Sequence record: OR805293.1 | Length of the DNA stretch: 64,000 bases | Direction: 5' to 3' (one strand) | Shown: positions 1 through 64,000 of the stretch, one piece after another | Numbering within the stretch: the first letter of the stretch is position 1 | How the letters are laid out: every line of letters begins with the position of its first letter | Made by a program: the position numbers and the translations under genes | Notes under the pieces: model-generated | What the model was told of the DNA's origin: nothing | Database searches by the model: none | The model's input: only the letters and a program-made list of their open reading frames with translations

Positions 1-1
1 C

Positions 2-346
2 CCTCTACACAAAATAGATATAACAGAAGTAATTAAATGGAAACAAATGATACTGCATTGCTTAAATAAAGGATTTTGGTGTACTTTAGATTTTGATATA
101 TGCAATTCTTCTGCAATTTTAGAAATGGATTTATCTAAGTATGATAAATTTATTCCTATTATAAGTGCAAAAATACCAAATATATCCGAATACAATAAAA
201 ACACTATATTAAAGATAGATGATATAGGTTTTGATGAAACTAACGAAGGAGTATGGTGTCATAAGTTAAACGATTTAAAAGATAATACCGTACATACTAG
301 CTGGGACAAATATACAGGAGATATTTCAATTGACGAAAAAAATTAA
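2..346 (+). CDS. hypothetical protein, 5' partial (frame open from window start)
   Basis: Frame open from nt 2 through ATG 47 to the stop at 346; overlaps next gene start. Confidence 0.6.
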   Translation, partial: PLHKIDITEVIKWKQMILHCLNKGFWCTLDFDICNSSAILEMDLSKYDKFIPIISAKIPNISEYNKNTILKIDDIGFDETNEGVWCHKLNDLKDNTVHTSWDKYTGDISIDEKN

Positions 347-635
347 TTATAGCAAAGTATATGAACCGAAAGGCGCACTATATAGAATTCGTCGCATTTC
401 TGACGGTGCATTTAGCACAGGGTCTTCCAGTCCGGCGTTTGTAACTTCTGGTCCGGGAAAAGTATTCAATACTTTAGGTAAACTTAGATCTCATCTTACT
501 ACTATTCGTAATAACCCGGTTTTACAAGACATATACAACGAATGTGAAATTGTTCAGTATGTAGAAGCTGACCAGCCAACATACACTCTAGCTGAACACA
601 CAGAATTACTTATACTTAAAAAGTTAACACAATAA
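330..635 (+). CDS. hypothetical phage protein
   Basis: ORF track; coupled to upstream ORF. Confidence 0.75.
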   Translation: MTKKINYSKVYEPKGALYRIRRISDGAFSTGSSSPAFVTSGPGKVFNTLGKLRSHLTTIRNNPVLQDIYNECEIVQYVEADQPTYTLAEHTELLILKKLTQ

Positions 636-640
636 CGCGC

Positions 641-669
641 TTTACTGCGCGTTAATTTGCGCGTATGCT
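641..669 (+). promoter_or_regulatory. sigma70-like promoter
   Basis: TTTACT-17-TATGCT. Confidence 0.5.
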
Positions 670-698
670 GCAAAAACATGTAACACTAGAGCTTATAT

Positions 699-1175
699 AT
701 GCTTATGCTTAAAAAGCTGTATAACGCAATTTATGCGTTCCTTAACGAACTTGCTTATATAAAATATATAAGATTCTATGTCTTCTTTAAATGTGTTCAT
801 AAGCATCATGTATCGGAAATACTTCTGTTAAGTAATCTAGCAGGTACGACTATAGGAGCATATAGATTTGAACGTCTCGGAAGCATGGATTATTGCACTA
901 TATCGATTGACATGCCACTCGACGAGGATTATTTTATTGCCTGTAATACAAAAGGAATTATTTCTGTAGCAAAATGTAATCTCATATCAATGAATTTTTA
1001 TGATTTTGGTACACAATTATCAAACTATTACTTTTTTAAATACGACAATACATCGAATGGTTCGTTTTTTGTGTATCCATCCAAAAATTATTTAGTACAT
1101 CCAGAAGTAATATCTTATATAAAGAAATATAATAATGAGAGTTTATATAAAAGAACAACGTATTTGCCGGGGTAA
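699..1175 (+). CDS. hypothetical protein (true start may be downstream)
   Basis: ORF track; 5' part lies in a GA/TC-poor promoter tract. Confidence 0.55.
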   Translation: MLMLKKLYNAIYAFLNELAYIKYIRFYVFFKCVHKHHVSEILLLSNLAGTTIGAYRFERLGSMDYCTISIDMPLDEDYFIACNTKGIISVAKCNLISMNFYDFGTQLSNYYFFKYDNTSNGSFFVYPSKNYLVHPEVISYIKKYNNESLYKRTTYLPG

Positions 1176-1374
1176 TGCCGAAATATACGATATAGTTATC
1201 AGACAGGAAGGTTATTTAGAATTTCTAGAAGAAACAGAAACAGAATACACAGGATTTCTAAATGTTGTTAAAATATACAAATGCACCGATGGGTATCAAA
1301 AACGAATTCATACAACAAAACAGAAGTTTTCTTTTCCGAAAGATTCTGACGAAATACTTATAATAGAATTATAG
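1135..1374 (+). CDS. hypothetical protein
   Basis: ORF track; overlaps upstream stop. Confidence 0.6.
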   Translation: MRVYIKEQRICRGNAEIYDIVIRQEGYLEFLEETETEYTGFLNVVKIYKCTDGYQKRIHTTKQKFSFPKDSDEILIIEL

Positions 1375-1384
1375 GAATTTCTGC

Positions 1385-1951
1385 ATGACTACAACTGAGG
1401 CAACTCTACTTAGTCTCGCTATCGCTGCAAGTTGTATGGTAGCAGACAAAATGTATTCTAAAGAATTTGAATACATTACTAACCTTAAAATAAAAGAAGA
1501 AAAACTAAAAGAAGAATTTGCTATAAATGATGAAGATAAAATAAAATCATACATAGCATTGTGTAAAAGAAGAAAGAATTGCAGGGCAGTAGCAGAAGCA
1601 ATATATTATGAAGCGCGTAGTGAATCTAGGATAGGAATGCAAGGTGTAGCATTTACGATATTAAATAGAGCCATGAATCCTACTAGATGGCCCAACACCC
1701 CGTACAGTGTGGTTTACTATAAATGCCAATTTAGTTATACTTGCGACGGCAGTAGAAAACAAGGTTTTAAAGAAAAAGATAAATGGGATTTAGCTAATAT
1801 AGTAGCATATAGGGCTATAAATAGACTATCTAGCGATCCCACCAACGGCGCTGATCATTATTATGCACCGCACAGAGTAAGCAAACCGTATTGGGCAAAG
1901 AAAATGAGAAAAACTGCCAAATTAGGTAATCATGTGTTTTATAAATCGTAA
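1385..1951 (+). CDS. cell wall hydrolase, SleB/Hydrolase_2 family
   Basis: Motifs AEAIYYEARSE, VAFTILNR, CQFS, DPTNGADHYY, PYWAK, GNHVFY; N-terminal hydrophobic segment. Confidence 0.92.
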   Translation: MTTTEATLLSLAIAASCMVADKMYSKEFEYITNLKIKEEKLKEEFAINDEDKIKSYIALCKRRKNCRAVAEAIYYEARSESRIGMQGVAFTILNRAMNPTRWPNTPYSVVYYKCQFSYTCDGSRKQGFKEKDKWDLANIVAYRAINRLSSDPTNGADHYYAPHRVSKPYWAKKMRKTAKLGNHVFYKS

Positions 1952-1966
1952 TGAGGGGATTATACT

Positions 1967-2197
1967 ATGGTATGCAAAACAATAACAAAAGAAATGTTTG
2001 AAATGCAATATAATATAAGAAACTATTCTACCGTTGCTCATATATATATTAGCACAAGAGCAAATATAATAGAAATATATTATAAAACCCCGTTTAACCA
2101 GGGCATAGTATTGCAAAATTATTACGTTAACGAAGAATGCGACCAATATATACAGTCTTGTAGATTATATAGGGAATATGAAAAAAATAGAATATAA
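1967..2197 (+). CDS. hypothetical protein
   Basis: ORF track; GAGGGG RBS upstream. Confidence 0.6.
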   Translation: MVCKTITKEMFEMQYNIRNYSTVAHIYISTRANIIEIYYKTPFNQGIVLQNYYVNEECDQYIQSCRLYREYEKNRI

Positions 2198-2477
2198 AAT
2201 AAATCTTTTAATCGAAGAAATAAAAGAGTTTAAAAGAACAAAAAAAGAACTCAATGAAGACCTAATGCAACATTATACAAAGTTCTATTCAGAACAAGTT
2301 AAAGATGTTTATTTTAGATCTTTAAATTTTAGACGAAATTCTGTAAAACAACTTATTAAACAATTGCATACAGTATGTAAACAAGCTAAAATAAAATTAC
2401 TTTATATTAAAGCTAAGTCTTCAACTAAACAGCAGAGGCAAAAATGTAATAAAGTAAACGTAACTAGACGAACATAA
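2178..2477 (+). CDS. hypothetical basic coiled-coil protein
   Basis: ORF track. Confidence 0.6.
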   Translation: MKKIEYKINLLIEEIKEFKRTKKELNEDLMQHYTKFYSEQVKDVYFRSLNFRRNSVKQLIKQLHTVCKQAKIKLLYIKAKSSTKQQRQKCNKVNVTRRT

Positions 2478-2493
2478 TATTTTGCGCTATACT
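2465..2493 (+). promoter_or_regulatory. sigma70-like promoter
   Basis: TAGACG-17-TATACT upstream of GC-rich gene. Confidence 0.65.
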
Positions 2494-2551
2494 GTATATC
2501 AAGCTAAGAAGCTTAACAAACAACATTAATACAACCGAGAGGTAATTTGCA

Positions 2552-2911
2552 ATGGCAAAAAGCTACGAAGAAGCATGGGCACTGGCAGAATTTCCCGAGC
2601 ACTCGAAGGTCGTCGATGGTCAAGTCGGCGGCGTGACCGAATACGTTCTCCAGGAAATCGACTCCTACTGCATCGTCGACAAGGACGGCAACAAGGTGTG
2701 GCTGAACATTCAGGGCAACATGCACCGCTTGCTCGGTCCGGCCACCCACATCAACGGGAAAAAGAAAAACGCCTGGGCAGTGGACGGTGACATCATCCGC
2801 ACCTGGGATGAATACGAAAAAGCCGTCGGCGACCGGGTGCCGAAAGAGCACATTATGATGCTCAAGCTTCAACACGGCGACGATCAGTTCGAGTTCGACA
2901 CCGACGACTAA
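2552..2911 (+). CDS. GC-rich hypothetical protein with an HRLxGPA motif
   Basis: GAGAGGT RBS, strongly C/G-ending codons, motif MHRLLGPATHING. Confidence 0.9.
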   Translation: MAKSYEEAWALAEFPEHSKVVDGQVGGVTEYVLQEIDSYCIVDKDGNKVWLNIQGNMHRLLGPATHINGKKKNAWAVDGDIIRTWDEYEKAVGDRVPKEHIMMLKLQHGDDQFEFDTDD

Positions 2912-2933
2912 ACCGGCGGCGAGTGCGCTCGGT

Positions 2934-2974
2934 TTATATAAAATAAGGGACTTTATGTCCCTTATTTTATATAA
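2934..2974. terminator. long perfect hairpin, probable bidirectional terminator
   Basis: TATATAAAATAAGGGAC-tttat-GTCCCTTATTTTATATA. Confidence 0.75.
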
Positions 2975-3097
2975 GAAATAAACAATAAATGACATTTTTA
3001 GTTGAATGTTGCTTGCAATCATGTATTTTTGAATATAATAATTAATGTAAAATATTAGTCGTTTCTGTAATTATATTTTCATAATAGGATATATAGT

Positions 3098-3706
3098 GTG
3101 TTCAAAAATGAATGTTTATTAGTAGGTGTGACTGAAGTTATTGCGAATATATTTTTATTTTCTAAATGTGTTTCTGAATGCAAACCAGCTGGCACATATG
3201 TAAGTAATCAATCTATAATCTTACGATGGTACTCAACTGGTATAGTAAGTGAAGTTATATATAATATCAAAATAGTGCCTTCTGTAAATAATAAATTATT
3301 TTTAAATACGATAACATGGTCTGATGGTCATTATGCCTACCAAGACATTAAAAAACCGACCAAAGTATCAGATGTATTACATACTAATAAATATGAAACT
3401 TCGTTTGCTATCCATTTTAAAAACATATCGTTTGATATGTTTATTCCTTTTATAGTAAAGGAAGTAAGAGAATGTCAATTTACAATACACGATCTACGGT
3501 ACATAACAACGATTCCCATAGGATCGCGAAATACCAATTATAAAATAATATCGTATGTAAATGATACAGATTTATGTAATGTACATTTTAGTGCCAGGAA
3601 TTACCTGTACTTTTCATTGACCACATATAATTATAATACTATATATAAACACACATTCAAAATATCAGAACAGTTTAGTATATGGGATATTGATGAAATA
3701 TGTTAA
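3098..3706 (+). CDS. hypothetical protein
   Basis: 202-aa ORF, AGGA RBS, GTG start. Confidence 0.7.
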   Translation: MFKNECLLVGVTEVIANIFLFSKCVSECKPAGTYVSNQSIILRWYSTGIVSEVIYNIKIVPSVNNKLFLNTITWSDGHYAYQDIKKPTKVSDVLHTNKYETSFAIHFKNISFDMFIPFIVKEVRECQFTIHDLRYITTIPIGSRNTNYKIISYVNDTDLCNVHFSARNYLYFSLTTYNYNTIYKHTFKISEQFSIWDIDEIC

Positions 3707-4308
3707 ATTTAAAAGAAATAAGAAAGTCTGAATACGGGAATATATTTGGAGTTAGCTATCTTATATATAACTGCAGACTTTCTAGTTTCGATGTAGTTCG
3801 AAATTCATGCATAATATGTTTTGAGAGCAATTTTTATAATTGTATAATTCATTCGTGCGAATTGGATTTATTTTATTATAAATATGGATCTTTAAATGAC
3901 GATCCAGAAAATAATATCTATCCTACTGAAATTAAATTATTAAATTCAAACAAATTAAAGAAGAATAGAATTTTTTATTCTTATATATCTATAATATCCA
4001 AAGCAAATGAGTTATACAAATATATTCCCTATATACTATCTAGGATTGCATCCAATTCTATCGTACTTCATAATTACAAAAACTTGAATATAGGTGATTA
4101 CGGCGGTTTTATACGTGTGTGGACATACTGGACTAATTCACACATACTCGGAGGACCTAATGTAAGTGTAAATAATTCGGCTATAACTGTTATATTTCCT
4201 AAGATCAATAAAACAGAATACAGCATGCCTGTAATAGAATCCTATAATTTGGTATTAGAAATAGATAAAAACTCTAATATAATTTTTCCGGTATTAATAA
4301 ATGAATGA
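3700..4308 (+). CDS. hypothetical protein, possible distant paralog of 3098..3706
   Basis: 202-aa ORF; weak shared IP[FY]I...H...IG pattern. Confidence 0.7.
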   Translation: MLNLKEIRKSEYGNIFGVSYLIYNCRLSSFDVVRNSCIICFESNFYNCIIHSCELDLFYYKYGSLNDDPENNIYPTEIKLLNSNKLKKNRIFYSYISIISKANELYKYIPYILSRIASNSIVLHNYKNLNIGDYGGFIRVWTYWTNSHILGGPNVSVNNSAITVIFPKINKTEYSMPVIESYNLVLEIDKNSNIIFPVLINE

Positions 4309-4780
4309 AACCATACAATCTCTCCGAAGAGAAATAGAATTATTAAAAGATCAAGGTCTAAAATTAAGACATATAAAAAATCCTTGTAAAAAATGTATGG
4401 GCTACGGAATTATTTGTTATGGATCTACTGCTATGTGGAACAGAGGTGCAGTCGGAGGGAATGCAATAACACCCGGCCGGTGCGATGCTTGCTGGGGTTC
4501 TGGTGATGAAGATAACCCGTGGGAAAATTTATTAGAATTAACAATTCAAAAAAGAACAATAGATACAATCTACAACTCTCTTAAATTGGATGGTTGGATA
4601 GAAGTAACGTCCGATACTGTATTTTTTAAAGGAAGTAACAGAGTTGTTACTAAATCTGGAAATATTTTATATGGATATAGAAGTTATTATAATGACAAAC
4701 AATTAATCTGCTACATCGAAGAACCTAATACTTCAATTAATTTAAAAATAACTAGTTGTGTTTTTATACAAAAGTGTTAA
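4301..4780 (+). CDS. DnaJ-type zinc finger (CxxCxGxG) protein
   Basis: CKKCMGYG and CDACWGSG. Confidence 0.7.
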   Translation: MNETIQSLRREIELLKDQGLKLRHIKNPCKKCMGYGIICYGSTAMWNRGAVGGNAITPGRCDACWGSGDEDNPWENLLELTIQKRTIDTIYNSLKLDGWIEVTSDTVFFKGSNRVVTKSGNILYGYRSYYNDKQLICYIEEPNTSINLKITSCVFIQKC

Positions 4781-4802
4781 AATGTAATATATTTAAAAAC
4801 TT

Positions 4803-5192
4803 TTGAGATTACCAATGTATAATTTCGAAAAGTTTATAACCGAGTATCTGTATAATAAAAAAGAGACAGAGCATTACGGGTATTTTTCTATATATAATTC
4901 TATTATTTTAAAGTGTATTTCTGGATGTTCAGATGAGCACTACGAATTTATTTCTAATTCTTTTATATCATATAAATGTAAAAAGAAATTAATAATAGAA
5001 TTTTCTGTTAAATCGAAAGATAACATATACCATTCCATTAAACTTGCAGCAAAATATCACTCTAAAACAAAAGAAAAGTTAGACACTATTACTAATGTGG
5101 ATAATTTATTTTTGTTTGAAACAAAAATAGGAATTATAGGTAATAATTTGTCTGTATATGTAGATTTAGGCGAAGTAGAATATATTGTATGA
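4803..5192 (+). CDS. hypothetical protein
   Basis: ORF track; ATGA overlap with next gene. Confidence 0.65.
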   Translation: MRLPMYNFEKFITEYLYNKKETEHYGYFSIYNSIILKCISGCSDEHYEFISNSFISYKCKKKLIIEFSVKSKDNIYHSIKLAAKYHSKTKEKLDTITNVDNLFLFETKIGIIGNNLSVYVDLGEVEYIV

Positions 5193-5815
5193 TATACAGT
5201 TCGCATGCAAACATATTTAGGTCTGTTGCAAATTCTCTTATTTTAGAAATTTATAAAATAAACATCTCTTTAGAAAAAATGATAGACGATGGACACGGCG
5301 ACATATTAGATAGACAAGTAGTTTGCAGGAAAGGAACTTGGTTTTCTAAAAATTATTATATAATTTCTTCTTCTGCAAAAGAATTAGTTTCTCTTTCACC
5401 TGCATTTGTAGAAATATCAAACATTACTGTATCTGCATATACTTCTGGCGCATTAAAAAATAACCCTTTATCTAAAATGAAGGGATTCGACAAATATATG
5501 CATAATGTAGGTGATGCGCTAACTGCAATTAATTCGTCTAAGCTTGCAAACAAACTATTTAAATCTATAGAAGAACAAAATATAATTGTTGCTAAAGGCA
5601 GGGAAGAATATGCTTTATCGCAAAGTTTAATAAAAGAAAATTGTCATACAAACAAAGGAATACAATATAAACAATTAGAAGAAATAATTAATACCTATAT
5701 ACGTCAATTGCCAGAACACTTACAACACGAAGCAAGAAACAGAATAAGAAAATCCGATAAGAAACTTAAATCTTTAATTAGTTACGCACAAGAACATAAC
5801 ATAACTTTTATATAG
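5189..5815 (+). CDS. hypothetical protein
   Basis: 208-aa ORF. Confidence 0.75.
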   Translation: MIYSSHANIFRSVANSLILEIYKINISLEKMIDDGHGDILDRQVVCRKGTWFSKNYYIISSSAKELVSLSPAFVEISNITVSAYTSGALKNNPLSKMKGFDKYMHNVGDALTAINSSKLANKLFKSIEEQNIIVAKGREEYALSQSLIKENCHTNKGIQYKQLEEIINTYIRQLPEHLQHEARNRIRKSDKKLKSLISYAQEHNITFI

Positions 5816-5825
5816 TGGAAATATA

Positions 5826-6155
5826 ATGAAAAATATAATTAAACATATTTTAGATTTTTATAACGGATTTTCCTATATAGTTCTATCAAACGTTATATTT
5901 CTTTTCAGTTGTATAGTAACTACAGTATTTCTGTGTTATGTGTCTAAATTAAATAATGTACAAAATTTGGTATCCGACTCGGTTTATACAACTATAGTAG
6001 TTTTGTATTGTATTATAGGTCTTCTATGTGGATTAAAAAGTTGTAAAATAATAGAATTGATAAAACCAGAGAAAAATATTGCAACTACTGTAGGTGTTAT
6101 AACCGGCATCGCCGTAGTGTTAGTTGCTATGTTGGGATGGATATATGCGGCGTAA
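5826..6155 (+). CDS. membrane protein
   Basis: Three hydrophobic segments. Confidence 0.7.
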   Translation: MKNIIKHILDFYNGFSYIVLSNVIFLFSCIVTTVFLCYVSKLNNVQNLVSDSVYTTIVVLYCIIGLLCGLKSCKIIELIKPEKNIATTVGVITGIAVVLVAMLGWIYAA

Positions 6156-7572
6156 TAGAAATCTTTCATCTTCTCATAGATTGATATCAAAAGTAGCCGT
6201 TAAGATTAAAATTCCCCATATGATGAGCGGGAAATTAAATGGAGCATTTGATCACTATTTTAGTAAGAATATAATAGCAGAGGATGCTGCTATCTGTAGA
6301 TGGGCAGGAGATAGCAAATATGCAGGAAGATCGTCGATATATTCTGACGATATACCCCGTCAATTAATACGCAACACTGCAGGAAATGTCTCAGGTTGCA
6401 CATCTTACACTAACAAAGTTATTATGAATTATAAAGAGGATGCCGGAATGACTCAAGTTAACAGAACCTACACACGTAATAGTAACGATATTGAGTTTTC
6501 TCTGGAAGAAGAATTCTCTAATGTCTTTAATGAATCGCCTATAAGAAAAACGTGGGTAGCATTTATAGATTGTAACACAAAGGCAGTAGAAGAAGCATTT
6601 AAAACTTGCCTAAGTAAAGAATCGTTTGATATAATCTCCAAAAAATATACAAATATAACATCTTATTCGTCATCTGATGCAGAGCGAGATGCAGACGTTG
6701 CATCTGAGGAAATTTGGGTAATAGGAAACGAAAAAGCAGCTATTTCTAGAATTACAGATATTTACGATAGTGTACGGTTTATGGTAATTTCTGCAAATGA
6801 TAGTTGTAATGTAGCTAGGTTTGTAGAAGAATTTGGAAAAGTATATGCAAATGCATATCCTAAAGTAAAAGAAGAAAAACCGGAAATTAATATTATTGTG
6901 GCTGATTCCCACGGTTATGATTTAGAGTCGTTTGACATGACTCCTCTGCAAAACATAGATGCCTTTATTGAAGAAAATTATAACGATGATTTTAAAGACA
7001 CATCTGAATATATAGTAGAAAAAATTATTAGTTCTAGTAAAGGTATAACACTCCTTCATGGCGAACGAGGAACTGGTAAAACTAATTTCATCCGATACAT
7101 TGCAAATAAAGCTAAAAAGAAGAAACTCATATATGTTCCTTCCGATATGGCTCCGGAGTTAGCCAGACCTCAGTTTGTCTCGTTTGTTATGAACCACAAA
7201 GATAGTGTGTTTATAGTAGAAGACGCAGAAAATATTCTCCGTCCTCGGGAAGGCGGCGGCAGTTCGGCAGTGTCTAACCTTCTTAACATGAGTGACGGTA
7301 TCCTAGGTGATGCTGTTCGGTGTCAGTTTATTTGTACGTTTAACTGTAAAATTTCAGAAATTGACAGTGCATTGACTCGTAAAGGTCGGTTAAATGCAGA
7401 GTATGAATTTAACAAATTAACAAAAGAAAAATCCCAAAATCTTTTAGACAAAAAATACGGAACAGGAACATATGTAGCAAAAGGCGAAATGACGCTAGCA
7501 GACATTTACAATATGGATAATCCTGACTTTAAAGTCCAACTTAAGAAACAAAAAATTGGTTTCGGGAACTAA
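6124..7572 (+). CDS. AAA+ ATPase (true start probably ATG 6448, after AGAGGA)
   Basis: Walker A GERGTGKT, Walker B VFIVEDAE, LLNMSDG, ICTFN, SRH IDSALTRKGRL. Confidence 0.9.
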   Translation: MLCWDGYMRRNRNLSSSHRLISKVAVKIKIPHMMSGKLNGAFDHYFSKNIIAEDAAICRWAGDSKYAGRSSIYSDDIPRQLIRNTAGNVSGCTSYTNKVIMNYKEDAGMTQVNRTYTRNSNDIEFSLEEEFSNVFNESPIRKTWVAFIDCNTKAVEEAFKTCLSKESFDIISKKYTNITSYSSSDAERDADVASEEIWVIGNEKAAISRITDIYDSVRFMVISANDSCNVARFVEEFGKVYANAYPKVKEEKPEINIIVADSHGYDLESFDMTPLQNIDAFIEENYNDDFKDTSEYIVEKIISSSKGITLLHGERGTGKTNFIRYIANKAKKKKLIYVPSDMAPELARPQFVSFVMNHKDSVFIVEDAENILRPREGGGSSAVSNLLNMSDGILGDAVRCQFICTFNCKISEIDSALTRKGRLNAEYEFNKLTKEKSQNLLDKKYGTGTYVAKGEMTLADIYNMDNPDFKVQLKKQKIGFGN

Positions 7573-7577
7573 ACAAT

Positions 7578-7841
7578 ATGCGTAGATATTTCATTGTATA
7601 TTTTTCACTGGTATTCATATTAGCTATATCCGGAATTATATATGCGTTGACATATGGATTTATGTTTGCCGGAAAAGAAAACTCTCCAGGGTATTCTAAT
7701 AGTAGGGATAATCTTATTAAAAATATGAATGAATTATTGGAACAACAAAAAGCACTAAATTTGGAAATAAAGGAATTAAATAAAGAAATTAATTCTACTA
7801 AAACTGAAATATCATCTAAATTACAAAATGTAGACACCTAA
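7578..7841 (+). CDS. membrane-anchored coiled-coil protein
   Basis: N-terminal TM segment plus heptad-rich C-terminus. Confidence 0.65.
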   Translation: MRRYFIVYFSLVFILAISGIIYALTYGFMFAGKENSPGYSNSRDNLIKNMNELLEQQKALNLEIKELNKEINSTKTEISSKLQNVDT

Positions 7842-7859
7842 TAGTAGTTTCTATATAAT

Positions 7860-7893
7860 AAAACAGGAGCATTAGGCTCCTGTTTTATTTTTT
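7860..7893. terminator. bidirectional intrinsic terminator between convergent genes
   Basis: AAAACAGGAGC-attag-GCTCCTGTTTT followed by T-run. Confidence 0.85.
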
Positions 7894-8624
7894 GAAATTT
7901 TAGTCATTATAGTATTATATAAATCATATGCACGTTTGATTATGCGTTTGTATGCTCTGGGGTTTTCGTTTTTAAGAAACATAATATAATTTATGTGTGC
8001 ATTTTCTATAAATGCATTTATAAATTCTTCTTTTGTTAAGACAGTTCCTTTTTTGTATAAAAAACTAAATTGATCTACAGTTTGTTCTAAAGCTTGACTT
8101 ATTCTTGCATTTATTTCGTATGATTGTCTATAATATGTATCTGAAGATGCCGGATCGTATCTTTTTATTTTTTCATTCTTAAACGGTTGTCCTTTATTTT
8201 TATCTAGTGCATGCCTTAACTCATGTACTATAGTTGAAACTACACTCTTGTTATTACTAAAAGAATTACCATAATAATGAGTATAAACATATATAGTATT
8301 AGATACTAAGTTGTATTCTCCTTTCTTTGCACCGTGTTGTCCGGAAATGTCAAACACTACCTGTATATCTTTAAATTCATTGTATAGATCATCGAATATA
8401 TCATCAGGAATTATATTTTTTAAAACAACAGTATAGGTACTTAACATTAATTGTACAGTCGGCCAATCGTAGTTTTTCAACAACAATTGATCTTCTATTT
8501 CTTCTCTGTGTTGCTTTAAATTGTTGAAATATGATATAGCGTTTGCTACACACATTTTTGCAATATTTTGAATAATCAGTTCTTCGTCTGAAGTTTCGAT
8601 TAAATTAATTTCGTTTAGTCGCAC
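7872..8624 (-). CDS. HExxH zinc-metallopeptidase-like protein (paralog 2)
   Basis: TIVHELRHALD ... YEINAR; N-terminus MRLNEI. Confidence 0.7.
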   Translation of the reverse strand: MRLNEINLIETSDEELIIQNIAKMCVANAISYFNNLKQHREEIEDQLLLKNYDWPTVQLMLSTYTVVLKNIIPDDIFDDLYNEFKDIQVVFDISGQHGAKKGEYNLVSNTIYVYTHYYGNSFSNNKSVVSTIVHELRHALDKNKGQPFKNEKIKRYDPASSDTYYRQSYEINARISQALEQTVDQFSFLYKKGTVLTKEEFINAFIENAHINYIMFLKNENPRAYKRIIKRAYDLYNTIMTKISKNKTGA

Positions 8625-9294
8625 GATTTTCTGCCCTTATCTTTAATGTAACATACAATTCGTAACATCTAGATACTATTCGTTTCCATACTTTTGGATT
8701 TTCTTTCTTTAAGTATGTAAGCTGATGACCTTTTGCGAATTTTTCTATATTATCTAGAAACCATTCTTTGGATGGTATTTCTTTTGAAGATCCCCAATAC
8801 TGCAAAAATATAACCTTAAGATCATTTAATAATTCGGCTATTCTTGCATTTATTTCGTATTTTTGATTTAAATATTCTTTATGTTTATCTGAATTGTTTG
8901 TATGTTTATATAATAATGGATTACCCTTAGAACTATCTAATGCATGTTGTAATTCATGAACTAAGGTATTTGTGTATGTTATATCATTTTTATATGAATC
9001 TGGACCTATATCAAAAAGTGCTATGAGATTTTTGCCATCAGTTCTTTGAATAAAAGCACCGTTGTATTGTTCTGGATGCTCATTCGCATACGGACGTATT
9101 ATTAAATCGGAAATATTATTTAAAACAGGATACTTATCGAAATATTCTTGTTTTATTAAATCTTTTAGTTTGTATGAATTGTATATTTTATTTTCTGCAT
9201 TCTTTTCTATAACAAACCATATTATTTTTGCAATAGTAGATAATATTATACTTTCGCTTGCCTTTTCTGTTAGATTAAATTCTAAAATTTTCAT
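8605..9294 (-). CDS. HExxH zinc-metallopeptidase-like protein (paralog 1)
   Basis: TLVHELQHALD ... YEINAR; N-terminus MKILEF. Confidence 0.7.
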   Translation of the reverse strand: MKILEFNLTEKASESIILSTIAKIIWFVIEKNAENKIYNSYKLKDLIKQEYFDKYPVLNNISDLIIRPYANEHPEQYNGAFIQRTDGKNLIALFDIGPDSYKNDITYTNTLVHELQHALDSSKGNPLLYKHTNNSDKHKEYLNQKYEINARIAELLNDLKVIFLQYWGSSKEIPSKEWFLDNIEKFAKGHQLTYLKKENPKVWKRIVSRCYELYVTLKIRAENRATKRN

Positions 9295-9300
9295 TATATC

Positions 9301-9495
9301 CTATCCGTTATGTTTCCAATACTGGATAGATTTTTCTTGTTTAGAAACCCAGTCTTTAGAAGGTTTTCCTTTACCCTCATAATATCTAAGGGGCTTCCCT
9401 GTCTTTTTAGAAACAAGTGCCCATTTTCCATTTATATGTTTTAATTCTTCGTCTAATTCTGACGATTCTAGTATGCATATTTCGGAAAGTTTCAT
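9301..9495 (-). CDS. small basic phage protein
   Basis: MKLSEI start; GKWALVSKKTGKPL...IQYWKH pattern. Confidence 0.7.
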   Translation of the reverse strand: MKLSEICILESSELDEELKHINGKWALVSKKTGKPLRYYEGKGKPSKDWVSKQEKSIQYWKHNG

Positions 9496-9526
9496 AATCT
9501 TTAATCCTGTATTATATGTATATGCT

Positions 9527-9552
9527 TATTTATCGCATTATATAACTAAATA
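9527..9552. promoter_or_regulatory. divergent TAAATA (T4-late-like) promoter candidates
   Basis: TAAATA on - strand at 9527-9532 and on + strand at 9547-9552 between divergent genes; another at ~21466. Common by chance in AT-rich DNA. Confidence 0.35.
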
Positions 9553-9580
9553 GTGTTATCTTGTAAAGGAGGAGTTTTCC

Positions 9581-10561
9581 ATGGGAAGACCTATTAAAAG
9601 CGATTGGTTTGGTGAAAGCGAAACGGGCCAACCTAAGTTAAGCATATATGCTAAGTTACCTGGTATGACTAATGCTGCCGAGGGTTTTATAGTAGCACAA
9701 AAAGGTACTCGTAAATATAAAGTAAACGTTAACGACACTATAGGCGATGTCTTTCTAGTTAATTCTAAATTAGCTGATTTAAATGAAGGCGAAGGGGTTA
9801 TATTCGTAGGCGAAGTAGATAGTGACATAACTGTTTCTAAAATACAACAATACGGATTAGTAGCAGTTAATTCCACTGGCGAAATTCAATTCGGCGGACA
9901 AACACAATGGGTAGTAGACGAAGAAACAGGATTACAACCTGATACTAGTTCTGTCCCGCAACCAAGTAATCAAACGTTGCTTGCAAATGCCAGTACTGCA
10001 TTTAAGAAAGAAAACGGAACATTATGGACTGGTTCGGGAATACCGGCATCAGGAATGTTAGTATCTAAAAATAATATAATTGAACTTGCATTGTCTGCAC
10101 ACTTGCGCGGTTCTGTTATTAACAGAAAAATAAACGACGACGGTTCGTATGATATATCTCTAACTTCTTCAACACAAGATTGGGCGTTTGACTATTGTGT
10201 AGGTATTGTATCGCCGGCAGTAACAGATATAACTACAGAATACGACGTTGTTCTTACTGCATATTGCAATTCAGAAGGTAAAGAACAAAACCCGGCTGTA
10301 TTTACTTTAGCAAAAGAAGATACATATGTATGGAAAAATACAGTTCTAGACGGAGATATTACTGACAGTGCATCCGATCCTGATAATCGGTGTGTTCAAA
10401 ATACTCTTAGATATACGTTCTTTAAAGATAATGTTGTGCCTCCAGTAGGTGAAGAAGATCCTATAGTAGGTACATTTATTATCAAATTAGAAGCAACCCA
10501 TAAAACTAACTTTAATACTGTTAGTGCAAAAATGATAGTTCGTGTAACAAAAGATTTTTAA
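9581..10561 (+). CDS. putative virion structural protein
   Basis: AAGGAGGAG RBS; beta-rich composition; TAAATA upstream; flanking terminator. Confidence 0.55.
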   Translation: MGRPIKSDWFGESETGQPKLSIYAKLPGMTNAAEGFIVAQKGTRKYKVNVNDTIGDVFLVNSKLADLNEGEGVIFVGEVDSDITVSKIQQYGLVAVNSTGEIQFGGQTQWVVDEETGLQPDTSSVPQPSNQTLLANASTAFKKENGTLWTGSGIPASGMLVSKNNIIELALSAHLRGSVINRKINDDGSYDISLTSSTQDWAFDYCVGIVSPAVTDITTEYDVVLTAYCNSEGKEQNPAVFTLAKEDTYVWKNTVLDGDITDSASDPDNRCVQNTLRYTFFKDNVVPPVGEEDPIVGTFIIKLEATHKTNFNTVSAKMIVRVTKDF

Positions 10562-10573
10562 TAAAATCTAAAC

Positions 10574-10606
10574 AAAGAAAAGCGCTTTTATATGCGCTTT
10601 TCTTTT
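10574..10606 (+). terminator. intrinsic terminator
   Basis: AAAGAAAAGCGC-ttttatat-GCGCTTTTCTTT. Confidence 0.8.
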
Positions 10607-10633
10607 GACACAGTTACTGTTTAATTGTATTAT
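10605..10633 (+). promoter_or_regulatory. sigma70 promoter
   Basis: TTGACA-17-TATTAT. Confidence 0.8.
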
Positions 10634-10664
10634 GCAACAACAAACCGTACAGTAGGATACTATC

Positions 10665-10907
10665 ATGCAAGAAATTATAGTGTACAGAAATCCGGTAGAA
10701 GCAGCGTTTTGGTCGAGCATGCAAGACGGAAATATTGTACTTTTTCTTGTGACATTTATGATTATGGCAGTATCATTAGTGGTAATGTTAGTAGCTCTGT
10801 ATAACACATTTGTTGTTAATAAACGGGTTCGCAATAAATGGATTTATGTTCCTGTTGTGTTAGGAATTTTAATTTCTATGATAACATGCTACAATCTATT
10901 TTTGTAG
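10665..10907 (+). CDS. small membrane protein
   Basis: Two TM segments; AGGA RBS. Confidence 0.75.
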   Translation: MQEIIVYRNPVEAAFWSSMQDGNIVLFLVTFMIMAVSLVVMLVALYNTFVVNKRVRNKWIYVPVVLGILISMITCYNLFL

Positions 10908-10919
10908 AACGAAAATCAA

Positions 10920-10947
10920 TAAAAAGGGCTTAAAGCCCTTTTTATTT
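10920..10947 (+). terminator. intrinsic terminator
   Basis: AAAAAGGGCT-taa-AGCCCTTTTT. Confidence 0.8.
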
Positions 10948-11023
10948 GTCTACGCATACCTTTAGCACAAAAATATTGTTTTATGCTATAATGTCCTTAC
11001 TATAATGTATTGAGAATATATCT

Positions 11024-12109
11024 ATGAATATTAATATATGGTATACTAACGTAGAACTACAAACAAAAACAAAGAAACAAGTACAGATTTGGCCTAAAAA
11101 AATTACTAGTCCCGAACCTTCCTACAGTTTTACAAATTGTGTAAGAAATGTACAAAACGTATTTGACGAAATACATATTTTAAAGGATATATCTATTAGA
11201 CACGGAAGTGCGAAAGTAATGCAAGCAGCAATATATATAAAAGAGATAGATATGTATGGCAGATTTGATCTGAGGGCAGAATCTCTTGTAGAACTTTTAC
11301 ATACAAAAAACATTTCTGTTTCGGAAGGTGTAATTAAAGGTAAGTTTTCATTTGATTTTAGTTCTAGTAGTTATAGAATTATTCCGGCAGATAATGTAAT
11401 TTCTGCCAGTGCAAAGAAAACTGCAAAAGAACTAATTCCATTTAGGGCATATAAAGATAAAGTAGGAAATTCCGTTATATACCTAGGGAAGGCATCAACT
11501 GAATGTGGCAAACAATTATTTTTGACAATCGACTTGCCTAATCATCAAGAAGAAAAAGGTCTAGCAAAAATGGCAGTAGATCTTGTAGGCGGAAGATATG
11601 CATGGTATATAAATTCTGATCATAATGTGTATAAGAACGAATTTGAAAAACTAAAATCATATGACGAAGACATGTACAATGTTATACTAAAATTAAAACA
11701 ATTAGATGTAGGTGATCTATCAAGTATATATGAAAAGTATTTCTTAAAGGCGTTTTATTATTGCACAAAAGAAGGACATCGTGTATTTGACCGCAGATTT
11801 GATGTAGCAACCGGGCGGACGCTAGGCACCGGAAGTTATCTATATAGACTGCAATATACAGTAGGTGTTCCTTCGTTGTATCAAGAAATTGACGATATTA
11901 GTGAAATGTTCGTCAGTAACGGAATTCCTGGAACATATGTAGCTATTCCCAAGAAATGGCTATCTTACAAATATATCAGTGCTAGCAACGCATTACCTTT
12001 ATACGTAGACTTTAAAAATAAAATCGTCCGTAAAACAACTGTAACTGATGAAATTAACCCATATGAATACGATGATAGTTTTATAAATGAAGTATTAAAT
12101 CATATATAA
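11024..12109 (+). CDS. hypothetical protein
   Basis: 361-aa ORF downstream of TGcTATAAT extended -10 (10984-10992). Confidence 0.85.
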   Translation: MNINIWYTNVELQTKTKKQVQIWPKKITSPEPSYSFTNCVRNVQNVFDEIHILKDISIRHGSAKVMQAAIYIKEIDMYGRFDLRAESLVELLHTKNISVSEGVIKGKFSFDFSSSSYRIIPADNVISASAKKTAKELIPFRAYKDKVGNSVIYLGKASTECGKQLFLTIDLPNHQEEKGLAKMAVDLVGGRYAWYINSDHNVYKNEFEKLKSYDEDMYNVILKLKQLDVGDLSSIYEKYFLKAFYYCTKEGHRVFDRRFDVATGRTLGTGSYLYRLQYTVGVPSLYQEIDDISEMFVSNGIPGTYVAIPKKWLSYKYISASNALPLYVDFKNKIVRKTTVTDEINPYEYDDSFINEVLNHI

Positions 12110-12173
12110 TTTATTTAATACGATACTAGACTATATACGGTATTCTTTTGTATGATATACAATGACAGTTGGG

Positions 12174-12344
12174 AATTTAAATGCTTTTTACAGTTGCTGC
12201 AAAGCATGCAAAATAACGCATACGTAAACAGCACAAAACACGCGCATAATGCGTTGTTTGTGTGCTTTGTGTATACTGCACTAGCATGCAAACTAGCATG
12301 CAAAATAACGCATTTTTGCAGCTATAACGCTAGGGGTACGCATT
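12174..12344. other. GA/TC-dinucleotide-free intergenic tract
   Basis: 171 nt with no GA and no TC. Confidence 0.85.
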
Positions 12345-12546
12345 CCTACAAATATAATAATTTGCTAGAATGATGTATATTTTTAAATTCTAAATTTAAC
12401 CTATCCTATAATATACATTACGGAAATGTTACAATTAAAAATTTTATTATCTCAGACTTTATGCACATTCAATCTTATAATACTATATTAAATACAAATA
12501 TATTTATTGATTTGCAAGTAACATTTAACAAACGGAGTATATTTTA

Positions 12547-12870
12547 ATGGTCTCTGTTAATATACCGTTAATTGTATCTAATAAAATATATAAAATGGAA
12601 TTTGAATATGGCAAGGATGATGTGTTATATTTGTGTATGTATAGTGACAATAATACATATCTACATAATATAATAGTCAATACAGAATTTTCTATGCTTT
12701 TTGTTCAATGTATGGGTAAAACTATACCACTAGAATCGATATTATATATCCAGTCAAATATAAAAACAATAAGTGTGACTGATGATTATGGCTGTATAAC
12801 CCTACATAACGATACATTTTGTTTATGTACTGGATATTTTCAGGAAAAAGTTAAATTTTTTGCAGATTAA
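12547..12870 (+). CDS. small AT-rich hypothetical protein
   Basis: ORF track; GGAG RBS. Confidence 0.6.
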   Translation: MVSVNIPLIVSNKIYKMEFEYGKDDVLYLCMYSDNNTYLHNIIVNTEFSMLFVQCMGKTIPLESILYIQSNIKTISVTDDYGCITLHNDTFCLCTGYFQEKVKFFAD

Positions 12871-12872
12871 AT

Positions 12873-13199
12873 ATGAATGAACAAATTATATTATGTTTTC
12901 AAGCATGCATTAATAAATTTGCCTACTTAGGAAACCCAAAAATAAGATTATTTAGAATCGGTAAAAGTGTCAAGATATCTGCACGGAATTATAATAATAT
13001 GGATATAGGTTCGTTTGACAGTAATTTGAAATTTTTATTATATATCGATAGTATCCAAGATATTGGAATATATGATGAAAATTTTATATTTTATATATCA
13101 ATAAATTCAGACGAAATATCATTTTTGGGTTCTACAGGTACAGCACAAGTAGATACTGAACTTGGAATTACTATATTCTTTACCCGCACCAAAACATAA
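12873..13199 (+). CDS. small hypothetical protein (ILxLQ family-like)
   Basis: IILCFQ start; LLYIDS in second half. Confidence 0.6.
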   Translation: MNEQIILCFQACINKFAYLGNPKIRLFRIGKSVKISARNYNNMDIGSFDSNLKFLLYIDSIQDIGIYDENFIFYISINSDEISFLGSTGTAQVDTELGITIFFTRTKT

Positions 13200-13208
13200 T
13201 CCTAAATT

Positions 13209-13466
13209 ATGATATTCATTGCACAGCGACTATTATATAACATAACATATAATAAAAATACAATACTGTTCGGTTGTTTTAATAGTGGATATTTTTTAAT
13301 TAATAGAAGAAGTGGTATTGGATTCTTATTTACAGATATATGTATGAAACGAATAAAATGCATTTATTTCATATTATATATTTCGCGTAATACTAATACT
13401 ATAGGCAAAGATGCAATCTATATTAAAGATTTAGAACTACTCAGAGCAATGCACATACTTCGATGA
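13209..13466 (+). CDS. small hypothetical protein (ILxLQ family-like)
   Basis: MIFIAQ start; ILYISRNT in second half. Confidence 0.55.
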   Translation: MIFIAQRLLYNITYNKNTILFGCFNSGYFLINRRSGIGFLFTDICMKRIKCIYFILYISRNTNTIGKDAIYIKDLELLRAMHILR

Positions 13467-13771
13467 ATATAAATTTAATACTGCTACTTCAAAGATGTAC
13501 GTCTGTAATAGGAGGATTCCAACGCGGCGGCGCAACACTTATCCATATTTATAGTGATTTTAATTTATCTGCTATAATGACGTTATACAAAAGAAGATGC
13601 AAATGCATTGTATTTACTGACATTTTGTTTAACGACATTAAAGACGGTTCTATAGATATCATTATCTATATAAGTAAGAATGCAAACCTAATACACGATA
13701 AATTTGCCTACATAGACACATCTGTTACAGATGAATCTTCTGTTCCTTTACACGATATGACAGGAATATGA
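13463..13771 (+). CDS. small hypothetical protein (ILxLQ family)
   Basis: LILLLQRCT start; IIYISKNA in second half. Confidence 0.6.
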   Translation: MNINLILLLQRCTSVIGGFQRGGATLIHIYSDFNLSAIMTLYKRRCKCIVFTDILFNDIKDGSIDIIIYISKNANLIHDKFAYIDTSVTDESSVPLHDMTGI

Positions 13772-14253
13772 ATAATCCTATATATAATTTTATACTTGCA
13801 AGACGAATATGCAAACGGTATAGAATAAAATTCAATCCTTTTGTAAAATTAGATACAGGAAGTTTACAAATAGATAACGCAGATAAAATAACAGTTAGCG
13901 TAAATGTATTTAATAGTAATTTTATACCTATATTTTGGCACGAAATAGGGCATTATATTCATCATACATTAGTTAATTATAAAATTTATTTAGATTACTA
14001 TACTCCTATTTGTCCTACACACGGGTATCTTTTATATAATAAGACACAAGATTTTTATAAATGTCTTTATTCCGAAATGTTTGCTAGTAGATTTGCACTA
14101 AAGGTATGCGGAGCAAAACATAAGAAATACCTCATAAAATGTTTTCACACATACACTTCTGCTGCATTTAAAACCAACATCGCCAGCCAATCCAAATTTA
14201 CAAGATTTGTAGATTTTGTAGAAAAACTTTCTAGAAAATTAGATAGATATTAA
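13768..14253 (+). CDS. HExxH metallopeptidase-like protein (ImmA/IrrE-like)
   Basis: FWHEIGHYIH ... SEMFASRFA. Confidence 0.6.
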   Translation: MNNPIYNFILARRICKRYRIKFNPFVKLDTGSLQIDNADKITVSVNVFNSNFIPIFWHEIGHYIHHTLVNYKIYLDYYTPICPTHGYLLYNKTQDFYKCLYSEMFASRFALKVCGAKHKKYLIKCFHTYTSAAFKTNIASQSKFTRFVDFVEKLSRKLDRY

Positions 14254-14256
14254 TAT

Positions 14257-14451
14257 ATGAACACTTATGATTATATAAGACAGAATAACGACAAAATAGT
14301 TACATTTGAAACCATATTACATATAAGCAGTAGAAGTAGAGTAATAAGACTGCATTACAATTTTAGTTATATTTTACAACGAATGTCTCTAATTCTACCA
14401 GATAAACGCGGGAACCTGGTAATTAAATACTTTTATTACCGAAGTGTATGA
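14257..14451 (+). CDS. small hypothetical protein
   Basis: ORF track. Confidence 0.4.
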   Translation: MNTYDYIRQNNDKIVTFETILHISSRSRVIRLHYNFSYILQRMSLILPDKRGNLVIKYFYYRSV

Positions 14452-14538
14452 AATATATTTCGTGTATATTATATAACTTTCTGTTCACTACTTATATAAA
14501 AGTACATTCCAAAAATATTGTAAATATAGTATAGTTTT

Positions 14539-14760
14539 CATATAAAAGTATGCGTATAATTTGCACATATAACGCAATAGCACAGCAACAAACAAAACGT
14601 AATAAAAAAATGTTGCAATAGCTTAAAAGTTTTAGTATAATAAGCACATAACAACGCAATACAGTTTACAAACAAAACGTAATAAAAAATGTTGCAATAG
14701 CTTAAAAGTTTTAGTATAATAAGCGTATAATGCAGCTTATATAACAAGTTAAAAACCCCT
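14539..14760. other. GA/TC-dinucleotide-free tract containing the tRNA promoters
   Basis: 222 nt with no GA and no TC (includes an internal duplication). Confidence 0.85.
14613..14720 (+). promoter_or_regulatory. tandem duplicated sigma70 promoters for the tRNA cluster
   Basis: Two copies of TTGCAA-tagcttaaaagttttag-TATAAT (14613-14641, 14692-14720), each with an upstream A-tract; period 79 bp. Confidence 0.85.
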
Positions 14761-14833
14761 CGGTAGCTCAGTTGGTTAGAGCGCGCGACTCATAATCGCT
14801 AGGTCACTGGTTCGAATCCAGTTCGAGGGACCA
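14757..14833 (+). tRNA. tRNA-Ile2 (CAT, lysidine type)
   Basis: Cloverleaf; anticodon arm GCGA-CT-CAT-AA-TCGC as in bacterial Ile2; CCA encoded. Confidence 0.85.
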
Positions 14834-14855
14834 ATTTTAAGATGTTGTGCTTTTA

Positions 14856-14940
14856 GCCCGAGTGGTGAAATTGGTAGACACAGGAGACTTAAAATCTCCC
14901 GCTTCGCAGCGTACCGGTTCGAGTCCGGTCTCGGGTACCA
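14856..14940 (+). tRNA. tRNA-Leu (TAA)
   Basis: Cloverleaf with long variable arm; CCA. Confidence 0.97.
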
Positions 14941-14990
14941 AACAAAAGATATAAATACTTAACAAGATAGGAAACTATTCTAAAATTAAA

Positions 14991-15066
14991 TGGCTAGTAG
15001 CTCAGTTGGTAGAGCAAGTGACTGTTAATCATTGGGTCGTAGGTTCGAGTCCTACCTAGCCAGCCA
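14991..15066 (+). tRNA. tRNA-Asn (GTT)
   Basis: Cloverleaf; TGGCTAG/CTAGCCA acceptor stem; CCA. Confidence 0.97.
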
Positions 15067-15092
15067 ATTACACTTTGTTGTATATTCAATAT

Positions 15093-15168
<76 letters not shown>

Positions 15169-15237
15169 ATTTTAAATAACATTTGTATCTAAAGAGATAC
15201 AATAGTCTAAATAAAATATTCATATAATGTTTCAAAC

Positions 15238-15314
15238 GGGACTTTAGCTCAGTTGGTTAGAGCGCGCGACTCATAATCGCTAGGTCACTGGTTCGAATCC
15301 AGTAAGTCCCACCA
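15238..15314 (+). tRNA. tRNA-Ile2 (CAT), second copy
   Basis: Body identical to 14757 copy; different acceptor stem GGGACTT/AAGTCCC; CCA. Confidence 0.85.
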
Positions 15315-15364
15315 ATTTTTATATACAAATCAAACTATACTTAAACTATATAATGAATGAATAT

Positions 15365-15449
15365 GCCCGGTTGGTGAAATCGGTAGACACAGGAGACTTA
15401 AAATCTCCCGACGAAAGTCGTGCCAGTTCGAGTCTGGCACCGGGCACCA
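15365..15449 (+). tRNA. tRNA-Leu (TAA), second copy
   Basis: Cloverleaf with long variable arm; CCA. Confidence 0.97.
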
Positions 15450-16391
15450 AACTCCTACAAAAGGAACATATTATAGTATGTTCCTTTTTTATTATGATAT
15501 TTTTATTATGAATGAAATAATGCATATATCTGCCAACACATACGTAATAGAATATCGCGTATTAAACAAGTTAGTAGTCACTATAAAAAATAATAGATAT
15601 TTTACATTATGGGTACATTTTGATATCGGTACATTTTCTATGGCATGGAAATACAATGCAATATAGAATTAAAAAATGAAATACATTATTAATTTACAAT
15701 ACTCAACAGAAGTAATATATATGCCGTGTTTCAACATAATATCGTTATGCGATAATAGATCTGTTACTATCCTTTCTATTACTATGATATTTAAGATAAG
15801 ATACTATTTGCATCCGATGTTCCGTTATATTCTATAATACATAATATTTTTATTGTAACAAATACCAGAAGTGCTTAGATAATATATAGCAATTCTGTTT
15901 ATTATCGATATTGCGGTATACTTAGTATTTCTTATTAACCGTATTACATAGAATAAAGAATGGAAAAAATTTTAACTATTTCACATAAAACATTAATATG
16001 TGAACTGTCGTTATTAAACTGGTCGAAATCCATAGTTTGTGCATATTCTGGCGAAATAATATGGTATGTTCGGTTGCATAAGAAATGTTATGTAGTACAG
16101 CTAAGATGATAATGAACTGTATTTTTTCCTATTCGTACTATTTAGAACGCATCGTATGTCATGCAAAAATCTACAAAGGGTTTGTAGTCAGTAAAAATAC
16201 TTTTTGTGAGAAATCCGTAATAGCTTTATACTTAATAAATAGTGGTAGTTATTTTCATAAATGTTATGTCGATCATTACTTAATTGTATAGATATATTTT
16301 AATAAAAATAGTTGACCGAACAAACAAAACAGTATATAATGTTACGCATATAAAGCATTATTACAAAGCTATCATTAGTTGCACAAGATAT

Positions 16392-16468
16392 GCGCTCGTA
16401 GCTCAGCTGGATAGAGCATCCGCCTTCTAAGCGGATGGTCGGGGGTTCGAATCCCTCCGGGCGCGCCA
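16392..16468 (+). tRNA. tRNA-Arg (TCT)
   Basis: Cloverleaf; CCA. Confidence 0.97.
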
Positions 16469-16488
16469 ATTTTAAAGAGTGTTGTGTT

Positions 16489-16719
16489 ATGCAAACAATA
16501 AGATTTGACATAAGACTTCTTCGTTATAGTATGAAACAAGGTTTCTGTTGCATAGGTAAAGATATATTTGAAGTGTGCAGAAAAACTCGGATCAGTCCAG
16601 GTCAGCTAAACTTACGAAAAAATTATATAGGACGAGTATTAATCGGAATTGATTCGAACTACAATCTGCACAATACCTGTTTAGTAGGCTGGACTCGCTA
16701 TAAAAATATTATAGTATAA
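16489..16719 (+). CDS. hypothetical protein
   Basis: First ATG after tRNA-Arg within ORF 16435..16719. Confidence 0.5.
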   Translation: MQTIRFDIRLLRYSMKQGFCCIGKDIFEVCRKTRISPGQLNLRKNYIGRVLIGIDSNYNLHNTCLVGWTRYKNIIV

Positions 16720-16736
16720 AAATTTATATTAATAAT

Positions 16737-16979
16737 ATGAATAGATGCAAAGAACATCTACAATACAGAACAATCAAAAAGCATACATTAACTTGTAGGA
16801 AATGCAAAGAGTTATCGTTACAAATAAAATTATTTTGGCTTCAACAACAAGCATTCAGTATTAGAACCGATACTAGCGGAATATACATATTCGATATTAA
16901 ATATAATTCTATTTACGTATACTCTGTAGCTTGGTATAATACAGAATTATACGGTAAAGGGAAAATAATTTTAGAATAA
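16737..16979 (+). CDS. small hypothetical protein
   Basis: ORF track. Confidence 0.45.
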   Translation: MNRCKEHLQYRTIKKHTLTCRKCKELSLQIKLFWLQQQAFSIRTDTSGIYIFDIKYNSIYVYSVAWYNTELYGKGKIILE

Positions 16980-17007
16980 ACATGTATATATAAGAGTACC
17001 TCAAATA

Positions 17008-17340
17008 ATGAATAATTATTCTAATGATACAGATATTCTAAAATGGATAAAGCGTAACAATAGAAAAAATGCACGTCTAATTTCATATATAGACGGAATA
17101 TATAATATTGTTTATTTCGATGGCGGAAAAGCAAGAGTTGGCATAGTAAAAGACAATATGCACTGCAGATACGGAATACATAGTCGTGGATCTATGTATT
17201 CGAAAGATATAATGAGCCTGTGGCAATCTAGTACAGGTTCGTGTTCGCCCGATGATGTAAAGATTATGCAAGATTATCTAGACGATAAATGCATACTTCC
17301 GGAATTTGATTTTTCTCAGATTAAAAATTTAAAATGGTAA
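17008..17340 (+). CDS. hypothetical phage protein
   Basis: 110-aa ORF with globular composition. Confidence 0.75.
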   Translation: MNNYSNDTDILKWIKRNNRKNARLISYIDGIYNIVYFDGGKARVGIVKDNMHCRYGIHSRGSMYSKDIMSLWQSSTGSCSPDDVKIMQDYLDDKCILPEFDFSQIKNLKW

Positions 17341-17363
17341 ATAATATAACAATATAGTTTTAT

Positions 17364-17440
17364 CGCAGGGTATGCAAGAGGTCTAAGCAGAAAGGCTCAT
17401 AACCTTTTTATCGTGGGTTCGAATCCCACCCCTGCAACCA
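17364..17440 (+). tRNA. tRNA-fMet-like initiator (CAT)
   Basis: C1:A72 mismatch; acceptor CGCAGGG/CCCTGCA; CCA. Confidence 0.85.
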
Positions 17441-17449
17441 GTTTTATAT

Positions 17450-17526
17450 CTAGGCATAGCTCAAGTAGGTAGAGCACTTGCTTTGGGAGCAAGAGGTTGG
17501 GGATTCGAGGTCTCCTGCCTAGACCA
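17450..17526 (+). tRNA. tRNA-Pro (TGG)
   Basis: Cloverleaf; CCA. Confidence 0.95.
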
Positions 17527-17535
17527 ATTTACTAT

Positions 17536-17608
17536 GCAGTCCTAGCTCAATTGGTAGAGCACTGTCCTTCCAAGTCAGATGTTACGGGTTCGAGTCCCGT
17601 GGGCTGCT
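17536..17608 (+). tRNA. tRNA-Gly (TCC), CCA not encoded
   Basis: Cloverleaf; discriminator T followed by CAA. Confidence 0.92.
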
Positions 17609-18337
17609 CAATATTCTAATATAATCGATGATTCGTGTAGTGGATAAATATGGAAGTATAGTTATACCATCTAATATAACGGTGCTGGAAATACAGGCAT
17701 ACACAACAGAGTTAGTGTATGTAAGAAAATCTCATTGTTTATGTTTATACATTCCTAATATAGGAAATTATGCTTTATGGTTTTTAGACAGATAGGATAA
17801 AAATATAAATCGATATTGTTCTGTTTAAGGAACCAACATTAAATGGCAGGTTGCATATTTAGACTCGATTTGTCTATTTTTCGTGAAAATGTATATAGTA
17901 TTTCTAGGTTGTCTTATACAAAATCTATATGTGTTTCAATAAAAACTAAACCGACAAGCAATAGAAGACAATTAGAAATATATGTTGTAGATAAAACAAC
18001 TGATTTTTTAGTTGCATGCAAATATTTTTAGCTTATCTATTTTGACTTGCCTTTAAAATAAATAACCATTATATATTTGATATAACAACTATTCTAAATA
18101 GAAATAAAACCATAAATACACATAATAACGGTGTGGATTTATGGAAAACATATTTAGGATATCTATTAATGCTAACGAAGGTATTATACGAATATCCCCT
18201 ACTTACTTTTTTAATGGTGTTTTTTATTCAAAGCATTTGAATATTTTTATAATAGATCCCGACGGATATCTAATAAGAAAAATATATACTTGTAGTACAT
18301 TCTTATGATGATTTCTTTTAAATATACAAAATAGCAT

Positions 18338-18366
18338 TTGACACAAGTATAATTATTTCGTATAAT
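18338..18366 (+). promoter_or_regulatory. consensus sigma70 promoter
   Basis: TTGACA-17-TATAAT. Confidence 0.9.
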
Positions 18367-18397
18367 AAGTGTATAAAATAACAAAAGAGAATTTTAA

Positions 18398-18757
18398 ATG
18401 ATTTCCAAAATTCAAATTGTATACGGAATATATCTTCCTACTGCTGATGCAAAAATTATATACGAAGACTCGGAATACGAATCTAATAAAATAAATAAAA
18501 ATATTAGATTATTTGCAAATGATGCATATTTAGAAGATAAGATTTTAGAAAATAAGGAATTCGAAGATAATCCCTATGTTCCGCACTTTTATGGTATTTT
18601 TTGTAAAGAATTCGATAATGACCAAAGTGCATACTTATATAATGTTCCCAAATCTTTTATAGATGAATATAATAATGTAGCTCCAGCTATTTTGGCTAGA
18701 CTCGGTTATTTAGATAGAGTTGCAGGAAAACAACATTGTAGAATAATCTACGAATAG
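18398..18757 (+). CDS. hypothetical protein
   Basis: ORF downstream of consensus promoter. Confidence 0.75.
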   Translation: MISKIQIVYGIYLPTADAKIIYEDSEYESNKINKNIRLFANDAYLEDKILENKEFEDNPYVPHFYGIFCKEFDNDQSAYLYNVPKSFIDEYNNVAPAILARLGYLDRVAGKQHCRIIYE

Positions 18758-18771
18758 AATTAACTAGTTTT

Positions 18772-18861
18772 GGAGAGGTGATAGAGTCTGGTTTATTATA
18801 CTAGTCTTGAAAACTAGCGGATCGAAAGGTCCCGTGGGTTCGAATCCCACCCTCTCCGCCA
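18772..18861 (+). tRNA. tRNA-Ser (TGA)
   Basis: Cloverleaf with long variable arm; CCA. Confidence 0.96.
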
Positions 18862-18866
18862 AATAT

Positions 18867-18956
18867 AGATACTTGACCGAGTGGCTTAAGGTGCTTCCCT
18901 GCTAAGGAAGTGAGTTTGAAAAAGCTCCGTAGGTTCGAATCCTACAGTATCTGCCA
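18867..18956 (+). tRNA. tRNA-Ser (GCT)
   Basis: Cloverleaf with long variable arm; CCA. Confidence 0.96.
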
Positions 18957-18962
18957 ACACAT

Positions 18963-18990
18963 AAGCGGAACAATTGTTCCGCTTTTTATT
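18963..18990 (+). terminator. intrinsic terminator after Ser tRNAs
   Basis: AAGCGGAAC-aatt-GTTCCGCTT followed by T-run. Confidence 0.85.
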
Positions 18991-19316
18991 AACCTAATAA
19001 ATGTTATTTTATAATGTTACTCATTATAAAACACAATAACAAAAATATCTTATAATACTAGTTTTGAAATTTCTAAAATAATTTGCAATGATATTTGTTT
19101 TAGTTATTATATAGAAAAAGATTACTAGACAAAGTATTATTGCAGATGTCAAATGCAATCAACTAATATTATTATCTAATTTAGCAAAATCAGAAAATAC
19201 TCATTTAAATCAGTATAGTATTACATTCTGGTATTTTCCATTAAAACAATAAATTTACAATTTTATTAATACACCGAGTATAGTATATTAAATATAAATC
19301 ACACGAGGTCACAGTT

Positions 19317-19532
19317 ATGAACAAACATTTCGATATAATTGCCGAACTTGAATATCCTACTTATACTGTACAAGTAAGGAAATATCGCGACGATGGTAGA
19401 TATGAGGTTGGTCAACAACCCAACGAGGGCGAGTATGTTGCACGCCACGAAAATTGCACTGCCGACGACGCCATCCGCGTACTATCTCACTACTGCACAG
19501 CAGCCCTTTATAAAATAAAGAAACAATACTAA
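19317..19532 (+). CDS. hypothetical protein
   Basis: GAGGT RBS; higher GC than flanks. Confidence 0.8.
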   Translation: MNKHFDIIAELEYPTYTVQVRKYRDDGRYEVGQQPNEGEYVARHENCTADDAIRVLSHYCTAALYKIKKQY

Positions 19533-19536
19533 TTAA

Positions 19537-19755
19537 ATGAGAATATTTGTTATGTGTACAGATGCCGGTCCTTCACCGGCATTTTGGCAAGAACTAAACT
19601 GCGGAATAACCTATGACACTAAAGATGCGTGTGGCGATTTCAGTGTTAATGACATATTCAATGTATTAGTAAAAAAAGTAAACATAGTGTTATGTGCGAA
19701 TGTGTCCAACTACGAGATATTAAGCTATTCTAGGTTCTTAAAATCATGCACATAA
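19537..19755 (+). CDS. hypothetical protein
   Basis: ORF track. Confidence 0.6.
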   Translation: MRIFVMCTDAGPSPAFWQELNCGITYDTKDACGDFSVNDIFNVLVKKVNIVLCANVSNYEILSYSRFLKSCT

Positions 19756-20018
19756 CTAACCTATGTAAACTATGTTCCATGTATCAATATCTCGAAATCA
19801 TCATGGAAAATCTGCAGGACAAAACAACATCAATTATAATTAGATTCGAAGTACCGACAGAGTATGGTAATATTTCGTCTTTCATATTTCATTTTAAAGT
19901 ACATAAGGAAACAACTAAAATAACTAATAATCTAAGTGATTATTCTAATAGAATAAATCATTTACATAACAGTTATATTAGATGGATTAATAACCCAAGA
20001 ATGAAACTTTATAAATGA
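19746..20018 (+). CDS. hypothetical protein
   Basis: ORF track. Confidence 0.45.
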   Translation: MHITNLCKLCSMYQYLEIIMENLQDKTTSIIIRFEVPTEYGNISSFIFHFKVHKETTKITNNLSDYSNRINHLHNSYIRWINNPRMKLYK

Positions 20019-20176
20019 TAAAAATATTTAAAATACAGATGCATTTAGAACATATAGTATATGATCATTTAGCTATATATACTATAGATTCATCATCATC
20101 AGCCATCGTTTTTATTAATTTAAATAATCCTAAACCCATATGGAACACTCATTATAAACATTAAAGAGAATAATGA

Positions 20177-20527
20177 ATGAACTTTGAGTATGTATTTAAA
20201 TTAATCAATCTACTAAAAGTTTCTAGTTCGATAGAATGTATTTCGTTATCTAAATTTTATAACGACTACGGCGTATATATAGAATACAAAAATAATAAAA
20301 AACTGCATCGCTTGTTAGACCATAACATTACTAGCCCAATCAACATTATAGAAGAAGAACTAGAACGCATAATTAGAATTTCTGCATCTAATGTGAAAAT
20401 ATCACCAGTGTACAATCGTGCTACCCAAAAAGAAATATTAAATATGTGGATAAATTATACATTAATTTGGCGAAGAACATTTTATTCTAGTGCATATACA
20501 ATGCAACCGTATTTGAAGGTAAAATAA
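20177..20527 (+). CDS. hypothetical protein
   Basis: ORF track. Confidence 0.6.
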   Translation: MNFEYVFKLINLLKVSSSIECISLSKFYNDYGVYIEYKNNKKLHRLLDHNITSPINIIEEELERIIRISASNVKISPVYNRATQKEILNMWINYTLIWRRTFYSSAYTMQPYLKVK

Positions 20528-20707
20528 ATGACAATAGACGAATTTCTAGAACAATTAGACTGTGCATGTACTGATGGCAATTGCATATTTCGCCCATCGC
20601 ATCGGAAAGGAATGGTAACTAACGGTGGTTGTAAGTGTATAATAGACAGAAATAAACACACTAATGTACTGAGGTATATTAATTTCTTAAAATCTAAAAT
20701 AAAATGA
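20528..20707 (+). CDS. small Cys-rich protein (59 aa, not in ORF track)
   Basis: MTIDEFLEQLDCACTDGNCIFRPSHRKGMVTNGGCKC...; abuts upstream stop and overlaps next ATG. Confidence 0.7.
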   Translation: MTIDEFLEQLDCACTDGNCIFRPSHRKGMVTNGGCKCIIDRNKHTNVLRYINFLKSKIK

Positions 20708-20922
20708 TAGATTACATCTTTAAATTAAGTTCCTATTGTTTAATTTTTATAGATTCATCACGCCATTATGGTGTACACTACGATCTGGCAGAATATTTTT
20801 CAGACGGTTCTATATGGTATAAATGGTCTTATGAGACCACTTCGCACAACGATACTCAGTATAATAAAGGAAAATACACAAAAAGTTTTATATACTTAAT
20901 GGAAGGAAAATATTCAGCATGA
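20704..20922 (+). CDS. small hypothetical protein
   Basis: ATGA-coupled at both ends. Confidence 0.55.
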   Translation: MIDYIFKLSSYCLIFIDSSRHYGVHYDLAEYFSDGSIWYKWSYETTSHNDTQYNKGKYTKSFIYLMEGKYSA

Positions 20923-21437
20923 AAGGGTATGATTTAATTAAAGAATATTATGGTACCCGGGTTGCTAAACGTTCCGGGATTCCGTTAATGAACCATATAG
21001 ATGAAGGTCTAAAAATTTTAGATACAATAAATTCTTCATACGAAGTAAAAGAAGCATTTTGTTTACATCCTTTGCTCCAAAATAACGAAGAATTTGAAAA
21101 TAACTATGATTTAGTAGTAAGCACAGGCGGCCTGGTAACAAAAAGTATTCTTCTTGCAATGGAATATAGACACAAAGCAAATACATATTTGTGTAAAAAA
21201 GAAACAGATCATTGGACAGTTGAATATGCATCTAAAAAAATAGGTCATATTATTCATCCTGTAAAAGAAATGCTAATAGCAGATAAGGTTCAAAATTTCA
21301 AAGATTTTAAAATATATCATAAAGACACCCACAAAAGATCTCATCAGTTATCTAAATATTTTAAAAATTGGCTAACAATCTTAGAAATATCTGACGTCGA
21401 CGCTAAAGATTTAGAACAAGTGTGTTATAAAGATTAA
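20919..21437 (+). CDS. HD-domain-like phosphohydrolase with degenerate HD motif
   Basis: PLMNHIDEG, CLHPLLQ, LIADKVQN resemble RelA/SpoT-type HD motifs. Confidence 0.5.
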   Translation: MKGYDLIKEYYGTRVAKRSGIPLMNHIDEGLKILDTINSSYEVKEAFCLHPLLQNNEEFENNYDLVVSTGGLVTKSILLAMEYRHKANTYLCKKETDHWTVEYASKKIGHIIHPVKEMLIADKVQNFKDFKIYHKDTHKRSHQLSKYFKNWLTILEISDVDAKDLEQVCYKD

Positions 21438-21498
21438 CACACATTAGATTTATAAATGCAATGCCACTAAATATCTTTAATTATGTAGGAGATATATT

Positions 21499-22137
21499 AT
21501 GTGGCAACAGCGTTGGGCATTAGTTGGAGACTCTATCCAGGCATGGGTATTAGAAAATAGTAATAGTGGTATTATTCCGAGGGCAGATAAACTCACTGCA
21601 TCTATGATACCGTTTAAAGTAAACGCATCTATACAGAACGTGTCTGTCCCGGGCATGCGTTTAGCAAAAGGAACTGATCCTAGTGATCCGTTTGATATTT
21701 CTTCATTAAGCAAATTACATGGATTTTTCGGGTTAAACGGAGTTGTGTGTACATTAGGTACAAATGACTACGGAAGTCCATATGTAACTACAGTCGATTA
21801 TTTTCATGCTTTAACTGATTTTTTGAATGCAGCAATATCGTTAACCATACCTGTTGTAATTGTTTCGCCTATATGGCGACAAGATAAGGATACATCTGTA
21901 TTAAAATACGACGGAACGACTAATGTACTTGCAGATTTTCAAAATACAGCACAATGGGTTACTTCACTTGTTTCTGCTAATAATAGTAATGTCTATTTTA
22001 TAGATGGGAAACAAGCACCTGTCCAAAATGCAACATATTTTGGTGATGGATTGCATTTAAATGCTGCCGGACATGCTAAGTTTTGCACATGGTTAGTAAA
22101 TGAAATGAAATCCAAAAATCTTTGGCAACAATATTAA
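21499..22137 (+). CDS. SGNH/GDSL hydrolase (esterase)
   Basis: Blocks LVGDSI, NVSVPG, LGTND, DGLHLNAAGH; AGGAG RBS. Confidence 0.9.
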   Translation: MWQQRWALVGDSIQAWVLENSNSGIIPRADKLTASMIPFKVNASIQNVSVPGMRLAKGTDPSDPFDISSLSKLHGFFGLNGVVCTLGTNDYGSPYVTTVDYFHALTDFLNAAISLTIPVVIVSPIWRQDKDTSVLKYDGTTNVLADFQNTAQWVTSLVSANNSNVYFIDGKQAPVQNATYFGDGLHLNAAGHAKFCTWLVNEMKSKNLWQQY

Positions 22138-22138
22138 T

Positions 22139-22170
22139 AAAACATTGCCCGCTAATGCGGGCAATGTTTT
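22139..22170 (+). terminator. intrinsic terminator
   Basis: AAAACATTGCCCGC-taat-GCGGGCAATGTTTT. Confidence 0.85.
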
Positions 22171-22243
22171 ATTGTATTTTTATTTTTCTTATGCTATTAT
22201 ACAAATAATAAATAATGGACGTTTAATAACAAGGAAATGTTTT

Positions 22244-22474
22244 ATGAGTTCAGAATTTGATATAGATGACAGCGGACTTGCTGAAACCCACGAACAAATT
22301 GTAGAAAAAGCTGTAAGTAAAATACGAAAAGAAATGGCAAGAAATTCTGGCTATACCGAATGTATAGATTGCGGAGAAGAAATAGGAGAAGAAAGAAAAC
22401 GTATACTGCCAAGCGCAACAAAATGTGTGGAATGCCAGTCGTTGTTTGATCTGAGAAATAAGTTATACAAATGA
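22244..22474 (+). CDS. DksA/TraR C4-type zinc finger protein
   Basis: CIDCGEEIGEERKRILPSATKCVECQ; 76 aa from ATG 22244 after AAGGAA. Confidence 0.9.
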   Translation: MSSEFDIDDSGLAETHEQIVEKAVSKIRKEMARNSGYTECIDCGEEIGEERKRILPSATKCVECQSLFDLRNKLYK

Positions 22475-23294
22475 ATCTATCATTATTATGTAAATTATCT
22501 AGAGTAGTTAGAAATAGTACAATCGTTATTTCTATTGAATATTCTAATTTTTTTATTTCCATTTTTAATAAAATATATAGTTTAATAAGAATTGATATTG
22601 CTTCTAATTTAGTTACATGTTGCTTATCACCGACTGTTATAAACCTATTATCGTTTTGTATAGAAGAAAGAAATGAAAATAAATCTAAAAAAGATAATAA
22701 CACTAAACAAACTTAGTTGAACATTATAAGATTATATTTAGAAAACAAATATAACCCGAATGTCTCTAATTACATCATAACGTATTAATAGATATAATAT
22801 ATTAAGAATCTAAGCAATAAATATTTGCATATAAGAAGGATTCTAATATGTCATATAATCCAAATTTCAATACCTCTATTATAGGATTATCGTATAATTC
22901 TATAAAATTACATATAGTAGAACATGTACAAAAAGACATAAAAGGTAATACAGTTTACATTATATCATTTGTAAATGATTTTGGATTTATTTTTGCTAAA
23001 GTAAAAACTAAATATGATCCTAAAACTGTCTTATAATGCACGCCAAATATGCATAGAACCAAGTACCATATATACATGTATATGGGTCCGGGGAGAAAAG
23101 GGGATAGTTTTGTATAGACGTATGATTTATGATACAAAATCGATGAGTATAGGCAATTATGATTATACAACTTATATTTCGCATGAAATAGGGGGCTTAG
23201 GCTGGACCAGTTATAAGAATTTAAAAAAATGCTAGATTTCGTTGCTATAAAACAGTATACTAAACACTCAACACATTAACTAGCAGAGGTAAAC

Positions 23295-23444
23295 GTGGAT
23301 AATATCAAATCGTGCAAATGCGCACATGATTTCCAGGACAGTGTGTACGGCAAAGGTAATCGTGTGCATAACGTGTTTACTAAGGGATATCGTTGCACCG
23401 TTTGCGGTAAAGAAGTTATTACTTCTTCCACTGGCAAGAAGTAA
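23295..23444 (+). CDS. small zinc-binding protein (49 aa, not in ORF track)
   Basis: GAGGT RBS, GTG start; CKCAHDFQDSVYGKGNRVHN...RCTVCG; own promoter and terminator. Confidence 0.8.
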   Translation: MDNIKSCKCAHDFQDSVYGKGNRVHNVFTKGYRCTVCGKEVITSSTGKK

Positions 23445-23450
23445 AATATA

Positions 23451-23476
23451 AAAAAGGGCACACTGTGCCCTTTTTT
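23451..23476 (+). terminator. intrinsic terminator
   Basis: AAAAAGGGCAC-act-GTGCCCTTTTT. Confidence 0.85.
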
Positions 23477-23566
23477 AATAGTAAGAAACAAAGTAAGTCA
23501 TGCATTCAACTATCCATATTATACACTGTGCATTCTAATACACAGTGTATTGTTGCGAGTAATTAA

Positions 23567-23788
23567 ATGTCAACGACGCCTAGGGGAAAGAAAACTAAAA
23601 TAACATGCAATAATATAGAATGTAATAATGTATTCGAAGTAAGAATTGCCGATGTTAAAAGAGGTTGGGGACTATATTGTTCTAAGTCTTGTAAACAAAC
23701 TGCACAAGAGCAACAACGGCAAATGATAAAAAAATTATCCGGAGAACATTTGTTACCGAAGAATAAGCGAAGAAAAAAGTATTGGTAA
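23567..23788 (+). CDS. small zinc-finger protein
   Basis: CNNIEC ... RGWGLYCSKSC. Confidence 0.7.
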   Translation: MSTTPRGKKTKITCNNIECNNVFEVRIADVKRGWGLYCSKSCKQTAQEQQRQMIKKLSGEHLLPKNKRRKKYW

Positions 23789-23962
23789 GAGGTATAGTAT
23801 GAATTTAATACTAAACTATTCAATTTGTGCAAATACTACAGCTATAACTTTTTATATTTTCGGATTAAACATTAAAAAGGCATGGGTATACGTTACAAAG
23901 TCAGATAAGTATGGTAGGTATTTGTACGTATCTCAAGACGGATGTATGGGTGTCTTTCCTGA

Positions 23963-24259
23963 ATGGCAAATATAATTAAAATGAAACCGGTATTGTACTA
24001 TGTAGGTGATAATCCCAAAGGGGCATTTTTGTGCGAAATTTATGGCAAGGAATACCCATTTATCAATAATGAAACTAGATTTATTAAAGTTAATTCTATT
24101 TTTTATATATCTTTTATATCTGCTAAGTATACATATATAAAATTTCTAGTTAGATATAGATTTGTTACATGGAGGTTATACGACACTGATATTTATATTT
24201 CCTTTAGTAGAGCTATGACATCCGTTGAGCGGGAAATTAATAAAATAAGAGGAATTTAA
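23963..24259 (+). CDS. hypothetical protein
   Basis: ORF track. Confidence 0.55.
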   Translation: MANIIKMKPVLYYVGDNPKGAFLCEIYGKEYPFINNETRFIKVNSIFYISFISAKYTYIKFLVRYRFVTWRLYDTDIYISFSRAMTSVEREINKIRGI

Positions 24260-24395
24260 AAAATGCGTTATTTTGCACGTTTGCATTATGCTATACGCAA
24301 GTTTGCAATAACGTGCAAACGCATGTATAACGCTAATACAGCTAACAATACAGTGCATAAAAACATGTACAGCATACTAGCGTTACAACGCATAT
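24253..24395. other. GA/TC-free (also GG/CC-free) tract with promoter TTGCAA-17-TATAAC (24303-24331)
   Basis: 143 nt with no GA, TC, GG or CC. Confidence 0.85.
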
Positions 24396-24562
24396 CGTTG
24401 AACTATAAATGTATATATATCTGGAGCAATATGGTATTCTTGTCAGTCACTACTGATGATACCTTAACTACATATCATATATATAGAAAAAGTTTAAGAA
24501 CTGGTTTAGAATCGTGTAATTTTTCTTATGTACTTGGATTAGTTATGAAGGAAGGATATTAG
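24365..24562 (+). CDS. small hypothetical protein (ILxLQ family)
   Basis: MYSILALQRI start; the upstream ORF extension is the promoter tract. Confidence 0.5.
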   Translation: MYSILALQRISLNYKCIYIWSNMVFLSVTTDDTLTTYHIYRKSLRTGLESCNFSYVLGLVMKEGY

Positions 24563-24564
24563 GT

Positions 24565-25176
24565 TTGATTAAGTTAGTAAAACCCATTGCATATTATGGA
24601 CAGAAATTTGGTATCGCTGTTTCGGGCGGTATTGATTCTATGGTTGCATTGTCCTTCTTAAAGAAATATCCACAAAATAACTTCGATGTCTTTCATGTAA
24701 ACCACGGATCGGAGTATGATATCAAAGCAGAGCAATTTGTGAGAGATTATTGCAGCGACAATAAAATAAATTGCCATGTATACTGCATTAACACAAAAAA
24801 ACCAAAAGGTTGTAGTTGGGAAGAACATTGGCGAAACGAACGATATAAATTTCTTCACTCTCATGAATTAGAAATCATGACTGCACATACACTAGACGAC
24901 AACGTAGAGACGTGGTTGTTTTATAGTATGCACGGTTCGCCTCGTATCATTCCGTATCGGAAAAAAAATGTCATCCGACCGTTTATGCTTACTACAAAAA
25001 ACGAATTTAAAAAATATGCGAAAAGTAATGGTGTACAATGGTTAGAAGATCCTAGTAACCGAGACACCAATTTTAATAGAAATCAAATTCGACATAATAT
25101 AATTCCTCAAGCACTTAAAGTAAATCCAGGATTGTTTAAAGTGATTGCAAAAAAAGTAAGAGAAGAGAATGAATAA
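24565..25176 (+). CDS. tilS: tRNA(Ile)-lysidine synthetase, N-terminal catalytic domain only
   Basis: PP-loop AVSGGIDS, HVNHG, RNERYKFL, TAHTLDDNVET, IRPFM, WLEDPSN, RNQIRHNIIP. Confidence 0.93.
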   Translation: MIKLVKPIAYYGQKFGIAVSGGIDSMVALSFLKKYPQNNFDVFHVNHGSEYDIKAEQFVRDYCSDNKINCHVYCINTKKPKGCSWEEHWRNERYKFLHSHELEIMTAHTLDDNVETWLFYSMHGSPRIIPYRKKNVIRPFMLTTKNEFKKYAKSNGVQWLEDPSNRDTNFNRNQIRHNIIPQALKVNPGLFKVIAKKVREENE

Positions 25177-25284
25177 ACGTTTACTTTTAACAATGTTTGT
25201 TATTTCTATTCAAGCGAGGAATTATTATATAATACCATATGCCGGTATTAAAAATAAACTTGTGTTTATTTTATCTAGTAGCAA

Positions 25285-25632
25285 ATGAATACTATAATAA
25301 CGCTAAGTGCTTTGCAGGAAACAATACAAAGAGACGAATGGTCAGACCGCTATCATTTTGTTATTAAAGATAGGTATGGTAGTGATATATTGTATTGTAT
25401 AGAATACGAAAATTCATTACAGTCGTGGTTTATAGACTATACATATAACAATAGTTTGATATACTTAGATATATTTAAAATTCAGCTATTAACACAAAAA
25501 ATATCATCTTATACTAGTAACAGAACAGTAGTATTATTATCAGACAGTATCTCGAATGTAATTTTATATTACGAAATAGCAAATGATAGTATTAGTAGTA
25601 AAAATTATTCATCCGAAATAGTATTAACATAA
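25285..25632 (+). CDS. array small protein
   Basis: ORF track; family-like. Confidence 0.55.
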   Translation: MNTIITLSALQETIQRDEWSDRYHFVIKDRYGSDILYCIEYENSLQSWFIDYTYNNSLIYLDIFKIQLLTQKISSYTSNRTVVLLSDSISNVILYYEIANDSISSKNYSSEIVLT

Positions 25633-25845
25633 CTGAATGTATTTTAGTATAAGACCATAACGCACCCATTTGCATTTAAATTCCAAACTAAAACTATAAC
25701 CTCTTTATGTATATTCTTATTATTGCAATTCTAGTAAAATCTGTACAACTATTACTGAGTTAGATGTACAGGACAAAGAACAGCAAAATGCTTGACTATC
25801 CATTCGTGTTAGGTTAATTTAACAAAATTATATAAGGTATTTTAA

Positions 25846-26178
25846 GTGTTTATCATTAAATTACAAAGCAATTGTGACAAAATAGAAATAGATAACTCAA
25901 AATACAATTACGGGTTTTTTATTGTTAACTCAGAAAACATGAAAGTATTCCATTACAGTAACAAAGAATCGTCTTTGTATTCTATGTTTGCAAAAAATCT
26001 ACATATCAATGTATTTTTGGTGTCTACCTTGTGTTGTATTATATGTTTCGACTATCCTACTTTATACTTAGAAATGGAATCAAACCGTGCAGTAGCATTA
26101 GGTATAAATCCATGTTTCTTAAATATAGATGTACAAGGTTCTCGGTTCCATAATTGGGATCCGATGTGTTTTGTATAA
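25846..26178 (+). CDS. array small protein
   Basis: MFIIKLQSNC start. Confidence 0.6.
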   Translation: MFIIKLQSNCDKIEIDNSKYNYGFFIVNSENMKVFHYSNKESSLYSMFAKNLHINVFLVSTLCCIICFDYPTLYLEMESNRAVALGINPCFLNIDVQGSRFHNWDPMCFV

Positions 26179-26226
26179 ACATGTGATATAATTTGTGTTT
26201 AGTCATTTCTTAAATAAGGTATCGAA

Positions 26227-26568
26227 ATGAAAGAAAACAATATACTAGAAATGCAAGCAGGATGCTCAAACGTGGCTGTTATAGGTAACAGTGTTATAAG
26301 TATAGAAGGATTATATGACAAACCAACAAAAACATTAAACTTTTTTGTAAGATATAATTTAAACCATGATTCAGAGTACTTATCATACATTTACACATTT
26401 AAAAATGATATATGTGTACTGTCTTTATCTAGTAAATGTTTTATGATTAAAATAGCCCCAGAGGTGTATTATAAAACTAGATCTGTATGTATTATTAATA
26501 ATATAGGAAGTGGATTGTTATATAGTTACAAAAATCACACATGGGCTCGGACATGCGTTCTAATATAG
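26227..26568 (+). CDS. array small protein
   Basis: NILEMQAGC start. Confidence 0.6.
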   Translation: MKENNILEMQAGCSNVAVIGNSVISIEGLYDKPTKTLNFFVRYNLNHDSEYLSYIYTFKNDICVLSLSSKCFMIKIAPEVYYKTRSVCIINNIGSGLLYSYKNHTWARTCVLI

Positions 26569-26900
26569 AAAAAATTTATTATATTTCTAAAAATACACGA
26601 AGTATAAAGGTAATGGACCATACAATCACTATATGGTCGTTATATATTTCACCTAATATTACTATAATTTTATGGGCAACTAATTTAACTACAGGATTAT
26701 GTACCTTAAAATATAAAAATGAATTCAAAATAGATTTATTTAAATTAGTCAATACAGTGTATTATATAGAAAACAAATATAGAAACAGCACATATGTATT
26801 AAATGATGTATTGCACAATACTATATGCTCTGTGGGTATATTAAGACCCCGTATTGCAGATGAAGTATATTGCAGATATAGAATATCGTATGTCAGCTAA
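26541..26900 (+). CDS. array small protein
   Basis: ORF track. Confidence 0.55.
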   Translation: MGSDMRSNIEKIYYISKNTRSIKVMDHTITIWSLYISPNITIILWATNLTTGLCTLKYKNEFKIDLFKLVNTVYYIENKYRNSTYVLNDVLHNTICSVGILRPRIADEVYCRYRISYVS

Positions 26901-27049
26901 CATTACATATATTGTATCAATTACTGCTAGATGCACATCTATATATGAAGATGCGTATAGTGATTTCGTTATATTTTGTATAGCAGATGTATTTGGTAGT
27001 TATATAATTCAATATATGACAGAACGCAACAATAGGTTTATAGCTGTAT

Positions 27050-27358
27050 ATGAATATACATTTTCTACAATATGATATGTCTGATTCAAGTATATTATGC
27101 AATATAACAAGATATTCGTATACAATAAGACTGAGTCATTTTGTTATATCCGGAATGGGTAGGCCTATAACAAAAGTTGTATCCAGTATACTGTGTACTC
27201 CTATTCATATAATAGATGTGTGTAATGTTTCGCATCGTGCAAGAGATACGATTTTTTCGTACAATGACACCCAATTACGCAGTTCTTTGCATTTGTTTTC
27301 TATATCATTTTGGAAGTTAAAAGCATATACTATGATAAACGTATCCTACATAATATGA
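27050..27358 (+). CDS. array small protein
   Basis: MNIHFLQ start. Confidence 0.5.
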   Translation: MNIHFLQYDMSDSSILCNITRYSYTIRLSHFVISGMGRPITKVVSSILCTPIHIIDVCNVSHRARDTIFSYNDTQLRSSLHLFSISFWKLKAYTMINVSYII

Positions 27359-27849
27359 TATTTCAAAAACCATTTATAGAATTAAATAGTATCCCAGATT
27401 ACACTCATCCGGGCGGATTTGCATACCAACGAAAAAATCATATACACGAAGGCGTAGACCTTTATTGTAAAAATAAAGAACCTGTGTTTACAATGTTATC
27501 GGGTAAAGTAGTTAATATAATAAAAGATTTTACAGGACCGGGGTGCGGAACACCTTGGTGGAATAAAACAAGTGCAATAGTAATAGAAGACGTATTCGGT
27601 GTATGGGTATACGGCGAAATATTAGTAGGAAATTGGATTAACATAGGAGATACTGTACCAGCTGGAACATGTATCGGCAGAGTAGAACAAGTGTTAAAAA
27701 AGAACAAAGGACGTCCTATGTCTATGCTTCACGTAGAACGATATACAAAAGGAACTACAAATTCTATTGGATTATGGCAATTAAATACTAGCAGACCTGA
27801 AAATTTATTAGATCCAACACCTTTGTTACGGCGTATCATAAATGAATAA
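27355..27849 (+). CDS. M23-family (LytM-like) peptidase
   Basis: HEGVDLY (HxxxD), MLHVE, LDPTPLL; ATG 27355 overlaps upstream stop. Confidence 0.85.
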   Translation: MIFQKPFIELNSIPDYTHPGGFAYQRKNHIHEGVDLYCKNKEPVFTMLSGKVVNIIKDFTGPGCGTPWWNKTSAIVIEDVFGVWVYGEILVGNWINIGDTVPAGTCIGRVEQVLKKNKGRPMSMLHVERYTKGTTNSIGLWQLNTSRPENLLDPTPLLRRIINE

Positions 27850-28183
27850 TATATTATATATTCAGAATTTTATAAGAAGTAGAAAATTAGAAGCAGAATA
27901 CGGATGTATAGTTACCATTAATAATAATACAGGAGCTAGAGAATTTACAGCATATCATCTCAAAAACTGGCATAATTGTTCATTTATATCCTATAATAAT
28001 TGCAGTATAGATATTATTGCATTATGTAACCATACACACACGATAGCATATGGAGCAGATAATGCAAGTTTTATAATAAAAAATAATAACAGAAATATAC
28101 TACTGTCAGTAGTTGGTACGAATATGACATATTCGTCTTGTTATTCATCTTCTGTAATTATAAATATTTCTGTTTTATTATAA
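27842..28183 (+). CDS. array small protein
   Basis: MNNILYIQ start. Confidence 0.6.
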   Translation: MNNILYIQNFIRSRKLEAEYGCIVTINNNTGAREFTAYHLKNWHNCSFISYNNCSIDIIALCNHTHTIAYGADNASFIIKNNNRNILLSVVGTNMTYSSCYSSSVIINISVLL

Positions 28184-28184
28184 A

Positions 28185-28508
28185 ATGAATTTAATATTTT
28201 GTATAGCTAGCATTGATAATATACAAATAGGTATAGACCGGTCAATCGGACATATAAACAATATAATATATATTCGAACTAGCCCCTCTAATGATATAAT
28301 CAAATATATAACAGAAGTAAAATATGGTAAAACAGTATCACTTATGTTAAATCTCGATACATCAGTATTTAAAGAATTATTTATTTTTATTTTGTCATGT
28401 AAATGTAAACACATCACTGAACTAAGAATATACGATAAAGTAGTATTTTATTTTTATTCTGATAACAGAAGATCTTTAACAGATTTGTTATATTACATAG
28501 GTCAGTGA
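28185..28508 (+). CDS. array small protein
   Basis: MNLIFCI start. Confidence 0.55.
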   Translation: MNLIFCIASIDNIQIGIDRSIGHINNIIYIRTSPSNDIIKYITEVKYGKTVSLMLNLDTSVFKELFIFILSCKCKHITELRIYDKVVFYFYSDNRRSLTDLLYYIGQ

Positions 28509-28620
28509 CAGTACATTTACAGAAAAATATAATATCTTATGTATTATTCATTATAAAAACTCTGTTGTGTTATTAAGTGTTGTATGTTAGTGTGCAAGTT
28601 AATTAAATGCGGAACACCAA

Positions 28621-28914
28621 ATGGATATTATTCTTTTTATATCAAATAATACATACTATATAATATCAACGAGTAATAGCACATTCTTATTATACAGATT
28701 TGATCAAAAATGTATCTATGTTGCAACAAAAAATCTTAATTCACATCCGGTAGTGATAGACGACGGAAGTAATGGCTGGGGGACAATATATGAGATTCCC
28801 GCACTAGTTCAGTTTTACACAGATATTTTTAAATTTTCTGTGCATCACGAATTAATTCAAATATATGTGCTCACAAAAGTAGGTCAATTTTTCTCTAAGA
28901 TTGTTACTTACTAA
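28621..28914 (+). CDS. array small protein
   Basis: MDIILFISNNT start. Confidence 0.6.
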   Translation: MDIILFISNNTYYIISTSNSTFLLYRFDQKCIYVATKNLNSHPVVIDDGSNGWGTIYEIPALVQFYTDIFKFSVHHELIQIYVLTKVGQFFSKIVTY

Positions 28915-29236
28915 TATAATTGTACAATACATAGGTAATTTGATGGACAATATATTTTATATTTCGTACGAGATAGCTAGTTGCCGGTATTCTAGTCCAA
29001 CTACATTTCAATTAATTAATAAACACAATAGAGAATTTTATGCAATACGTTTGGCTGCAGGATACCCAAGCGACATTTTCGATTTTGATTGGAAACAAAA
29101 AATCTTATTAACGTCTAAATATTGTAATAAGCTTTTATTTCTTATTAGTAGAGAAAAGATACAGGTAACTACCAAGTTAAGGATATTTTATTGCCTTAGT
29201 AACGTATCTGCTAAATCGGATCAAGTTACACTATGA
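28901..29236 (+). CDS. array small protein
   Basis: ORF track. Confidence 0.5.
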   Translation: MLLTNIIVQYIGNLMDNIFYISYEIASCRYSSPTTFQLINKHNREFYAIRLAAGYPSDIFDFDWKQKILLTSKYCNKLLFLISREKIQVTTKLRIFYCLSNVSAKSDQVTL

Positions 29237-29457
29237 ATATCATACCATTAATTTTAATTAGTGTATACTAGTTATTGTGACACTATTAAATATGTCAATT
29301 AGATAAAATAAATTATTAATGAAAAATCTATTTCCTACCGGATGCATATTTAATATATTGGTATTATCTTATCACACAGATACAATATATGCTGCATGTT
29401 ACTCAGATTGTCGTGTTATTGCACTAAACAGTTATTATACATACTATATACCTTTAA

Positions 29458-29718
29458 ATGACTAAATTAATACTTACAATTTCTATTAATACCAAACAGA
29501 TAGCATTATTAAACGATGTTGTGCATTTTCGAAATTATAATAAAGCGGTATACTTTATAAATTTTTTATCTAAATCTAAGTCATTAATTATTGTGGACGA
29601 GTTAATAACAGATAGTTTTATTATCTTTTATATAAGTGAAAATTGTTCCGAAATTTATGTCACCCCTAGATATGCTTTTATATGTAATTTCGATGGGGTT
29701 GGGTTTTTTAGATCATAA
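29458..29718 (+). CDS. array small protein
   Basis: LILTISINT start. Confidence 0.55.
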   Translation: MTKLILTISINTKQIALLNDVVHFRNYNKAVYFINFLSKSKSLIIVDELITDSFIIFYISENCSEIYVTPRYAFICNFDGVGFFRS

Positions 29719-29749
29719 CTAGTTGTGTTAATTAGGATAACTATACTTA

Positions 29750-30043
29750 ATGAAATATGATTTTATATTACATATGAGTAATAACACAAATTGTATTATA
29801 TTCGACACAAGTATTACCTTTGTTGACAACAAAGGTATATTCTTTTATAAAATAATACCAATACACTTGCATGGTATGTGTAATTTTCCTTATATAGATA
29901 ACAGTTGGTCAAACTATATTTCATTACCTATAATTATACAATATTATACAAATAAACTGGTATATTTACCGTCTATTATACTTTTTCGTCAAAATAAATC
30001 TAATATATCAGCAGATACTGTATTTCGTACAAATATGTTATGA
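29750..30043 (+). CDS. array small protein
   Basis: DFILHMSNNT start. Confidence 0.6.
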   Translation: MKYDFILHMSNNTNCIIFDTSITFVDNKGIFFYKIIPIHLHGMCNFPYIDNSWSNYISLPIIIQYYTNKLVYLPSIILFRQNKSNISADTVFRTNML

Positions 30044-30321
30044 ACGATGAATTAATACTATTGTTAAGTAAAGAGACTTATATAACTTCATTTTCTCATA
30101 ACTGTGTAGACTTGTTCAGCGCTGCTGGAATTATATTTTATAGCATATCTATACCATACATGGGTTCCCGTGCTGCTAGCAGAATACATCATTTATATTT
30201 GTGTGTGTTTACACTATCTCCTTTTATAATACAATCATTTTGTCGTGTAATATTCGATAATAAGTATACAATTGGCATAGCACATAATGGCACACTTATA
30301 TGGAAAGGTCTTTACCAATAA
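30040..30321 (+). CDS. array small protein
   Basis: ELILLLSKET start. Confidence 0.6.
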   Translation: MNDELILLLSKETYITSFSHNCVDLFSAAGIIFYSISIPYMGSRAASRIHHLYLCVFTLSPFIIQSFCRVIFDNKYTIGIAHNGTLIWKGLYQ

Positions 30322-30390
30322 CTTTTTCAGTTGCTATAACATGCACAATGTGCAATAATAAAAAACAATGTGCAATTGTGAATAAAATAC

Positions 30391-30696
30391 ATGAATATTA
30401 TCATTAACATTCAAGCATCAACATCCGAAATCTTCTTTGATACAGACTGTATCTCGTTAATGACTAGCTTAAGCGGTTATGTTCTTTCGATAAACCGAAG
30501 AACAGGAAAAGGCGCAGTTGTACTTCATAACATAAAGTTAGATTCCATATATCGTATTCTACTATTACAGCACACAACTACATCACTTGTTGTATGGGGT
30601 GCTATAGACATTAAAGTATCATTTAAAGACATAGCCGATGAATACATTTTCCTTGCTATAGGAAGAAGATATTATCACGGCGAATGGTTAAAATAA
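30391..30696 (+). CDS. array small protein
   Basis: MNIIINIQAST start; ILLLQHTT in second half. Confidence 0.65.
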   Translation: MNIIINIQASTSEIFFDTDCISLMTSLSGYVLSINRRTGKGAVVLHNIKLDSIYRILLLQHTTTSLVVWGAIDIKVSFKDIADEYIFLAIGRRYYHGEWLK

Positions 30697-30965
30697 TTCT
30701 GACTATGCATAAAATTTATTATGACGAAATTTTAGAAATATCTAATAAAGCTAGATTAATTGTAATTTATTCTGGCATATGTTCTATATACGCAAAACCT
30801 TCTGTTTATTATAATGTAAATTATAACTTTTATAGTAATCCATTTAGTTTGTGGAATAGGGCAGTATTTATAGCATCTAAACAATGCGGGTACATAGCAT
30901 TCACTGATAACCGGGTGCGTATATTAACTGATAAAAAAATAATGTGGTATTATAATTATCTATAA
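30684..30965 (+). CDS. array small protein
   Basis: ORF track. Confidence 0.5.
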   Translation: MVKIILTMHKIYYDEILEISNKARLIVIYSGICSIYAKPSVYYNVNYNFYSNPFSLWNRAVFIASKQCGYIAFTDNRVRILTDKKIMWYYNYL

Positions 30966-30980
30966 GGTATAGATCGAAAA

Positions 30981-31289
30981 ATGGTATATAAAATACCGAA
31001 CGACAAGTGTATGTTGTTAATATTTCTGAGTAGTATAGCTGATACTATATCTATAGAAATCAGTTTTAGAAAAAGAATTAGAAAATGTTTGTACACACTA
31101 AAAATATACAAAGGTGATAACAATTGCATATTTATAAATGGCGTACTATTATTTAAAAAAGTTATATGTAACGATATGATAATTCCTATTTTGATACAAT
31201 CAGTCACAAGATCAATATCAATGCATAACGACTTCTTAGAAGTATTTTCTAACAAATATTATTTGACGTTATTTAGAAAAATGACATAG
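30981..31289 (+). CDS. array small protein
   Basis: ILIQSVT in second half. Confidence 0.5.
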   Translation: MVYKIPNDKCMLLIFLSSIADTISIEISFRKRIRKCLYTLKIYKGDNNCIFINGVLLFKKVICNDMIIPILIQSVTRSISMHNDFLEVFSNKYYLTLFRKMT

Positions 31290-31309
31290 TCTTAAATGGG
31301 CAAAAATGC

Positions 31310-31561
31310 ATGATTGTTATACTTCTTTCACACTTTACACATGAACTAAATGCACAGTTTAATGAATTAGAACTTACTGTGTATGGTAATAGATTAGCGC
31401 AAATATATCCAACAGCATTTATAGATACTAACATTCTATGGCATTATATGAGTAAACCTAATTTCTTACTATTTTATATTTCTAATAATGCAAAAACGAT
31501 AAAATTAAACCATTCGCCCCGAATATTATTATATAACTCTCCCATACCTCACTATATTTAA
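31310..31561 (+). CDS. array small protein
   Basis: ILLSHFT start; FYISNNA in second half. Confidence 0.55.
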   Translation: MIVILLSHFTHELNAQFNELELTVYGNRLAQIYPTAFIDTNILWHYMSKPNFLLFYISNNAKTIKLNHSPRILLYNSPIPHYI

Positions 31562-31593
31562 AAAGATAAGTAGCTGAACTATCATTTAAACAG

Positions 31594-31950
31594 TTGTTGT
31601 ACAGAAACTCTTTTAATGAGCAGGTTAATGTCCATCTAAACCCTATGTGCAACCTACCATTTATTATATCAAGTAATTCCCACAAACTAATCTACGGACA
31701 GTATTTTAACAATACAAGAGGTCCAGGCATATACATTGCTAATATAAATGGATTTGTGTTTCTATACTCAGTTGTTACTATTTCTAATTTTCAAATATGT
31801 TTTAGTATGCTTAACGAAATAGATCCTTTGTATTTGCAATACAAATGCGATTCAATAAAAACAATAAACACACTTATGTATTATAGACTAAATGTCAATT
31901 CATTACTTAATACAATGTTATGTAAAGAATATTATGAATTTAATACTTGA
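31594..31950 (+). CDS. array small protein
   Basis: LYLQYKC in second half. Confidence 0.5.
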   Translation: MLYRNSFNEQVNVHLNPMCNLPFIISSNSHKLIYGQYFNNTRGPGIYIANINGFVFLYSVVTISNFQICFSMLNEIDPLYLQYKCDSIKTINTLMYYRLNVNSLLNTMLCKEYYEFNT

Positions 31951-32218
31951 ATTATTAAGAAACACTAGTAAAATCATACCGCTTGATGGTCTAAATGCTG
32001 CTAGATTTATTCTTGTAAATACCCATTATATAAAAATAGCATCTTTTTGTTTATCATTTTCTACATGGACCTGCCAGACATTTTTAAGTATAAACCAGTT
32101 TCAAATGTCAGAATCTACGTTAGTTATCATATCTAATAAAATAAAGAAGATCAAAAGAGTAAAAAAATCATACGCTTTAGTTTTTGACGAATCATATATT
32201 CTGTTGAAAATCAAATGA
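31934..32218 (+). CDS. array small protein
   Basis: MNLILELLRNT start (ATG 31934). Confidence 0.55.
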   Translation: MNLILELLRNTSKIIPLDGLNAARFILVNTHYIKIASFCLSFSTWTCQTFLSINQFQMSESTLVIISNKIKKIKRVKKSYALVFDESYILLKIK

Positions 32219-32469
32219 TAATACATATCTCACATTTAACACATATAATAAGTGTATATTCTAAATATATAATCGTTACTAATAAAGCTAATGAAATTAT
32301 ACTTTGCAATTACATATATAACCAAACTAAAATTTACATTAGCAAATTATTACTAAATATCGATTTAATCTGTTATATTCAACATAACACAAAAACTATT
32401 AGTTATCCCATTGTACATAGCCATTTTCTAGCGTATCCATATCTTTGCAATAATGCCTTGGTTGTATAA
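32215..32469 (+). CDS. array small protein
   Basis: ICYIQHNT in second half. Confidence 0.6.
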   Translation: MIIHISHLTHIISVYSKYIIVTNKANEIILCNYIYNQTKIYISKLLLNIDLICYIQHNTKTISYPIVHSHFLAYPYLCNNALVV

Positions 32470-32471
32470 TT

Positions 32472-32759
32472 ATGGATTTTATTTTCCTACTACAACATAA
32501 CACTTCTATTATATTATTTAATAATATATCATATGGTAGTATAGAATTATACACAAAAGACGAAGTTCCAGTATTAGACATAGAAATATCAAATTCTATG
32601 TACATATATCAAGGTAATTTTAATGACAAAACTGCAATACTCCATCTACAGCAAAATACACACCAGATACAAATAGATATAGATATTATAAAAATGAGAA
32701 ACATGTACTATAAAGACATTTATTATATTGTATTACATGGATTATATGGATTATATTAA
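32472..32759 (+). CDS. array small protein (recent duplicate A)
   Basis: MDFIFLLQHNT ... ILHLQQNT. Confidence 0.7.
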   Translation: MDFIFLLQHNTSIILFNNISYGSIELYTKDEVPVLDIEISNSMYIYQGNFNDKTAILHLQQNTHQIQIDIDIIKMRNMYYKDIYYIVLHGLYGLY

Positions 32760-32825
32760 ACTTATCTCCGCAGAAGTAAATCAAATATATCCATATCTTG
32801 TCAACAATACTTTGGTTATATAATT

Positions 32826-33107
32826 ATGGATTTTATTTTCCTACTACAACATAACACTTCTATTATATTATATCGTAATAGTATTATAGAATTATACACA
32901 GAAGACGAAATGCCAGTAATAGACATAGATATAACAAATTCTATGTTCATATATCTAGGTATTTTTAATGACAAAACTGCAATACTCTATCTACAACAAA
33001 ATACACACACGATACATAAAGAATCATCAAATTCTTATTATATGATAAGAATGAGAAATATGTACTATAAAAACATTTATTATATTATAACACATGGATT
33101 ATATTAA
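32826..33107 (+). CDS. array small protein (recent duplicate B)
   Basis: MDFIFLLQHNT ... ILYLQQNT. Confidence 0.7.
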   Translation: MDFIFLLQHNTSIILYRNSIIELYTEDEMPVIDIDITNSMFIYLGIFNDKTAILYLQQNTHTIHKESSNSYYMIRMRNMYYKNIYYIITHGLY

Positions 33108-33378
33108 ACTTATCTCTTCAGAAGTAAATCAAATTAAAAAATCCACCCACCCCGGTGGCACCCGCAACGGCTTAACACTATATAACGTACATGACCAACC
33201 TATAATAGAAATAAAGATCCAAAAAATAATATCCCGTGCATATGTGCGTGCAAACTACGATAAGTTGTGTAACGAAATTTGCATTCTTTATATACAAAGT
33301 CAAACAACTTCAATATCTACCACACGGAACTCACTAGTAATCTTTACTTCCCACTATATAGTTCACTCTATCATATGA
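33094..33378 (+). CDS. array small protein
   Basis: ILYIQSQT in second half. Confidence 0.65.
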   Translation: MDYIKLISSEVNQIKKSTHPGGTRNGLTLYNVHDQPIIEIKIQKIISRAYVRANYDKLCNEICILYIQSQTTSISTTRNSLVIFTSHYIVHSII

Positions 33379-33647
33379 ACCTAATCCCCGCACTGCAACA
33401 TAAAACTAGATATATATCCCAATTTGATACTACTTATCGTTTAATTAACTCAGATAGAAAATGCTTTTATCTTATAACACGCAAGAACAAAAAGACCACA
33501 GTAGACATAGACTATAATATCTTCAATGATATTTTCGGTATATTACATTTACAGTCTAAAACACATATACTAAGACGTTCATATAACGTAATACAAGTAC
33601 ATGATGTATATTCTAATTTAACACATTTTGCCATAGCTCGGCAATAA
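33375..33647 (+). CDS. array small protein
   Basis: MNLIPALQHKT ... GILHLQSKT (ATG 33375). Confidence 0.65.
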   Translation: MNLIPALQHKTRYISQFDTTYRLINSDRKCFYLITRKNKKTTVDIDYNIFNDIFGILHLQSKTHILRRSYNVIQVHDVYSNLTHFAIARQ

Positions 33648-33653
33648 CCATAA

Positions 33654-33935
33654 ATGAAATTTATTATAACATTACAATCATACACAACTACAATACAGTT
33701 TCTAACTAATGATTTTATATTATATTCTGATAGAAATAGATTATTAGAATTAGGTATATACAATAACAAATTCAACTGTTACATACATATCAATAATTTT
33801 AATAATAACAATATAATCATGTGTTATCTTCAGCATATAATTTATACAATACACATTCATCCCTTTGTTTTATCGATGTGTAATAGTAATTGGTTATCAG
33901 TTAATACAAAATGTTATTCAAGAAGACTTTACTAA
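33654..33935 (+). CDS. array small protein
   Basis: MKFIITLQSYT ... CYLQH. Confidence 0.65.
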   Translation: MKFIITLQSYTTTIQFLTNDFILYSDRNRLLELGIYNNKFNCYIHINNFNNNNIIMCYLQHIIYTIHIHPFVLSMCNSNWLSVNTKCYSRRLY

Positions 33936-33974
33936 AGCAATGAAGATGAATGATAGAAATCACTACACTATAAC

Positions 33975-34370
33975 TAATGAGTGATAATACTCTAATAGAT
34001 AGAAACTATAGTGTACAAATAATGAGTGATAATACTAATAGAAGCTATAGTATACAAATAATGAGTGATACCAATAGATGGTGAATAATGAGTGATACTG
34101 AGTGATACTAATAAGATAGTGATAGTGTACAAATAATGAGTGAATTATATAGTACATATTTCGGTGAATACTGATATAATATCAATAGATAGCTATAGTG
34201 TACAAATAATGAATGATAATACTAATAGATAGTGATACTGACAGATAGCTATAGTGTACAAATAATGAGTGATAATACTGATAGATACTAATACTAATAC
34301 TGATACTAATAGATAGCTATAGTGTACAAATAATGATTGAATTATGTAGTACATATTTCGGTGAACCCTA
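33975..34370 (+). repeat. iteron-like modular direct-repeat array (candidate replication origin)
   Basis: CTATAGTGTACAAATAATGA-type copies at 34006, 34045, 34120, 34193, 34249, 34317; TGAATTATRTAGTACATATTTCGGTGAA at 34141 and 34338. Confidence 0.85.
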
Positions 34371-34394
34371 ACATCACCAAAGAAAGAAGGACCA

Positions 34395-34600
34395 AAATTT
34401 TGGAAATCTTGCTCTATAGGTCCCATTCATTTTCTTCCCAGTTACATTTATATTCTTTCCATTTCTAACCATTTTTATAGATTTTTTTTGGAAAAATCCG
34501 TTTTCTGCTATATAGGTCCCTCCTTATAAAATATAAGTTCTTTTTCAATAAAAAATATTTTTTTTTGAAAATTTCCAATTCTTGCTATATAGGCCGGTTT
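34395..34600 (+). repeat. three spaced TGCT[AC]TATAGG[TC]C motifs after T/A tracts
   Basis: Copies at 34408, 34505, 34581. Confidence 0.7.
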
Positions 34601-34743
34601 CATTATATATTCCCGTTTGCATAACATATACGGAATATAGTATGCTATACGTATATAAACCGTGACTCTAGACAACTCACTTACTGTACGCTTGTTAATA
34701 TAATTCCATTTCGTAGTATAACGTATATACAGGAAAACTAGTT

Positions 34744-35016
34744 ATGGATCTGATACTATTTCTTCAACATAGTACTGTAGAGATGGACTATAGTGAATGG
34801 TACATTCGTCTTAACAACAAGAATGAAAAGCATATAGCTATGATTACAGATAACGGTCTTAGACTGTATTATAGAAATATCAATGGCTTACTTGGTATTC
34901 TTCACTTACAATACTGTAATTATGATTTTTTATTCAGGTATATGGGCAGTTATATTTCTTTTACATTTGTTAATAATAATAGGTTTGTACATGAAACATA
35001 TGCTGATTTGAAATAA
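34744..35016 (+). CDS. array small protein
   Basis: MDLILFLQHST ... GILHLQYC. Confidence 0.7.
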   Translation: MDLILFLQHSTVEMDYSEWYIRLNNKNEKHIAMITDNGLRLYYRNINGLLGILHLQYCNYDFLFRYMGSYISFTFVNNNRFVHETYADLK

Positions 35017-35019
35017 TAT

Positions 35020-35325
35020 ATGGATTTCATACTATTACTTCAATCTCATTGCAATGAGATTGTATATACCAAACAAATCATTGATATGCTCAATGCGCAT
35101 AATAGGCAGTTCGTATATGGAATTACGTTGCCTATGGGAAGAAAACATGTATCATATGATGCATATTGTTTGTATAATAATTTATGTGATGTGATAGGAT
35201 TATTGCATATGCAATCTATTCTATCATTAATAGAAGTTAAACATTTAAAATCATTTTCTGGTAAAACAGATATTATTGTTAATATGGTGTTTGCTAACGG
35301 TTTTCTTCAATATGCTATATTCTAA
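35020..35325 (+). CDS. array small protein
   Basis: MDFILLLQSHC ... GLLHMQS. Confidence 0.7.
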   Translation: MDFILLLQSHCNEIVYTKQIIDMLNAHNRQFVYGITLPMGRKHVSYDAYCLYNNLCDVIGLLHMQSILSLIEVKHLKSFSGKTDIIVNMVFANGFLQYAIF

Positions 35326-35341
35326 TAGTTGTGTCTAATAC

Positions 35342-35626
35342 ATGGACTTAATATTATTATTTCAGTCTCGTTGTTGTAAGATTTGGTATTCAGATTATAT
35401 TATAGATATGATCGACTATAGTGATTATACTATAGTATCATTACTACGCCCGCCGAATGGGCGTATGTATGCCTATTGTTCGTGTAACAATATAAACAAC
35501 GAAATTAGTATAATGCATTTGCAGAATAGCATACATTCATTACAAATAAGTTATAGTACCCGTTCTATAATGTGTCGTATGACTAATGTGTATGAAGATC
35601 TAATTCAATATATTAGTATACTTTAG
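35342..35626 (+). CDS. array small protein
   Basis: MDLILLFQSRC ... IMHLQNS. Confidence 0.7.
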   Translation: MDLILLFQSRCCKIWYSDYIIDMIDYSDYTIVSLLRPPNGRMYAYCSCNNINNEISIMHLQNSIHSLQISYSTRSIMCRMTNVYEDLIQYISIL

Positions 35627-35628
35627 TA

Positions 35629-35904
35629 ATGTATTTTATCTTGTTTATACAGAAATTGTGTTGTTCGATTAGAAGGGCTTCACATGGATTTGATATTTTT
35701 GATACAAATGAAGTAGCATATTCATTAATAGATCATCATGGTTTCAGTATGAAACATTTCGTTTCATACTCTGTTATAAATGATGTAATAGGAATTATAC
35801 ATTTACAAGTGCATACAAATAAGTTATATTTTCTTCATGAAAAACATCAAATGGATATGATTTGTTTTCTAGATAGTAAAGGCGGTCATTTTTTTAGTTT
35901 GTAG
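35629..35904 (+). CDS. array small protein
   Basis: MYFILFIQ ... GIIHLQVHT. Confidence 0.65.
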   Translation: MYFILFIQKLCCSIRRASHGFDIFDTNEVAYSLIDHHGFSMKHFVSYSVINDVIGIIHLQVHTNKLYFLHEKHQMDMICFLDSKGGHFFSL

Positions 35905-35916
35905 AGGGCAGAATTT

Positions 35917-36180
35917 GTGCTATTAATATTAATGCTTCAGCGTAATGTTGAATGGATTCTTTATATTGAATACGAAATTCGACTTGTTCTGCCCGATTAT
36001 AACACGTTATATTGTTTTCCAATTTATAAACAGAAAATTAATGGGTATCTAAATTGCTTTGTTATTAATGACATTGTAGGTATGTTTTATTTACAGTACA
36101 ATTGTAATGTTATATCATTTGATAGATTTAATGTTTTTATGATACTAAACCGCAATGACATAATAATTTATGGCCGGTGA
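35917..36180 (+). CDS. array small protein
   Basis: LILMLQRN ... GMFYLQYNC. Confidence 0.6.
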   Translation: MLLILMLQRNVEWILYIEYEIRLVLPDYNTLYCFPIYKQKINGYLNCFVINDIVGMFYLQYNCNVISFDRFNVFMILNRNDIIIYGR

Positions 36181-36476
36181 CTAGTATGGATATTATATTA
36201 ATCCTTAGCAATGAAGTTATAAGAATACAAGGTTGTTTTTATGATATAGAAACTTTACAAATAAGGTTCTTCAATAAATACGACTCAATATATTTTTGTA
36301 ATAAAATGGGAGGATTTGTTAACTATAAAACATTTCCTAATGAACTACTAAGTATAATTCATTTGCAGCAGAATACACACAGGTTAATAACACACAGTAA
36401 ATGTATATTTTTTGATAGTGTGGATTTTATTTCTATTCACTGGGAGACTTTGTTTGACACAAACGAATATGTATAA
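36177..36476 (+). CDS. array small protein
   Basis: MDIILILSNE ... IIHLQQNT. Confidence 0.65.
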   Translation: MTSMDIILILSNEVIRIQGCFYDIETLQIRFFNKYDSIYFCNKMGGFVNYKTFPNELLSIIHLQQNTHRLITHSKCIFFDSVDFISIHWETLFDTNEYV

Positions 36477-36720
36477 TGATATGAATTATATATTACTAAT
36501 TAGTAACCAGTCTAAATATATTTCGTTGAAGGCACTTGGATTAACTGTAAACACACGTGAACCAAGGTTAACTCATTATATTATATTTTAAATATGAACG
36601 AAGAATATGATATATTATATTTGTCTAATAATACTATGCAAATAACATTTCACTTTTCAGTATATTGTTTTTATGATAAAACTCGTAGTATTATATATTG
36701 TCAATAAGACAGAAATATAA

Positions 36721-37035
36721 ATGGATTTAATATTAACACTTCAACATAAAACTGTGCTAATATCTCAGTTTAGTGCATTATTTGTATTTCAAAATATAAA
36801 CAGTGATACTATATTTTGTTTGGATATAGGTAAACATGTATATTATTTTGAAATAATATTCAGGTTATATAATAATAAGAATGGCATGGTGTATTTGCAA
36901 CATGCCATTAATTCTATTAAGTTTACCCTTAGTTTATATTATCATACAATTCATGGATATTCTAGTATGCCATCTATATATATGTATGATAAAAAATATG
37001 CTATTGTACACGTACCATATGTTAGGAATACTTAA
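36721..37035 (+). CDS. array small protein
   Basis: MDLILTLQHKT ... MVYLQHA. Confidence 0.7.
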   Translation: MDLILTLQHKTVLISQFSALFVFQNINSDTIFCLDIGKHVYYFEIIFRLYNNKNGMVYLQHAINSIKFTLSLYYHTIHGYSSMPSIYMYDKKYAIVHVPYVRNT

Positions 37036-37334
37036 TGGATCTTATATTATACATTCAGTACAGTGCTCATAAAATAGAAACTGTTTATAAATCATATCTA
37101 TTTTATAGTAATAACTATTCACTTTATTACAGACTGTCTGTATATAAGAGATTATTGGTACCATCGGGTAGTGAATCATATGCAAGGGCTTCGGCTGAAT
37201 ATTCTGCTATTACAGACAAAATAGGAATTATACACTTACAATCGAAAACACACGCAATATTATTTGTTATAGACAGTATGTGCATTCACGACAAATCGTA
37301 TCAAACACTCCATTATATTATACTAAGGTCATAA
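37035..37334 (+). CDS. array small protein
   Basis: MDLILYIQYS ... GIIHLQSKT. Confidence 0.7.
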   Translation: MDLILYIQYSAHKIETVYKSYLFYSNNYSLYYRLSVYKRLLVPSGSESYARASAEYSAITDKIGIIHLQSKTHAILFVIDSMCIHDKSYQTLHYIILRS

Positions 37335-37433
37335 TGTTTATAAGTTTTATTCCGCCTGTTGCAATGTTGATACGACTACAATCAAATCTACATATTATCT
37401 GTTTTGATTCTGTTTATGATAGTATAGTGTTTT

Positions 37434-37715
37434 GTGATAAAGACTACGACGAAATACATTGCTGCTTATGGTAGCGTGTTTGCATTTAACGCAAAAACAT
37501 GTTATACAGTATTGTTTGTTGAGTATTTTGACATTGTTGTTTCTAAAAATCTTTTATATAAAGGATTAATATGCATAATATATTTAAATTATCATATTGT
37601 ACAAATATGTTTAAATTTAAAATATTATGGGATCAAAAAGTATACCTATGCTCGTTTATGTCATTGCGGTATACTACCCTATATATTTCTGCAGGTCGTA
37701 TCAGATAAATGGTAA
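37434..37715 (+). CDS. array small protein (possibly degenerate)
   Basis: ORF track. Confidence 0.4.
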   Translation: MIKTTTKYIAAYGSVFAFNAKTCYTVLFVEYFDIVVSKNLLYKGLICIIYLNYHIVQICLNLKYYGIKKYTYARLCHCGILPYIFLQVVSDKW

Positions 37716-40600
37716 CAAATATATTAGAATTAATGTATGTATGTCACCATACATATAATATAACAACTGACAGCTACTATAACATTTTCTTCTTAAATAA
37801 AAATAATAAAATTATCTTTGTTGTGTATTAAAACAAATGGGAATATTTCTCTTATCACGCAATACTTGTTATATTTGTGTTATACATGTCAGACGCATTG
37901 TATACAAGATTAAAATGTATGACAGACATGGCAATTATGTGTTTACAATTAATGTTATCTAAGAACATATTAAATTATATAGAATTTGGTTGTATGTAAT
38001 ACTGTTTAATAATGGCAACAGATATTGATAAAATAACATACATTTCATTTAACTCATGCTATATATCAGTTAATCGTTTTGGTGTTATTATATATTATGA
38101 GTACGGTAGGTTGATTTTATATGATGATACCCCCGGGATTATATAAGAACGTATTCTACATACAGTATAATGTACGTCATATAAGCATATATTATTTTGA
38201 TGCATGTGAATGTAATATATTACAAGTAGAATGCAATAATTTTCTTACTCTAACATATAAATTAAATGAAAAAACCAATAAGTAATGTGGTTGAATTATC
38301 GTTTAATACGCACTGGTTTAATACCAATTATATAGCTAGTGCTCACTGTTTAATACTTTATAATGCGTCGTCATATCCTATACATTATGTTCGTTTACAC
38401 ACAAACAAGCGTTAACACTTATGTCGCCGGTATCAATTTATAATATAGTTTGTATTCAACACTATCTTAATAGATGGTATACTAGAATATCCACAACAGG
38501 TATTAATGTGTATTCAGATTCATATGTTAGAATTAGAATAAATGTTCATAAATAAAAATATTATAAATTATGATATATTGCAGGTATCTTCATGCGCACA
38601 TATAATAGATTCATCGCTATGTAGCACGTATCTATTAGCATGCATTTATAATAGTAATGAAAAAATTATTATAATTAGTGTTGCATATCTAAGATGAATG
38701 GTATAAAAGATATAATAGAATTTTCATCGCATGCATACGAAATATGTGCCAATACAGCAAGACTTAGAGATATAGTATACTACTCAATACTCATAAAGGC
38801 AAAAGACGGTCTTGCATTTTATATGGTAGACTCGTTTGCATATATAACATGACCAGTATCCTTGAATGTTCTTACAATACTTCTAATATTATGTTTCGTT
38901 TTTGTAAAAACAGTGATATTTTAGTTGTGAACTTTCTAAACAAAAATGATGACATACATTTCATTGTAATAATTAGATACAAATATACATATCGTTAATT
39001 ACTAATACATAAGAGAGTAATAAATGAATAGAGCAGCAAAGAAAAATGTTTCTATATTTGTTATTCAGAATCATACTTTTAGAGTTCATGTTGTACGATA
39101 TGATCCTGCGAGAATTTCAATATATCTCTCACTTGTACATAATTGTGTTGCATCTTAAGAACTATATCTGTATAATGTAGGTTACATTTGCATGTATAGG
39201 ATTATCTTTCATATAATATATGCTTATTAACTATACGACATGTATTGAATTACTTTATAGTATTGTATGATTCGTAAAAATATAGTTCTAATATCACATA
39301 ACACGTCAAAAATAATATTAGAAAGAAGAACAAGCAAAGTATTACGTGTTTCTATATTTAAATCAATCGGAAAATACTACTACCATTATTATACAACGTG
39401 TGGGAAACTATAATGCAAGATCATCATTTCACTACACTGTTGTATATGTCTAATCGTGCAGATAGAATAAAGATTTTCCGACAGCCTTCCTGTCTTATTG
39501 TATATATTAAGTCAGGTATGTTATATATTAATAAACAATTCTTAAAATGTTAGAATATATAGATACTCTCAAATATAATTACATTTTAACTGTATGCAGC
39601 GGTGTAGAGTCTATATCATTTGAATCATTTACTAGATCAGTGATATCAGTTTCCATAATATATAATAATATTACTATCTTTCCGTGCCAAACTACACGAA
39701 CTATACTGTATGGTGTATAATCTTATTTTTATTTCTTTTAATGTTTCTTTAATTAGTTTTTCTATTTTTAATAAAACATTCGAAGTTTATATTTATGGAA
39801 AAATGTTATTGGTAATTTATTATACAGGACTGTATATATGTTAGATATATTGCTACGGTTCCAACGCAGAGTGGATACAATTAAGGTGGAGTTAATATGG
39901 CGTCACTTGCATTTTTATGAAAAAGCCGGCGAGGAGTTAGAGTTATTTCATATTATATTTCTGCCGCCCGATCACCGAAGTATTAATTAACAAAAACAAG
40001 TTGTATTTTTCGGCATAAAAATTTATGAATAAAGATACAAACAAAGAATCACCTATTATTAAAGAATTATATTTTATATTAAGATTGTAAGTAAAATAAA
40101 ATACTTTTAGAATCTAAAACTAAAATGATCGATTGGGTATTTAAATTGTCTGCTAGTTGCTACGAAATAGACGGACAACACAGTGAGTCAATAAGAATAT
40201 ATAATTCATATTGTCTTTTAGGAACTATACAATGTTATTGTGCTCAGTTAAAAATAAATTTATATAAATTTTAATATTGTGGGAAGAATTCTTTTAAATA
40301 GGCATACTATATGAATGATCTATTACACTACCAACTCACATTACGTTCCATATCTTTGCAGAAAGCTCTTTTTAAGTCAGGCAATGTGTATTACATTCTA
40401 ATTGAACGTAACGACAGCGGTAGGTATTCCCGAGATGTAAAAATACTTAAATGATATGCGTATATTTGTAATATCACAAAATTGTATGACTATCAGACTT
40501 TTTTATCATACATATTTCGTTAAAGATGTAAATTATGATTCAATTTGTGTATTATATAAAACGAATAGCAGAATTGTAATACATCCGAGTTTTACAGTAG
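37710..40600 (+). pseudogene. zone of fragmented array paralogs
   Basis: ~2.9 kb with no ORF >=60 aa but with family-like fragments, e.g. MVTNILELMYVCHHT at ~37709 (frameshifted) and MIDWVFKLSASC at ~40125. Confidence 0.6.
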
Positions 40601-40792
40601 ATGAATATATTCGATCTGTCTTATAATTCTTCATTTATTTTGATGAAATCGAATAGAATATACATTAGTGATAATAACAATTATTGTGTGGGAGCTACAT
40701 ATGTATTACCTGCAATAACGAAATATATACATCAAATATTCCATGTAAACGCTGCAATATATAGATTTTTAGATACAAGTATACTAGTATGA
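40601..40792 (+). CDS. short array-like protein
   Basis: ORF track; ATGA-coupled. Confidence 0.45.
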   Translation: MNIFDLSYNSSFILMKSNRIYISDNNNYCVGATYVLPAITKYIHQIFHVNAAIYRFLDTSILV

Positions 40793-40977
40793 AATTCAAT
40801 ATATTTAAATTGCAAAGAAGATGTCACATTATAAATTGTCATTTTTATGACATTCTTAGATTTTCAAAACCTACATATTTTCGAGATGCTGATAGAATAA
40901 CTATATTTTCATTAATAGGTACTAATAGTATCAGAATTTACGAGGATATGTATAAAGGATATGCACAAACCATATGA
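40789..40977 (+). CDS. short array-like protein
   Basis: NIFKLQRRC start. Confidence 0.45.
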   Translation: MKFNIFKLQRRCHIINCHFYDILRFSKPTYFRDADRITIFSLIGTNSIRIYEDMYKGYAQTI

Positions 40978-41258
40978 TTGAAATATTAATATTTTCGAGT
41001 GCTAGTGATTATATTAGTATAAGACATGATATGGCACGGCTATATAATCTTAATGGTGTTAGTGAATTAATATTTGTATCAAAACCATACAAATATATTA
41101 TATTAACTAATTTAAAAAATCATATAGGTATATTCTGTATTTCAAATATAATAAGCAAAAGGGTGATGGGAGATATTACTAGTAACGAATGTTGGGCTTA
41201 TCCTTGGCCTCCAGATACTGGCATAGATGTATATATTAATTTCCTGTATAAAAATTGA
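40974..41258 (+). CDS. array small protein
   Basis: EILIFSSAS ... GIFCISN. Confidence 0.55.
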   Translation: MIEILIFSSASDYISIRHDMARLYNLNGVSELIFVSKPYKYIILTNLKNHIGIFCISNIISKRVMGDITSNECWAYPWPPDTGIDVYINFLYKN

Positions 41259-41289
41259 TGAGCTTTCTACTAAACACACAATATAACCA

Positions 41290-41317
41290 TAGACAAATAA
41301 GTACATTATGCTAATAT
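41290..41317 (+). promoter_or_regulatory. sigma70-like promoter
   Basis: TAGACA-16-TAATAT with extended -10 TG. Confidence 0.65.
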
Positions 41318-41323
41318 ATGCAT

Positions 41324-41740
41324 GCTTACTAAACAGTTACTTGTTAAGTAAGTTAAAAAGTCTGTAACAGTGATGTTACAGGATACACAGGCAAATACGG
41401 TTGGAAGATGCTGTGTAAAGAACAAATATCCAGCTCATTCCTAGGCATTATAGCCTACACAATATACTTGAATGGGCATAAAAACTTCCAAAGAACCTTC
41501 GAAATTTTCTCATAGGATAGTGTATTAGAAGGAATGCACTATCAGGAAGCTGTAGGTGATGGTTGCTATCCCAGACAGTCCTTTCTAAAATACTTTAATA
41601 TGATATAAAGTTCTATGCAACCGTATACATGCTGTAAGATATTAGATTACACCATGTATTAAACGTAAAAGCAAAACCTTCAGTTAGTAATCTCGCAGTG
41701 AAGGGGGTAGGTGAGTGCTACCCAAACTCAACAAACAACT
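41324..41740 (+). ncRNA. candidate structured ncRNA or long 5' leader (ncRNA-1)
   Basis: No ORF >=60 aa; promoter; multiple stems (see findings). Confidence 0.5.
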
Positions 41741-41766
41741 AATGGTCTAGAAAAGGTATAGTATAC

Positions 41767-42174
41767 ATGCAACATACTCACATTCGTTTCTACAACGAAG
41801 AAACTCAACAGATCGATAACCGCCGTGGCGCTACTGTTGCCTGGGAAACCGCCGGCAACAAGATCCGTATTTCCGTAGCAGCATGTTCGGAAATGGATAA
41901 CTTCAACCGCAAGACCGGACGTGAACATGCTGCTAGCCGTCTCGAAAGTGGCGACTACATCGAGTTTAACGGCACCGAACTTCTTAATGCACAGATGTCT
42001 TCTGTAAGTCATGTGCAGTCTGAAGGTCTCGTTCGTGCTATGTGCTTCTTGCTAGCACAAGGCAAAGGCGATCTATATTACCCGGCAAGCGAAGGTCAGC
42101 TTCGCAGCGAAGCCGAGTGCAATAGCTACAACGCTCTCGAGTACCTGAAACACCAGATGGGCATTCATCAGTAA
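41767..42174 (+). CDS. GC-rich hypothetical phage protein
   Basis: AAGGT RBS; motif AACSEMDNFNRKTGR; host-like codons. Confidence 0.85.
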   Translation: MQHTHIRFYNEETQQIDNRRGATVAWETAGNKIRISVAACSEMDNFNRKTGREHAASRLESGDYIEFNGTELLNAQMSSVSHVQSEGLVRAMCFLLAQGKGDLYYPASEGQLRSEAECNSYNALEYLKHQMGIHQ

Positions 42175-42187
42175 GTATTCGGCCATT

Positions 42188-42230
42188 CGGAATTGCGATT
42201 TAGGTTTTGGAATTCTAAATCGCAATTCCG
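42188..42230. terminator. 16-bp perfect hairpin
   Basis: CGGAATTGCGATTTAG-11 nt-CTAAATCGCAATTCCG. Confidence 0.55.
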
Positions 42231-42415
42231 GTTTCCAAATTCAATTTTAGGCACAAACTCGGATCCGCATTTGCATTTTGCATTTACATTTTGTGTTCTG
42301 AGTGTATATGCAAAATGCAATCGCGCATGTTGTCGATGCATTGGCTAATCTTTTATTTTTGATAGTTTAGAAAAGATTAAGAACAGAAACTATCTGTAAA
42401 TTAATAAAAATAACA

Positions 42416-42444
42416 TTTACATTACATACACATATGCATATACT
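42416..42444 (+). promoter_or_regulatory. sigma70-like promoter
   Basis: TTTACA-17-TATACT. Confidence 0.75.
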
Positions 42445-42450
42445 ATATAC

Positions 42451-42728
42451 AAGTTATGCGCTGTTGCATACGTAAATACCTCCTATGTTGTTTAGATATG
42501 TCGATTCTGGTATAACCAGATAGACCTAAGGATGATGCTAGTGATTCCTTAGTATTGTATATTCTAGCTGAGTATAAAGAGTAAGGGGCTTTATACAAAT
42601 AACAATTCCCTAGGCAAGATATACCGCTCCGTTGTGCTGACGAGCATAATTTGCCCAGATACAGAGCACGTGACTGGTCTGAGGAGCATTTATATCAGAA
42701 AGGCAGACTTATGTTTGCCTTTCTTTTT
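42451..42728 (+). ncRNA. candidate ~275-nt structured ncRNA (ncRNA-2)
   Basis: Bounded by promoter and terminator; no credible ORF; several stems and a possible pseudoknot. Confidence 0.65.
42697..42728 (+). terminator. intrinsic terminator
   Basis: AGAAAGGCAGAC-ttat-GTTTGCCTTTCT followed by TTTT. Confidence 0.85.
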
Positions 42729-42742
42729 GAGCAAATATTCTC

Positions 42743-42786
42743 TTATTCATTTCCTTATTCATTTCCTTATTCATTTCCTTATTCAT
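42743..42786 (+). repeat. 12-bp tandem repeat TTATTCATTTCC x3.7
   Basis: Direct reading. Confidence 0.9.
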
Positions 42787-42790
42787 CTCT

Positions 42791-42930
42791 ATTTCATTTG
42801 TTATTGCAAATAAGAATTAGTCTTATTTGCGTTTGTAATTTCATTTGTTATTGCAAATAAGAATTAGTCTTATTTGCGTTTGCAACGAAAAAGAATATGC
42901 AAATAATAACTAATCTTATTTGCATTTGCA
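42791..42930. promoter_or_regulatory. cluster of three palindromic boxes (GCAAATAAGA-N5-TCTTATTTGC)
   Basis: 45-bp perfect direct repeat 42791-42835/42838-42882, third box at 42898-42924. Confidence 0.75.
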
Positions 42931-43095
42931 CTGCCTATTATATGGATTGGTAGCATACTTGGAAATGGATAGTAAATAAGTAGTTGATTTGTTTATAAAT
43001 TTTAATTCTATATCGTACTGATTGACCTTGCTATATATAGCTCGCGCGCGTATACAAGATGGTAAAAAATAATTTAAAAATATTTTAAAAAATGC

Positions 43096-43219
43096 TTGAC
43101 TTTCCATTACTACGACCTTAAAGTGCGAACTGTAGACGCAGTGTGTAGAGCGCTACATAGTAAGCAACGCAGAAAGTAAACAAAAAATGCTTGACGCAAT
43201 GCAAACTAGGCTCTACACT
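43096..43219 (+). promoter_or_regulatory. tandem sigma70 promoters
   Basis: TTGACT-17-TAAAGT (43096-43124) and TTGACG-17-TACACT (43191-43219), both preceded by AAAAAATGC. Confidence 0.75.
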
Positions 43220-43302
43220 GTATACAAGCTTAAGGGGTAAGTGCCCCGAAAGTGTAGTAAGTAAACAACATAATCCTTCCATCAGCTACAGAGGTATACA
43301 AC

Positions 43303-44007
43303 ATGTCCGTACATATCACTCGTCAACGTACCGACAAACAGCACGTCCTGGCACTGGCAATCAACGGCGTGGTCATCGGCCAGACTATGGCTACTTACAC
43401 CACCCCGAGCAAGCGCACCTGGTCGGCGACCGCTGAAGTCGAACTGGCAGACGGCACCGTCGTACAGTTCGAGCAGAAAGAAGTGTTCAGCGCGATCCGC
43501 ATCACCCGCGAAATCGAGCAGGCGCTCGACGGCAAGGAACTGGCGGCCAAGTACACCCCGGAACCGAAAGTTCCCGGGCAGAAGGGTCCGAAACCGCTCA
43601 CCGACGAAAGCCGGCTCAGCAACGCGATCGCGATCGTCAAGGCGGCCATCACCCACACCGGCTTCGACGAAGCTACCCTGGTGTTCGACGGGGTCGACAA
43701 GGCCAACTTCGAGCAGAACAGCACCTCCGTCGGCAACAAGCTGCGTCGCCTGGGCTTCGTCTTCGAACTCGGCGCCGGCAAGGCGAATAGCGGCAAGGGC
43801 TTCCTGATCAACCGCAAAGCGCAGGCCGAGGCAGAAGCTGCCGAACGCAAGGCCAAGCGCGATGCCGAGAAGAAGGAACGCGAAGAAAAAGCGGCGGCTG
43901 CCAAGCGCGAAGCTGACGAACGCAAGGCCAAGCGCGAAGCCGAACGCGCTGAAAAGGTCGCTGAAAAGAACGCAGCGATCGCCGGGGCAGCGCAGGAAAG
44001 CAAGTAA
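43303..44007 (+). CDS. very GC-rich protein with Ala/Lys/Glu/Arg-rich C-terminal tail; paralog of 62563..63018
   Basis: GAGGT RBS; host-like codons; shared NGVV.GQ...VQF.Q..VFSAIRI domain. Confidence 0.9.
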   Translation: MSVHITRQRTDKQHVLALAINGVVIGQTMATYTTPSKRTWSATAEVELADGTVVQFEQKEVFSAIRITREIEQALDGKELAAKYTPEPKVPGQKGPKPLTDESRLSNAIAIVKAAITHTGFDEATLVFDGVDKANFEQNSTSVGNKLRRLGFVFELGAGKANSGKGFLINRKAQAEAEAAERKAKRDAEKKEREEKAAAAKREADERKAKREAERAEKVAEKNAAIAGAAQESK

Positions 44008-44022
44008 TTGCCCAACTGCGCC

Positions 44023-44052
44023 GAAAGGGGAGCAAATTGCTCCCCTTTCTTC
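44023..44052 (+). terminator. intrinsic terminator
   Basis: GAAAGGGGAGCA-aat-TGCTCCCCTTTC. Confidence 0.85.
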
Positions 44053-44620
44053 ATGACCATATAATCTATATACTACTGTGTCTTTAACTATATTTTCTAT
44101 ATCAGCTAGTTTGTATGCAATAACTTGGTATTCTATGCCAGCGACACAATGCTGTTATATAGACATAATAACACGCGACGCTGATATTTTTATAACCTAT
44201 CCATTTTATAATAACATACTTGTATCTAAAATTATTTCTAATACAATACCTGTAGGAAGTTATGAACACTATATTAGAGATATGTCGTGGAATAAGAAAT
44301 GATCATATAACAGTCAATAATTTTACATATGACTACTATCTAGAGGTAAACACACCTGTGTTTTCTTTAATGATAATTATTCCAACAGTTCCTATATTAG
44401 ACAATACTTGCATTACTTTTATAAAAAAGTATTAATATGAATATATTCTTTATATCAAACAGTCTATCTAATATACTATATCATAAAGCTTATGATATAC
44501 ATATGATAGATATTAATATTAATAATTCTACTTCTATTTGGCTTACATATTCTTTCAATATTGCTAAGGTATCATTTAAATATATTATCTAATTCATTTT
44601 CTTATTGTATGAATTGTAAT

Positions 44621-44689
44621 TGCAAATTACTCTTATTTGTAATTGCATATAAACAATCAGTTGCTATTAAAAGTATTTGCTGTTAATAT
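44621..44689 (+). promoter_or_regulatory. palindromic box plus sigma70 promoter
   Basis: TGCAAATTACTCTTATTTG, then TTGCTA-17-TAATAT (44661-44689). Confidence 0.6.
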
Positions 44690-44973
44690 ATTATATAACA
44701 GTGCAATTGATATTTTAAAATACAGTGTGCAATACATCTTACATGTATTAAAATTTGTGTGTTACTTATTTTGCATTAATGATTAATATACCTCTCATAC
44801 AGTACAAAACTCATACTATAAACAATTTGTTCGGGCGATCGTTCTCAAAATGTATACAAGTGCGAGATGACAATCTAATTTTACTTGTTAGTTTTTATAT
44901 AGAAGGTTCTAAATATAGAAAATTTGTATATAACAACCAATGCCTTGCCAATGCCTTGAAGGGATTTTAGTAT

Positions 44974-45240
44974 ATGCAAACAACAATCGTTAATGCCCTA
45001 AAATCTATTAATGTAAAGTATTCGGATATATTTTACACAAATGGTAATTTGTGTAATACCGTTACAATACGAAATATTCGCAAAAATGGTAAATTAGATT
45101 CGGCAGAACAAATCAATGTAGAATCAGTTGTGAGCAATTATTTGATTCAAAAAGATTTAAATTTGCCCTTTTCTATTCAGTGGGCAAATAATGATTGTTG
45201 CGAAGAGTATACTACACTTATTCTCTTCTTCAGAAAATAG
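44974..45240 (+). CDS. hypothetical protein
   Basis: ORF track. Confidence 0.65.
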   Translation: MQTTIVNALKSINVKYSDIFYTNGNLCNTVTIRNIRKNGKLDSAEQINVESVVSNYLIQKDLNLPFSIQWANNDCCEEYTTLILFFRK

Positions 45241-45413
45241 TGTATGATTAGATTAAAAAGATATGTTCAATTGCATAGCATATACAGATTGTCTTACTAT
45301 GCGCACAACATACATTTTAGCAAAACAAAGAAGATAATGCTTTACGTAGGAAACGCAGGTCCCGTACCCGTAACATGACAGTATATAGCGTTAAAATGTG
45401 CATTTTTTGCACG

Positions 45414-45533
45414 ATTTTGCGGGGTATGCGTTACAAGCAATACACACATACTGCTTTTAAAATGCATGCTTACATGCGCTTTGTAGGGGGTTTAAAACAT
45501 GCTTAAATTAGTTACCACTGTGCTATACAACGT
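45414..45533. other. GA/TC-free tract
   Basis: 120 nt with no GA and no TC. Confidence 0.8.
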
Positions 45534-45711
45534 CTGTGTAGCTTCGTTGATAATGATTGTGTTTGTATGTGGTATAAATTTAGTAATGTATATAGATAAC
45601 AATACTGCCAATAATCCAGTTGTTATCTTTATTTCCCTTCTATCGGTTATTTGGGGTGTTGCGCGGTTAAGCTATATGTTTGTTACTATCCAATTTCAGT
45701 CCAAGAAATAA
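45499..45711 (+). CDS. small membrane protein
   Basis: AGGGGG RBS; two TM segments. Confidence 0.65.
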   Translation: MLKLVTTVLYNVCVASLIMIVFVCGINLVMYIDNNTANNPVVIFISLLSVIWGVARLSYMFVTIQFQSKK

Positions 45712-45726
45712 AAGTATTGGTAACAT

Positions 45727-46068
45727 ATGATAGATAAAAATGGAAATACAGAAGACTTTGATTTTGATAATGCATGCACTATAACTGATCTGTCTGTTCC
45801 TCTTCAGCAAAAAATACAATCATATAAATTAAATAAAATATTGGTTATGGTTGCAATCCTTAAATATTCGAATATAAAACAAGAAATTGGATGTTTCGCT
45901 ATCATATGGGATCATATAATAAAAATAACTGTTGAAGTAAAATGCAATCCGTATGCAGAAACACACATACTCATGCATGCGCATGTATTTTCTAATTCCG
46001 ATTCATGTACTCATAGTGTATTGCTGAATTACAGAAACAAATATTTACCCACTAATTATTATAATTAA
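45727..46068 (+). CDS. hypothetical protein
   Basis: ORF track. Confidence 0.55.
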   Translation: MIDKNGNTEDFDFDNACTITDLSVPLQQKIQSYKLNKILVMVAILKYSNIKQEIGCFAIIWDHIIKITVEVKCNPYAETHILMHAHVFSNSDSCTHSVLLNYRNKYLPTNYYN

Positions 46069-46069
46069 T

Positions 46070-46474
46070 ATGGAAGATATTCTTAAAATTGCCAAACTAA
46101 TCGGGTACGTAAACATACATGCAAATAAACATTTTCAGTATGGTTTTAACAAAGATATGGAACATGTATGTGTTAGTGCTAAGAGTAGGACAAGTATAAA
46201 GGGAATAAAATACCTTTATGTAGTAATGAATATATATTATATATATTGCCAGCAAGAAAGTGTTGCTGTTATATTAAACGAAGTAAACACTGATGAAATG
46301 CCTGTATTAGACAATCTTTATGCTAAGCTCAATGATTTAGTTACACATAAATCTGTTATAAAATTTAAATATACAGAAATAACACAAGAACAAATAGATT
46401 TGTTGAATAATAGTGAAAGATATATAGTATATTTTGACTCTAATTTAGAATACGGAATAGCTTCGTTTTATTAA
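46070..46474 (+). CDS. hypothetical protein
   Basis: ORF track. Confidence 0.65.
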   Translation: MEDILKIAKLIGYVNIHANKHFQYGFNKDMEHVCVSAKSRTSIKGIKYLYVVMNIYYIYCQQESVAVILNEVNTDEMPVLDNLYAKLNDLVTHKSVIKFKYTEITQEQIDLLNNSERYIVYFDSNLEYGIASFY

Positions 46475-46487
46475 TTTTGAGGAATAT

Positions 46488-46685
46488 ATGAAAAAACAAA
46501 CAGGATTTACAGATTGGCCATTGATTAGTTTGGGTACAATTATTATCTTGTGTGTATGGGTACTAATTCTACAATACACAGAAATAAATGTACTAGAAGA
46601 AAAATGTAACAAAGTAGGTGGTATTTTTAATAACACCGTTTGCATACGGTCAGATGCAGTTATTAATTTAGATAAGGTAAAATAA
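46488..46685 (+). CDS. small membrane-anchored protein
   Basis: GAGG RBS; one TM segment. Confidence 0.7.
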   Translation: MKKQTGFTDWPLISLGTIIILCVWVLILQYTEINVLEEKCNKVGGIFNNTVCIRSDAVINLDKVK

Positions 46686-46686
46686 A

Positions 46687-46944
46687 ATGCCAAAACTTTA
46701 CGTTAACAAAAAACATGATACCATTTATCTTCAATTAGATCATTTCTCATCTAATACTGTATCTCCAATTAATTATAACGAAGATGTAGAATATGTAATT
46801 GATAGGATCCGTAGTCTGCATAAATCCGGCTTCGGATTTAGTCATATGAATACTCTGCAAGAATATCTTACGGCAAGAACAGAACAGGATAAGAAGTTTA
46901 AGCTTAAAGTAGAAGACTTCGAAGTAGTATCATTTAAGATTTAA
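46687..46944 (+). CDS. hypothetical protein
   Basis: AAGGT RBS. Confidence 0.75.
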   Translation: MPKLYVNKKHDTIYLQLDHFSSNTVSPINYNEDVEYVIDRIRSLHKSGFGFSHMNTLQEYLTARTEQDKKFKLKVEDFEVVSFKI

Positions 46945-46965
46945 AATTATACATAATCAAAGTAT

Positions 46966-46994
46966 TTGACATTTGATGTGTATACTAGTATAAT
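46966..46994 (+). promoter_or_regulatory. consensus sigma70 promoter
   Basis: TTGACA-17-TATAAT. Confidence 0.9.
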
Positions 46995-47000
46995 TTGCTC

Positions 47001-47625
47001 ATGCTGTCGTAACAGCTACTTTGTTCCATTCACAAGCAGCTCTGTTCCATTATTGGATATTGGTAGTAGAAACTATCCCCATCGTGCCCACAGTATTGTT
47101 CTGTTAGAGACAGGTTAAAGCATACAAAAGTGGGTTATTTAAATTATGATTTTGGGTGCTGAAGTATAGTCGTTAGACAAGGATATGTCTAATGTTGCAA
47201 AGGACTATGCGAAACGTATTATATATCTTATCCGATATTAGATATGTAATAAAAGGATGAAGCTCTGGTAGAAACAGAGTGTAATTCTTGCTTGTATTTC
47301 GCACGAATATACAAAAGAATATACACACCAACTTCAGCATTGATGTAAATTTTCTAGCATAGGTATATAACATCGATGTTCCGGGATTCATTGGAAACAA
47401 TGAGAGAATGATGTAATCTGAGGAAAAAGGTCCCCGCCTCGTCCATATTACGAAATGGTTTTGAGTACTTATGCCCTCGTCCTATATTGGCATATGGGTT
47501 TTATATTTCTCCCGTAATTACGGGAGAATATAATTTCCTGAACCTACTTGGAAATGGACGCTTCTGATGTGCTTCGCACATCATCTAAGGGCCTTCACCC
47601 TTACCGCTAAGAGCAAGAGCAAAAG
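47001..47625 (+). ncRNA. candidate ~600-nt highly structured ncRNA (ncRNA-3)
   Basis: Consensus promoter; no + strand ORF >=60 aa; nested multibranch stems (see findings). Confidence 0.7.
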
Positions 47626-47860
47626 CAATATAATTACAAATAAGAATTAATTATTGTTTAGTTTTATCGTAATGAATATGAAGATAAAAACTAAACAATA
47701 ATTCACATGTAGCGTTAGCTACTGTGAATATCTACTATAGTATTAACCATATATGTATACAAGGGCATAATATGACTATTACTTGTTGACAATATGATAT
47801 GTGTGTTACACTGCATAAATCAAATGTACATTACAATGTTTTGATTATTAGGAACATACT

Positions 47861-48445
47861 ATGTCATTTTCTTTGACTGCTGCTATTAATCGATACACTA
47901 GTCTAATAGAAGAAAATTTCAAAATAAATTATCTGAGGCAGTTTGAGTCAGGATATATCTCGTATAAATTACTAAGAAATAAAGCACTCCTGCATACCGA
48001 AATATCACATGGACTTGATTACATAAAGGTAATTATTTCTTATACATATGTAGAAAATAATGTCGAATTAGATATCAAATCATCTATTGTACATTCGTAT
48101 ATTTCTACTACTGATTGCTCTAAATTTAAAGTAGGAGATATAAAAACGTTTTACGATTCAGTTCCTCGTGGAAATGTTTTTAATATTAAAGAGAATACTC
48201 AAGTTAGCTGGTCAACAGCTAATATTGGAATTTACGAGAATCCGTTTAATCTTAATTATATCTCGAACAATAAGTATATTCGATTAGAAACAGGAGACAT
48301 ATTTGTCTATATTAATGATAGTATGGTAAATGAACTACAAGAACATATGCATGTTCATTCTATATGTACTAACAAAACAAAGAAGTTTTATGTAAGAGAA
48401 ATTGATTTGAATATGCTACATTACAAAAAACACATTATGGAATAA
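47861..48445 (+). CDS. hypothetical protein
   Basis: AGGA RBS; 194 aa. Confidence 0.75.
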   Translation: MSFSLTAAINRYTSLIEENFKINYLRQFESGYISYKLLRNKALLHTEISHGLDYIKVIISYTYVENNVELDIKSSIVHSYISTTDCSKFKVGDIKTFYDSVPRGNVFNIKENTQVSWSTANIGIYENPFNLNYISNNKYIRLETGDIFVYINDSMVNELQEHMHVHSICTNKTKKFYVREIDLNMLHYKKHIME

Positions 48446-48448
48446 AGA

Positions 48449-48997
48449 ATGAACTACAAAGCATTAGAAGTATTTTATTTCTTTCTAGAACATTACAAGG
48501 TAAATCCAGTAGCCGATTTGGAATTTAAATTCGAACCCTCGGGTAGTGATGATCAATCTAAGCGCAAGTCATCACTGTCGTTTGTTAAACGCATTGGTGT
48601 TCTTACTCCTTCATTTAACGAATTATACGAAGTTCAGAATCGATTCATGACAGATCTTCGAGAAATGAATGTAGTATATAAGATAGGATTTAATTATAAT
48701 GCATTCAACGTATTAGCACCTTTGTATGCAAGATATGAAAAGAATGTAAAAGAATTTCGTCGACTTTTAAAGAAATACTCAAATTTCAACGAAGTAACAG
48801 AATATTACAAAAAAGCCAACAACATGTTACCGGACAATGTATACGAAACAATGAAGGAAGATTTTTCATTGTTTAACGACGTTACTACAAAGAGGTTATC
48901 TGAAATAAAACTTTGTTATCCTAATTGGCAAGTATGGGATTCTGAACATCCCAACTGGGAAACAATAAATCAACTTTATAAGAATGCAAAGAAATAA
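48449..48997 (+). CDS. hypothetical protein
   Basis: 182 aa. Confidence 0.8.
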   Translation: MNYKALEVFYFFLEHYKVNPVADLEFKFEPSGSDDQSKRKSSLSFVKRIGVLTPSFNELYEVQNRFMTDLREMNVVYKIGFNYNAFNVLAPLYARYEKNVKEFRRLLKKYSNFNEVTEYYKKANNMLPDNVYETMKEDFSLFNDVTTKRLSEIKLCYPNWQVWDSEHPNWETINQLYKNAKK

Positions 48998-49006
48998 TGC
49001 ATATTT

Positions 49007-49117
49007 AGAAAGGGAATTATAATTCCCTTTCTTTTTGGATCTATATTAGCAAATGCTAATTAATCTTATTTGCACAAATTTAATCCTATTGTGTTTTCTA
49101 TTTTGAAGTGCTACATT
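49007..49117 (+). promoter_or_regulatory. terminator + palindromic box + promoter module
   Basis: Hairpin 49007-49036; box 49049-49075; TTGTGT-17-TACATT (49089-49117) with TG. Confidence 0.65.
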
Positions 49118-49155
49118 ACATGTAGTTGCATAAAACTATATACAGGAGAAATGAT

Positions 49156-49704
49156 ATGTGGGATATCAAAGAAGGGGATGATATCGAAGTCGAAGCAGTT
49201 ATGGATGAACGAAGCTATGAGTGGACCGGCAAGTTACGTATCATTCAGTATCGGACCCTTCAATCAGCTCAGTGGCGTGTTATTATCAATATAGTAGAAT
49301 TTTGGAGTCATTCTACTGAAAGTATACTGAACGAACTTGGTATAGAAGCTAAACACATCACTAAAGGATATGCTACACTTAGTATGGTTCGTTTCCCGGA
49401 TGTTGATTACCTATTTAGTGTAACACCCGATAATGCAGATTATGTAACTGTTAACCACAGTGCAGTAGATATTTCTGACAGTTGGTTTGTTGCAAAAAAC
49501 ATAAAAGCAGTTATGTATCATTTGGGATCTGAAATTCAGCTCACTCCGTGGTTTGTGCGTAAAGATAGTAGTGAGTCAAATTTCAATTGTATTGATCGAT
49601 TAGTAGCTCTAGTGAAAGAGAATACTGATGTTGACACGTATCAGTACATTAAAGTAGGTTGTCCTGAGGACAAGTCATTTTACTTTGCGTGGATAGACAA
49701 ATAA
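49156..49704 (+). CDS. hypothetical protein
   Basis: AGGAG RBS, ATG 49156. Confidence 0.75.
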   Translation: MWDIKEGDDIEVEAVMDERSYEWTGKLRIIQYRTLQSAQWRVIINIVEFWSHSTESILNELGIEAKHITKGYATLSMVRFPDVDYLFSVTPDNADYVTVNHSAVDISDSWFVAKNIKAVMYHLGSEIQLTPWFVRKDSSESNFNCIDRLVALVKENTDVDTYQYIKVGCPEDKSFYFAWIDK

Positions 49705-49830
49705 TTCGTTTGCTATACGTACTAATACGTTGTATACTGTTAGTACGTATAGTAGAAGTAACATATAACGTTTTGAGTTAAGGGAACCATAACATAAAAA
49801 AGAATTTGAATTGAGGTGCCCTACGAGTAG

Positions 49831-50325
49831 GTGTTCGAGATGGAGCAAATAGTGAATATGCGAGAAGTGACATTTCTTTCCGCAGTGGATGCCAGCAAGA
49901 TCGAGACGCCGAGCAACGTCATCAGCATCGGCAGCAAGGGTGATTGGTATGCCTTTGCCTGCGATCACAAGCGCGTTCTGCGGCTGGAGTTTGATGACGT
50001 AGACGGATACGTGGGAAGCGATGGCTTTCGAGTGTTCAGCCACATTGACGCCAAGCAGATCCACGACTTCGTGAACGAGTGTGGTGATGAACCGATCATT
50101 GTTCACTGCCAAGCAGGCATGAGCCGATCCGCTGCGGTTGCCAAGTTCCTAGCTGACAAGCGCGGCTACACCTTGAACCTGTCGAAGCCTTGCTTAGGCA
50201 CTACACAATTCTACAACCGCCACGTCTACGGAACGTTGAACCTCAACAACGCCGAAAGCATGAGCGCCTATTACGCAGAGATGGAGCTAGCCGACCGGAC
50301 GCGTGGCCATCCAAAGGAGTCCTGA
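49831..50325 (+). CDS. protein-tyrosine/dual-specificity phosphatase-like protein
   Basis: Active-site CX5R motif IIVHCQAGMSRSAAVA; upstream LEFDD acid loop. Confidence 0.88.
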   Translation: MFEMEQIVNMREVTFLSAVDASKIETPSNVISIGSKGDWYAFACDHKRVLRLEFDDVDGYVGSDGFRVFSHIDAKQIHDFVNECGDEPIIVHCQAGMSRSAAVAKFLADKRGYTLNLSKPCLGTTQFYNRHVYGTLNLNNAESMSAYYAEMELADRTRGHPKES

Positions 50326-50327
50326 TC

Positions 50328-50627
50328 ATGCCTGACATGAGAGAAGAGTTTGAAGCCGCAATCTTTGCGGAAGTGAATGAACAGCGGGCTGCTGAAGGTG
50401 AATTTGTCCTTCAGCATCCAGAAGGGCTATTTGCCCGCGATGACGATGGCTCCTACTTGATCCGTTGGGTCAAGAGCGCATGGTGGGCCTGGCAAGCCAG
50501 CCGCGCAGCTCTGAGAGTGGAGTTGCCGAAACCTCACCCTGCATTTGAGTACGCACCTAGAGCCAAGGTTTTCAATATAACTGACGTTGAGGTAGCCCTC
50601 CAGCAAGCCGGAATCGAGGTGAAGTGA
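50328..50627 (+). CDS. hypothetical protein, temperate-phage-like
   Basis: AAGGAG RBS, ATG 50328; MREEFEA...AWWAWQASRAAL pattern. Confidence 0.75.
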   Translation: MPDMREEFEAAIFAEVNEQRAAEGEFVLQHPEGLFARDDDGSYLIRWVKSAWWAWQASRAALRVELPKPHPAFEYAPRAKVFNITDVEVALQQAGIEVK

Positions 50628-50774
50628 ATGAGAACGCCCATCTTCATCGGCGGATCAATTGGCATAGGAATCGCCTATCTGATGAATCCTGAATATCCCG
50701 CTATCGCGCTTGCAATGGTGTTTAGCGCGGGTACCTCATTGTTCATTCACTATCTATCTGAGGTATGGCCATGA
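50628..50774 (+). CDS. small membrane protein (48 aa, not in ORF track)
   Basis: GAGGT RBS; coupled at both ends; two hydrophobic segments. Confidence 0.55.
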   Translation: MRTPIFIGGSIGIGIAYLMNPEYPAIALAMVFSAGTSLFIHYLSEVWP

Positions 50775-50845
50775 CCGACCACGCAGAGCTGCGGAGGCTG
50801 GCTAAAGAAGTGATCCGAATTGAACGAAATGAGGATGCAGCATGA
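50771..50845 (+). pseudogene. 24-aa Ead/Ea22-like N-terminal remnant
   Basis: MTDHAELRRLAKEV...; ATGA-coupled on both sides. Confidence 0.45.
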
Positions 50846-51378
50846 GCATTGACTGGACCAAGGCACCAGAGGGTGCGACGCACTACCAACCGGAATCACG
50901 CGGCTTCCATGCGGCATGGTTCCGACTTCAAGGGGGGAAGGCTCGCGAAATGTGGGTCGTGAGACCCAGCCGCGCGCTTGAGCACATCATCGATCCGACT
51001 GTCTTCGACGAGAGCATGCAGAACCTGATCGCCCGCCCCGTAGAACCTGCCACCTGGAACGGCCAGGGCCTGCCGCCGGTTGGCCTGATGGTGGAGTGGA
51101 AGGCAGGCCTTGATCACGACTGGCAGCGCGTAACCGTGCTTGCCTACGCCAATGGCGACGCGTGGTTTCAGCCCGAGGATGGCCCGTCTTTCATCGTCGG
51201 CAACCCGGCAAACTTCAGGCGTATCCGCACCCCCGAGCAGTTGGCCGCCGAGGAGCGGGAAAAGGCGATTAATCAGATGATTTCTGATGCTGGATACGTA
51301 GATCCGAAGATTGGCACATTTGTGGCTATGCGCAATCTCTACGACGCCGGCTACCGGCGCCGGGAGGAAGGGAAATGA
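50842..51378 (+). CDS. hypothetical phage protein
   Basis: MSIDWTKAPEGATHY; W.G.GLPPVG; LYDAGYR patterns. Confidence 0.8.
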   Translation: MSIDWTKAPEGATHYQPESRGFHAAWFRLQGGKAREMWVVRPSRALEHIIDPTVFDESMQNLIARPVEPATWNGQGLPPVGLMVEWKAGLDHDWQRVTVLAYANGDAWFQPEDGPSFIVGNPANFRRIRTPEQLAAEEREKAINQMISDAGYVDPKIGTFVAMRNLYDAGYRRREEGK

Positions 51379-51641
51379 GCAGACTGACAGCTGAGCAATC
51401 CCGTGACATAGCGCGAGCGAAAGACGATGTCGATACTATCCTCAACGACATCGCCAAATCAGCCGCAGAAGGAAAGTACGTGTACACTACCCGCGCCTAT
51501 GGGTTCGGCACAGGCGGCGGACGGCGCAGCGACGCGATCCTCAAAGTGTTGCGTAGCCTCGGCTACGACTGTGCGGTGCATGCTGAGGGACGCCAGTCTG
51601 TTGACCTGTGGCTTGAAGTGAAATGGGGAGACAAGCCATGA
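51375..51641 (+). CDS. hypothetical protein
   Basis: ATGA-coupled; GGAAGG RBS. Confidence 0.75.
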   Translation: MSRLTAEQSRDIARAKDDVDTILNDIAKSAAEGKYVYTTRAYGFGTGGGRRSDAILKVLRSLGYDCAVHAEGRQSVDLWLEVKWGDKP

Positions 51642-52057
51642 CTAACAACCCCGGAGATTCAAAAATGATCGTAGAAAACGCCAAGCAAGCTGCCGAAGAC
51701 TTCAAAACTTCCATGGCTAAGATTTTTCCGAATTACATCGCCAGGGCGTCGGTTTCCGATAACCTTGGTCCGGCGATGACAATTTCGTTTGCGAATGTCG
51801 GTTGCGCTTCCGAAGCCCCGAACAGCATTCTGATAAATGCGAGCGGTTACATGCGCTTTATGATGCATTTGTGTGACAATTGCGGGAATGTATTGCCAGA
51901 AGGTTCGCCGGTAGAAATTGAGCTGCTAATGTGGTCTATCCCCTGTCGTTCGGAAGTAATCAAGTTCCGCAAGATCAAGGGCAAGACACCAGCCGAAGCT
52001 ATGCAAAAGCTAGTCAAGTGGTTTGAAAAAAACGCCGAAGCTATCCGGGGTCTGTAA
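51638..52057 (+). CDS. hypothetical protein
   Basis: GGAG RBS, ATG 51638. Confidence 0.75.
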   Translation: MTNNPGDSKMIVENAKQAAEDFKTSMAKIFPNYIARASVSDNLGPAMTISFANVGCASEAPNSILINASGYMRFMMHLCDNCGNVLPEGSPVEIELLMWSIPCRSEVIKFRKIKGKTPAEAMQKLVKWFEKNAEAIRGL

Positions 52058-52081
52058 TGGTCTCCACGTAGGACACGCAGA

Positions 52082-52483
52082 ATGAACATTGTGTTGGACA
52101 AATTGCTGTTTGGCGGTTTCATCGACCAGCAGCGCAATGAACTTGCCCAGCAACAACTGAATCGGTTGTTTGCCAAGTACGGTGAGCCGAAGATTGGTAT
52201 CACACGGGCATGCTTTCTATCTAAGCATTACGTCCTGAAGTTCCCGATTAATGACAGGGGTGAGCGGTGCAACGATTGGGAAGGTAGCTGTTCCGGCAGC
52301 TACTTGGCACGCGGACGCTGGCTAGAAATCGGAGGCTTCATTTGTGTCATGCAAGAGCGTTTGGTTGAAGTGGATTGGAAGAACAACACCCATGCAAACT
52401 TTCCTGATTGGGTAGGCAGCATAGATTGTGGTCAAGTCGGCTACGATAAACATGGCGTTCTGAAAGCGTATGACTTCGGGTGA
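52082..52483 (+). CDS. compact protein-kinase-like protein
   Basis: GITRACF, YVLKFP (catalytic Lys), N.WE, MQERL, DCGQVG, terminal YDFG. Confidence 0.5.
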   Translation: MNIVLDKLLFGGFIDQQRNELAQQQLNRLFAKYGEPKIGITRACFLSKHYVLKFPINDRGERCNDWEGSCSGSYLARGRWLEIGGFICVMQERLVEVDWKNNTHANFPDWVGSIDCGQVGYDKHGVLKAYDFG

Positions 52484-52486
52484 AGC

Positions 52487-52678
52487 ATGACCATCAATTT
52501 GTTTGTCGTCAACATAAAGAACGAACCTATCCCAACCGACCACAAGTCGATACTCCGCTATCTTGGCCTTAGCCTGCACACGCAAGGCCGTCGTGTATCT
52601 GCCAAATTCAGCAGCGGTAAGTTGAAGCTGAACAACTACAACATCGAATTTTTTCACATGGCGGAGATGATTCCATGA
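52487..52678 (+). CDS. hypothetical protein
   Basis: ORF track; coupled to next gene. Confidence 0.65.
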   Translation: MTINLFVVNIKNEPIPTDHKSILRYLGLSLHTQGRRVSAKFSSGKLKLNNYNIEFFHMAEMIP

Positions 52679-53211
52679 CCGACACCAACAAAATAAAAAA
52701 GCTAGCAAAACTGGACGAGATCGACAGGCTCAGGGCAGAGCGAGACGCCGCCCTGGCCAGGGTCGTAGAGCTGGAACGCGGCAAGGTCTACGTCGAAGCC
52801 CGGCAATGCGACGAGTGCCAGCATGTCGGGATCAACGATTCCGCCACGGTCGTGGCTGCCTGCCACGAATGCGATTGGACCGGACCAGAGCCAGAAGAGG
52901 ATAAGTGCCCCGGTTGCCAGAGGGAGAATTGCATGGCCGCAGCCTGCCCGCAGTGTGGCGCCCGATATGTCCTTGTTGCCAGCGAAGAGATAGCCGCCCC
53001 TGTAGCCCAGGCTCAGCACAGCGTGCCAGAGGAATGGCACTGCATGCTAGCGAATCTTCAGTGGCACTACGAGCCGTATGACGATCACTACCACCGTGAC
53101 CAGGGCTTCTATTGCCCGGTCTGTGGCGGTGAGAAGGACGAAGGGCACAAGCAGGGTTGCAACCTGGCCAAGTTGATCGCCACTGCCGACCTCAAAGAAG
53201 ACAAGAAATAA
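52675..53211 (+). CDS. chimeric Ead/Ea22-like protein with Cys-rich zinc-binding repeats
   Basis: MTDTNK, DEIDRLRAERDAALARV, several CxxC motifs. Confidence 0.7.
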   Translation: MTDTNKIKKLAKLDEIDRLRAERDAALARVVELERGKVYVEARQCDECQHVGINDSATVVAACHECDWTGPEPEEDKCPGCQRENCMAAACPQCGARYVLVASEEIAAPVAQAQHSVPEEWHCMLANLQWHYEPYDDHYHRDQGFYCPVCGGEKDEGHKQGCNLAKLIATADLKEDKK

Positions 53212-53237
53212 AATTCTAAATTACTCGAACAAACATA

Positions 53238-53483
53238 ATGGGAGCAGCATACATGAGCCTCAAATATAACGGATATGTCTTTAACATCGGTATCCTTGGC
53301 CAAAACGAAGCTATCAGTGAATACGCCTATCCCACCGATGATCCCGAAAGTGATAAAAAGAAAGCTTTTTTGACTGCAATGGCAAAATTCGTCGAATCAG
53401 ATGATTTCGAGAAATTTACTAATCAAATGTATAACAATTTCTCGATTAATGTTCAAGCACTAGTTTCTACGTCTACAGAGTAA
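53238..53483 (+). CDS. hypothetical protein
   Basis: GGAG RBS before internal ATG. Confidence 0.65.
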   Translation: MGAAYMSLKYNGYVFNIGILGQNEAISEYAYPTDDPESDKKKAFLTAMAKFVESDDFEKFTNQMYNNFSINVQALVSTSTE

Positions 53484-53676
53484 ATTATCAGTATTGATGC
53501 TGATATAGACTATTACAGCTTCTTGTATCAGCATCAATACTGCAAAAAATAAAGAATAATTAATTCCAGTTCTTTGTTCCTGTATTAAGTGACAATAAAG
53601 AAGGCATAACTACTTTGTCTTTGATGCTAAGTAGTAATTATCTTATGATAACTACAAGAATATCAACGAAAAATAA

Positions 53677-53853
53677 ATGAACATCTTAAAACATATATAT
53701 TGGGCTGTGCGTTATGGTGATTGGAATATAGGATGGGATCCGACCTGGGGTAGCAAACCCAATGAACCTTTTATTTGGTGTAAGCCGATATATTATGACG
53801 GACATCATTGCTACCTGCGAGTAGGCTACTTTTGGATAGGAGTAACATACTAA
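53677..53853 (+). CDS. small Trp/Tyr-rich protein (58 aa, not in ORF track)
   Basis: MNILKHIYWAVRYGDWNIGWDPTWG... Confidence 0.55.
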   Translation: MNILKHIYWAVRYGDWNIGWDPTWGSKPNEPFIWCKPIYYDGHHCYLRVGYFWIGVTY

Positions 53854-54094
53854 CATTTGCAATATATCTATAAAAGAATATATTAGTAACACAGTTGTTA
53901 AATTGCAAACACTAATTAATCTTATTTGCATTTGCTATCTTGTATAATAGAAACGACTTCTAAACATGGATATGAGATGGAAAATTTAGATAGGATCTCT
54001 GTTACAAATTTTTGAGTTACAATACATAGTAGTTTTGCTATTATGTGTTTATAGAAGTTTAATAACAGAACTAAAACATAAAGGATTGTCTGTC

Positions 54095-54436
54095 ATGAAA
54101 AGTTACGCAAAGTTTTATGTAGGAACAAACATATATGATGCTGAAGTGCCGGATTTAGACATAAACATGCCAGATGCAGAACTTTTCGAAGTAGCATTGC
54201 ATCAAATGGCAGTACAGTGGTCTAGCACTGCCGGGCATCCGCATCACAAGGATGCAATGCGTAAAGACGGCAAGGTAGCCCGGAGTAAAGAACGGGTGTA
54301 TATTCGCGGCAACGGCTGGTCCATTTCGTTGCATAGTCCCGAATTTGTAGAAAAACATTCGGCATACATTGCCGCAGCGGAGTGGAAACTACTAACAGAT
54401 TTGCTTGTGTTTGACACCTGCTGGAACGCTAATTAG
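54095..54436 (+). CDS. hypothetical protein
   Basis: AAGGA RBS, ATG 54095. Confidence 0.75.
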   Translation: MKSYAKFYVGTNIYDAEVPDLDINMPDAELFEVALHQMAVQWSSTAGHPHHKDAMRKDGKVARSKERVYIRGNGWSISLHSPEFVEKHSAYIAAAEWKLLTDLLVFDTCWNAN

Positions 54437-54463
54437 TAATTCTCTTTATACAGGAGAACAGTA

Positions 54464-54796
54464 ATGAATAATATCAGTGTAAGAAATATGCGTTATATTG
54501 TACGTGGTTTTGTTACTCATGCAATTGCCCGGGGTTATTCAGTTTCCGTTTATGAAGGGGGCGATTGGGCGATCGAGAAGAGTACTTCTGTAAAAGATAT
54601 TATGAATTCTATCATGTCTACCGACAGTGATACATTCTGTATTTATAATGCAGAGAAGGTGAAGGTAGGTCATGTGTATTGCATTTATTGCAATAGTGAT
54701 TACGAAGTTATTGCAGATTACACCGATTCACCTCTTATTCAATCGATTCTCGTCGAAGCTCTACGCAGAGCAGATCGAATAGAAGAACTGAGCTGA
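54464..54796 (+). CDS. hypothetical phage protein
   Basis: AGGAG RBS. Confidence 0.85.
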   Translation: MNNISVRNMRYIVRGFVTHAIARGYSVSVYEGGDWAIEKSTSVKDIMNSIMSTDSDTFCIYNAEKVKVGHVYCIYCNSDYEVIADYTDSPLIQSILVEALRRADRIEELS

Positions 54797-54798
54797 GA

Positions 54799-54829
54799 AA
54801 AAGAAGCAGGAATAATTCCTGCTTCTTTT
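54799..54829 (+). terminator. intrinsic terminator
   Basis: AAAAGAAGCAGGAAT/ATTCCTGCTTCTTTT. Confidence 0.85.
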
Positions 54830-54901
54830 GTATGTTACAAGTTAAACAAGATTAATTTGCATTTGCTATGTAATAATATTTTCTATTGAATTAAATATTA
54901 C

Positions 54902-55138
54902 ATGTGTTACTATATGCACAATGCTGTTAAACAAAGCGATAAATTAATAGCTATGGCAAATAAATTACATATCATCTGTGCAAAATGTGGTAGCACTCTT
55001 ATAAACATAAAAATACCAAAAGTATGTGCAGATGATCTATTGAATGTAGTATATTTTTCGTGCGAAAACTGTAAGGAACTTACAGGTATATACGAATGGG
55101 CAGAAACAAATAATCGCAAAGTAGTTGACGATAGGTAA
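54902..55138 (+). CDS. small zinc-ribbon protein
   Basis: CAKCG ... CENC. Confidence 0.6.
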   Translation: MCYYMHNAVKQSDKLIAMANKLHIICAKCGSTLINIKIPKVCADDLLNVVYFSCENCKELTGIYEWAETNNRKVVDDR

Positions 55139-55145
55139 GAAGTAA

Positions 55146-55451
55146 ATGGAAGCATATACAGATTGCCCTATCCTAATGATCGGTGATGCTCCGCACGAAG
55201 AAGCACCTATAAGAAAAATAATTATAAAAGGTTATGATTTTAAATATATCTGGGCAGTATACCATTATATGGATTTAATTCCTATAAGGGTTCAGATAAA
55301 ACGCTGTTATGTGTACGAAACTCCGGGTAGAGTAGGTTATGTAAAATCTATTAGAGAAGAAGTATTAAGAAAACGCAAAAAGAAACAACGTGACATATAT
55401 GAATACGATACATATCAAGATGAAGACGATTTTTGGAAAGGAATGTATTAA
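55146..55451 (+). CDS. hypothetical phage protein
   Basis: AYTDCPI..IGD....APIR pattern. Confidence 0.7.
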   Translation: MEAYTDCPILMIGDAPHEEAPIRKIIIKGYDFKYIWAVYHYMDLIPIRVQIKRCYVYETPGRVGYVKSIREEVLRKRKKKQRDIYEYDTYQDEDDFWKGMY

Positions 55452-55452
55452 A

Positions 55453-55746
55453 ATGCATAATACCCGTATTGTTGTTCGACTCAATGTTATCACTCCTATT
55501 TCAACTGCTAATGGCGTTGTAGTTGATTCGGTAGTCCGCGGGCATCGAGCAGGCATTAAGCAAGGCAAACAAATGTATCATGTTTATTCTATTCAAACAG
55601 GCGAGTATCTCGGTTTGAAATCAGAAGACGACGTAAGTGAAATTAAACCGTCTTCGTATGAAGAATTTCTTACTCCGAGAACACTTACTTCAAACGAAGT
55701 AGAACAAGTTAAATCTTCTTTCGAATGGTACGAAGCTAACATTTGA
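55453..55746 (+). CDS. hypothetical protein
   Basis: AAGGA RBS, ATG 55453. Confidence 0.7.
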   Translation: MHNTRIVVRLNVITPISTANGVVVDSVVRGHRAGIKQGKQMYHVYSIQTGEYLGLKSEDDVSEIKPSSYEEFLTPRTLTSNEVEQVKSSFEWYEANI

Positions 55747-55749
55747 TAT

Positions 55750-55778
55750 AAAGGGGGAATAATTCCCCCTTTATTTTT
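55750..55778 (+). terminator. intrinsic terminator
   Basis: AAAGGGGGAAT/ATTCCCCCTTT. Confidence 0.85.
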
Positions 55779-55815
55779 CTTTTATAAACATAAATAATTC
55801 GCATTTGCACCGAAG

Positions 55816-55945
55816 ATGCTTTATAACGCATAAATTTACATAGCTAATACATACATATTGCTAACGTTAAAAAGCGCATTATATAGCTTATAATTGCATA
55901 TTGTGCAATGCATTTGTTGGTGTTATATTAAACATGCGCAACAAT
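55816..55945. other. GA/TC-free tract
   Basis: 130 nt with no GA and no TC. Confidence 0.8.
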
Positions 55946-55981
55946 CAACTATACAAAAACATTTATTATGGAGATACAACA

Positions 55982-56272
55982 ATGAAAAATACACTGTGTC
56001 TCGTTGCATTTTTGGGTCTCACAGTAATAGCTCATACTTATGCAGCAGATTCTGCAAATAAAGATGTGAGCACCCTCATTATGGAACAGGATCTAGAAAC
56101 ATATCTAAATGAAGAGTTTGGATTAACAGGGAAAGTTAATTGCAATAATGCTGTTAACGGAATGTTCGAGTGTGTCATGCACGACGGACAAAAGAAATAC
56201 ATGTTTGCATGTAATGCAGAAGACAGTGTATGCATAGTAGTATCTGTCCCGATTAAAGGAATTCGGTTATGA
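55982..56272 (+). CDS. secreted or periplasmic small protein with signal peptide
   Basis: GGAG RBS; MKNTLCLVAFLGLTVIAHTYA signal-like sequence; Cys pairs. Confidence 0.75.
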   Translation: MKNTLCLVAFLGLTVIAHTYAADSANKDVSTLIMEQDLETYLNEEFGLTGKVNCNNAVNGMFECVMHDGQKKYMFACNAEDSVCIVVSVPIKGIRL

Positions 56273-56457
56273 AAAAAGCTCTTTCAAGTGTAATAGGTAT
56301 CATTGTTCTGTTACTAGGCGTATTTATGGTAGATAATCCTACAATAGGATTAATGCTAGGAGGGTTAGTAGGTAGTTATATTTTCAGCATAGGCGGAGTA
56401 ATTCTATGTGTTATATCGTTTATGATATTTGCACTTGCCTTTGTTGAGATGAAATGA
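56269..56457 (+). CDS. small membrane protein
   Basis: AAGGA RBS; two TM segments. Confidence 0.7.
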   Translation: MKKALSSVIGIIVLLLGVFMVDNPTIGLMLGGLVGSYIFSIGGVILCVISFMIFALAFVEMK

Positions 56458-56610
56458 ATGCTTATTTAAGTAAATGCATAAACAGGTAACTGTATAAAGA
56501 ATAAGGAAAGATTAGATCTTGTCTGTAATAGTTATATATTTTTCAATGTAATATTCTTCATTTTCATTGCATGTGTTACAAATTAGATCACAAAAAGTTT
56601 TAAAATTCAG

Positions 56611-56639
56611 TTTACAGCATGCATAGTTTTACGTATTAT
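56611..56639 (+). promoter_or_regulatory. sigma70-like promoter
   Basis: TTTACA-17-TATTAT. Confidence 0.7.
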
Positions 56640-56645
56640 AAACAC

Positions 56646-57130
56646 ACAAAGCAATACAGCATAACGCATTGTAAGCAACACTAAACGGGAGACACCGTCC
56701 CGCAAGCAGCCCGCCCGCGATGTTCGCGGGCTGCGGCAAACAGGTGTACAAGGTCTAGTAACGTGGAAGGCGCAGCATACCTTTCCTTAAATCGGAAATC
56801 GGTCAATGACGTACCTGCCCCTGGACACTGCTAGACCTTGCTGCTACAGGCGGGACAGCTACAAAGGTACACTGTATGTATCTATGCTTTACCCCGCTTT
56901 GTAGCAGGTCTTAAAACGGTCTACTGGCATATGCCTTAGTGCTAGTAGGAATCATTAACCTAAAACTATTATATGCTTCCTGGAGGTGAAGAGTATGCCG
57001 CCGCAGCATTAAATATACATTATGATGATGATAATTATGAATGCCGAAACACCGCTTCGATTCGTTTAAAAGACAGATGTCTGAATCGAATGTTTTTGGG
57101 CAAAAAGGTCCCTTAGATGGGATTTTTTTG
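56646..57130 (+). ncRNA. candidate ~480-nt GC-rich structured ncRNA (ncRNA-4)
   Basis: Bounded by promoter and terminator; long stems; no + strand ORF >=60 aa. Confidence 0.7.
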
Positions 57131-57216
57131 CGGCTGTTAACTAGCAAACGCGAATTAATCTTATTTGCAATTTAAGAAAAATACCAGTTGACTGTAGCTT
57201 GTTAACATAGTACATT
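57101..57216 (+). promoter_or_regulatory. terminator + palindromic box + promoter module
   Basis: Hairpin 57101-57130; box 57144-57169; TTGACT-17-TACATT (57188-57216). Confidence 0.7.
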
Positions 57217-57245
57217 TAACTCATAAATCCGCAGGAGTAGCAGTT

Positions 57246-57413
57246 ATGTCGCTGAAAAAGAAACTTTTAAATTCTGTGCAGATTAAATATTTCGGCAACA
57301 TTTATACTTACATTTATGATGCCGTTCATGACGTTATTTATTTCGATAACCAGCAAATGTCTTATGCCGAATTTGAAGAGGCAGTAGACTGTAAGCTAGG
57401 AGAAGTTCTGTGA
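57246..57413 (+). CDS. small protein (55 aa, not in ORF track)
   Basis: AGGAG RBS; stop overlaps next start. Confidence 0.7.
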   Translation: MSLKKKLLNSVQIKYFGNIYTYIYDAVHDVIYFDNQQMSYAEFEEAVDCKLGEVL

Positions 57414-57685
57414 ATGAATATGTTGATACACACAGAGCTAAAAGAATACTAATAATTTCTTCTATATGTTTTTTTGTAACTGGCATTCTGATAGGATACA
57501 GCCTAGCGTCGAATTCTGAGTCTGCTTCGTTATATATGCAGTATAAGGAACTTGTAAAGTCTTGCGAAGCAGAATTGCCAAGAAATGAAAATTGCCAAGT
57601 AATCGTATATGCTATACCAACACCCGAAGTAGAAGAAGAGAAACTAGAAATACAAACAATTCTTAGAGGGGTCGAAATAAAATGA
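57410..57685 (+). CDS. membrane-anchored small protein
   Basis: One TM segment; coupled. Confidence 0.7.
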   Translation: MNEYVDTHRAKRILIISSICFFVTGILIGYSLASNSESASLYMQYKELVKSCEAELPRNENCQVIVYAIPTPEVEEEKLEIQTILRGVEIK

Positions 57686-57918
57686 GCGTATACTGTAATT
57701 GCATAGCATGCGGTGGAGATGATCCGTATGCTGTATGTGAAAATGTGTTAATGGATATCCAAAAGCACAAATATAATACTGGTCCCAGCTGGGGGCTGGT
57801 AGTTGCGGCAGTATTGTGTTTGGTAGGAATGGGATTAGCAGGTAACGCAGCACTATCTGATAAAAAAGAAACACCGTGCGAAACTACACAACAAAAACAA
57901 GAGGTGTATAATGAGTAA
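57682..57918 (+). CDS. small membrane protein with Cys motif
   Basis: CNCIAC; one TM segment. Confidence 0.65.
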   Translation: MSVYCNCIACGGDDPYAVCENVLMDIQKHKYNTGPSWGLVVAAVLCLVGMGLAGNAALSDKKETPCETTQQKQEVYNE

Positions 57919-58117
57919 CAAAACAACAGACATGCTGGTAGATGAATTTCTGTGCGAGCGTGCATCTTTTTCTCCGTTTAGCGAAGGTGTTCATGCAGCT
58001 AAACTAGGGCAGAAATATACAGACTGCCCGTATACCAAAAATGAGCCGTATGAACGTAACGAATGGATTCGAGGACATCAAATGTGGCATGATTATTCTG
58101 TTCAACAATACAAATAA
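57911..58117 (+). CDS. hypothetical protein
   Basis: GAGGT RBS; G...CPY...WIRG pattern. Confidence 0.75.
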   Translation: MSNKTTDMLVDEFLCERASFSPFSEGVHAAKLGQKYTDCPYTKNEPYERNEWIRGHQMWHDYSVQQYK

Positions 58118-58132
58118 TATTCAGAGGATATT

Positions 58133-58336
58133 ATGAAGAAACTATCTATGTGCGATTTTGCCAAATGGAAGGCAAACTATTACAGCACTAATAAATCCGG
58201 TCAGCCACTCCGGCTAGGACAAGCATTTATTAACGAATTTTCCGAACAGGGTGATATGCCTCAGCCAAATCTATATTATGAAGAAGATAATGCAACTGCT
58301 GAGCTTATCATTCTAGAAAAATACATTATGTACTAA
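58133..58336 (+). CDS. hypothetical phage protein
   Basis: GAGG RBS; LRLGQAFIN motif. Confidence 0.75.
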   Translation: MKKLSMCDFAKWKANYYSTNKSGQPLRLGQAFINEFSEQGDMPQPNLYYEEDNATAELIILEKYIMY

Positions 58337-58346
58337 GGAAGTAGTA

Positions 58347-58541
58347 ATGTATCTTGCACACCTATTCGCTTTGGTCCCGTCTATGTTTGCAGTATTAATT
58401 AATGCTATCTTTATTAAATACGGTTTGGGACCTGCTTCTATAATAGTATTTATGGCCTTAGTTGTAACTGTAACAGGAATTGGGTCTGTAATAGATATGA
58501 TGCGTGCATTGTCTGAAGTAGACAATATTATTGATAGATAG
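58347..58541 (+). CDS. small membrane protein
   Basis: AAGGA RBS; two TM segments. Confidence 0.7.
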   Translation: MYLAHLFALVPSMFAVLINAIFIKYGLGPASIIVFMALVVTVTGIGSVIDMMRALSEVDNIIDR

Positions 58542-58866
58542 TATTTATGTATGCATAAGAGAACTTATGAAACTCAACGAAGTTACTACAATTTCTGATC
58601 TAGACAATATTCCTGTCACTGACAAATTTATAGTTGTCGGCGAAGATATGGTAGGTCTTGCTTTTATCGATAACGATGGAAAGTTAAATGATGGATTCTT
58701 TTTTGAGTGTACTTATACTCAGAATAAGGAACAAATATTTAAAGCTGTTCAACATTTAAAAAAACAAGTAGATGAATTAAATAATTGTAATAAAGAGAAA
58801 GTTATAGCACATATCATGCGAGCTCCTGAGTTTGCATATGTTTGGGTATACTTTGAACAAAAATAA
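58531..58866 (+). CDS. hypothetical protein (start possibly downstream)
   Basis: ORF track. Confidence 0.65.
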   Translation: MIDSIYVCIRELMKLNEVTTISDLDNIPVTDKFIVVGEDMVGLAFIDNDGKLNDGFFFECTYTQNKEQIFKAVQHLKKQVDELNNCNKEKVIAHIMRAPEFAYVWVYFEQK

Positions 58867-59148
58867 TAGTTCTATATTTTTTGATATATGCAAACGCAAA
58901 TAATTAGAATTTGCAGAACCTGTTACAAACTTTCTGTTTATATAAAATACAATCATGCTATAATAGTTTATAATAAAAATGTAAGCATATAGCACCAAAA
59001 GAACAAAGATGAAGTTCATTCTTTGTCTAAAGATTAAGTTTGCTGAGAATTTTGATAAGAAACTTCAACTGCTAGATATTATATCAATAGTGCATTTATC
59101 ATGCATTGAACAGAAAAGAAGTACTCTTTTATCTACGAGGAAAAGCAA

Positions 59149-59364
59149 ATGAAATACAAAATCATTCTTCAAAACCGTAGCAATGGTGTTGTCGCTGAAT
59201 TTTCGGTAGATAACGAAATTAACCCCGAGATCATGGATACTTCTATTATTGTTCATGAAGGGACATCGTATATGTTTACTGGCCAGCGCGGTTCTTACTA
59301 CGATATCCTTTATTTTAGTGAAATATATAAGACTATTAACACGACAGACTTGTCGTTGCTATAA
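59149..59364 (+). CDS. hypothetical protein
   Basis: GAGG RBS. Confidence 0.75.
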   Translation: MKYKIILQNRSNGVVAEFSVDNEINPEIMDTSIIVHEGTSYMFTGQRGSYYDILYFSEIYKTINTTDLSLL

Positions 59365-59437
59365 CAGAAAACGCTTTACAATAGCTCTAAATGTGCTATT
59401 ATGTAGTTGTACATAAAACAACGCAGGAGATTATATC

Positions 59438-59635
59438 ATGCGTAGCACACTCGGAGTAGAACATGCATCGAGAGAAATTCTTTCTGCATGGGTTGATGTA
59501 ATGCAGCAACTCAACTGTGAGCATTTCTATAGCGAACTGAAAGACAATGCAGTTCGCTTAGATTTACAGGAATATATGTATACTGAACGTCTCGTTCAGT
59601 ATTATACAGATCTTCCAGTCACTAATGCTGGTTGA
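59438..59635 (+). CDS. hypothetical protein
   Basis: AGGAG RBS. Confidence 0.75.
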   Translation: MRSTLGVEHASREILSAWVDVMQQLNCEHFYSELKDNAVRLDLQEYMYTERLVQYYTDLPVTNAG

Positions 59636-59665
59636 TGCCTTCGCCGGGCGTGAACTACATTTATT

Positions 59666-59777
59666 AGGAAAGGGGTTTTAAGCCCCTTTCCTTTTGATTG
59701 TTAAGTGTAAGTGCAAATTAATCTTATTTGCTTGTTACAATTTAGTTCTTGAATTCACACATAATAGTATGTATAGT
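59666..59777 (+). promoter_or_regulatory. terminator + palindromic box + promoter module
   Basis: Hairpin 59666-59695; box 59707-59731; TTGAAT-17-TATAGT (59749-59777). Confidence 0.7.
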
Positions 59778-59814
59778 TTTAATATATAAGATACCAACAT
59801 GCGAGGTTGTAAAA

Positions 59815-60267
59815 ATGAAACTTCATAATATGAATGGTAATATTTTTATTCGGTTTGAAGTAGATACTTCGTCGGATAATTTTGTAGAAAAAGTTTACGA
59901 AGAAATTATGCAGCTTCCTGCAAAATTGTATTTCGAGAAGATAGAACGTAGAACTTGGTTCTGTAGCTTTTACACAGGCTACGACGAATTGGTAGAATTC
60001 GTTAATGAAATAAAAGACAGAGTTAGTTCAGAAGGTGTTTTCTTTGACAGGCCATTGCAGCTAACTCTTATCAATTCGGGCGGGGTAGAAGTAAATATTT
60101 CCGATATAGAACCAGATCTTCACTATCTTTTTGATAACGATATTACAACTACAAAACTTATCTCTATGGAAGGATCGTGCAATATGGTAGATTTGCTCAT
60201 GTGCGAATGGGTACCTATTAACATTCGTACTTCTATTGCTAAGGCATTTACTGACAAATTTTTGTAA
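59815..60267 (+). CDS. hypothetical protein
   Basis: GAGGT RBS, ATG 59815. Confidence 0.75.
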   Translation: MKLHNMNGNIFIRFEVDTSSDNFVEKVYEEIMQLPAKLYFEKIERRTWFCSFYTGYDELVEFVNEIKDRVSSEGVFFDRPLQLTLINSGGVEVNISDIEPDLHYLFDNDITTTKLISMEGSCNMVDLLMCEWVPINIRTSIAKAFTDKFL

Positions 60268-60359
60268 TAAAATACCTGTTGACGCATATAGCAATATGCG
60301 CAATAATATGCACGAAAGCAAGAACAGATCCAAATAACCTTTTTATAAGAGATTATATT

Positions 60360-61007
60360 ATGTCTAAGTATCTTTCTTTTAGCGTAAACGTAGACATGGA
60401 CAACACTGGTCTGTTGAAATGGTTGCGTCCTACCACCGGTCGGTTGGATGGATTCGAAGAGAGTGTTAAAAACTTCGTTTCTTCTTTCCGCTCAGTCGAG
60501 TCGAGCCCTACGGTGTTTCAAGTTTACGATGACGATGATCAGCCGTTGCAAGTAAGCAACATGAGCTGCTTCTTCCGATACTTTCCGGTGTATGGTATGT
60601 GCCTTGCACCGGGTTCGATGGTCAGGGAACAATATCGTCGGGAGATCCTCGACTACACTACTGACGAGTTCTGTTCATTCAGTAACTACTTCAGTGACGG
60701 CAAGGCCATCCGCGGCGGGGCAGTCTTGTGGTGGGATGTAGAGAAAGACTTGGTATGGTCTGTTAGTCCCGAATTGATTCGCCTTGTATATGCCCGCTTG
60801 CAAAGTGATATGGACATCGGGTGGTATCATCTCGGGCAAGAAGTTATGGCTGTAGTTCCCCTTCGTTCGTATCCCAACGATGTTGCCCGATGGAAATATG
60901 TACAAGGTAATATCTGCGGCATCGACGATCAAGTGAGCATTCGCAGCAATGTCGACGGTCGAGTCACCCGGCTTAATTGGGAATACATCGTGACCCAAGG
61001 GGGATAA
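60360..61007 (+). CDS. GC-enriched hypothetical protein
   Basis: ATG 60360; GC rises sharply at the start codon. Confidence 0.8.
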   Translation: MSKYLSFSVNVDMDNTGLLKWLRPTTGRLDGFEESVKNFVSSFRSVESSPTVFQVYDDDDQPLQVSNMSCFFRYFPVYGMCLAPGSMVREQYRREILDYTTDEFCSFSNYFSDGKAIRGGAVLWWDVEKDLVWSVSPELIRLVYARLQSDMDIGWYHLGQEVMAVVPLRSYPNDVARWKYVQGNICGIDDQVSIRSNVDGRVTRLNWEYIVTQGG

Positions 61008-61008
61008 T

Positions 61009-61236
61009 ATGGGCGGTCTTGCTAATATAGTTGCATTCATAGCTTCTATTGTTGCAATTGTTACTGGAAATATCTGGTATTTTATCGCACTGTTGCTATG
61101 CACAGCATTTATGTCGCCCGAACGAAAAGGATCATTAATTGATGTATTTTCGGTCATTGTCGGGATTGGTGCTATATTTAACGGAGACATTGCATGGGGC
61201 ATAGTGTTCATAGCATTAGTGATAATAGTTAAATAG
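61009..61236 (+). CDS. small membrane protein
   Basis: Four short hydrophobic segments; GGGGGA RBS. Confidence 0.7.
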   Translation: MGGLANIVAFIASIVAIVTGNIWYFIALLLCTAFMSPERKGSLIDVFSVIVGIGAIFNGDIAWGIVFIALVIIVK

Positions 61237-61265
61237 AAAGGAAGGGGGTTTAACCCCTTCCTTTT
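61237..61265 (+). terminator. intrinsic terminator
   Basis: AAAGGAAGGGG/CCCCTTCCTTT. Confidence 0.85.
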
Positions 61266-61671
61266 ATTGTAGGTGTTAAATGTCATCAATTTTTTATCTT
61301 AGCAAATGGACAGAATACATAGTAATTTTAAACAATAAGAGAATAAGGTTAAGTACAGCGAAATATTCTATAGGATATGTATCACTAGAAACACCTCGTC
61401 GCACATTTTACTGGACACTTTTTAAATGAAATACAATAATCATATCTAATTAGCTACCTACATTTATATCAAAAACCATTCTATGAAATATATTTCCTAA
61501 ATCATATTACAAAAGTTATATTTGAATTTCGGATTCATATCTCAACCTTGCATTGCAATATAAAATGCGAATATGAGTGTGCTATATGTATTTGCATATG
61601 CATGTACATACGCATAAACGTATTAAGAAATACAATTTATTTTATCCTATACAATTATCTTTAATACCTAT

Positions 61672-62016
61672 ATGTTGTTTGATAATAAAAGTATAATAAG
61701 TAAAAGATATTATCCATTGTATAATGGTTTTAATATATTTCGCTGTAGTGTTGGATTTATATATTTTTCATATGATAAAATGTCATTTATTCACGACATA
61801 TTCATGCAAACCATTTCGTTGTTCCTTATGACGTTATTATTGTTTTTACTTATAACTCCGTTATATTATATAGGATTGAAAAATCCAGTCAATATAACTA
61901 CATTTGTTTCGTGTTTAATAATAACCATTCTTATAACAAGTTATTATTTTATGTCAGTTTTGACTTATATATTCTGTATTACTGTTCAGTCAATAATTTA
62001 TAAAAGAAAGAAATAA
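61672..62016 (+). CDS. hydrophobic hypothetical protein
   Basis: ORF track; very AT-rich. Confidence 0.4.
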   Translation: MLFDNKSIISKRYYPLYNGFNIFRCSVGFIYFSYDKMSFIHDIFMQTISLFLMTLLLFLLITPLYYIGLKNPVNITTFVSCLIITILITSYYFMSVLTYIFCITVQSIIYKRKK

Positions 62017-62028
62017 TTTAGTTTCTTT

Positions 62029-62094
62029 TTCATTATCTTTTTCATTATCTTTTTCATTTTCATTATCTTTTTCATTTTCTTTATCTTTTATCAT
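62029..62094 (+). repeat. 12-bp tandem repeat TTCATTATCTTT (3 exact copies plus variants)
   Basis: Copies at 62029, 62041, 62059; variant at 62071. Confidence 0.85.
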
Positions 62095-62213
62095 TGCAAA
62101 TACAAATAATAATTATTCTTATTTGCATTTAGTGATGTAAATAATTCTTATTTGTAATTGCGATTAATTCTTATTTGCTACAATAGATAGAATAAGAATA
62201 ATTCACATTTGCA
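62095..62213. promoter_or_regulatory. cluster of four palindromic boxes or half-boxes
   Basis: CAAATAATAAT-T-ATTCTTATTTG (62103-62125); TTCTTATTTG at ~62146 and ~62168; inverted AATAAGAAT at 62191. Confidence 0.7.
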
Positions 62214-62369
62214 ATGCCGCTAAAAGCGCTGTAAGCGCTGTATGTTGCGTAGTAATGCTAAGCAATGCATTAGTACAGCTACGCGCACAAACGCTGTTAT
62301 ATGCGCTTGTAGCGCGTTTTAGGGCCCATGCGCATGCGTACACCTGTAGCTTTACATAGCAAAATGCAG
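62204..62369. other. GA/TC-free tract
   Basis: 166 nt with no GA and no TC; GpC-rich. Confidence 0.85.
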
Positions 62370-62498
62370 AAAAGACGTCGTCTATTGACGTGCCTGTCTT
62401 AATAGAAATATACAATTGTACAATACCTGTGAAATCCTACACACTACAGACATGCAAACAAGCAATGTGCTTGCAAGCATAAAAGTTTTTAAAAAGTA

Positions 62499-62527
62499 GT
62501 AGACATTGTGTAGCATCCCTAGTAAGC
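62499..62527 (+). promoter_or_regulatory. sigma70-like promoter
   Basis: TAGACA-17-TAAGCT. Confidence 0.6.
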
Positions 62528-62562
62528 TACACACACATAAACAACACAACGGAGTACAAGCT

Positions 62563-63018
62563 ATGTCTAATGTAAGCATCCCTGCAGTAACGGTAGAGAA
62601 CATCGGCACCCTGCGCATTGTGCGCACCGCTAACAAGGAGGTCGGAAGTGTGCTCGACCTAAAAGTTAACGGGGTAGTAGTAGGGCAAGCTTTCCCGCTC
62701 TACAGCACAAAAACCCAGCGTAGCTGGAACGCAAGCATGCACGCTACCGTTAACGGTGTAGAGGTGCAGTTTGCACAGGAAGGCGTGTTCAGTGCAATCC
62801 GCATTGCACGGGCGTTCGAGGATGCAGTAAAGCATGCCGTTAGCAACGGCGAGCAAGGGCAACCCCTCCCCGCGCCGGCGGCGCAGTCCGATGCCCCGGC
62901 AACGGCAGAAGCGCAAGCAGAAGCCCCGGCGGCGCAGACCGAGGATGCGCCGGAGACCCTGGCAGCCGAAGCTAAGCCCGCCCGCAAAGGCGGCAGCAAA
63001 GGCGGCAGCAAAAAGTAA
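62563..63018 (+). CDS. very GC-rich protein with Ala/Pro linker and basic tail; paralog of 43303..44007
   Basis: GGAG RBS, ATG 62563; NGVVVGQ...VQFAQEGVFSAIRI; ends KPARKGGSKGGSKK. Confidence 0.88.
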   Translation: MSNVSIPAVTVENIGTLRIVRTANKEVGSVLDLKVNGVVVGQAFPLYSTKTQRSWNASMHATVNGVEVQFAQEGVFSAIRIARAFEDAVKHAVSNGEQGQPLPAPAAQSDAPATAEAQAEAPAAQTEDAPETLAAEAKPARKGGSKGGSKK

Positions 63019-63172
63019 GCGCTGCTAACACAGGAAAGGGGCAACTGCCCCTTTCCTTTTATGTCCTAGTTGTAAATGCAAATTAATCTTATTTGCATTT
63101 GCACAAGTCATTCTCCTGTTGCATTACTGCTTTAAGATGTTAGTATATATGTAGCTATACGGAGTAATTGCT

Positions 63173-63324
63173 ATGAAGCGCAAGTACCTAAAGGCACAGT
63201 TCGAGCATGTTAGTGCCAAGCTCGCCTGCAGCGTATGTTCGAAGAACTCGGTTGCAAGCCCGATGCTTGCTCTGCTAGCATGTACGAGGATAAGACGCAC
63301 ATCACATTAGCCTGGAGCAAGTAA
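63173..63324 (+). pseudogene. small gene apparently carrying a 1-nt frameshift
   Basis: GGAG RBS plus MKRKYLKAQFEHVSAKL, then a second frame QRMFEELGCKPD...AWSK* abutting the next ATG. Confidence 0.45.
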
Positions 63325-63615
63325 ATGGATATGTCGATTGTGAACAAGCGCTTCGAGAAAGAACTAGCGCTGTTTAATGTCGAAGTTCTCGGTAAGCGCA
63401 CAGTGAATCATATAACGAAACCGAACATCGAAGTTTCGTTCAAACTAAAGGGTCATACTACTGAAGAAGAGATGACCACTGTTACTCAGCTCGCACGTCC
63501 CATTATGGAGTATGTAAGCGGACGTAGGGTGGTCTGGGCACACACCAGTCTTTGGCGTGCAATGAAAGACGACCTCGAAGTAGCAGTGCTGACAATGAAG
63601 TTATCCAAACAATAA
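63325..63615 (+). CDS. hypothetical protein
   Basis: GGAG RBS; ends before terminator. Confidence 0.75.
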   Translation: MDMSIVNKRFEKELALFNVEVLGKRTVNHITKPNIEVSFKLKGHTTEEEMTTVTQLARPIMEYVSGRRVVWAHTSLWRAMKDDLEVAVLTMKLSKQ

Positions 63616-63770
63616 GAGATAGGGGCAACTGCCCCTTTCCTTTTATGTCCTAGTTGTAAACGCAAATTAATCTTATTTGCATTTGCACAAGTCAATCTCC
63701 TGTTGCATTACTGCGGTAAGATGTTAGTATGTGTTTAGCAGTAACACATAACTAGCAGGAGCAATAGACA

Positions 63771-64000
63771 ATGGCTAAAGTATTGCATGTTGACAGCATC
63801 GGCAACATCGCCGAAATGTTTACATCTGTAGACCTCGATAGCGCCTTGTTGTACGCAATCAAGCGCTGTGCAATGATGGGCAAGGTTAATGTTGTTGGTC
63901 CCAACGCTCCTGTGTTTGCTATCCACTACGACGCACTGACAGCGTACGACGTGCAGTGGCGCCTCATTCCTCCGGGCTGCGGCGTTACCGTGTACGTCAT
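63771..64000 (+). CDS. hypothetical protein, 3' partial
   Basis: AGGAG RBS, ATG 63771; frame open to window end. Confidence 0.75.
   Translation, partial: MAKVLHVDSIGNIAEMFTSVDLDSALLYAIKRCAMMGKVNVVGPNAPVFAIHYDALTAYDVQWRLIPPGCGVTVYV

Follow-up and report, generated by a model that had tools for sequence, protein, structure and literature searches.

Systems most similar to that described here are phages iggy and CAjan (Queuovirinae, Iggyvirus), which have a GA-motif 7-deazaguanine DNA modification with DpdA-made dPreQ0 (PMC10484667, PMC6884629, PMC10516641). The strict GA motif of iggy is experimentally established and CAjan is modified at GA and GGC. Like iggy and CAjan, the PA5oct-like phages reportedly replace G post-replicatively at 5'-GA-3', and they share with them phage-encoded FolE, QueD, and QueE and resistance to GA-site enzymes. 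Unlike iggy and CAjan, they are 287-kb myoviruses that require host RNA polymerase (a PA5oct-like phage is rifampicin-sensitive), they lack a recognisable DpdA or QueC, and GG is perhaps an additional target.

A 2025 preprint reported that PA5oct DNA resists restriction enzymes with GA or GG in their sites, and the altered G of this phage family is reported to lie "in a GA and/or GG motif". In one figure of that preprint the DNA resisted EcoRI, XbaI, BsaI, and BmrI, each carrying GA or GG, and from the ten enzymes tested cleavage by HindIII, FspI, BsgI, NdeI, and DraI was inferred. In the sites of the cutting enzymes G is found only before C or T or as the terminal base. The exception among the ten is ApaLI, which has only 2 sites in the PA5oct genome. 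The pattern could alternatively reflect complete G replacement together with enzyme-specific tolerance of 7-deaza-G.

GA/TC-free tracts of the Deifobo window

The window analyzed is a stretch of 64,000 nucleotides from record OR805293.1, which is 100% identical to positions 124001-188000 of Pseudomonas phage Deifobo, a PA5oct-like jumbo phage (Wroclawvirus). Whole-genome statistics were run on PA5oct, a relative with 97.6% identity. The original prediction, made from the DNA letters alone, was that long intergenic tracts lack both GA and TC, and the tracts were confirmed: GA and TC are absent from all eleven intervals except 604-739, which has the single GA already noted. The window has one GA/TC per 10.4 nt, close to the earlier estimate of 10 nt, and its longest GA/TC-free runs (222, 171, 166, 143, 130, and 120 nt) lie where they had been placed. 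The longest run free of AG/CT, an equally frequent class, is 80 nt.

A genome-wide scan against a null model had been proposed, and in it the GA/TC runs stood out. PA5oct has 8 GA/TC-free runs of at least 119 nt (maximum 221) versus 0.01 expected from 100 shuffles inside 300-nt blocks, which preserve local composition and gave a maximum of 144 nt, whereas no run of at least 119 nt is free of AG/CT, AC/GT, or CA/TG anywhere in the PA5oct genome. A stricter null, a Markov chain trained on intergenic DNA that is itself already GA/TC-poor, gave 0.0015 runs of at least 166 nt per 24 kb; 3 were seen genome-wide, at least 2 of them intergenic. Note that long runs free of AT (180 nt), TA (249 nt), and CC/GG (304 nt) exist in GC-rich or low-complexity spots, but these are only about 5-fold above the shuffle null versus about 800-fold for GA/TC.

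Tract lengths are kept across 4-6 genomes. As predicted, the tracts are not G+C-poor (27-48% versus 33%); the GC dinucleotide is enriched 3-fold and the G:C pairs of the tracts survive only as GC, GT/AC, CG, and TG/CA. The near-absence of GG/CC held in part: the six long tracts contain 3, 3, 0, 8, 1, and 6 of them, the GGs being clustered in G4-5 runs. A suspected 10-12 kb tract spacing was not borne out by whole-genome positions.

The tracts lie at operon boundaries. An 86-nt run (604..689), followed by one GA and then clean to 739, contains a terminator-like hairpin (AACGCGC..GCGCGTT) 3' of the upstream gene. The tract at 12174..12344, between genes 11024-12109 and 12547-12870, is 171 nt in all six genomes compared, and the small ORFs annotated across it vary between records and have poor coding scores. 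The 222-nt tract at 14539..14760 runs up to the first member of the tRNA cluster and owes its length (201-222 nt in six genomes) partly to a 79-nt tandem duplication; promoter-like TTGCAA-17-TATAAT sequence matches lie on the plus strand at 14613..14641 (tRNA P1) and, as the tandem copy, at 14692..14720 (tRNA P2). The 143-nt tract at 24253..24395, which also lacks GG/CC, is upstream of a tilS-like gene and overlaps the 5' part of a putative ORF (24263-24562). The 120-nt tract at 45414..45533 has two G4-5 runs, the 130-nt tract at 55816..55945 has TTAAAA-16-TATAAT at 55867-55894, and the 166-nt tract at 62204..62369 (48% G+C) is rich in GCGC, TGCGCA, and GCATGC.

Among the shorter windows, 53 clean nt (30328..30380) lie immediately upstream of gp450 (30391-30696), the sole early gene named outside the terminal repeat, and TTGCTA-17-AATAAT at 30331-30359, read straight off the sequence, is a putative gp450 promoter. 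A 69-nt window (41293..41361) is in the early, terminal-repeat region. An 88-nt window (42394..42481; PA5oct 8186-8273) spans the promoter and 5' end of ncRNA001 (PA5oct start 8263), and an 82-nt window (56608..56689; PA5oct 21901-21982) spans those of ncRNA002 (PA5oct start 21951). Their promoter-like sequences, both plus-strand sequence matches, are TTTACA-17-TATACT at 42416..42444 and TTTACA-17-TATTAT at 56611..56639.

Promoters within and outside the tracts

Sigma-70-type -35/-10 hexamers with 16-17-nt spacing were found in five tracts. The TTGCAA or TTTACA -35 boxes that had been predicted, which avoid GA, are those of the four clearest tract promoters. The proposal that clean windows sit on promoters stood for the tRNA, ncRNA001, ncRNA002, and ncRNA003 promoters, all within the tract set, and of the four ncRNA 5' ends defined by RNA-seq, three fall in clean runs amounting to 0.66% of the genome. 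It did not extend to predicted promoters as a class, which were not enriched in clean runs (6/53 versus 8% of intergenic bases), nor to the four long tracts beginning at 604, 24253, 45414, and 62204, in which no sigma-70 consensus promoter was found.

Canonical promoters with an intact GA are common elsewhere in the genome: 21 of the form TTGAC-N16-18-TAnAAT retain the -35 GA in surroundings of near normal GA/TC density, and therefore a modified -35 G is either tolerated or used. When the obligatory -35 GA was excluded, GA/TC from -50 to +10 of the canonical TTGAC promoters was half of AG/CT. Shine-Dalgarno regions also retain GA (144 GA versus 39 TC in the last 20 nt).

A genome-wide deficit of one dinucleotide

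In PA5oct intergenic DNA GA/TC is at 0.69 of expectation versus 0.93 for AG/CT. The deficit is found in every genome region and in all temporal classes and is most pronounced 21-60 nt upstream of the start codon. The 8 lowest of the 32 strand-symmetric intergenic trinucleotides are exactly the 8 containing GA/TC (0.53-0.80; chance 1e-7), and thus the unit of constraint is the bare dinucleotide. From one intergenic gap to the next, GA/TC counts vary more than expected by chance (over-dispersion, chi2/df 1.47, p = 6e-4), which is not so for the other classes.

Synonymous codons show the same bias. The G-ending fraction is 0.14 before A and 0.15 before G versus 0.28 before C and 0.26 before T, and that of C-ending codons is lower after T or C. 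GG/CC is depleted at synonymous sites but not in overall intergenic DNA (1.07). Throughout intergenic DNA, and likewise at the junctions of synonymous codons, roughly 30-40% of GA/TC is missing, and the tracts are the extreme of this deficit. The idea of modification-free windows thus stands insofar as the tracts offer no reported target site, but avoidance is genome-wide rather than confined to windows.

Our out-of-sample set consisted of three DpdA-encoding 7-deazaguanine phages (iggy, CAjan, and 9g) plus two controls. GA/TC is the lowest of the 10 intergenic classes in iggy (0.58), CAjan (0.81), and 9g (0.80), as in PA5oct, and is not depleted in the controls UB (1.01) and F8 (1.06). The deficit of PA5oct, intergenic and synonymous, is shared by iggy and CAjan. 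Phage iggy also has GA/TC-free runs of 100-170 nt, five of them at least 103 nt long versus 0.01 expected, with one of 152 nt in the terminal non-coding region; CAjan has a mild deficit and no long runs. The PA5oct-like tracts are A+T-rich regulatory DNA, whereas several long iggy runs are G+C-rich and partly coding. No report of motif avoidance in regulatory DNA was found by keyword in the iggy paper or by a full-text search of a literature library.

DNA modification genes

The expectation of a genome modified at GR sites agrees with the modified G reported for this family at GA and/or GG and with its 7-deazaguanine genes. The suggested search for base-modification genes was productive in part. 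PA5oct encodes FolE, QueD, and QueE of 7-deazaguanine synthesis, whereas neither the DpdA transglycosylase nor QueC was found in PA5oct by tblastn and phmmer using DpdA1/DpdA3 queries and the pf16 deazaguanine cluster proteins, or by Pfam, PHROGs, or NCBIfam searches of about 40 proteins. The modified base is possibly a CDG derivative. As G is reportedly modified in a GA and/or GG motif, the tracts are stretches where this modification cannot occur.

Selection, mutation, and alternative explanations

GA and TC are absent strand-symmetrically and the largest deficit is in non-coding DNA, as would be expected if a modified G, a TC deaminase, or UV made these sites hypermutable and they decayed to AA/TT. 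Such erosion seems very improbable and was rejected. Over the 61 kb of Deifobo and PA5oct aligned (1183 differences), G diverges less before A (0.0227) than before C, G, or T (0.026-0.028), and C less after T (0.028) than in other contexts (0.032-0.046); GA/TC is not hypermutable. Moreover, the tracts are neither G+C-poor nor GC-depleted, the deficit differs between neighboring gaps, and the 21 substitutions within tracts created no GA/TC (P about 0.002), which bears out the earlier preference for selection. Evasion of a host weapon aimed at GA/TC (a DarT2 acting at TNTC, a restriction enzyme, or a nuclease) that must never hit the tracts would fit the habit of phages of avoiding restriction sites, and in PA5oct the palindromes GTGCAC (2 sites versus 28 expected, 0.07) and AGTACT (15 versus 50) are rare. 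We consider this hardly plausible, and a DarT-type motif was rejected: TNTC (0.72) is not depleted beyond ANTC (0.64) or GNTC (0.65), all eight GA-containing trinucleotides are depleted alike, which makes the bare dinucleotide the unit, too short for a host recognition site, and the signature recurs in phages of E. coli and of Pseudomonas whose only common trait is the deazaguanine system. The attack alternatives raised originally (TC deaminase, DarT2, UV) found no support in divergence or TNTC counts. Equally doubtful, and likewise rejected, is that the missing dinucleotides are a by-product of structured ncRNA genes or of a single protein-binding motif repeated in arrays. Short palindromes (AACGCA/TGCGTT, GCATGC, TGCGCA) abound in the tracts, two tracts overlap ncRNA 5' ends, and ATAACGC is moderately enriched on the plus strand, but the tracts fold no more stably than their dinucleotide-preserving shuffles (z -2.2 to +0.8) and Rfam matches are tRNAs only. 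Given the dinucleotide frequencies of the tracts, only G4/C4 runs stand out among k-mers, and the tracts share no mutual matches, one internal duplication excepted, and are not paralogous copies.

A more serious competitor, to which we give a lesser though appreciable chance, is minimization of site load only: each GA costs slightly through precursor or enzyme demand, base-exchange risk, or exposure to modification-sensing nucleases, and the long tracts are simply the least constrained non-coding DNA. This accommodates a deficit that pervades all intergenic regions and temporal classes and the synonymous sites of PA5oct, iggy, and CAjan and reaches even the terminator hairpins and spacers within tracts. 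It also fits the retention of GA where function demands (Shine-Dalgarno sequences and TTGACA -35 boxes) and the lack of enrichment of predicted promoters. However, in typical, securely non-coding gaps between large middle or late genes 60% of the expected GA/TC remains, compared with 0% in the tracts over 1.9 kb in total. Per-gap over-dispersion is unique to the GA/TC class, the tracts coincide with three of four ncRNA starts plus the tRNA promoter, and the deficit is deepest within promoter footprints.

Probable modification-free islands

We conclude that the tracts are probably modification-free islands kept by selection, GA/TC having been purged where the sequence is free to vary. In virion DNA, G at 5'-GA-3', as reported, and probably also at 5'-GG-3' would be replaced by a 7-deazaguanine-type base. 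Purifying selection would remove GA (TC on the other strand) wherever it can; in each genome about 15 intergenic stretches, 80-222 nt long, have no GA/TC at all. Having no G in the target context, these islands should remain unmodified within a densely modified genome, and they include the strongest host-RNA-polymerase promoters, those of the tRNA cluster, ncRNA001, ncRNA002, ncRNA003, and the early gene gp450. A 7-deazaguanine, lacking N7 and bearing a major-groove substituent, would be expected to disturb protein-DNA transactions. With the islands, host proteins may still be able to read key regulatory DNA, both in modified virion-derived and in freshly replicated form. A weaker cost per target site across the genome would give the general deficit.

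As in restriction-site avoidance by phages, selection strips a short word from the genome. Here, however, the avoided word is what the phage's own modification targets, not what a host nuclease recognises; it consists of a bare dinucleotide, and avoidance is concentrated in non-coding DNA and synonymous positions. The early promoters of T4 have TTTACA-type -35 boxes. The PA5oct-like promoters resemble these sigma-70-type early promoters in their need for host polymerase and in such boxes, but at least a whole RNA-polymerase footprint is free of one dinucleotide class and a second set of canonical TTGACA promoters lies outside the tracts. A conceptual analogue is found in vertebrate promoters, where unmethylated CpG islands retain the target dinucleotide but shut out the enzyme. 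In both cases regulatory DNA is spared a genome-wide base modification, but in the phage tracts the sequence has lost the target dinucleotide itself. In this jumbo phage, regulatory DNA appears to be under selection against the very mark that protects the phage's DNA.

Long runs without GA or TC

The window matched positions 124001-188000 of the genome of Pseudomonas phage Deifobo (OR805293.1) with 100% identity. Deifobo is a Wroclawvirus, a PA5oct-like jumbo myovirus having a genome of 288 kb and 33% G+C. The whole genome of its relative PA5oct (MK797984.1), which is 97.6% identical to the window over a 4.5-kb stretch, was taken for comparison, since published work is given in PA5oct coordinates. 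Lood et al. reported that PA5oct requires the host RNA polymerase and that its terminal repeat is the early region. The window beyond about position 34337 falls within this 39-kb repeat.

The original prediction was that several long intergenic tracts contain neither GA nor TC, and this was confirmed for every interval listed: the tracts at 12174-12344, 14539-14760 (the tRNA tract), 24253-24395, 45414-45533, 55816-55945, and 62204-62369, plus the shorter clean windows at 30328-30380, 41293-41361, 42394-42481, and 56608-56689. The sole exception was 604-739, which has the single GA that had been stated. GA or TC is met every 10.4 nt on average in the window and the six longest gaps are 222, 171, 166, 143, 130, and 120 nt, whereas the longest gap between the equally frequent AG/CT dinucleotides is only 80 nt. 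In the genome as a whole, ten GA/TC-free runs are longer than the ~102 nt of the geometric expectation.

The prediction could have failed had other dinucleotides behaved likewise. When the PA5oct sequence was shuffled within 300-nt blocks, which preserves local composition, 0.01 GA/TC-free runs of 119 nt or more were expected and eight were seen, whereas AG/CT, AC/GT, and CA/TG gave none (0.02-0.04 expected). Under a Markov chain trained on intergenic DNA, 24 kb should hold only 0.0015 runs of 166 nt or more. The refuting outcome, other dinucleotides doing the same, was thus not obtained. Runs free of AT, TA, or CC/GG were about fivefold above the null and lie in G+C-rich spots. The long AT- and TA-free runs are due to three G+C-rich stretches (window 43388-44005, 50009-50428, and 62618-63061) in which AT or TA is absent over 110-220 nt, one of them within a virion “structural protein” gene (PA5oct gp38). 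The proposed spacing of the tracts at 10-12 kb found no support in their whole-genome positions.

A genome-wide deficit of GA and TC

In the 136 annotated intergenic gaps of PA5oct (24 kb) GA and TC occur at 0.72 and 0.66 of expectation, respectively, with AG at 0.92, CT at 0.94, and GC at 1.59. When the 32 strand-symmetric trinucleotides are ranked, the bottom eight are precisely those with GA or TC in them (0.53-0.80), an outcome having a chance probability of ~1e-7. The deficit is greatest 21-60 nt upstream of start codons and its only interruption is the Shine-Dalgarno zone, where the RNA needs GA (144 GA versus 39 TC). It extends into coding sequence: among the synonymous codons of confident genes, those ending in G account for 14% before A and 15% before G versus 28% before C and 26% before T, and codons ending in C are scarcer when the preceding base is T or C than when it is A or G. 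The deficit is of similar size in the early, middle, late, and tRNA regions (0.60-0.74). The equally strong middle and late values eliminate a restriction to early promoters or a modification-gated timing.

Counts per gap are over-dispersed for GA/TC alone (chi2/df 1.47, p = 6e-4): all gaps are shifted and some, forming a tail, are nearly empty. The tracts are the tip of a genome-wide GA/TC deficit. Among other words in the whole PA5oct genome, TGCA, CCGG, and TTTGCA occur at 2.1, 2.3, and 2.5 times expectation, and the GC dinucleotide at 1.2 times in coding DNA and 1.6 times between genes.

Promoters, transcripts, and repeats

A site was scored as sigma-70-type when its -35 and -10 hexamers had at least nine of 12 consensus matches and a spacer of 16-18 nt. 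Such sites were found in tract 14539 (two predicted promoters, each TTGCAA-17-TATAAT), in tract 55816 (TTAAAA-16-TATAAT), and in the clean windows at 42394 (TTTACA-17-TATACT) and 56608 (TTTACA-17-TATTAT), and weakly in tract 12174; no sigma-70 consensus promoter was present in tracts 604, 24253, 45414, or 62204. Window 30328-30380 reads TTGCTA-17-AATAAT and lies directly upstream of gp450, the sole early gene named outside the repeat. Two non-coding RNAs of PA5oct defined by RNA-seq, ncRNA001 and ncRNA002, have starts lying 10-20 nt away from those predicted for the two TTTACA promoters. Each accounts for 1-5% of phage reads at all sampled time points and they are highly transcribed throughout infection. 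The start of ncRNA003 lies within a 100-nt clean run; thus three of the four ncRNA starts fall in clean runs, which make up 0.66% of the genome.

A simple reading of the tracts as promoters is counted against by the promoterless tracts, by the lack of enrichment in clean runs of predicted promoters as a class, and by the 21 canonical TTGAC-N16-18-TAnAAT promoters, mostly of the middle and late genome, that retain the GA of their -35 element. From -50 to +10 of these canonical promoters GA/TC is half of AG/CT, the obligatory GA aside, versus 0.74-0.85 in the flanks.

The early (terminal-repeat) region alone carries a dispersed family of about 11 inverted repeats having the core GCAAATAAGAATTAGTCTTATTTGC followed by a T-rich tail. 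Copies lie at window 42797-42927 (three in tandem, directly 3' of ncRNA001), 44613, 47633, 49040, 53896, 57135, 59698, 62093, 63063, and 63647, and the family looks like a terminator or an operator. An array of direct repeats at window 33951-34374 with units of 39-73 nt (CTATAGTGTACAAATAATGAGTGATAATACT...) is annotated as “CRISPR” in the Deifobo record. Its end is the exact start of the PA5oct record, which is the left end of the terminal repeat, and instead of being a CRISPR the array may have to do with packaging or the genome terminus. In the tRNA cluster tRNA-Met and tRNA-Leu are duplicated with 82-93% identity (window 14741-14843 versus 15222-15324 and 14856-14901 versus 15365-15410).

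Make-up and conservation of the tracts

The tracts are not paralogous copies. They do not match one another, and internally nothing is repeated except the tRNA promoter, in a tandem duplication of 79 nt. An explanation by RNA or by a sequence motif seems very improbable: against the tracts' own dinucleotide frequencies no k-mer stood out except G4/C4 runs and a modest enrichment of ATAACGC, folding (z from -2.2 to +0.8) was no better than that of shuffles preserving the dinucleotides, and Rfam detected nothing but the 12 tRNAs. The constraint therefore sits at the level of the dinucleotide: in the tracts C or T comes after G, and G or A comes before C, and GC reaches 3.0 times expectation. The few GG/CC in clean tracts are clustered as runs of four or five G or C (AACCCC/GGGGT) at window 12328-12335, 14749-14756, 45420-45424, and 45486-45491. 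Small open reading frames are annotated over two clean tracts in the Deifobo record, Deifobo_0191 (12152-12373, plus strand) and Deifobo_0198 (14538-14747, minus strand). In a codon-based test of tract-overlapping frames, which included 24263-24562, both had poor scores and since they are also missing or different in other annotations, they are probably over-calls. A scan of IMG/VR with the protein adjoining tract 12174 gave no distant relative having a syntenic tract.

If GA and TC were hypermutable, the tracts could have arisen by mutational erosion. However, in a 61-kb alignment of Deifobo and PA5oct (1183 differences) G before A diverged by 0.0227 and G before C, G, or T by 0.026-0.028, and C after T was not elevated. 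As G before A is no more divergent, the GA target is not hypermutable; hypermutability is ruled out by these context-specific values and we give erosion hardly any credence. The six long tracts contain 21 substitutions between the two phages, none of which creates GA or TC in either genome (P ~0.002 for random placement). Tract lengths are also kept: tract 12174 is 171 nt in six of six genomes, tract 24253 is 143 nt in four of four, and the tRNA tract is 201-222 nt. Together with the lack of hypermutability, these sequence comparisons point to ongoing purifying selection on the tracts. We think evasion of a host weapon, such as DarT2 with its modification of T in TNTC, highly unlikely; TNTC is not specifically depleted. 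Under a general cost of modification sites the tracts could be just the least constrained DNA. The breadth of the deficit accords with this, as does its extension to synonymous sites, and the ncRNA starts within clean runs speak for a more local role; we regard the least-constrained reading as rather unlikely, although deserving of some weight.

Genes of deazaguanine synthesis and restriction data

A preprint reported that G in PA5oct DNA is modified “in a GA and/or GG motif”, that QueE and PTPS genes are present, and that the phage is restricted by nucleases that sense modified G. The original suggestion of base-modification genes was followed with searches of PA5oct, which were successful for FolE, QueD, and QueE and unsuccessful for DpdA and QueC. 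FolE, two QueD-like genes (CxxxHGH and CxxxHGY), and QueE lie at PA5oct 168449-171971 and 227441-228313. GTP cyclohydrolase I (FolE) is EST35_0253 (tblastn with CAjan FolE, 3e-34; phmmer with FolE of phage pf16, 1e-64). EST35_0254 is a QueD (CPH4 synthase) whose CxxxHGH motif reads CRHLHGH, and EST35_0258 is a second paralogue (CSRIHGY), the orthologue of pf16 QueD (1e-23). The DpdL motif LxxxHRHxF is in neither. The radical SAM enzyme QueE (CDG synthase) is EST35_0322, with 60% identity to pf16 QueE (7e-119), and is 100% conserved in 11 of 11 Wroclawvirus records. The PA5oct record cites mass spectrometric (ESI-MS/MS) evidence for FolE and one QueD.

Queries with CAjan or pf16 QueC, the preQ0 synthase, gave as best match an unrelated small open reading frame (E = 0.004-0.03), and no QueF was found in PA5oct. 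At the sequence level (tblastn and phmmer) DpdA1 of CAjan, DpdA3 of immuto, and the pf16 cluster proteins gave no match to a DpdA-type DNA guanine transglycosylase (TGT fold). A TGT domain was detected neither by Pfam in 40 PA5oct proteins nor by PHROGs or NCBIfam in up to 20. Note that DpdA3 and DpdA4 were first detected by HHpred alone. The deazaguanine pathway of PA5oct seems to end at CDG.

PA5oct DNA was reported to resist restriction at sites containing GA or GG. ApaLI (GTGCAC) is the sole resistant enzyme having neither dinucleotide in its site, but the genome has only two such sites in 287 kb (28 expected), so this “resistance” is uninformative and the preprint result is attributable to avoidance of GTGCAC. 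AGTACT is likewise rare (15 sites versus 50 expected), and the strongest palindrome avoidance in PA5oct is of sites lacking GA and GG, beyond the protection of a GA/GG-specific modification. Judging from the enzyme list, the cutters among the ten enzymes tested would be HindIII, FspI, BsgI, NdeI, and DraI, in whose sites G stands only before C or T or at the site end. Some enzymes, HindIII included, still cut DNA fully substituted with 7-deaza-G, and thus the digest pattern alone is no proof of context specificity.

Comparison with phages of known motif

If GA-specific modification underlies the deficit, it should be seen in phages with a proven GA motif and be absent from unmodified relatives. 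The DpdA-encoding phage iggy has a strict GA motif with ~97% of GA sites modified, and CAjan modifies GA plus GGC (PMC10484667, PMC6884629, PMC10516641). Among ten intergenic dinucleotide classes, GA/TC ranked lowest in iggy (0.58), CAjan (0.81), 9g (0.80), and PA5oct (0.69) versus 1.01 and 1.06 in the controls UB and F8; the PA5oct deficit matches those of phages with a proven GA motif. No phage outside the genus is more closely related than UB, which has 67% capsid identity and 33% G+C and lacks QueE. Its longest run of 66 nt and its GA/TC value of 1.01 eliminate a generic trait of A+T-rich jumbo-phage intergenic DNA. At synonymous sites iggy and CAjan also disfavored G ahead of A and C following T, and UB showed no such bias.

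Long runs were also seen in iggy, with five of at least 103 nt versus 0.01 expected. Its terminal non-coding region of ~700 nt has runs of 152, 95, and 80 nt, and the other long runs are G+C-rich, partly low-complexity coding sequence. The GA/TC-poor terminal region also contains G9 runs (iggy 60405-60445). CAjan had no long GA/TC-free runs. The Pseudomonas phage F8 is reported to carry hypermodified T in a TG context. Its two lowest intergenic classes are AC/GT (0.83) and CA/TG (0.84), and the latter value is a weak hint, too weak to count, that the principle may extend to other modifications.

Discussion

We propose that in PA5oct-like phages the G of GA, and probably of GG, is exchanged after replication for a 7-deazaguanine derivative, which would lack N7 and place a group in the major groove. 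Each target site would cost precursor and enzyme action, and selection would trim such sites wherever possible. Removal would be complete in stretches that proteins of the host or the phage have to read or open whatever the modification state, as at strong constitutive and early promoters and perhaps at other regulatory or initiation sites. This combination of genome-wide trimming with complete removal at protein-access stretches has, in our judgment, a somewhat better than even chance of being right. The predicted target, GA and probably GG, would comprise ~30% of all G if GA only and ~47% with GG.

The modification chemistry and the GA-specific DpdA enzymes were already known. A full-text literature search, which included the iggy paper, gave no report of counter-selection of a target word in regulatory DNA or synonymous sites; the only remark in that paper concerns the lower number of GA sites in iggy than in CAjan. 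Two linked propositions follow, which as a pair we hold only tentatively. Phages with sequence-specific hypermodification would systematically purge the target from regulatory DNA, leaving islands at which host proteins read an otherwise masked genome, and Wroclawvirus would use a GR-site DNA guanine-exchange enzyme having no sequence-level kinship to known DpdA subfamilies and a CDG-derived base made without QueC. The enzyme that inserts the base in a phage lacking recognizable DpdA and QueC is a side question. If target deletion is true, the motif of an uncharacterized enzyme could be read from the dinucleotide deficit of non-coding and synonymous sites, and the context specificity of a modification system could be predicted from sequence only. 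The tracts would also give a testable handle on the effects of 7-deazaguanine on transcription and other DNA-protein contacts.

Discussion of hypermodified bases has usually stopped at their role as a shield from restriction and CRISPR. Our results suggest that the shield carries a price within the phage's own genome: the target dinucleotide would be counter-selected where coding permits and eliminated around the most-used host-polymerase promoters. They would also draw attention to a missing insertion enzyme in a phage family studied for therapy and for the killing of dormant cells.

Follow-up and report, generated by a model that had tools for sequence, protein, structure and literature searches.

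PA5oct is a jumbo phage with a 39,080-bp direct terminal repeat and a highly transcribed block that extends from gp34 to gp105 (PMC7318152). The same study named gp450 as a highly transcribed early gene with strong transcription 5 min after infection (PMC7318152). The DNA analyzed here, a window of 64,000 nucleotides from record OR805293.1, was identified as Pseudomonas phage Deifobo (100% match), a PA5oct-like jumbo phage of the genus Wroclawvirus. It carries a tandem family of small genes to which the gp450 orthologue belongs (89% amino-acid identity to EST35_0450; Table 1), and gp450 is the only family member named as transcribed in the PA5oct study.

Judged from database searches, this is a lineage-specific multigene family, encoding proteins of 83-107 aa, that is confined to PA5oct-like (Wroclawvirus) phages. 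When 1.84 billion representative proteins were searched with a profile, 23 matched; 21 of these were true matches, all at Wroclawvirus loci, and the remaining two were translated satellite repeats. All 11 matches of a word-indexed search came from PA5oct-like phages. Neither Pfam nor PHROGs holds a matching family, in line with a first-pass annotation of the window that had recognized none.

Extent, motif and duplication history of the family

The HMM approach suggested in the first-pass annotation could be successfully applied: a profile based on 12 clear-cut members recovered further ORFs on the + strand only and gave zero matches to - strand ORFs and to shuffled ORFs. A second profile was built from 26 full-length members, of which 22 are contiguous at 28.6-37.3 kb and four lie at 40974, 44779, 12547 and 13463. 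Every member is on the + strand, as had been annotated. In a leave-one-out test all 26 scored E<0.02 and 24 of them E<1e-3. The paralogs are extremely diverged, at 10-30% identity. Across the whole window the second profile detects 30 ORFs at E<1e-3 (the 26 full-length genes and four fragments) and 37 at E<1e-2; 23 full-length members and three fragments lie inside 25285-41258. The first description is partly confirmed. Its motif and family are real, but the family is smaller than the roughly 40 paralogs claimed for 25285-41258, where membership could not be demonstrated for the majority of ORFs at 25.3-28.5 kb or of the ~48-aa ORFs at 37.3-40.9 kb. The outliers it placed at 12.9-13.8 kb were detected as the members 12547 and 13463 (12.5-13.8 kb), the one at ~15.7 kb is reduced to a weak fragment (E 0.0065) and the one at 24.4 kb drops out (E=0.4).

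Table 1. Features of the small-gene family and its surroundings (E, leave-one-out E value unless another test is named)
Feature	Position	Strand	Evidence and remarks
Outlying member, 107 aa	12547..12870	+	E 2e-5; pairwise link to ORF 27842-28183
Outlying member, 101 aa (protein P0019)	13463..13768	+	E 3.3e-5
Flanking block of ~110-aa ORFs, family membership not demonstrable	25285..28508	+	profile E 0.02-3
M23-like peptidase gene interrupting the flanking block	27355..27849
Sigma-70-like site GTGACA-17-TATAAT	28505..28533		directly upstream of member 28621
Member, 97 aa, first of contiguous array	28621..28914	+	E 3e-5; omega ~0.12 among isolates
Member, 86 aa	29458..29718	+	E 3.8e-8
Member, 97 aa	29750..30043	+	E 6.5e-5; closest paralog 28621
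Member, 93 aa	30040..30321	+	E 4.7e-6; omega ~0.20; ATGA overlap with preceding stop
Member, 101 aa, PA5oct gp450 (EST35_0450) orthologue	30391..30696	+	E 3.8e-7
Member, 102 aa	30981..31289	+	E 6.2e-6
Member, 83 aa, weak	31310..31561	+	E 0.0019
Probable degenerate member, 101 aa	31645..31950	+	E 9.8e-4, 26-member profile (itself not included)
Member, 94 aa	31934..32218	+	E 5.7e-4
Member, 84 aa	32215..32469	+	E 8e-9
354-bp tandem segmental duplication, two units ~88% identical	32440..33147	+	nucleotide alignment
Member, 95 aa, recent duplicate pair copy 1	32472..32759	+	E 1.2e-15
Member, 93 aa, recent duplicate pair copy 2	32826..33107	+	E 4.3e-16
Member, 94 aa	33094..33378	+	E 2e-9
Member, 90 aa, best-scoring copy, model 2	33375..33647	+	E 3.1e-18
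Member, 93 aa, last gene ahead of repeat locus	33654..33935	+	E 4.2e-13
Non-coding repeat locus, six 24-nt core copies	34006..34340	+	tandem-repeat finder; 'CRISPR' in Deifobo record annotation
Base 1 of PA5oct record, left boundary of 39,080-bp direct terminal repeat	34375	.	PMC7318152; inferred for Deifobo
Member, 90 aa, first + strand gene within terminal repeat	34744..35016	+	E 7.8e-10
Member, 101 aa	35020..35325	+	E 6.8e-13
Member, 94 aa, model 1	35342..35626	+	E 6.6e-15
Member, 91 aa	35629..35904	+	E 1.7e-11; omega ~0.20
Member, 87 aa	35917..36180	+	E 2.2e-14; GTG start, kept in 7/7 relatives
Member, 96 aa	36186..36476	+	E 3e-9; omega ~0.35
Fragment, 48-aa open frame, one motif unit	36561..36707	+	full profile E 5e-5; both half-profiles match
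Member, 104 aa	36721..37035	+	E 1.7e-10
Member, 99 aa, last of contiguous array	37035..37334	+	E 1.5e-12
Block of 22 short ORFs, mean ~48 aa, mostly unrelated to family	37334..40977	+
Fragment or half-size relative, 50-aa frame	37810..37962	+	N-half profile E 1.9e-6; full profile E 2e-4
Distant member, 94 aa	40974..41258	+	E 0.019; found in 7/7 genomes
Short outlying member, ~63 aa, start codon uncertain	44779..44970	+	E 1.3e-4; motif at 44788

The ORFs on the left flank (25285-28508) are likewise without a match in Pfam and PHROGs. In the short-ORF block on the right, half- and full-length profiles gave weak matches only at 37810, 39261, 40095 and 40441. A reading of these ORFs as simple single half-domains was rejected, most of them matching neither half-profile.

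The motif first noticed from the sequence alone was converted into an 11-residue pattern, h-h-x-h-[QS]-x-x-[TCSV]-x-x-I (h, hydrophobic), which has 52 matches in the three + frames (41 within 25285-41258) versus 5 in the three - frames. The underlying codons vary synonymously, leucine being encoded by TTR and CTN, isoleucine by ATA, ATT or ATC and glutamine by CAA or CAG. The motif is therefore kept at the amino-acid level and is not a DNA-level repeat. Its reported recurrence in the middle of each protein is borne out by the alignment of the N-half with the C-half profile (P=5.6e-5 across 19 columns) and by AlphaFold, which predicts helix-strand-strand twice. Each protein carries a ~20-residue unit in duplicate, in which the short hydrophobic stretch h-I-L-x-L-Q-x-x-T-x-x-I forms a predicted helix running into a beta-strand; the proposed division into two half-domains stands for motif and predicted secondary structure. 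Two AlphaFold models were of moderate or low confidence: model 1 reached a pLDDT of 62, and model 2, with two helices and six strands, a pLDDT of 74.7 and a pTM of 0.61, its second (C-terminal) half being of low confidence.

Repeated rounds of tandem duplication, all on a single strand, gave rise to the family. Paralogs resemble their neighbours more closely than copies further away (Mantel -0.25, p=0.003), and similarity drops with distance from the repeat locus at 34.2 kb (Spearman -0.75, p=4e-5), a gradient that agrees with the fading motif described earlier and may partly reflect central copies dominating the profile. Consensus-like copies adjoin this point and more diverged copies lie further off. 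The 24-nt core of the repeat locus has six matches in 34006-34340, versus 0 expected, and occurs nowhere else in the window. The array straddles window position 34375, at which the PA5oct record begins its 39-kb terminal repeat and where the packaged genome of PA5oct starts, and likely adjoins the end of the packaged DNA; this boundary comes from coverage analysis of PA5oct and its position in Deifobo is taken from that phage. A recent step is the 354-bp duplication, which also doubles the opening codons of the gene that follows. Deifobo, Callisto, Paride and Ettore carry both units and Cassandra, 30-3 and PAC2 a single one, and this duplication is the sole difference in copy number (22-24 in each of the seven genomes), so that the term 'accordion' applied earlier was overstated.

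Selection among isolates and translation signals

Orthologues of 23 members were compared in seven genomes (147 copies), and omega was estimated against a permutation null. All 147 copies are full length against an expectation of ~35 stop-gain variants, and 17 indels keep the reading frame versus 2 that shift it. The family is therefore made of real genes, since its copies stay intact though the bulk of every protein is almost free to change. Its 715 variants fall 266:186:263 over the codon positions, with 219 synonymous versus 175 expected; the TilS/M23 control gave 4:2:26, with 26 synonymous versus 9 expected. Omega is ~0.8 overall, ~0.9 at non-motif sites and ~0.3 at motif sites. Nonsynonymous variants per codon amount to 0.086 in the motif versus 0.258 elsewhere at equal synonymous rates (P=4e-15). 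Motif positions are under ongoing purifying selection, and the remaining residues, roughly three quarters, evolve near the neutral rate. At these non-motif positions drift has brought the composition to that of AT-rich DNA translated at random: the family as a whole resembles random translation and has a GRAVY of +0.19 versus -0.36 in long ORFs.

Omega is heterogeneous among paralogs (p=9e-6). Several copies have values of 0.1-0.35, and synonymous change is in excess in member 35629 (P=2e-4). Point estimates above 1 are restricted to a few copies beside the 34-kb locus, namely 32472 (3.5), 34744 (~2.5, P=0.049), 32826 (2.0) and 35917 (1.65); they rest on small numbers, the value for 32472 is partly a paralog comparison, and no single-gene test survives multiple-testing correction. 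Between the duplicates 32472 and 32826 themselves, pN/pS is 2.1 (Sd 3.2, Nd 29.8; not significant).

In the flanks, the class of other ORFs at 24-32 kb, which includes those at 25285-28508, has variants spread evenly over codon positions (108:109:98), 0/82 copies truncated and 9 in-frame versus 0 frameshifting indels. The short ORFs at 37334-40977 (84:49:107; 96 synonymous versus 58 expected) are under clearer purifying selection than the family.

Tight gene coupling and little ribosome-binding signal, both pointed out in the first-pass annotation, could be quantified. Overlaps or gaps of <=20 nt occur at 47 of 63 gene junctions, and Shine-Dalgarno pairing averages -1.6 kcal/mol versus -4.1 in long ORFs and -0.4 to -1.0 at random positions. 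Barely functional ORFs, too, would be expected to show near-neutral change at most residues, a random-like hydrophobic make-up and weak ribosome-binding sites. In PA5oct, gp2-gp10 are the members inside the terminal repeat and lie just outside the gp34-gp105 block; the PA5oct record has no virion mass-spectrometry note on any family member, in keeping with proteins that are not part of the virion.

Possible roles of the array

The best explanation, with a probability of about 0.6, is a lineage-specific tandem family of small genes with a constrained two-unit motif, most likely encoding early accessory host-interaction proteins. On the predicted models, the products would be small alpha/beta modules in which the two conserved units make up a hydrophobic core, leaving the variable sheet and loops free to diverge. 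They would most likely act early in infection, in a role that is neither structural nor junk. Because ribosome-binding sites are weak in most members and junctions overlap or nearly abut, the genes are probably translated as coupled chains, as their spacing suggests. Under such coupling a nonsense or frameshift mutation would silence all downstream genes, which would account for truncations being purged far more strictly than missense changes.

The first idea of the first-pass annotation was arms-race proteins, that is, decoys or inhibitors of host defence sensors under positive diversifying selection with birth-and-death turnover. The extreme paralog divergence, the almost unconstrained non-motif positions, the omega estimates above 1 beside the 34-kb locus, the single copy-number difference, the early expression of one member and a PA5oct annotation without a known anti-defence gene are all compatible with this reading. 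It is nevertheless unlikely, as pooled omega stays below 1, the strongest single-gene estimate is the one affected by paralog comparison and known anti-defence proteins show no similarity to the family. Moreover, an intact one-to-one orthologue of each paralog is present in PA5oct and in the Swiss, Thai, Japanese and Spanish isolates, and turnover is therefore slow: expansion is supported by the recent duplication, the likeness of neighbours and the gradient, but gene death is not seen on the timescale of the isolates. An improbable alternative is that the ORFs are kept open only so that ribosomes trail the polymerase along a long early operon, avoiding polarity and Rho-dependent termination, with functionless products that also set genome length. 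The total lack of truncation among family and flanking copies (0/229) at an omega near 1, the even codon-position pattern of the ~110-aa flanking ORFs, the random-like composition, the weak Shine-Dalgarno signal and the tight junctions would all fit, and for the ORFs at 25.3-28.5 kb this is a live option. Pure filler, however, would not conserve a peptide motif, here kept between paralogs through synonymous codon changes and under amino-acid-level purifying selection, nor fix start and stop positions, and it sits poorly with the low omega of several copies.

Decaying duplicated DNA with chance ORFs, the silent reservoir or padding also considered at first, is very improbable. GC across the array region is 26-28%, the lowest in the window, and the random-like composition, the overall omega near 1 and the lack of relatives beyond the genus point the same way. 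Yet the local base composition predicts ~8% stops among random codons, and runs of 85-105 open codons cover 89% of the region on one strand only, which is therefore not due to chance. With indels at 32 in-frame to 3 frameshifting over all ORF classes and PA5oct gp450, the orthologue of one member, highly transcribed, this reading is already contradicted by intactness, variant pattern and motif constraint. The original interpretation is partly supported: it holds for tandem expansion, pervasive diversifying selection is not shown, and a silent reservoir is contradicted.

Comparison with T4 MotA

For model 2, the best Foldseek matches among solved structures were the C-terminal domain of T4 MotA (1kaf, 5jlt; E 0.03-0.09, probability 0.93-0.98, TM 0.46-0.50 over 81-83 of 90 residues), and MotA proteins from T4-like phages also top the viral library. 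In favour of the likeness, model 2 with its two helices and six strands compares with a MotA C-terminal domain in which six strands are interspersed among three helices (PMC2988021). The array might accordingly encode 'double wing' DNA-binding proteins related to this domain, the copies perhaps recognizing different sites on phage or host DNA. This is quite improbable, given that no match reached E<=0.001 or a TM above 0.5, that confidence is low for the C-terminal half of the model and that the family is poor in lysine (5.1%) and arginine (3.4%), with a mean pI of 7.6. The predicted resemblance is a weak lead: none of 33 members hit Pfam MotCF or YjbR, even with E values of up to 10 allowed, and profile-profile probability was <1% against T4 MotA alone and against a seven-phage MotA alignment.

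A tandem family of small paralogs

The region carries a tandem paralog (multigene) family, whose homologous members are arranged head-to-tail on one strand and retain traces of duplication. The motif noticed in the first-pass annotation proved to be real: an 11-residue pattern derived from it has 52 matches in the plus frames against 5 in the minus frames. A starting profile built from the 12 clearest ORFs (32472-37334, members being named by their start in the window) recruited further plus-strand ORFs only, with no minus-strand or shuffled ORF among them. When each member was left out in turn, all 26 were recognized by the profile of the rest, 24 of them at E<1e-3 and all 26 at E<0.02. Applied to the whole window, the 26-member profile retrieved 30 ORFs at E<1e-3 (26 full-length genes and 4 fragments) and 37 at E<1e-2, a threshold passed by one minus-strand ORF and by none of the shuffled ORFs; at E<1e-3 neither control set gave a match. 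With 26 full-length genes found by profile in the whole window, the earlier count of roughly 40 was an overestimate, and the outlier proposed at 24.4 kb lacks support (E 0.4). The extent once assigned to the family, 25285-41258, holds for its core, the contiguous array; the flanking ORFs upstream of it reach only E 0.02-3, and neither half-profile is matched by most of the short ORFs downstream.

Coordinates of the paralog family and of neighbouring features in the window
Feature	Position	Strand	Description
Contiguous array	28621-37334	+	22 full-length members
Outlying copies	40974, 44779, 12547, 13463	+	recognized by profile
tRNA cluster and TilS gene	14757-18956, 24565-25176		12 tRNA genes, three with anticodon CAT
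Flanking ORFs	25285-28508, also 28943-29236, 30684-30965		about 93-115 aa, no detectable relatives
M23-like peptidase gene	27310-27849		PA5oct gp441
Tandem duplication	32440-33147		354 bp, about 88% identical
Repeat locus	34006-34340		non-coding; six copies of a 24-nt core, irregular 15-50-nt spacers
Putative terminal-repeat boundary	34375		
Short elements	34395-34600		three copies, about 16 nt
Short ORFs	37334-40977		22 consecutive, mostly overlapping ORFs, about 40-80 aa
GC-rich islands	42000-44000, 50000-54000, 62000-64000		45-55% GC
Mutually similar ORFs	43303-44007, 62506-63018		

Between copies, the conserved motif positions are encoded by differing synonymous codons, both Leu codon families included, and the conservation therefore lies in the protein and not in the DNA; a DNA-level repeat or promoter as the source of the motif is excluded by the same use of different codon families. 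As had been suspected, the motif fades with distance from the repeat locus at 34 kb (Spearman -0.75, p=4e-5). Paralog similarity also drops with separation in the array (p=0.003), and identity between paralogs is 10-30%, one pair excepted. The weak ribosome-binding signal and tight packing described earlier could both be confirmed: mean pairing energy is -1.6 kcal/mol compared to -4.1 for long ORFs, and at 47 of 63 junctions the genes overlap or lie at most 20 nt apart.

No recognized family accounts for these proteins, which are without a Pfam or PHROGs match. A search of 1.84 billion representative proteins with a 22-member profile gave 23 hits, 21 of which are the window itself or other Wroclawvirus loci. 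The two remaining, long hits (P0012, 801 aa, and P0022, 674 aa) were rejected as relatives, being translated tandem repeats that collect weak repeated matches. A word-indexed search returned PA5oct-like proteins only, and as far as HMMER sees, the family appears confined to the genus Wroclawvirus. No record gives the ORFs of the array region more than a hypothetical-protein annotation; the words 'paralog' and 'duplicat' are absent from the 2020 PA5oct paper (PMC7318152), and neither PA5oct paper mentions the family. It is a real and previously undescribed family. Jumbo phages are largely made of genes without assigned function; in this one, about 9 kb (3% of the genome) can be assigned to one expanded family.

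Selection among related genomes

The syntenic 21-22 kb of Callisto, Cassandra, Paride, Ettore, 30-3 and PAC2 and both ends of PA5oct were compared with Deifobo. Each Deifobo ORF was aligned with its orthologues and each variant was counted once.

Variants in orthologous ORFs by gene class
Class	Variants	Codon positions	Synonymous, observed vs expected	Indels, in-frame:frameshift
TilS and M23-like peptidase (controls)	32	4:2:26	26 vs 9	0:0
23 family genes (6.5 kb)	715	266:186:263	219 vs 175 (p=1e-4)	17:2
Other ORFs, 24-32 kb	315	108:109:98	79 vs 75	9:0
Short ORFs, 37.3-40.9 kb	240	84:49:107	96 vs 58	6:1

If the same base changes had fallen at random in the family, about 35 would have created stops; none of the 147 orthologue copies is shortened, and their starts are conserved. 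Eleven apparent stop-gains were an artefact of scoring changed bases singly, and the actual orthologue ORFs are full length. Constraint is concentrated in the motif: nonsynonymous variants number 0.086 per codon in the 18 columns that the paralogs conserve best and 0.258 elsewhere (Fisher P=4e-15), at equal synonymous rates. Overall omega, measured against a permutation null, comes to about 0.8; motif sites alone give about 0.3 and all other sites about 0.9. Omega is heterogeneous among paralogs (chi-square p=9e-6), with values of 0.12-0.35 in copies 28621, 30040, 35629 and 36186 and point estimates, from small counts, of 1.65-3.5 in 32472, 32826, 34744 and 35917, all near the repeat locus. 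Diversifying selection on the copies nearest the boundary is possible. The composition of the family and its neighbours is close to what random translation of the local DNA would give (Ile 14%, Tyr 8%, Glu 2.5%, Ala 2.6%), and their GRAVY is +0.19 compared to -0.36 for the long ORFs of the window.

Together, variants and composition describe proteins in which a small scaffold is constrained and the remainder largely free of constraint, with the reading frame strictly kept. Intact orthologues, in-frame indels, constrained motif codons and the transcribed gp450 orthologue argue that the members are real coding sequences. Neutral junk, an outcome considered in the first-pass annotation, is excluded for the family by the 147 intact copies together with the in-frame indels and the constraint on motif codons. 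The weak start sites and the overlapping or abutting junctions suggest that members are translated as coupled chains; because one stop would then silence all downstream copies, truncations would be purged strictly even though missense changes meet little constraint. The combination of strict frame upkeep, almost free amino-acid change and random-like composition separates selection for translation from selection on the product.

In the flanking-ORF class, variants in the seven genomes are spread evenly over codon positions and synonymous changes are at the neutral expectation, yet all 82 orthologue copies are full length and none is truncated; those at 25.3-28.5 kb may be 'translated filler'. 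The M23-like peptidase gene, whose Pfam match (E 3e-5) falls short of the curated cut-off, lies inside this block upstream of the array and, unlike the neighbouring ORFs, is under strong purifying selection. The short ORFs downstream (PA5oct gp11-gp33, just upstream of an early, highly transcribed block) show a clear coding signature and no mutual similarity at E<1e-3. The idea that they are single half-domains or decayed copies can mostly be dismissed, weak half-profile matches being seen in only 4-6 of 22; purifying selection on them is stronger, not weaker.

Duplication and the terminal-repeat boundary

The 354-bp tandem duplication, which gave rise to members 32472 and 32826, is present in four genomes and absent from three. 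Nonsynonymous changes between these copies amount to 29.8 and synonymous ones to 3.2, a pN/pS of 2.1 that is not significant. Full-length members number 22-24 per genome, in the same order, in the seven genomes. The description of the region as an 'accordion' does not survive this near-constant copy number, nor the 10-30% identity of the paralogs. The family arose through tandem duplication and today is an old, stable feature of the genus and not a fast accordion.

The putative Deifobo boundary corresponds to base 1 of the PA5oct record, bases 1-39080 of which had double sequencing coverage and were read as 39-kb direct terminal repeats with 105 genes (PMC7318152). From this correspondence with PA5oct we infer that the Deifobo repeat begins at the same point. 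Fifteen members lie just outside the PA5oct boundary, at the right end of the unique sequence, and the first genes inside the PA5oct repeat are nine contiguous full-length members. The repeat locus ends 34 nt before the boundary, and no further copy of its 24-nt core occurs in the window. The Deifobo and Paride records label the locus 'CRISPR' (34039-34336 in Deifobo); it looks like a terminus-associated repeat, perhaps a packaging or end-recognition site, and not a CRISPR array. Between the locus and the first gene inside the terminal repeat extends an 800-nt non-coding gap, in which small minus-strand ORFs are annotated. It holds the three short elements (consensus CTTGCT-A/C-TATAGG-T/C-CC), which are spaced 76-103 nt apart, one of them without the first T.

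The genome of Pseudomonas phage Deifobo measures 288 kb, and the window piece 32000-38000 is 100% identical to its record, OR805293 (record position minus 124000 gives window position). The same piece is 92-95% identical to ten further records of PA5oct-like jumbo phages (Wroclawvirus), all phages of P. aeruginosa. GC content is about 30% in the window and 26-28% in the array region. Upstream of the array lie 12 tRNA genes and a phage gene for the tRNA(Ile)-lysidine synthase TilS (PP-loop family, E 1.7e-36). The most conserved Ile of the family (position 4) is encoded by ATA in 14 of 22 copies, and because ATA dominates at this residue, translation of the family in the GC-rich host may depend on the phage tRNA/TilS machinery. 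The GC-rich islands, set in a genome otherwise of about 30% GC, fall in the region most strongly transcribed early in PA5oct. The ORFs 43303-44007 and 62506-63018 resemble one another, and so do the ORFs antisense to them.

Expression, predicted fold and comparison with known systems

In PA5oct, high transcription at 5 min after infection marks most of gp34-gp105, as well as gp450, as early genes, and early transcription uses almost only the Watson strand (PMC7318152). The gp numbers can be equated with locus tags in that stretch of PA5oct because gp441 and EST35_0441 both denote the M23 peptidase. EST35_0450 (gp450) is the 89%-identical orthologue of the member at 30391-30696, which is preceded by a 69-nt gap with a TTGCTA-17-AATAAT site, a consensus match only. 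Members gp2-gp10, which lie inside the repeat, are absent from the highly transcribed genes named for PA5oct (PMC7318152). A scan for sigma-70 promoters gave 185 sites compared to 166 expected and is uninformative at 27% GC. The note of ESI-MS/MS virion proteins in the PA5oct record stands on no family member. Packaged internal proteins of the T4 IP type with an N-terminal targeting peptide were rejected, given the missing virion note and the recurrence of the N-terminal motif mid-protein.

This recurrence reflects the internal two-fold repeat already noticed in the first-pass annotation, which is borne out by a comparison of N-half and C-half profiles (P=5.6e-5 over 19 columns). In AlphaFold models of members 35342 (model 1) and 33375 (model 2) a helix lies on each motif and is followed by beta-strands, the predicted order being H-E-E-E / H-E-E-E in model 1 and H-E-E-E-E / H-E-E in model 2. 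Model 2, based on 33 sequences, has a pLDDT of 74.7 and a pTM of 0.61, with a pLDDT of 80-94 for residues 1-45 and about 65 for the C-terminal half. Among solved structures, Foldseek ranks highest the T4 MotA C-terminal 'double wing' DNA-binding domain (PDB 1kaf, 5jlt; PF09158), at E 0.03-0.09, probability 0.93-0.98 and TM 0.46-0.50, values to be read with the pLDDT of about 65 of the model's C-terminal half. In a viral structure library, the top-ranked matches are MotA proteins from T4-like phages along with several proteins of phage G, again none of them significant. Pfam models of MotA and YjbR do not match any of 33 members even at E up to 10, and profile-profile comparison (hhalign) gave a probability below 1% both against T4 MotA alone and against the aligned C-terminal domains of seven diverse MotA proteins. 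This alignment was assembled from phage records, the word-indexed protein database having given 2 MotA homologues only. These profile results speak against sequence membership in PF09158, and a MotA-like fold is a lead only. The family profile matched no sequence of a solved structure. For model 1 (pLDDT 62), matches to glyoxalase-type modules and uridylyltransferases were discarded (E>0.1).

Taken together, the data are best accommodated by a genus-specific multigene family of small early, non-virion proteins that arose at the terminal-repeat boundary through tandem duplication, each protein probably consisting of a duplicated helix-strand scaffold and a freely diverging remainder. Our best guess for its role is an early accessory one in host interaction. 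A more far-reaching view, which we consider unlikely, takes the array as a 'protein nursery' at the phage genome end, where a supply of duplicates and coupled translation permit near-neutral exploration while expressed. Duplication beside the terminal-repeat boundary would keep making new copies, coupled translation would hold every frame open since one stop silences the whole chain, and constraint would act on a scaffold of 2 x about 10 residues only, the rest exploring sequence space almost neutrally. Such a nursery would keep new small binding proteins continuously at the phage's disposal and would mean that many near-random ORFs are selected for openness and not for sequence. Wroclawvirus phages such as PA5oct and Paride are studied as phage therapy candidates. 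For phage therapy, it is of practical value whether the array is dispensable, affects host range or serves as an early host-takeover module.

The C-terminal domain of T4 MotA, the best though non-significant fold match, resembles the family in its similar size (about 100 aa) and as a module of a phage early protein. The family is without sequence or profile similarity to it and is not basic in composition, and MotA is a single-copy two-domain activator whereas the family is tandem. Terminal multigene families are known in large linear dsDNA viruses, two examples being MGF110/360/505 of African swine fever virus and the terminal families of poxviruses. Like the Deifobo array, they are non-structural and comprise many diverged, lineage-restricted small paralogs lined up in tandem beside a genome end or a terminal repeat, and isolates differ somewhat in the number of copies. 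Unlike them, the array belongs to a bacteriophage, its proteins are unrelated in sequence and its copy number is nearly fixed (22-24). The poxvirus genomic accordion, in which a single gene is rapidly amplified under selection, likewise generates copies by tandem duplication, and one recent 354-bp duplication varies between isolates here. Its copies are near-identical and expand and contract fast, whereas the Deifobo paralogs share 10-30% identity and each is matched by an intact orthologue in all of the genomes.

Early host-takeover gene clusters in phage terminal repeats are exemplified by the T5 pre-early genes and the SPO1 host-takeover module. Shared with the array are dense small plus-strand ORFs without assigned function, lying beside or within the long direct terminal repeat that a large virulent phage carries. 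The clusters are transcribed early by host RNA polymerase; of the array, only the gp450 orthologue, which lies outside the repeat, is reported as early. These clusters consist mostly of unrelated single genes and not of one expanded paralog family; in Deifobo, over half of the copies lie outside the terminal repeat, and the members inside it (gp2-gp10) are not listed as highly transcribed in PA5oct. In behaviour, the array would appear closest to the terminal families found in large linear DNA viruses and to the small early genes clustered in the terminal repeats of phages such as T5 and SPO1.

Follow-up and report, generated by a model that had tools for sequence, protein, structure and literature searches.

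A repeat array and three conserved motifs most likely mark the start of the ~40-kb terminal repeat in Pseudomonas phage Deifobo

In phage T7 the concatemer junction is laid out as an SRR array, the terminal repeat and an SRL array, together with phiOL/phiOR and the promoters A1-A3. Both phiOL and phiOR are secondary origins that adjoin the terminal repeat, and packaging from the T7 junction needs local replication. In phage P1 the pac site has four plus three hexamers around the cut, while in lambda cosB the elements R3-R2-R1 are combined with a bending site. The locus described here lies in Pseudomonas phage Deifobo, where a repeat array and three motifs most likely mark the start of a ~40-kb terminal repeat (DTR). 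The closest analogues that we can suggest are the T7 junction for its layout, P1 pac and lambda cosB for its logic, and T5, SPO1 and the jumbo phage XacN1 for its organisation. The last three, which are likened to Deifobo by genome organisation and not by sequence, also have a multi-kb DTR with fixed ends in which there are early genes, many of them for small products, of unknown function; XacN1 is cited in the paper on the related phage PA5oct (PMC7318152).

The likeness to T7 concerns three points: arrays of short degenerate repeats flank the DTR on its two outer sides, the left end has a group of elements set close together, and packaging would need site-specific cuts at two boundaries as well as duplication of the repeat. 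However, the T7 repeat is 160 bp long whereas that of Deifobo is predicted to be ~40 kb with more than 100 genes, the three motifs of Deifobo lie inside the repeat and not outside it, Deifobo has no phage RNA polymerase promoter there, and T7 is a podovirus whereas Deifobo is a T4-related jumbo myovirus. With P1 pac and lambda cosB the locus shares several copies of short motifs that lie to one side of the cut or to both, no more than ~200-400 bp away, intervening A/T tracts that would suit bending, and strong conservation of the site. It differs from them in that P1 packages by the headful and lambda has cohesive ends while Deifobo has a long DTR, and also in that the left-hand repeats of Deifobo, unlike the P1 hexamers, vary in number. 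A feature of this kind is already known, given that the long DTR of PA5oct has been published. In the literature that we searched, three aspects are undescribed: the fine structure of the boundaries (arrays outside both of them, and an invariant junction with three motifs inside the left one), the misannotation of the array as 'CRISPR', and a switch in strand composition at the boundary.

The window, by which we mean the whole stretch of 64,000 nucleotides that was analysed, is a 100% match to record OR805293.1, Pseudomonas phage Deifobo (Wroclawvirus; 288,357 bp), and a window position is the record position minus 124,000. As deposited, the record begins at the terminase gene, so that the real ends are hidden. 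The locus is present in ten related genomes (PA5oct, which was deposited twice, MIJ3, Paride, Cassandra, Ettore, PAC2, Callisto, 30-2 and 30-3) at 82-92% identity, and two exact-pattern scans of viral contigs found no more distant relatives. Ten metagenome matches to the 19-mer at the junction were set aside as chance matches, the contigs being 50-63% GC and having neither the array nor the motifs. A scan of the whole window with Rfam returned 12 tRNAs and nothing else. The features of the locus are as follows.

31500..33935, + strand: right end of the unique region, with a C-/A-rich coding strand; genes of ~95 aa, mostly from one paralog family
33951..34374, no strand assigned: degenerate direct-repeat array, hypervariable and C-poor on the + strand, with six 20-bp cores
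34311..34374, no strand assigned: terminal repeat unit of 64 bp, with TTCGGTG at 34357-34363 followed by 11 nt
34374..34375, no strand assigned: putative left physical end of virion DNA and first DTR base, placed from PA5oct homology and X3 depth
34375..34743, + strand: non-coding DTR leader of 369 bp, from the junction to the first ATG
34393..34424, + strand: motif L1, with the palindrome CCAAAATTTTGG, GAAATC and TTGCTCTATAGGTCC; begins 19 nt inside the DTR
34425..34481, + strand: short repeats of variable copy number, in units that resemble CATTTTCTTCCCAGTTACATT and CCATTTCTAA, separating L1 from L2
34482..34520, + strand: motif L2, with a T8 tract, GGAAAAATCC and CTGCTATATAGGTCC
34542..34597, + strand: A/T-tract palindrome (34542-34571), then motif L3 with a T9 tract, GAAAATTTCC and TTGCTATATAGGCC
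34744..37334, + strand: first DTR genes, eight ~95-aa paralogs with a G-/T-rich coding strand, from an iterated HMM search

The position of the terminus comes from PA5oct. In the record of that phage, bases 1-39,080 are marked as a doubly covered terminal repeat. Its authors assigned the DTR start to position 1 by means of PhageTerm and the doubled coverage; the published account estimates the DTR length at 39,080 bases, gives a PhageTerm report and places 105 genes in the repeat, many of them early (PMC7318152). The end and the start of the PA5oct record (286783|1) map to window 34374|34375, where the two are contiguous in Deifobo, and the PA5oct start coincides exactly with the last base of the array. 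Because the 19-bp junction sequence is invariant in 10 of 10 genomes, and because the record ends are contiguous, the terminus can be transferred from PA5oct to Deifobo; the exact terminal base given here is thus one carried over by homology. Partly independent support is provided by the depth step in sequencing run X3. Specifically, an 18.4-kb contig with a depth of 25.9 ends at 34345 and an 8.5-kb contig with a depth of 55.9 starts at 34325, a 2.16-fold step that is located only to within a few hundred bases, the depths being per-contig means. The variants in X3 agree with MIJ3 at indels and differ in pattern from the PA5oct RNA runs, so that X3 represents another strain, and one that is a relative of Deifobo and not Deifobo itself. 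Fragments of the array in the same run have a depth of ~27, compared with 55.9 inside the DTR, which implies that the array is single-copy and forms the right end of the unique region, with the DTR starting immediately after it. A first reading of the locus, made from the sequence only, had proposed a replication origin and named a terminus or packaging site as the alternative; that alternative is the one supported by the PA5oct DTR start at 34374|34375 and the doubling of depth in X3.

The array itself is built on six copies of a 20-bp core (starting at 34006, 34045, 34120, 34193, 34249 and 34317, each with 0-2 mismatches, the last ending by 34336), and no further copy with up to 3 mismatches was found elsewhere in the whole 288,357-bp genome. 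The six copies claimed earlier are therefore all present and are unique to this locus within the 288-kb genome; it was also correct that the linkers are made of the same submotifs and that the + strand is poor in C, with 36 C and 70 G in 33975-34374. Successive cores are spaced irregularly, by 39, 75, 73, 56 and 68 bp, or 3.7, 7.1, 7.0, 5.3 and 6.5 helical turns. Across the genomes of the ten relatives the number of cores ranges from 3 to 7, the length of the array from 309 to 533 bp (measured in eight of the ten), and its identity to relatives from 58 to 96%. The 64-bp unit that ends at the junction matches an internal unit, at 34114-34177, with 88% identity, the internal one being without the last 9 bases; among relatives the terminal unit is 91-100% identical.

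On the other side of the junction, the leader is 97-98% identical in eight relatives, as against 89-93% for the next gene and the lower and wider range of the array. The earlier observation of three TGCT[AC]TATAGG motifs with T/A tracts after the array was confirmed, with the core of L1, TGCTCTATAGG, at 34410 and the core shared by L2 and L3, TGCTATATAGG, at 34506 and 34583. All three cores are invariant across the ten genomes, and it is the bases directly 3' of the L2 core that differ in Deifobo. A T/A tract and a TTTTGGAAA-like element come before each of the three motifs, and in the whole genome no other copy of the motif was found in that context. The similar motif that had been pointed out at 43028 does exist, but its context is different, directly after TTGACC. 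The short repeats between L1 and L2 are the sole large indels in the alignment of the leader. From L1 to L2 the distance is 96-137 bp depending on the relative, while the L2-L3 spacing is constant at 74-77 bp. Two ORFs, Deiofobo_0261 and 0262, are annotated on the - strand of the leader. However, the - strand ORFs over the array and leader vary in length between genomes, one of them spans the chromosome end, and a T-run inside one is polymorphic in length, for which reasons they are probably not genes.

The genes on the two sides of the array allow the strand composition to be compared without a change of coding strand. As the sequence-only reading had proposed, a family of paralogs straddles the array, with ~20 + strand members according to the iterated HMM search; scans of seven of them against Pfam and PHROGs gave no usable match. 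On the left the genes are annotated as Deiofobo_0252-0259, the last of them at 33654-33935. The opposite skew that had been described for same-strand paralogs on either side is real, and the four base counts given for it are exact (36 C and 8 G in 33301-33420, 14 G and 7 C in 34741-34800, 15 G and 6 C in 35881-35940, and 9 G and 4 C in 36061-36120). Six left members have a GC skew between -0.10 and -0.33 and a third-position GC skew between -0.22 and -0.65, whereas on the right the GC skew is positive and the third-position AT skew negative in seven of the eight, and the third-position GC skew is positive in most. For pooled third positions the G:C counts are 54:116 on the left and 114:78 on the right (P = 2.6e-7), and the corresponding A:T counts are 295:287 and 258:390 (P = 1.6e-4). 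The keto-versus-amino switch, calculated as G+T minus A+C for the right compared with the left flank, peaks at window 34400, where it is the genome maximum at the 4-kb scale and second at 1.5 and 2.5 kb (~3.5-4 SD), and it fades within ~2.5-4 kb.

Several sources of this switch can be weighed. Inheritance of the skew from two recently duplicated gene clades was ruled out: in the paralog tree, members from the two sides are intermixed and sit on long branches, so that the contrast in composition is set by location and not by descent. Resection of 5' ends, or unreplicated 3' tails, was also ruled out, in this case by the sign of the effect, because exposure of the - strand at the left end would make the + strand A-rich, the opposite of what is observed. 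Strong rightward transcription could account for the right flank only, and a packaging site alone does not explain the switch.

At the other end of the repeat, PA5oct 39,080 maps to Deifobo record position ~198,591, from which we predict a Deifobo DTR of ~40.2 kb (40,217 bp) that starts at 34375 and continues beyond the window end. This right boundary falls in a non-coding stretch of ~600 bp, where the sequence is invariant up to the boundary and for ~45 bp past it. Outside it lies a second array, hypervariable and poor in G, whose units of ~17 bp and 59 bp contain CTATAGGTTC; several extra units are present in MIJ3. The anatomy thus mirrors that of the left boundary, and the DTR is bracketed on both outer sides by unstable arrays. 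The composition also switches here with the same sign, more weakly (within the top 1-2.4% of genome positions) and confounded by a GC-rich island and by - strand genes. Some short sequences recur at the two boundaries, though these coincidences were found post hoc: TTCGGTG occurs 11 nt before the left and 10 nt before the right boundary (21 + strand copies genome-wide), ATTTTGRAAWT occurs 22 nt after the left and 14 nt after the right (6 + strand copies genome-wide), and the longer pattern ATTTTGRAAWT...CTATAGGT is weakly shared by both. Likewise, of all off-locus matches of the L1 30-mer in the genome, the best (21 of 30 bases) is found 12 nt beyond the right boundary. However, unbiased local alignment against the whole genome did not single out the right boundary (p ~0.05 for +-60 bp and ~0.23 for +-100 bp), and because that alignment is not significant we treat a single recognition sequence for both boundaries as a lead only.

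The origin that the sequence-only reading had put forward would have the array as iterons bound by an initiator and the T/A tracts as an unwinding element, with forks leaving in both directions and making the + strand A/C-rich to the left and G/T-rich to the right. Composition gives this idea its main appeal: depending on the scale, the switch at 34400 ranks first or second in the genome, third codon positions of paralogs on the same strand show it, it depends on location among interleaved members of the tree, and a weaker switch of the same sign occurs at the right DTR boundary. A/T tracts and palindromes are present as well, and iteron origins such as lambda ori and plasmid oriV likewise have ~20-bp direct repeats beside A/T-rich DNA. 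However, a cumulative-skew check chosen in advance for the origin claim showed no meaningful extremum at the locus. Coding strands in this genome are purine-rich (~+0.1 each for GC and AT skew, with negative values over blocks of - strand genes), and the cumulative GC and AT skew of the whole genome follows gene orientation, which is why the origin fails this global test; the curve dips only slightly here. The change from C-rich to G-rich that had been taken as the mark of an origin is real as a local switch, which is gone within ~2.5-4 kb. The array is also a poor match to iteron origins in other respects, with irregular spacing between its cores, a copy number of 3-7 among phages that are ~90% identical, which is unlike functional iterons, and no DnaA box TTATCCACA at up to 1 mismatch in 33900-34760. 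No initiator-like gene is nearby, the neighbours being the unannotated ~95-aa proteins without a Pfam or PHROG match, and the replication genes are more than 60 kb away. On this evidence an origin of the kind proposed is improbable. A milder version, in which synthesis starts at the DTR boundary to duplicate the repeat, would operate alongside a role in packaging. Two other functions have been or could be ascribed to the locus. GenBank records of Deifobo and Paride carry a 'CRISPR' repeat_region, made by Pharokka, at window 34039-34336 and in the homologous Paride stretch. The supposed spacers are 19-55 bp long and built from the submotifs of the repeat itself, no Rfam family except tRNA scores above threshold in the window, no cas gene is annotated among the 525 features of the record, and the array ends exactly at the chromosome terminus. 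A true CRISPR array thus has next to no chance of being the correct description, and with submotif spacers, no Rfam match and no cas gene we reject the label as an artefact of repeat finding.

The three motifs could instead be tandem early promoters for the host RNA polymerase at the injected left end, like A1-A3 of T7. The A/T tracts would then be UP elements, TTGCTA or CTGCTA the -35 and a hexamer 16-18 bp downstream the -10, with the paralogs driven rightward. L2 and L3 loosely fit (L2 by eye) a pattern in which 16 nt separate (C/T)TGCTA from TAAAAT or TATATA, and a scan found L3 as TTGCTA, 18 nt, TATATT; UP-like elements of T-runs and A-runs lie directly upstream of each motif and the genes downstream are all on the + strand. 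PA5oct, moreover, relies on the host RNA polymerase, uses the Watson strand almost exclusively for early transcription, and has many early genes in its DTR (PMC7318152). The same study, however, finds high early transcription for gp34-gp105 and gp450 and does not name gp2-gp33, which follow the motifs, among these genes, and reports TTGAC and TATAATA as the phage consensus (PMC7318152). L1 has no usable -10, and the motif occurs at this locus only, whereas the genome has dozens of promoters. A sigma-70 scan of 33600-35100 gave 18 sites compared with 15.5 +- 3.8 in shuffled sequence, a result that is uninformative because the DNA is so AT-rich, and a terminator scan of the same interval found none. 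In two of three RNA runs, which are assembled contigs without direction, the contigs leave 34516-34674 uncovered, the next one downstream beginning only at 34674; this argues only weakly against promoters, as holes prove nothing. We regard early promoters as rather unlikely, although a promoter role would be compatible with a packaging role, the two not being exclusive.

We consider it likely that the locus is the left boundary of the ~40-kb DTR, where a cut in the concatemer makes the left end of the packaged chromosome, and by analogy with T7 SRR-TR-SRL, P1 pac and lambda cosB it is best read as a region for concatemer-junction processing and packaging. The invariant junction and leader would form a cis-acting site recognised by the packaging machinery, the candidate recognisers being the terminase together with accessory DNA-bending or DNA-binding proteins. 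The putative elements of the site are TTCGGTG, 11 nt, the cut, and then three TTTTGRAAA...CTATAGG elements separated by A/T tracts. Recognition of the junction or motifs by terminase is hinted at indirectly, by their invariance and by a sharing of sequence between the two boundaries that is weak and not significant. In the proposed sequence of events, a cut at the junction would produce the left end, packaging would proceed rightward through the unique region to the next copy of the DTR, and, as has been suggested for T7, DNA synthesis on the spot would duplicate the single DTR copy at each concatemer junction. The flanking arrays might then serve as auxiliary binding sites of low specificity, or might be by-products, prone to slippage, that arise as the junction is cut and repaired time after time.

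The composition switch raises a more speculative point. The DTR boundaries may be start sites of strand-specific DNA synthesis in every replication cycle, either as a boundary-linked origin or through nick-primed copying that duplicates the DTR copy at the junction. Such synthesis may leave a mutational footprint, namely the sharpest A/C to G/T change of the genome, seen in third codon positions and located exactly at the left boundary, and a weaker change of the same sign at the right one. We think this unlikely, with some chance of being right; if it holds, the way in which a jumbo phage regenerates a terminal repeat of 40 kb could be read from composition alone.

For the annotation of these phages the analysis means that the array is not a CRISPR and that spurious ORFs have been drawn across the chromosome end. 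It also places the physical ends for the Paride/PA5oct group, which is of therapeutic interest and kills dormant P. aeruginosa, and predicts a virion chromosome of ~328.6 kb, made up of the 288,357 bp of the record and the 40,217-bp repeat. The junction with its three motifs is a compact candidate for a packaging cis-element, and as such would be of use for engineering, for transduction assays and for assembly that takes termini into account. Finally, the switch in composition at the repeat boundary may offer a small clue to the way in which long terminal repeats are restored in each cycle of regeneration.

Across the whole Deifobo genome, a keto-versus-amino switch (a change in G+T minus A+C) comparable to the one at the left boundary of the long direct terminal repeat (DTR) is seen only at record ~233,600-233,900, beyond the window, at the junction between SbcCD-like genes on the + strand and RusA-like genes on the - strand. 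The features considered here are, in window coordinates unless stated otherwise:

12547-13771, 28621-33935 and 34744-37334, + strand: clusters of a ~95-aa paralog family
14543-18956: cluster of 12 tRNA genes and its upstream repeat
34311-34374: terminal repeat unit, with an internal copy of 88% identity 197 bp upstream (34114-34177)
41500-45000: GC-rich island inside the DTR, 36-45% GC vs ~30% elsewhere
42742-42882: non-coding stretch with two perfect (100% identity) tandem repeats, a 12-bp unit in 3.8 copies and a 47-bp unit in 2.0
49000-54000: GC-rich island inside the DTR, 46-55% GC vs ~30% elsewhere
Record 198,592-198,830, beyond the window: second hypervariable array, following the right DTR boundary outside the repeat

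The array at the right boundary is G-poor and built of units of ~17 bp and ~59 bp that contain CTATAGGTTC. Its copy number varies widely between relatives, with several additional units in MIJ3, and the 150 bp preceding the boundary contain three TTGACA boxes. At the left boundary, the internal copy of the terminal repeat unit carries TTCGGTG but differs from the terminal unit in the last 9 bases before the would-be terminus, and it therefore looks like a pseudo-junction. In GenBank, the left array, at 34039-34336 (record 158039-158336), is entered as a 'CRISPR' repeat_region for both Deifobo and Paride, and - strand hypothetical ORFs (Deiofobo_0260-0262) are placed over it, over the chromosome end and over the non-coding leader that follows; both the label and the ORFs look like annotation artefacts.

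The sequence-only reading had also pointed to a motif at 43028 (within 43020-43045) resembling the three TGCT[AC]TATAGG motifs of the leader. This look-alike lies downstream of the perfect tandem repeats, and since it has TTGACC immediately before it and a GC-rich run after it, its context is unlike that of the leader motifs. Within the more GC-rich of the two islands, ~49,840-53,020 is 92-95% identical to the temperate Pseudomonas phages PMG1, JBD88b and JBD44, whose matching stretch has a Lar-like restriction alleviation protein among its annotations; from its sequence, this segment looks like DNA acquired horizontally.

The tRNA cluster includes a Met-Leu pair in duplicate and three tRNA-Met genes, and a 79-bp tandem repeat (2.3 copies, 14543-14724) lies upstream of the tRNA genes. 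The paralog family has ~20 very divergent members in at least three clusters, all on the + strand, and the seven paralogs scanned gave no match in Pfam or PHROG. One member is PA5oct gp450 (30391-30696), named as a highly transcribed early gene in the PA5oct paper (PMC7318152).

Follow-up and report, generated by a model that had tools for sequence, protein, structure and literature searches.

The stretch of phage DNA described here encodes a real, very abundant and folded non-coding RNA, one that has been in the literature as ncRNA001 since 2020. To the published description we add a gene model, which comprises a promoter, a likely start, a terminator and a division into core and leader, and a contrast in conservation that is evidence of strong purifying selection. 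Known RNA families, sister RNAs and the minus-strand ORF annotations of several GenBank records are excluded, and a testable hypothesis of competing helices is put forward together with a possible trimming of the leader. ncRNA001 is among the most abundant transcripts of its genus of jumbo phages, Wroclawvirus. This genus includes candidates for phage therapy, and one of its members, phage Paride, is said to kill dormant P. aeruginosa.

Identity of the RNA

The window, by which we mean the whole stretch of 64,000 nt that was analysed (from sequence record OR805293.1), comes from a PA5oct-like jumbo phage of Pseudomonas (genus Wroclawvirus, family Arenbergviridae); it has a dozen tRNA genes and is densely packed with small ORFs. 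When 50,697 phage records were searched by sensitive blastn with positions 42380-42760, only 11 records matched, all of them Wroclawvirus and with identities of 99.0-100%. Over the 381-nt query, phage Deifobo does not differ from the window (100% identity, blastn), and the orthologue in PA5oct was confirmed by an identity of 99.5% over 381 nt, which allows the annotated coordinates to be transferred (Table 1).

In the PA5oct GenBank record (MK797984), ncRNA001 is entered as “annotation based on RNA-Seq data” and its locus is placed within a terminal repeat of ~39 kb. The annotation was made from strand-specific RNA-seq, in which ncRNA001, on the plus strand, accounts for 2.40% of the phage reads early, 5.07% in the middle and 4.68% late in infection (Lood et al., 2020; PMC7318152). 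The same paper states that no promoter is known for ncRNA001, finds likeness in GenBank only to phage MIJ3, and gives no function (Lood et al., 2020; PMC7318152); a search of the literature revealed no later work on this RNA after 2020. Locus, strand and neighbours are the same in PA5oct and in the window, and two substitutions (42610 and 42677) fall inside the RNA. Apart from the promoter, terminator, structure and function that the PA5oct paper does not describe, there is no essential difference from the RNA analysed here.

Table 1. Features of the ncRNA001 locus (window positions; pairing values are predicted probabilities)
Feature	Position	Strand	Basis or description
ncRNA001 “putative lncRNA” equivalent (EST35_0036)	42471..42706	+	Coordinate transfer from PA5oct MK797984 8263..8498
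Conserved upstream region	42264..42415	.	No variable site at 42264-42449 in 11 strains
Possible UP element, A/T-rich, directly 5´ of the -35 hexamer	42398..42415	+	Inferred from sequence; invariant in 11/11 strains
Sigma-70-type promoter	42416..42444	+	TTTACA 42416-42421, 17-nt spacer, TATACT 42439-42444; invariant across strains
5´ leader carrying ACCUCCUA (42478-42485)	42451..42497	+	X1/X5 contig depths; predicted folds
Abundant structured core	42498..42696	+	Predicted folds, pairing probabilities, X1 depth
Hairpin 1	42500-42525 (core 42506-42520)	+	TCTGGT/ACCAGA, extended by GUC/GAC; pairing 0.95-1.0
Hairpin 2	42526-42552	+	CTAAGGA/TCCTTAG; pairing 0.58-0.95
Hairpin 3	42558-42576	+	UAUAUUC/GAGUAUA; pairing 0.82-0.93
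Alternative to hairpin 3	42572-42596	+	GTATAAAG/CTTTATAC; pairing ~0.05
Central domain	42613-42658	+	Includes hairpin TGTGCT-GACG-AGCATA 42633-42648; GGCAA/UUGCC 42613-42655, pairing 0.04-0.69
GCUCC/GGAGC pairing	42626-42630/42683-42687	+	Pairing 0.23-0.95
Shared 3´ strand	42682-42696	+	Two candidate partners (leader, internal segment)
Intrinsic terminator	42697..42728	+	12-bp stem, UUAU loop, U-run; hairpin 42697-42724

Transcription unit and expression

The initial annotation, made from the sequence alone, had proposed an RNA that runs from a TTTACA-17-TATACT promoter to a strong terminator. Both elements are present where it placed them, and the RNA between them corresponds to the ncRNA001 that was detected in PA5oct by strand-specific RNA-seq, with contigs from RNA libraries ending at the terminator. 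The promoter matches the consensus at 10 of 12 positions and has optimal spacing. Such matches are common in A/T-rich DNA: a scan of 2.1 kb gave 7 promoter-like sites, where shuffles predict 5.3. Taken by itself, the match is therefore not significant; it derives its weight from its position ~12-20 nt upstream of the starts of the RNA contig and of the annotation. Transcription is predicted to start near A42451, and the contig of run X5 and the PA5oct annotation start at 42463 and 42471, respectively. The terminator hairpin has an energy of -17.4 kcal/mol; a simple terminator scan missed it because its greedy stem consumed one U.

The -10 hexamer is overlapped by a perfect 10-bp palindrome, ATATGCATAT (42432-42441), and a TGCA-rich imperfect palindrome of 26 nt (inverted repeat I2, 42263-42328) lies in the conserved block upstream. 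The latter is a possible regulatory site, and a regulator might bind to the ATATGCATAT palindrome and the upstream TGCA-rich repeats.

The stretch is contained, at least in part, in 20 public runs from 13 studies, and 10 of these runs are recorded as RNA. In run X5 (RNA-seq, 2018), a single contig, 42463-42708, is all that is found across 41700-43400. In run X1 (RNA-seq, 2020, another strain), the summed contig depth reaches 220,000-700,000 between ~42498 and 42725. The contigs of the RNA libraries are thus restricted to 42463-42725 at very high depth and describe a discrete, abundant RNA with no plausible ORF. At the terminator the depth in X1 falls from ~168,000 to 164 and then to 0 beyond 42726, and transcription therefore ends there almost completely (termination above 99.9%), just before the downstream repeats. 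A riboswitch or transcription attenuator was considered and rejected on the grounds of this more than 1000-fold drop in depth and of the position of the next plus-strand gene, which lies 575 nt downstream behind two promoter-like sites of its own. Contigs of the environmental RNA libraries X8 and X14 cross the promoter or the terminator; they possibly represent DNA and were not counted as expression.

The leader behaves differently from the core. A contig that spans the upstream region and the leader in run X1 (42162-42527) has a mean depth of ~1,500, and since the leader (42451-42497) shares this contig, its depth is at most ~7,000, a shortfall of at least 30-fold relative to the core. It is nonetheless included in the X5 contig 42463-42708. 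The abundant species in X1 apparently starts near 42498, immediately 5´ of hairpin 1, and the 5´ leader may be trimmed off in this form, as judged from contig depths of one run (X1) rather than from mapped ends.

Conservation and relatives

The window and nine other Wroclawvirus records were aligned over ~1.8 kb; the eleventh strain, Deifobo, is identical over 381 nt and was not added to the alignment. The gene and its upstream region (42264-42733) have 4 variable sites in 470 nt among 11 strains (42450, 42517, 42610 and 42677), and the block takes in ~190 nt upstream of the transcription start. Its flanks vary at 5-10%: the left flank (582 nt, including the gp35 gene) has 29 variable sites, and the right flank (327 nt) has ~35 substitutions in addition to indels and changes in repeat number. 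The contrast is significant (Fisher p=1e-4 for the block against the left flank), and we take this comparison of sequences as evidence that the ncRNA001 gene is under strong purifying selection.

Only three variable sites fall in the core (42498-42696) among the 11 strains, and all three can be reconciled with the predicted pairing. The variant at 42517 changes a G-C pair to G.U in hairpin 1; at 42610, U.G replaces C-G in each of the two candidate folds described below; and 42677 is unpaired in fold A. In a mutational scan, 70% of single substitutions leave the predicted minimum free energy (MFE) unchanged or better, and the natural variants consequently carry little weight on the question of structure.

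Outside the genus, the blastn search of the 50,697 phage records revealed no relatives. IMG/VR gave nothing by either flanking protein or by 22-mer, and the genomes of 185,579 species scanned by 21-mer gave no match. A scan of metagenomes yielded a single contig, which does not differ from ncRNA001 in the part that it covers. The proteins gp35 and gp38 found only self-clusters in a word-based protein search. With only near-identical relatives, there is no sequence diversity for covariation. A paralog was found neither in the window nor in the whole 288-kb Deifobo genome (BLAST, nhmmer), and no antisense match to ncRNA001 longer than 13-15 nt occurs in the 288-kb phage genome.

Predicted structure

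The sequence from predicted start to terminator (42451-42728) folds with an MFE z-score of -2.9 relative to shuffles. For the core with terminator (42498-42728) the z-score is -4.2 (-4.16), and none of 200 shuffles folds as well. With a z-score of -4.4, the opposite strand folds no less well; folding thus gives no information on the strand, which is assigned from the published stranded RNA-seq and the orientation of the terminator.

Pairing probabilities were computed over three assumed 5´ ends. The best-supported predictions are hairpin 1, hairpin 2, the GUGCU-GACG-AGCAU hairpin and the terminator. The complementary segments of all stems listed in the initial annotation are present at their given positions; its third hairpin (42572-42596) is outcompeted in the predicted ensemble by the hairpin at 42558-42576. 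For the pseudoknot that it suggested, with GCTCC/GGAGC and GGCAA/TTGCC, both sets of complementary segments are present and the geometry is possible, but the two pairings are nested alternatives, the pseudoknot is not needed, and nothing speaks for it.

The long-range architecture is predicted to involve a competition for a shared 3´ strand. In helix A, the leader (42472-42477 and 42480-42484) pairs with 42682-42693, CUCCU (42480-42484) with AGGAG (42682-42686) and GUAAAU with AUUUAU. This helix would close the whole molecule and accompanies the GGCAA/UUGCC stem. In helix B, which is nested, the internal segment 42618-42630 pairs with 42683-42696 through GCUCC/GGAGC and GAUAUA/UAUAUC. Folds in which helix A or helix B is forced have the same energy (-79.3 kcal/mol each). 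The predicted ensemble is divided 55:43 between A and B, with a range from 5:95 to 75:23 depending on the assumed 5´ end, and the leaderless core is predicted to adopt helix B.

Comparison with known RNAs

The initial annotation had proposed cmscan as a check for known families, and no Rfam family matches ncRNA001. With Rfam 15, the only matches at the gathering threshold were tRNAs in other parts of the window; at E<=10 there was no match inside 42451-42728 and only microRNA-like noise on the flanking palindromes. The families covered include the hammerhead, twister, HDV-like, hatchet and pistol ribozymes, riboswitches, 6S, PrrF, RsmY/Z and CrcZ.

The 6S RNA, RsmY/RsmZ/CsrB and CrcZ are abundant, stable and structured RNAs that have their own promoter and terminator and act stoichiometrically, and ncRNA001 is similar to them as far as this can be judged. 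It differs in having no Rfam match; its predicted fold lacks a rod with a central bubble, and the AAnAAnAA motif occurs just once. A sponge of the RsmY/RsmZ/CsrB type was rejected: there are only two GGA triplets, both in predicted stems. Compact, highly expressed viral RNAs that bind a host factor, such as adenovirus VA RNA I, the EBV EBERs and phage decoys (pseudo-ToxI, anti-CRISPR RNA repeats), offer an analogy only. Unlike the ToxI decoys, the ncRNA001 transcript has no tandem ToxI-like repeats, and we know of no P. aeruginosa CRISPR repeat that it resembles by eye.

The same terminal repeat encodes further RNAs, ncRNA002 of PA5oct and a three-copy family of large RNAs (window 46966-47625), that are likewise orphan, structured and bounded by promoter and terminator; ncRNA002 is likewise highly expressed in PA5oct. 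ncRNA001 is about half the size of these RNAs, occurs in a single copy, and shows no relation to them in sequence or structure. Membership of the three-copy family was rejected with a covariance model (R1) of its ~150-nt core. This model scores 155.3 bits on the family's own copy at 47027-47175, whereas its best score for ncRNA001, over 42438-42574, is 3.1 bits (E 8.6).

Possible functions

Our analysis establishes ncRNA001 as an independent, abundant, conserved and structured RNA. The reading that we favour, with a confidence about evenly divided for and against, is that this RNA, made from its own promoter, acts in trans and stoichiometrically on a putative partner. The strong sigma-70-type promoter drives a primary transcript of ~275 nt that is ended almost completely by the terminator and is very abundant throughout infection. 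The stable species would be a compact multi-hairpin core of ~230 nt (~42498-42725). The leader would either close the ends of the molecule by pairing with the 3´ strand AGGAGCAUUUAU (42682-42693) or be displaced or removed, upon which the same 3´ strand would pair with the internal GAUAUACCGCUCC (42618-42630). The RNA would bind and titrate a putative host or phage factor; general blocking of ribosome binding sites (RBSs) and self-cleavage would not be expected of it. Stoichiometric action in trans is suggested by the size and abundance of the RNA, its constitutive expression, its invariant sequence and the lack of any complementary target for it in the phage genome. As to the nature of the partner, the size of the RNA, its multi-hairpin build and its abundance slightly favour a protein over another RNA. 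No known protein-binding signature is enriched in ncRNA001: its 279 nt hold two GGA triplets, where base composition predicts ~2.9, and AAnAAnAA occurs once. Gp35 was tried as an RNA-binding partner and dropped, as it has no family match; a single-sequence AlphaFold model of this protein (pLDDT 54) was not used.

The initial annotation suggested that the anti-Shine-Dalgarno-like motif ACCTCCTA, which is indeed present at 42478-42485, could make ncRNA001 a trans-acting RNA whose CCUCC occludes strong RBSs; in a related form of this model it mimics the 3´ end of 16S rRNA. ACCUCCU matches this end over 7 nt, fold B, equal in energy to fold A, exposes the motif in the loop of a weak hairpin, and the RNA is abundant enough for stoichiometric action. 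However, the motif occurs at the rate expected by chance on the plus strand of the 64-kb window (ACCTCCT once against 1.3 expected, CCTCC 9 times against 11.8), with no sign that this occurrence has been selected, and it sits in the leader, whose depth in X1 is below that of the core by a factor of at least 30. CCUCC (42479-42483) is ~60-80% paired in the predicted ensemble of the full-length RNA, and the pairing of the motif with AGGAG (42682-42686) has a probability of 0.05-0.75 depending on the assumed 5´ end. No phage message or RBS has an extended complement to it (10 matches with at most three mismatches in forward orientation and 7 in the reversed control), and an RNA of this kind would also strike the mRNAs of the phage itself. 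We consider such an action improbable. Given its internal 3´ partner in the predicted folds, the ACCUCCUA motif is most likely a structural element rather than a free seed. A further reading is a two-state switch in which the leader GUAAAUACCUCCU and its internal look-alike GAUAUACCGCUCC compete for the 3´ strand AGGAGCAUUUAUAUC; trimming of the leader or binding of a partner would flip the fold, and the exposed ACCUCCU would capture Shine-Dalgarno sequences or act as a decoy for a host factor that recognises the 3´ end of 16S rRNA. We regard this as a long shot, but if true, ncRNA001 would be a phage-encoded mimic of the ribosome end. A serious rival to the favoured reading, although one that we hold to be clearly the less probable, is a base-pairing riboregulator with another seed, in which an exposed loop or linker would target host mRNAs or sponge a host sRNA, with or without Hfq. 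Seed pairing is the commonest known mode of action of bacterial and phage sRNAs, and the U-tail of the terminator and the predicted single-stranded A-rich linker with AAUAACAA (42598-42605) fit class-II-like Hfq ligands. The Hfq-type features thus comprise a terminator with a U-run and one AAUAACAA, a motif that is common in the genome; AATAACAA occurs 8 times in the window, which is unremarkable in an A/T-rich genome. An RNA of 230-275 nt with at least five hairpins is also large for a seed-type sRNA, and it has no significant complementarity within the phage genome.

The remaining readings place the function in the DNA, in catalysis or ligand binding, or in a protein. The locus might be a cis-acting element, either through an RNA that primes replication or forms an R-loop, or mainly as a DNA site with iteron-like 12-mers and palindromes downstream. 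The transcription unit adjoins a tandem array of 12-nt repeats and three 25-bp palindromes, it lies in the terminal repeat, and the DNA upstream of the promoter is as strongly conserved as the RNA. This reading is nevertheless unlikely: transcription terminates by more than 99.9% just before the repeats, which vary freely in copy number between strains, GC skew does not turn locally, and a primer would not be expected to accumulate as free RNA in such large amounts. Still less probable is a new self-cleaving ribozyme or ligand-binding aptamer, which the initial annotation had also raised. An abundant form that apparently starts ~47 nt downstream of the predicted start, the complex predicted fold with its possible pseudoknot, and the presence of a CUGACGAG string would be in line with it. 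Yet no ribozyme or riboswitch family, including all self-cleaving classes in Rfam, matches at E<=10, the CUGACGAG string is the tip of a hairpin with none of the remaining hammerhead core, there is neither an expression platform nor a downstream gene for an aptamer to control, and processing by a host RNase explains a trimmed leader more simply. That the stretch codes for protein, through minus-strand ORFs (51 and 32 aa) or a 19-aa leader peptide on the plus strand (42456-42515), appears very improbable. The records of Deifobo, Paride, Ettore, Cassandra and PAC2 tile it with short minus-strand “hypothetical proteins”, automatic annotation of Deifobo, Paride and related records calling ORFs at 42443-42598 and 42591-42689, and the minus strand at the anti-Shine-Dalgarno site reads AGGAGG followed after 8 nt by ATG. 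The frame led by this AGGAGG has only 8 codons, however, and the published stranded RNA-seq places the transcript on the plus strand. All three natural variants (42517, 42610 and 42677) are non-synonymous in the minus-strand ORFs (derived by hand), the plus-strand ORFs are at most 19 aa and lack a Shine-Dalgarno sequence, and the annotations of PA5oct (curated), 30-2 and 30-3 leave the body of the RNA free of coding genes.

Neighbouring sequences

The two flanking genes (41767-42174 and 43303-44007) are GC-rich islands, with ~50% and 55-64% GC in a region of 25-33% GC, and both are orphans without relatives beyond the genus. The product of 43303-44007 is a virion protein confirmed by mass spectrometry in PA5oct, and RNA run X1 has a very high representation of gp35. 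After gp35 there is a perfect 16-bp inverted repeat (window 42188-42230), the 11-nt loop of which in Cassandra is the exact reverse complement of the loop in the window (42204-42214).

Downstream of the RNA, the ORF EST35_0037 (“extensin-like protein”, 42711-42932) starts inside the terminator hairpin of ncRNA001 and crosses the 12-nt array (42737-42790), which differs in copy number between strains and has an RNA depth of about zero; this ORF is probably spurious. The array is followed at 42791-42930 by three copies of a 47-nt unit, each with an operator-like 25-bp palindrome, TGCAAATAAGA...TCTTATTTGCA. A string that resembles a half-site, TACAAATAACAATT, occurs inside ncRNA001 at 42594-42607. 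In the palindromes at 42806-42830 and 42853-42877, the 5-nt centre is ATTAG in the window (42816/18/20 and 42863/65/67) and CTAAT in most other strains. Here and in the inverted repeat after gp35, the centres are flipped between strains and the arms are intact, which looks like inversion of the spacer by recombination between the arms. Further downstream, an identical 14-mer, AAAAAATGCTTGAC, is found at 43087-43100 and 43182-43195, 95 nt apart, and both copies supply the -35 region for a promoter-like site that precedes the structural-protein gene.
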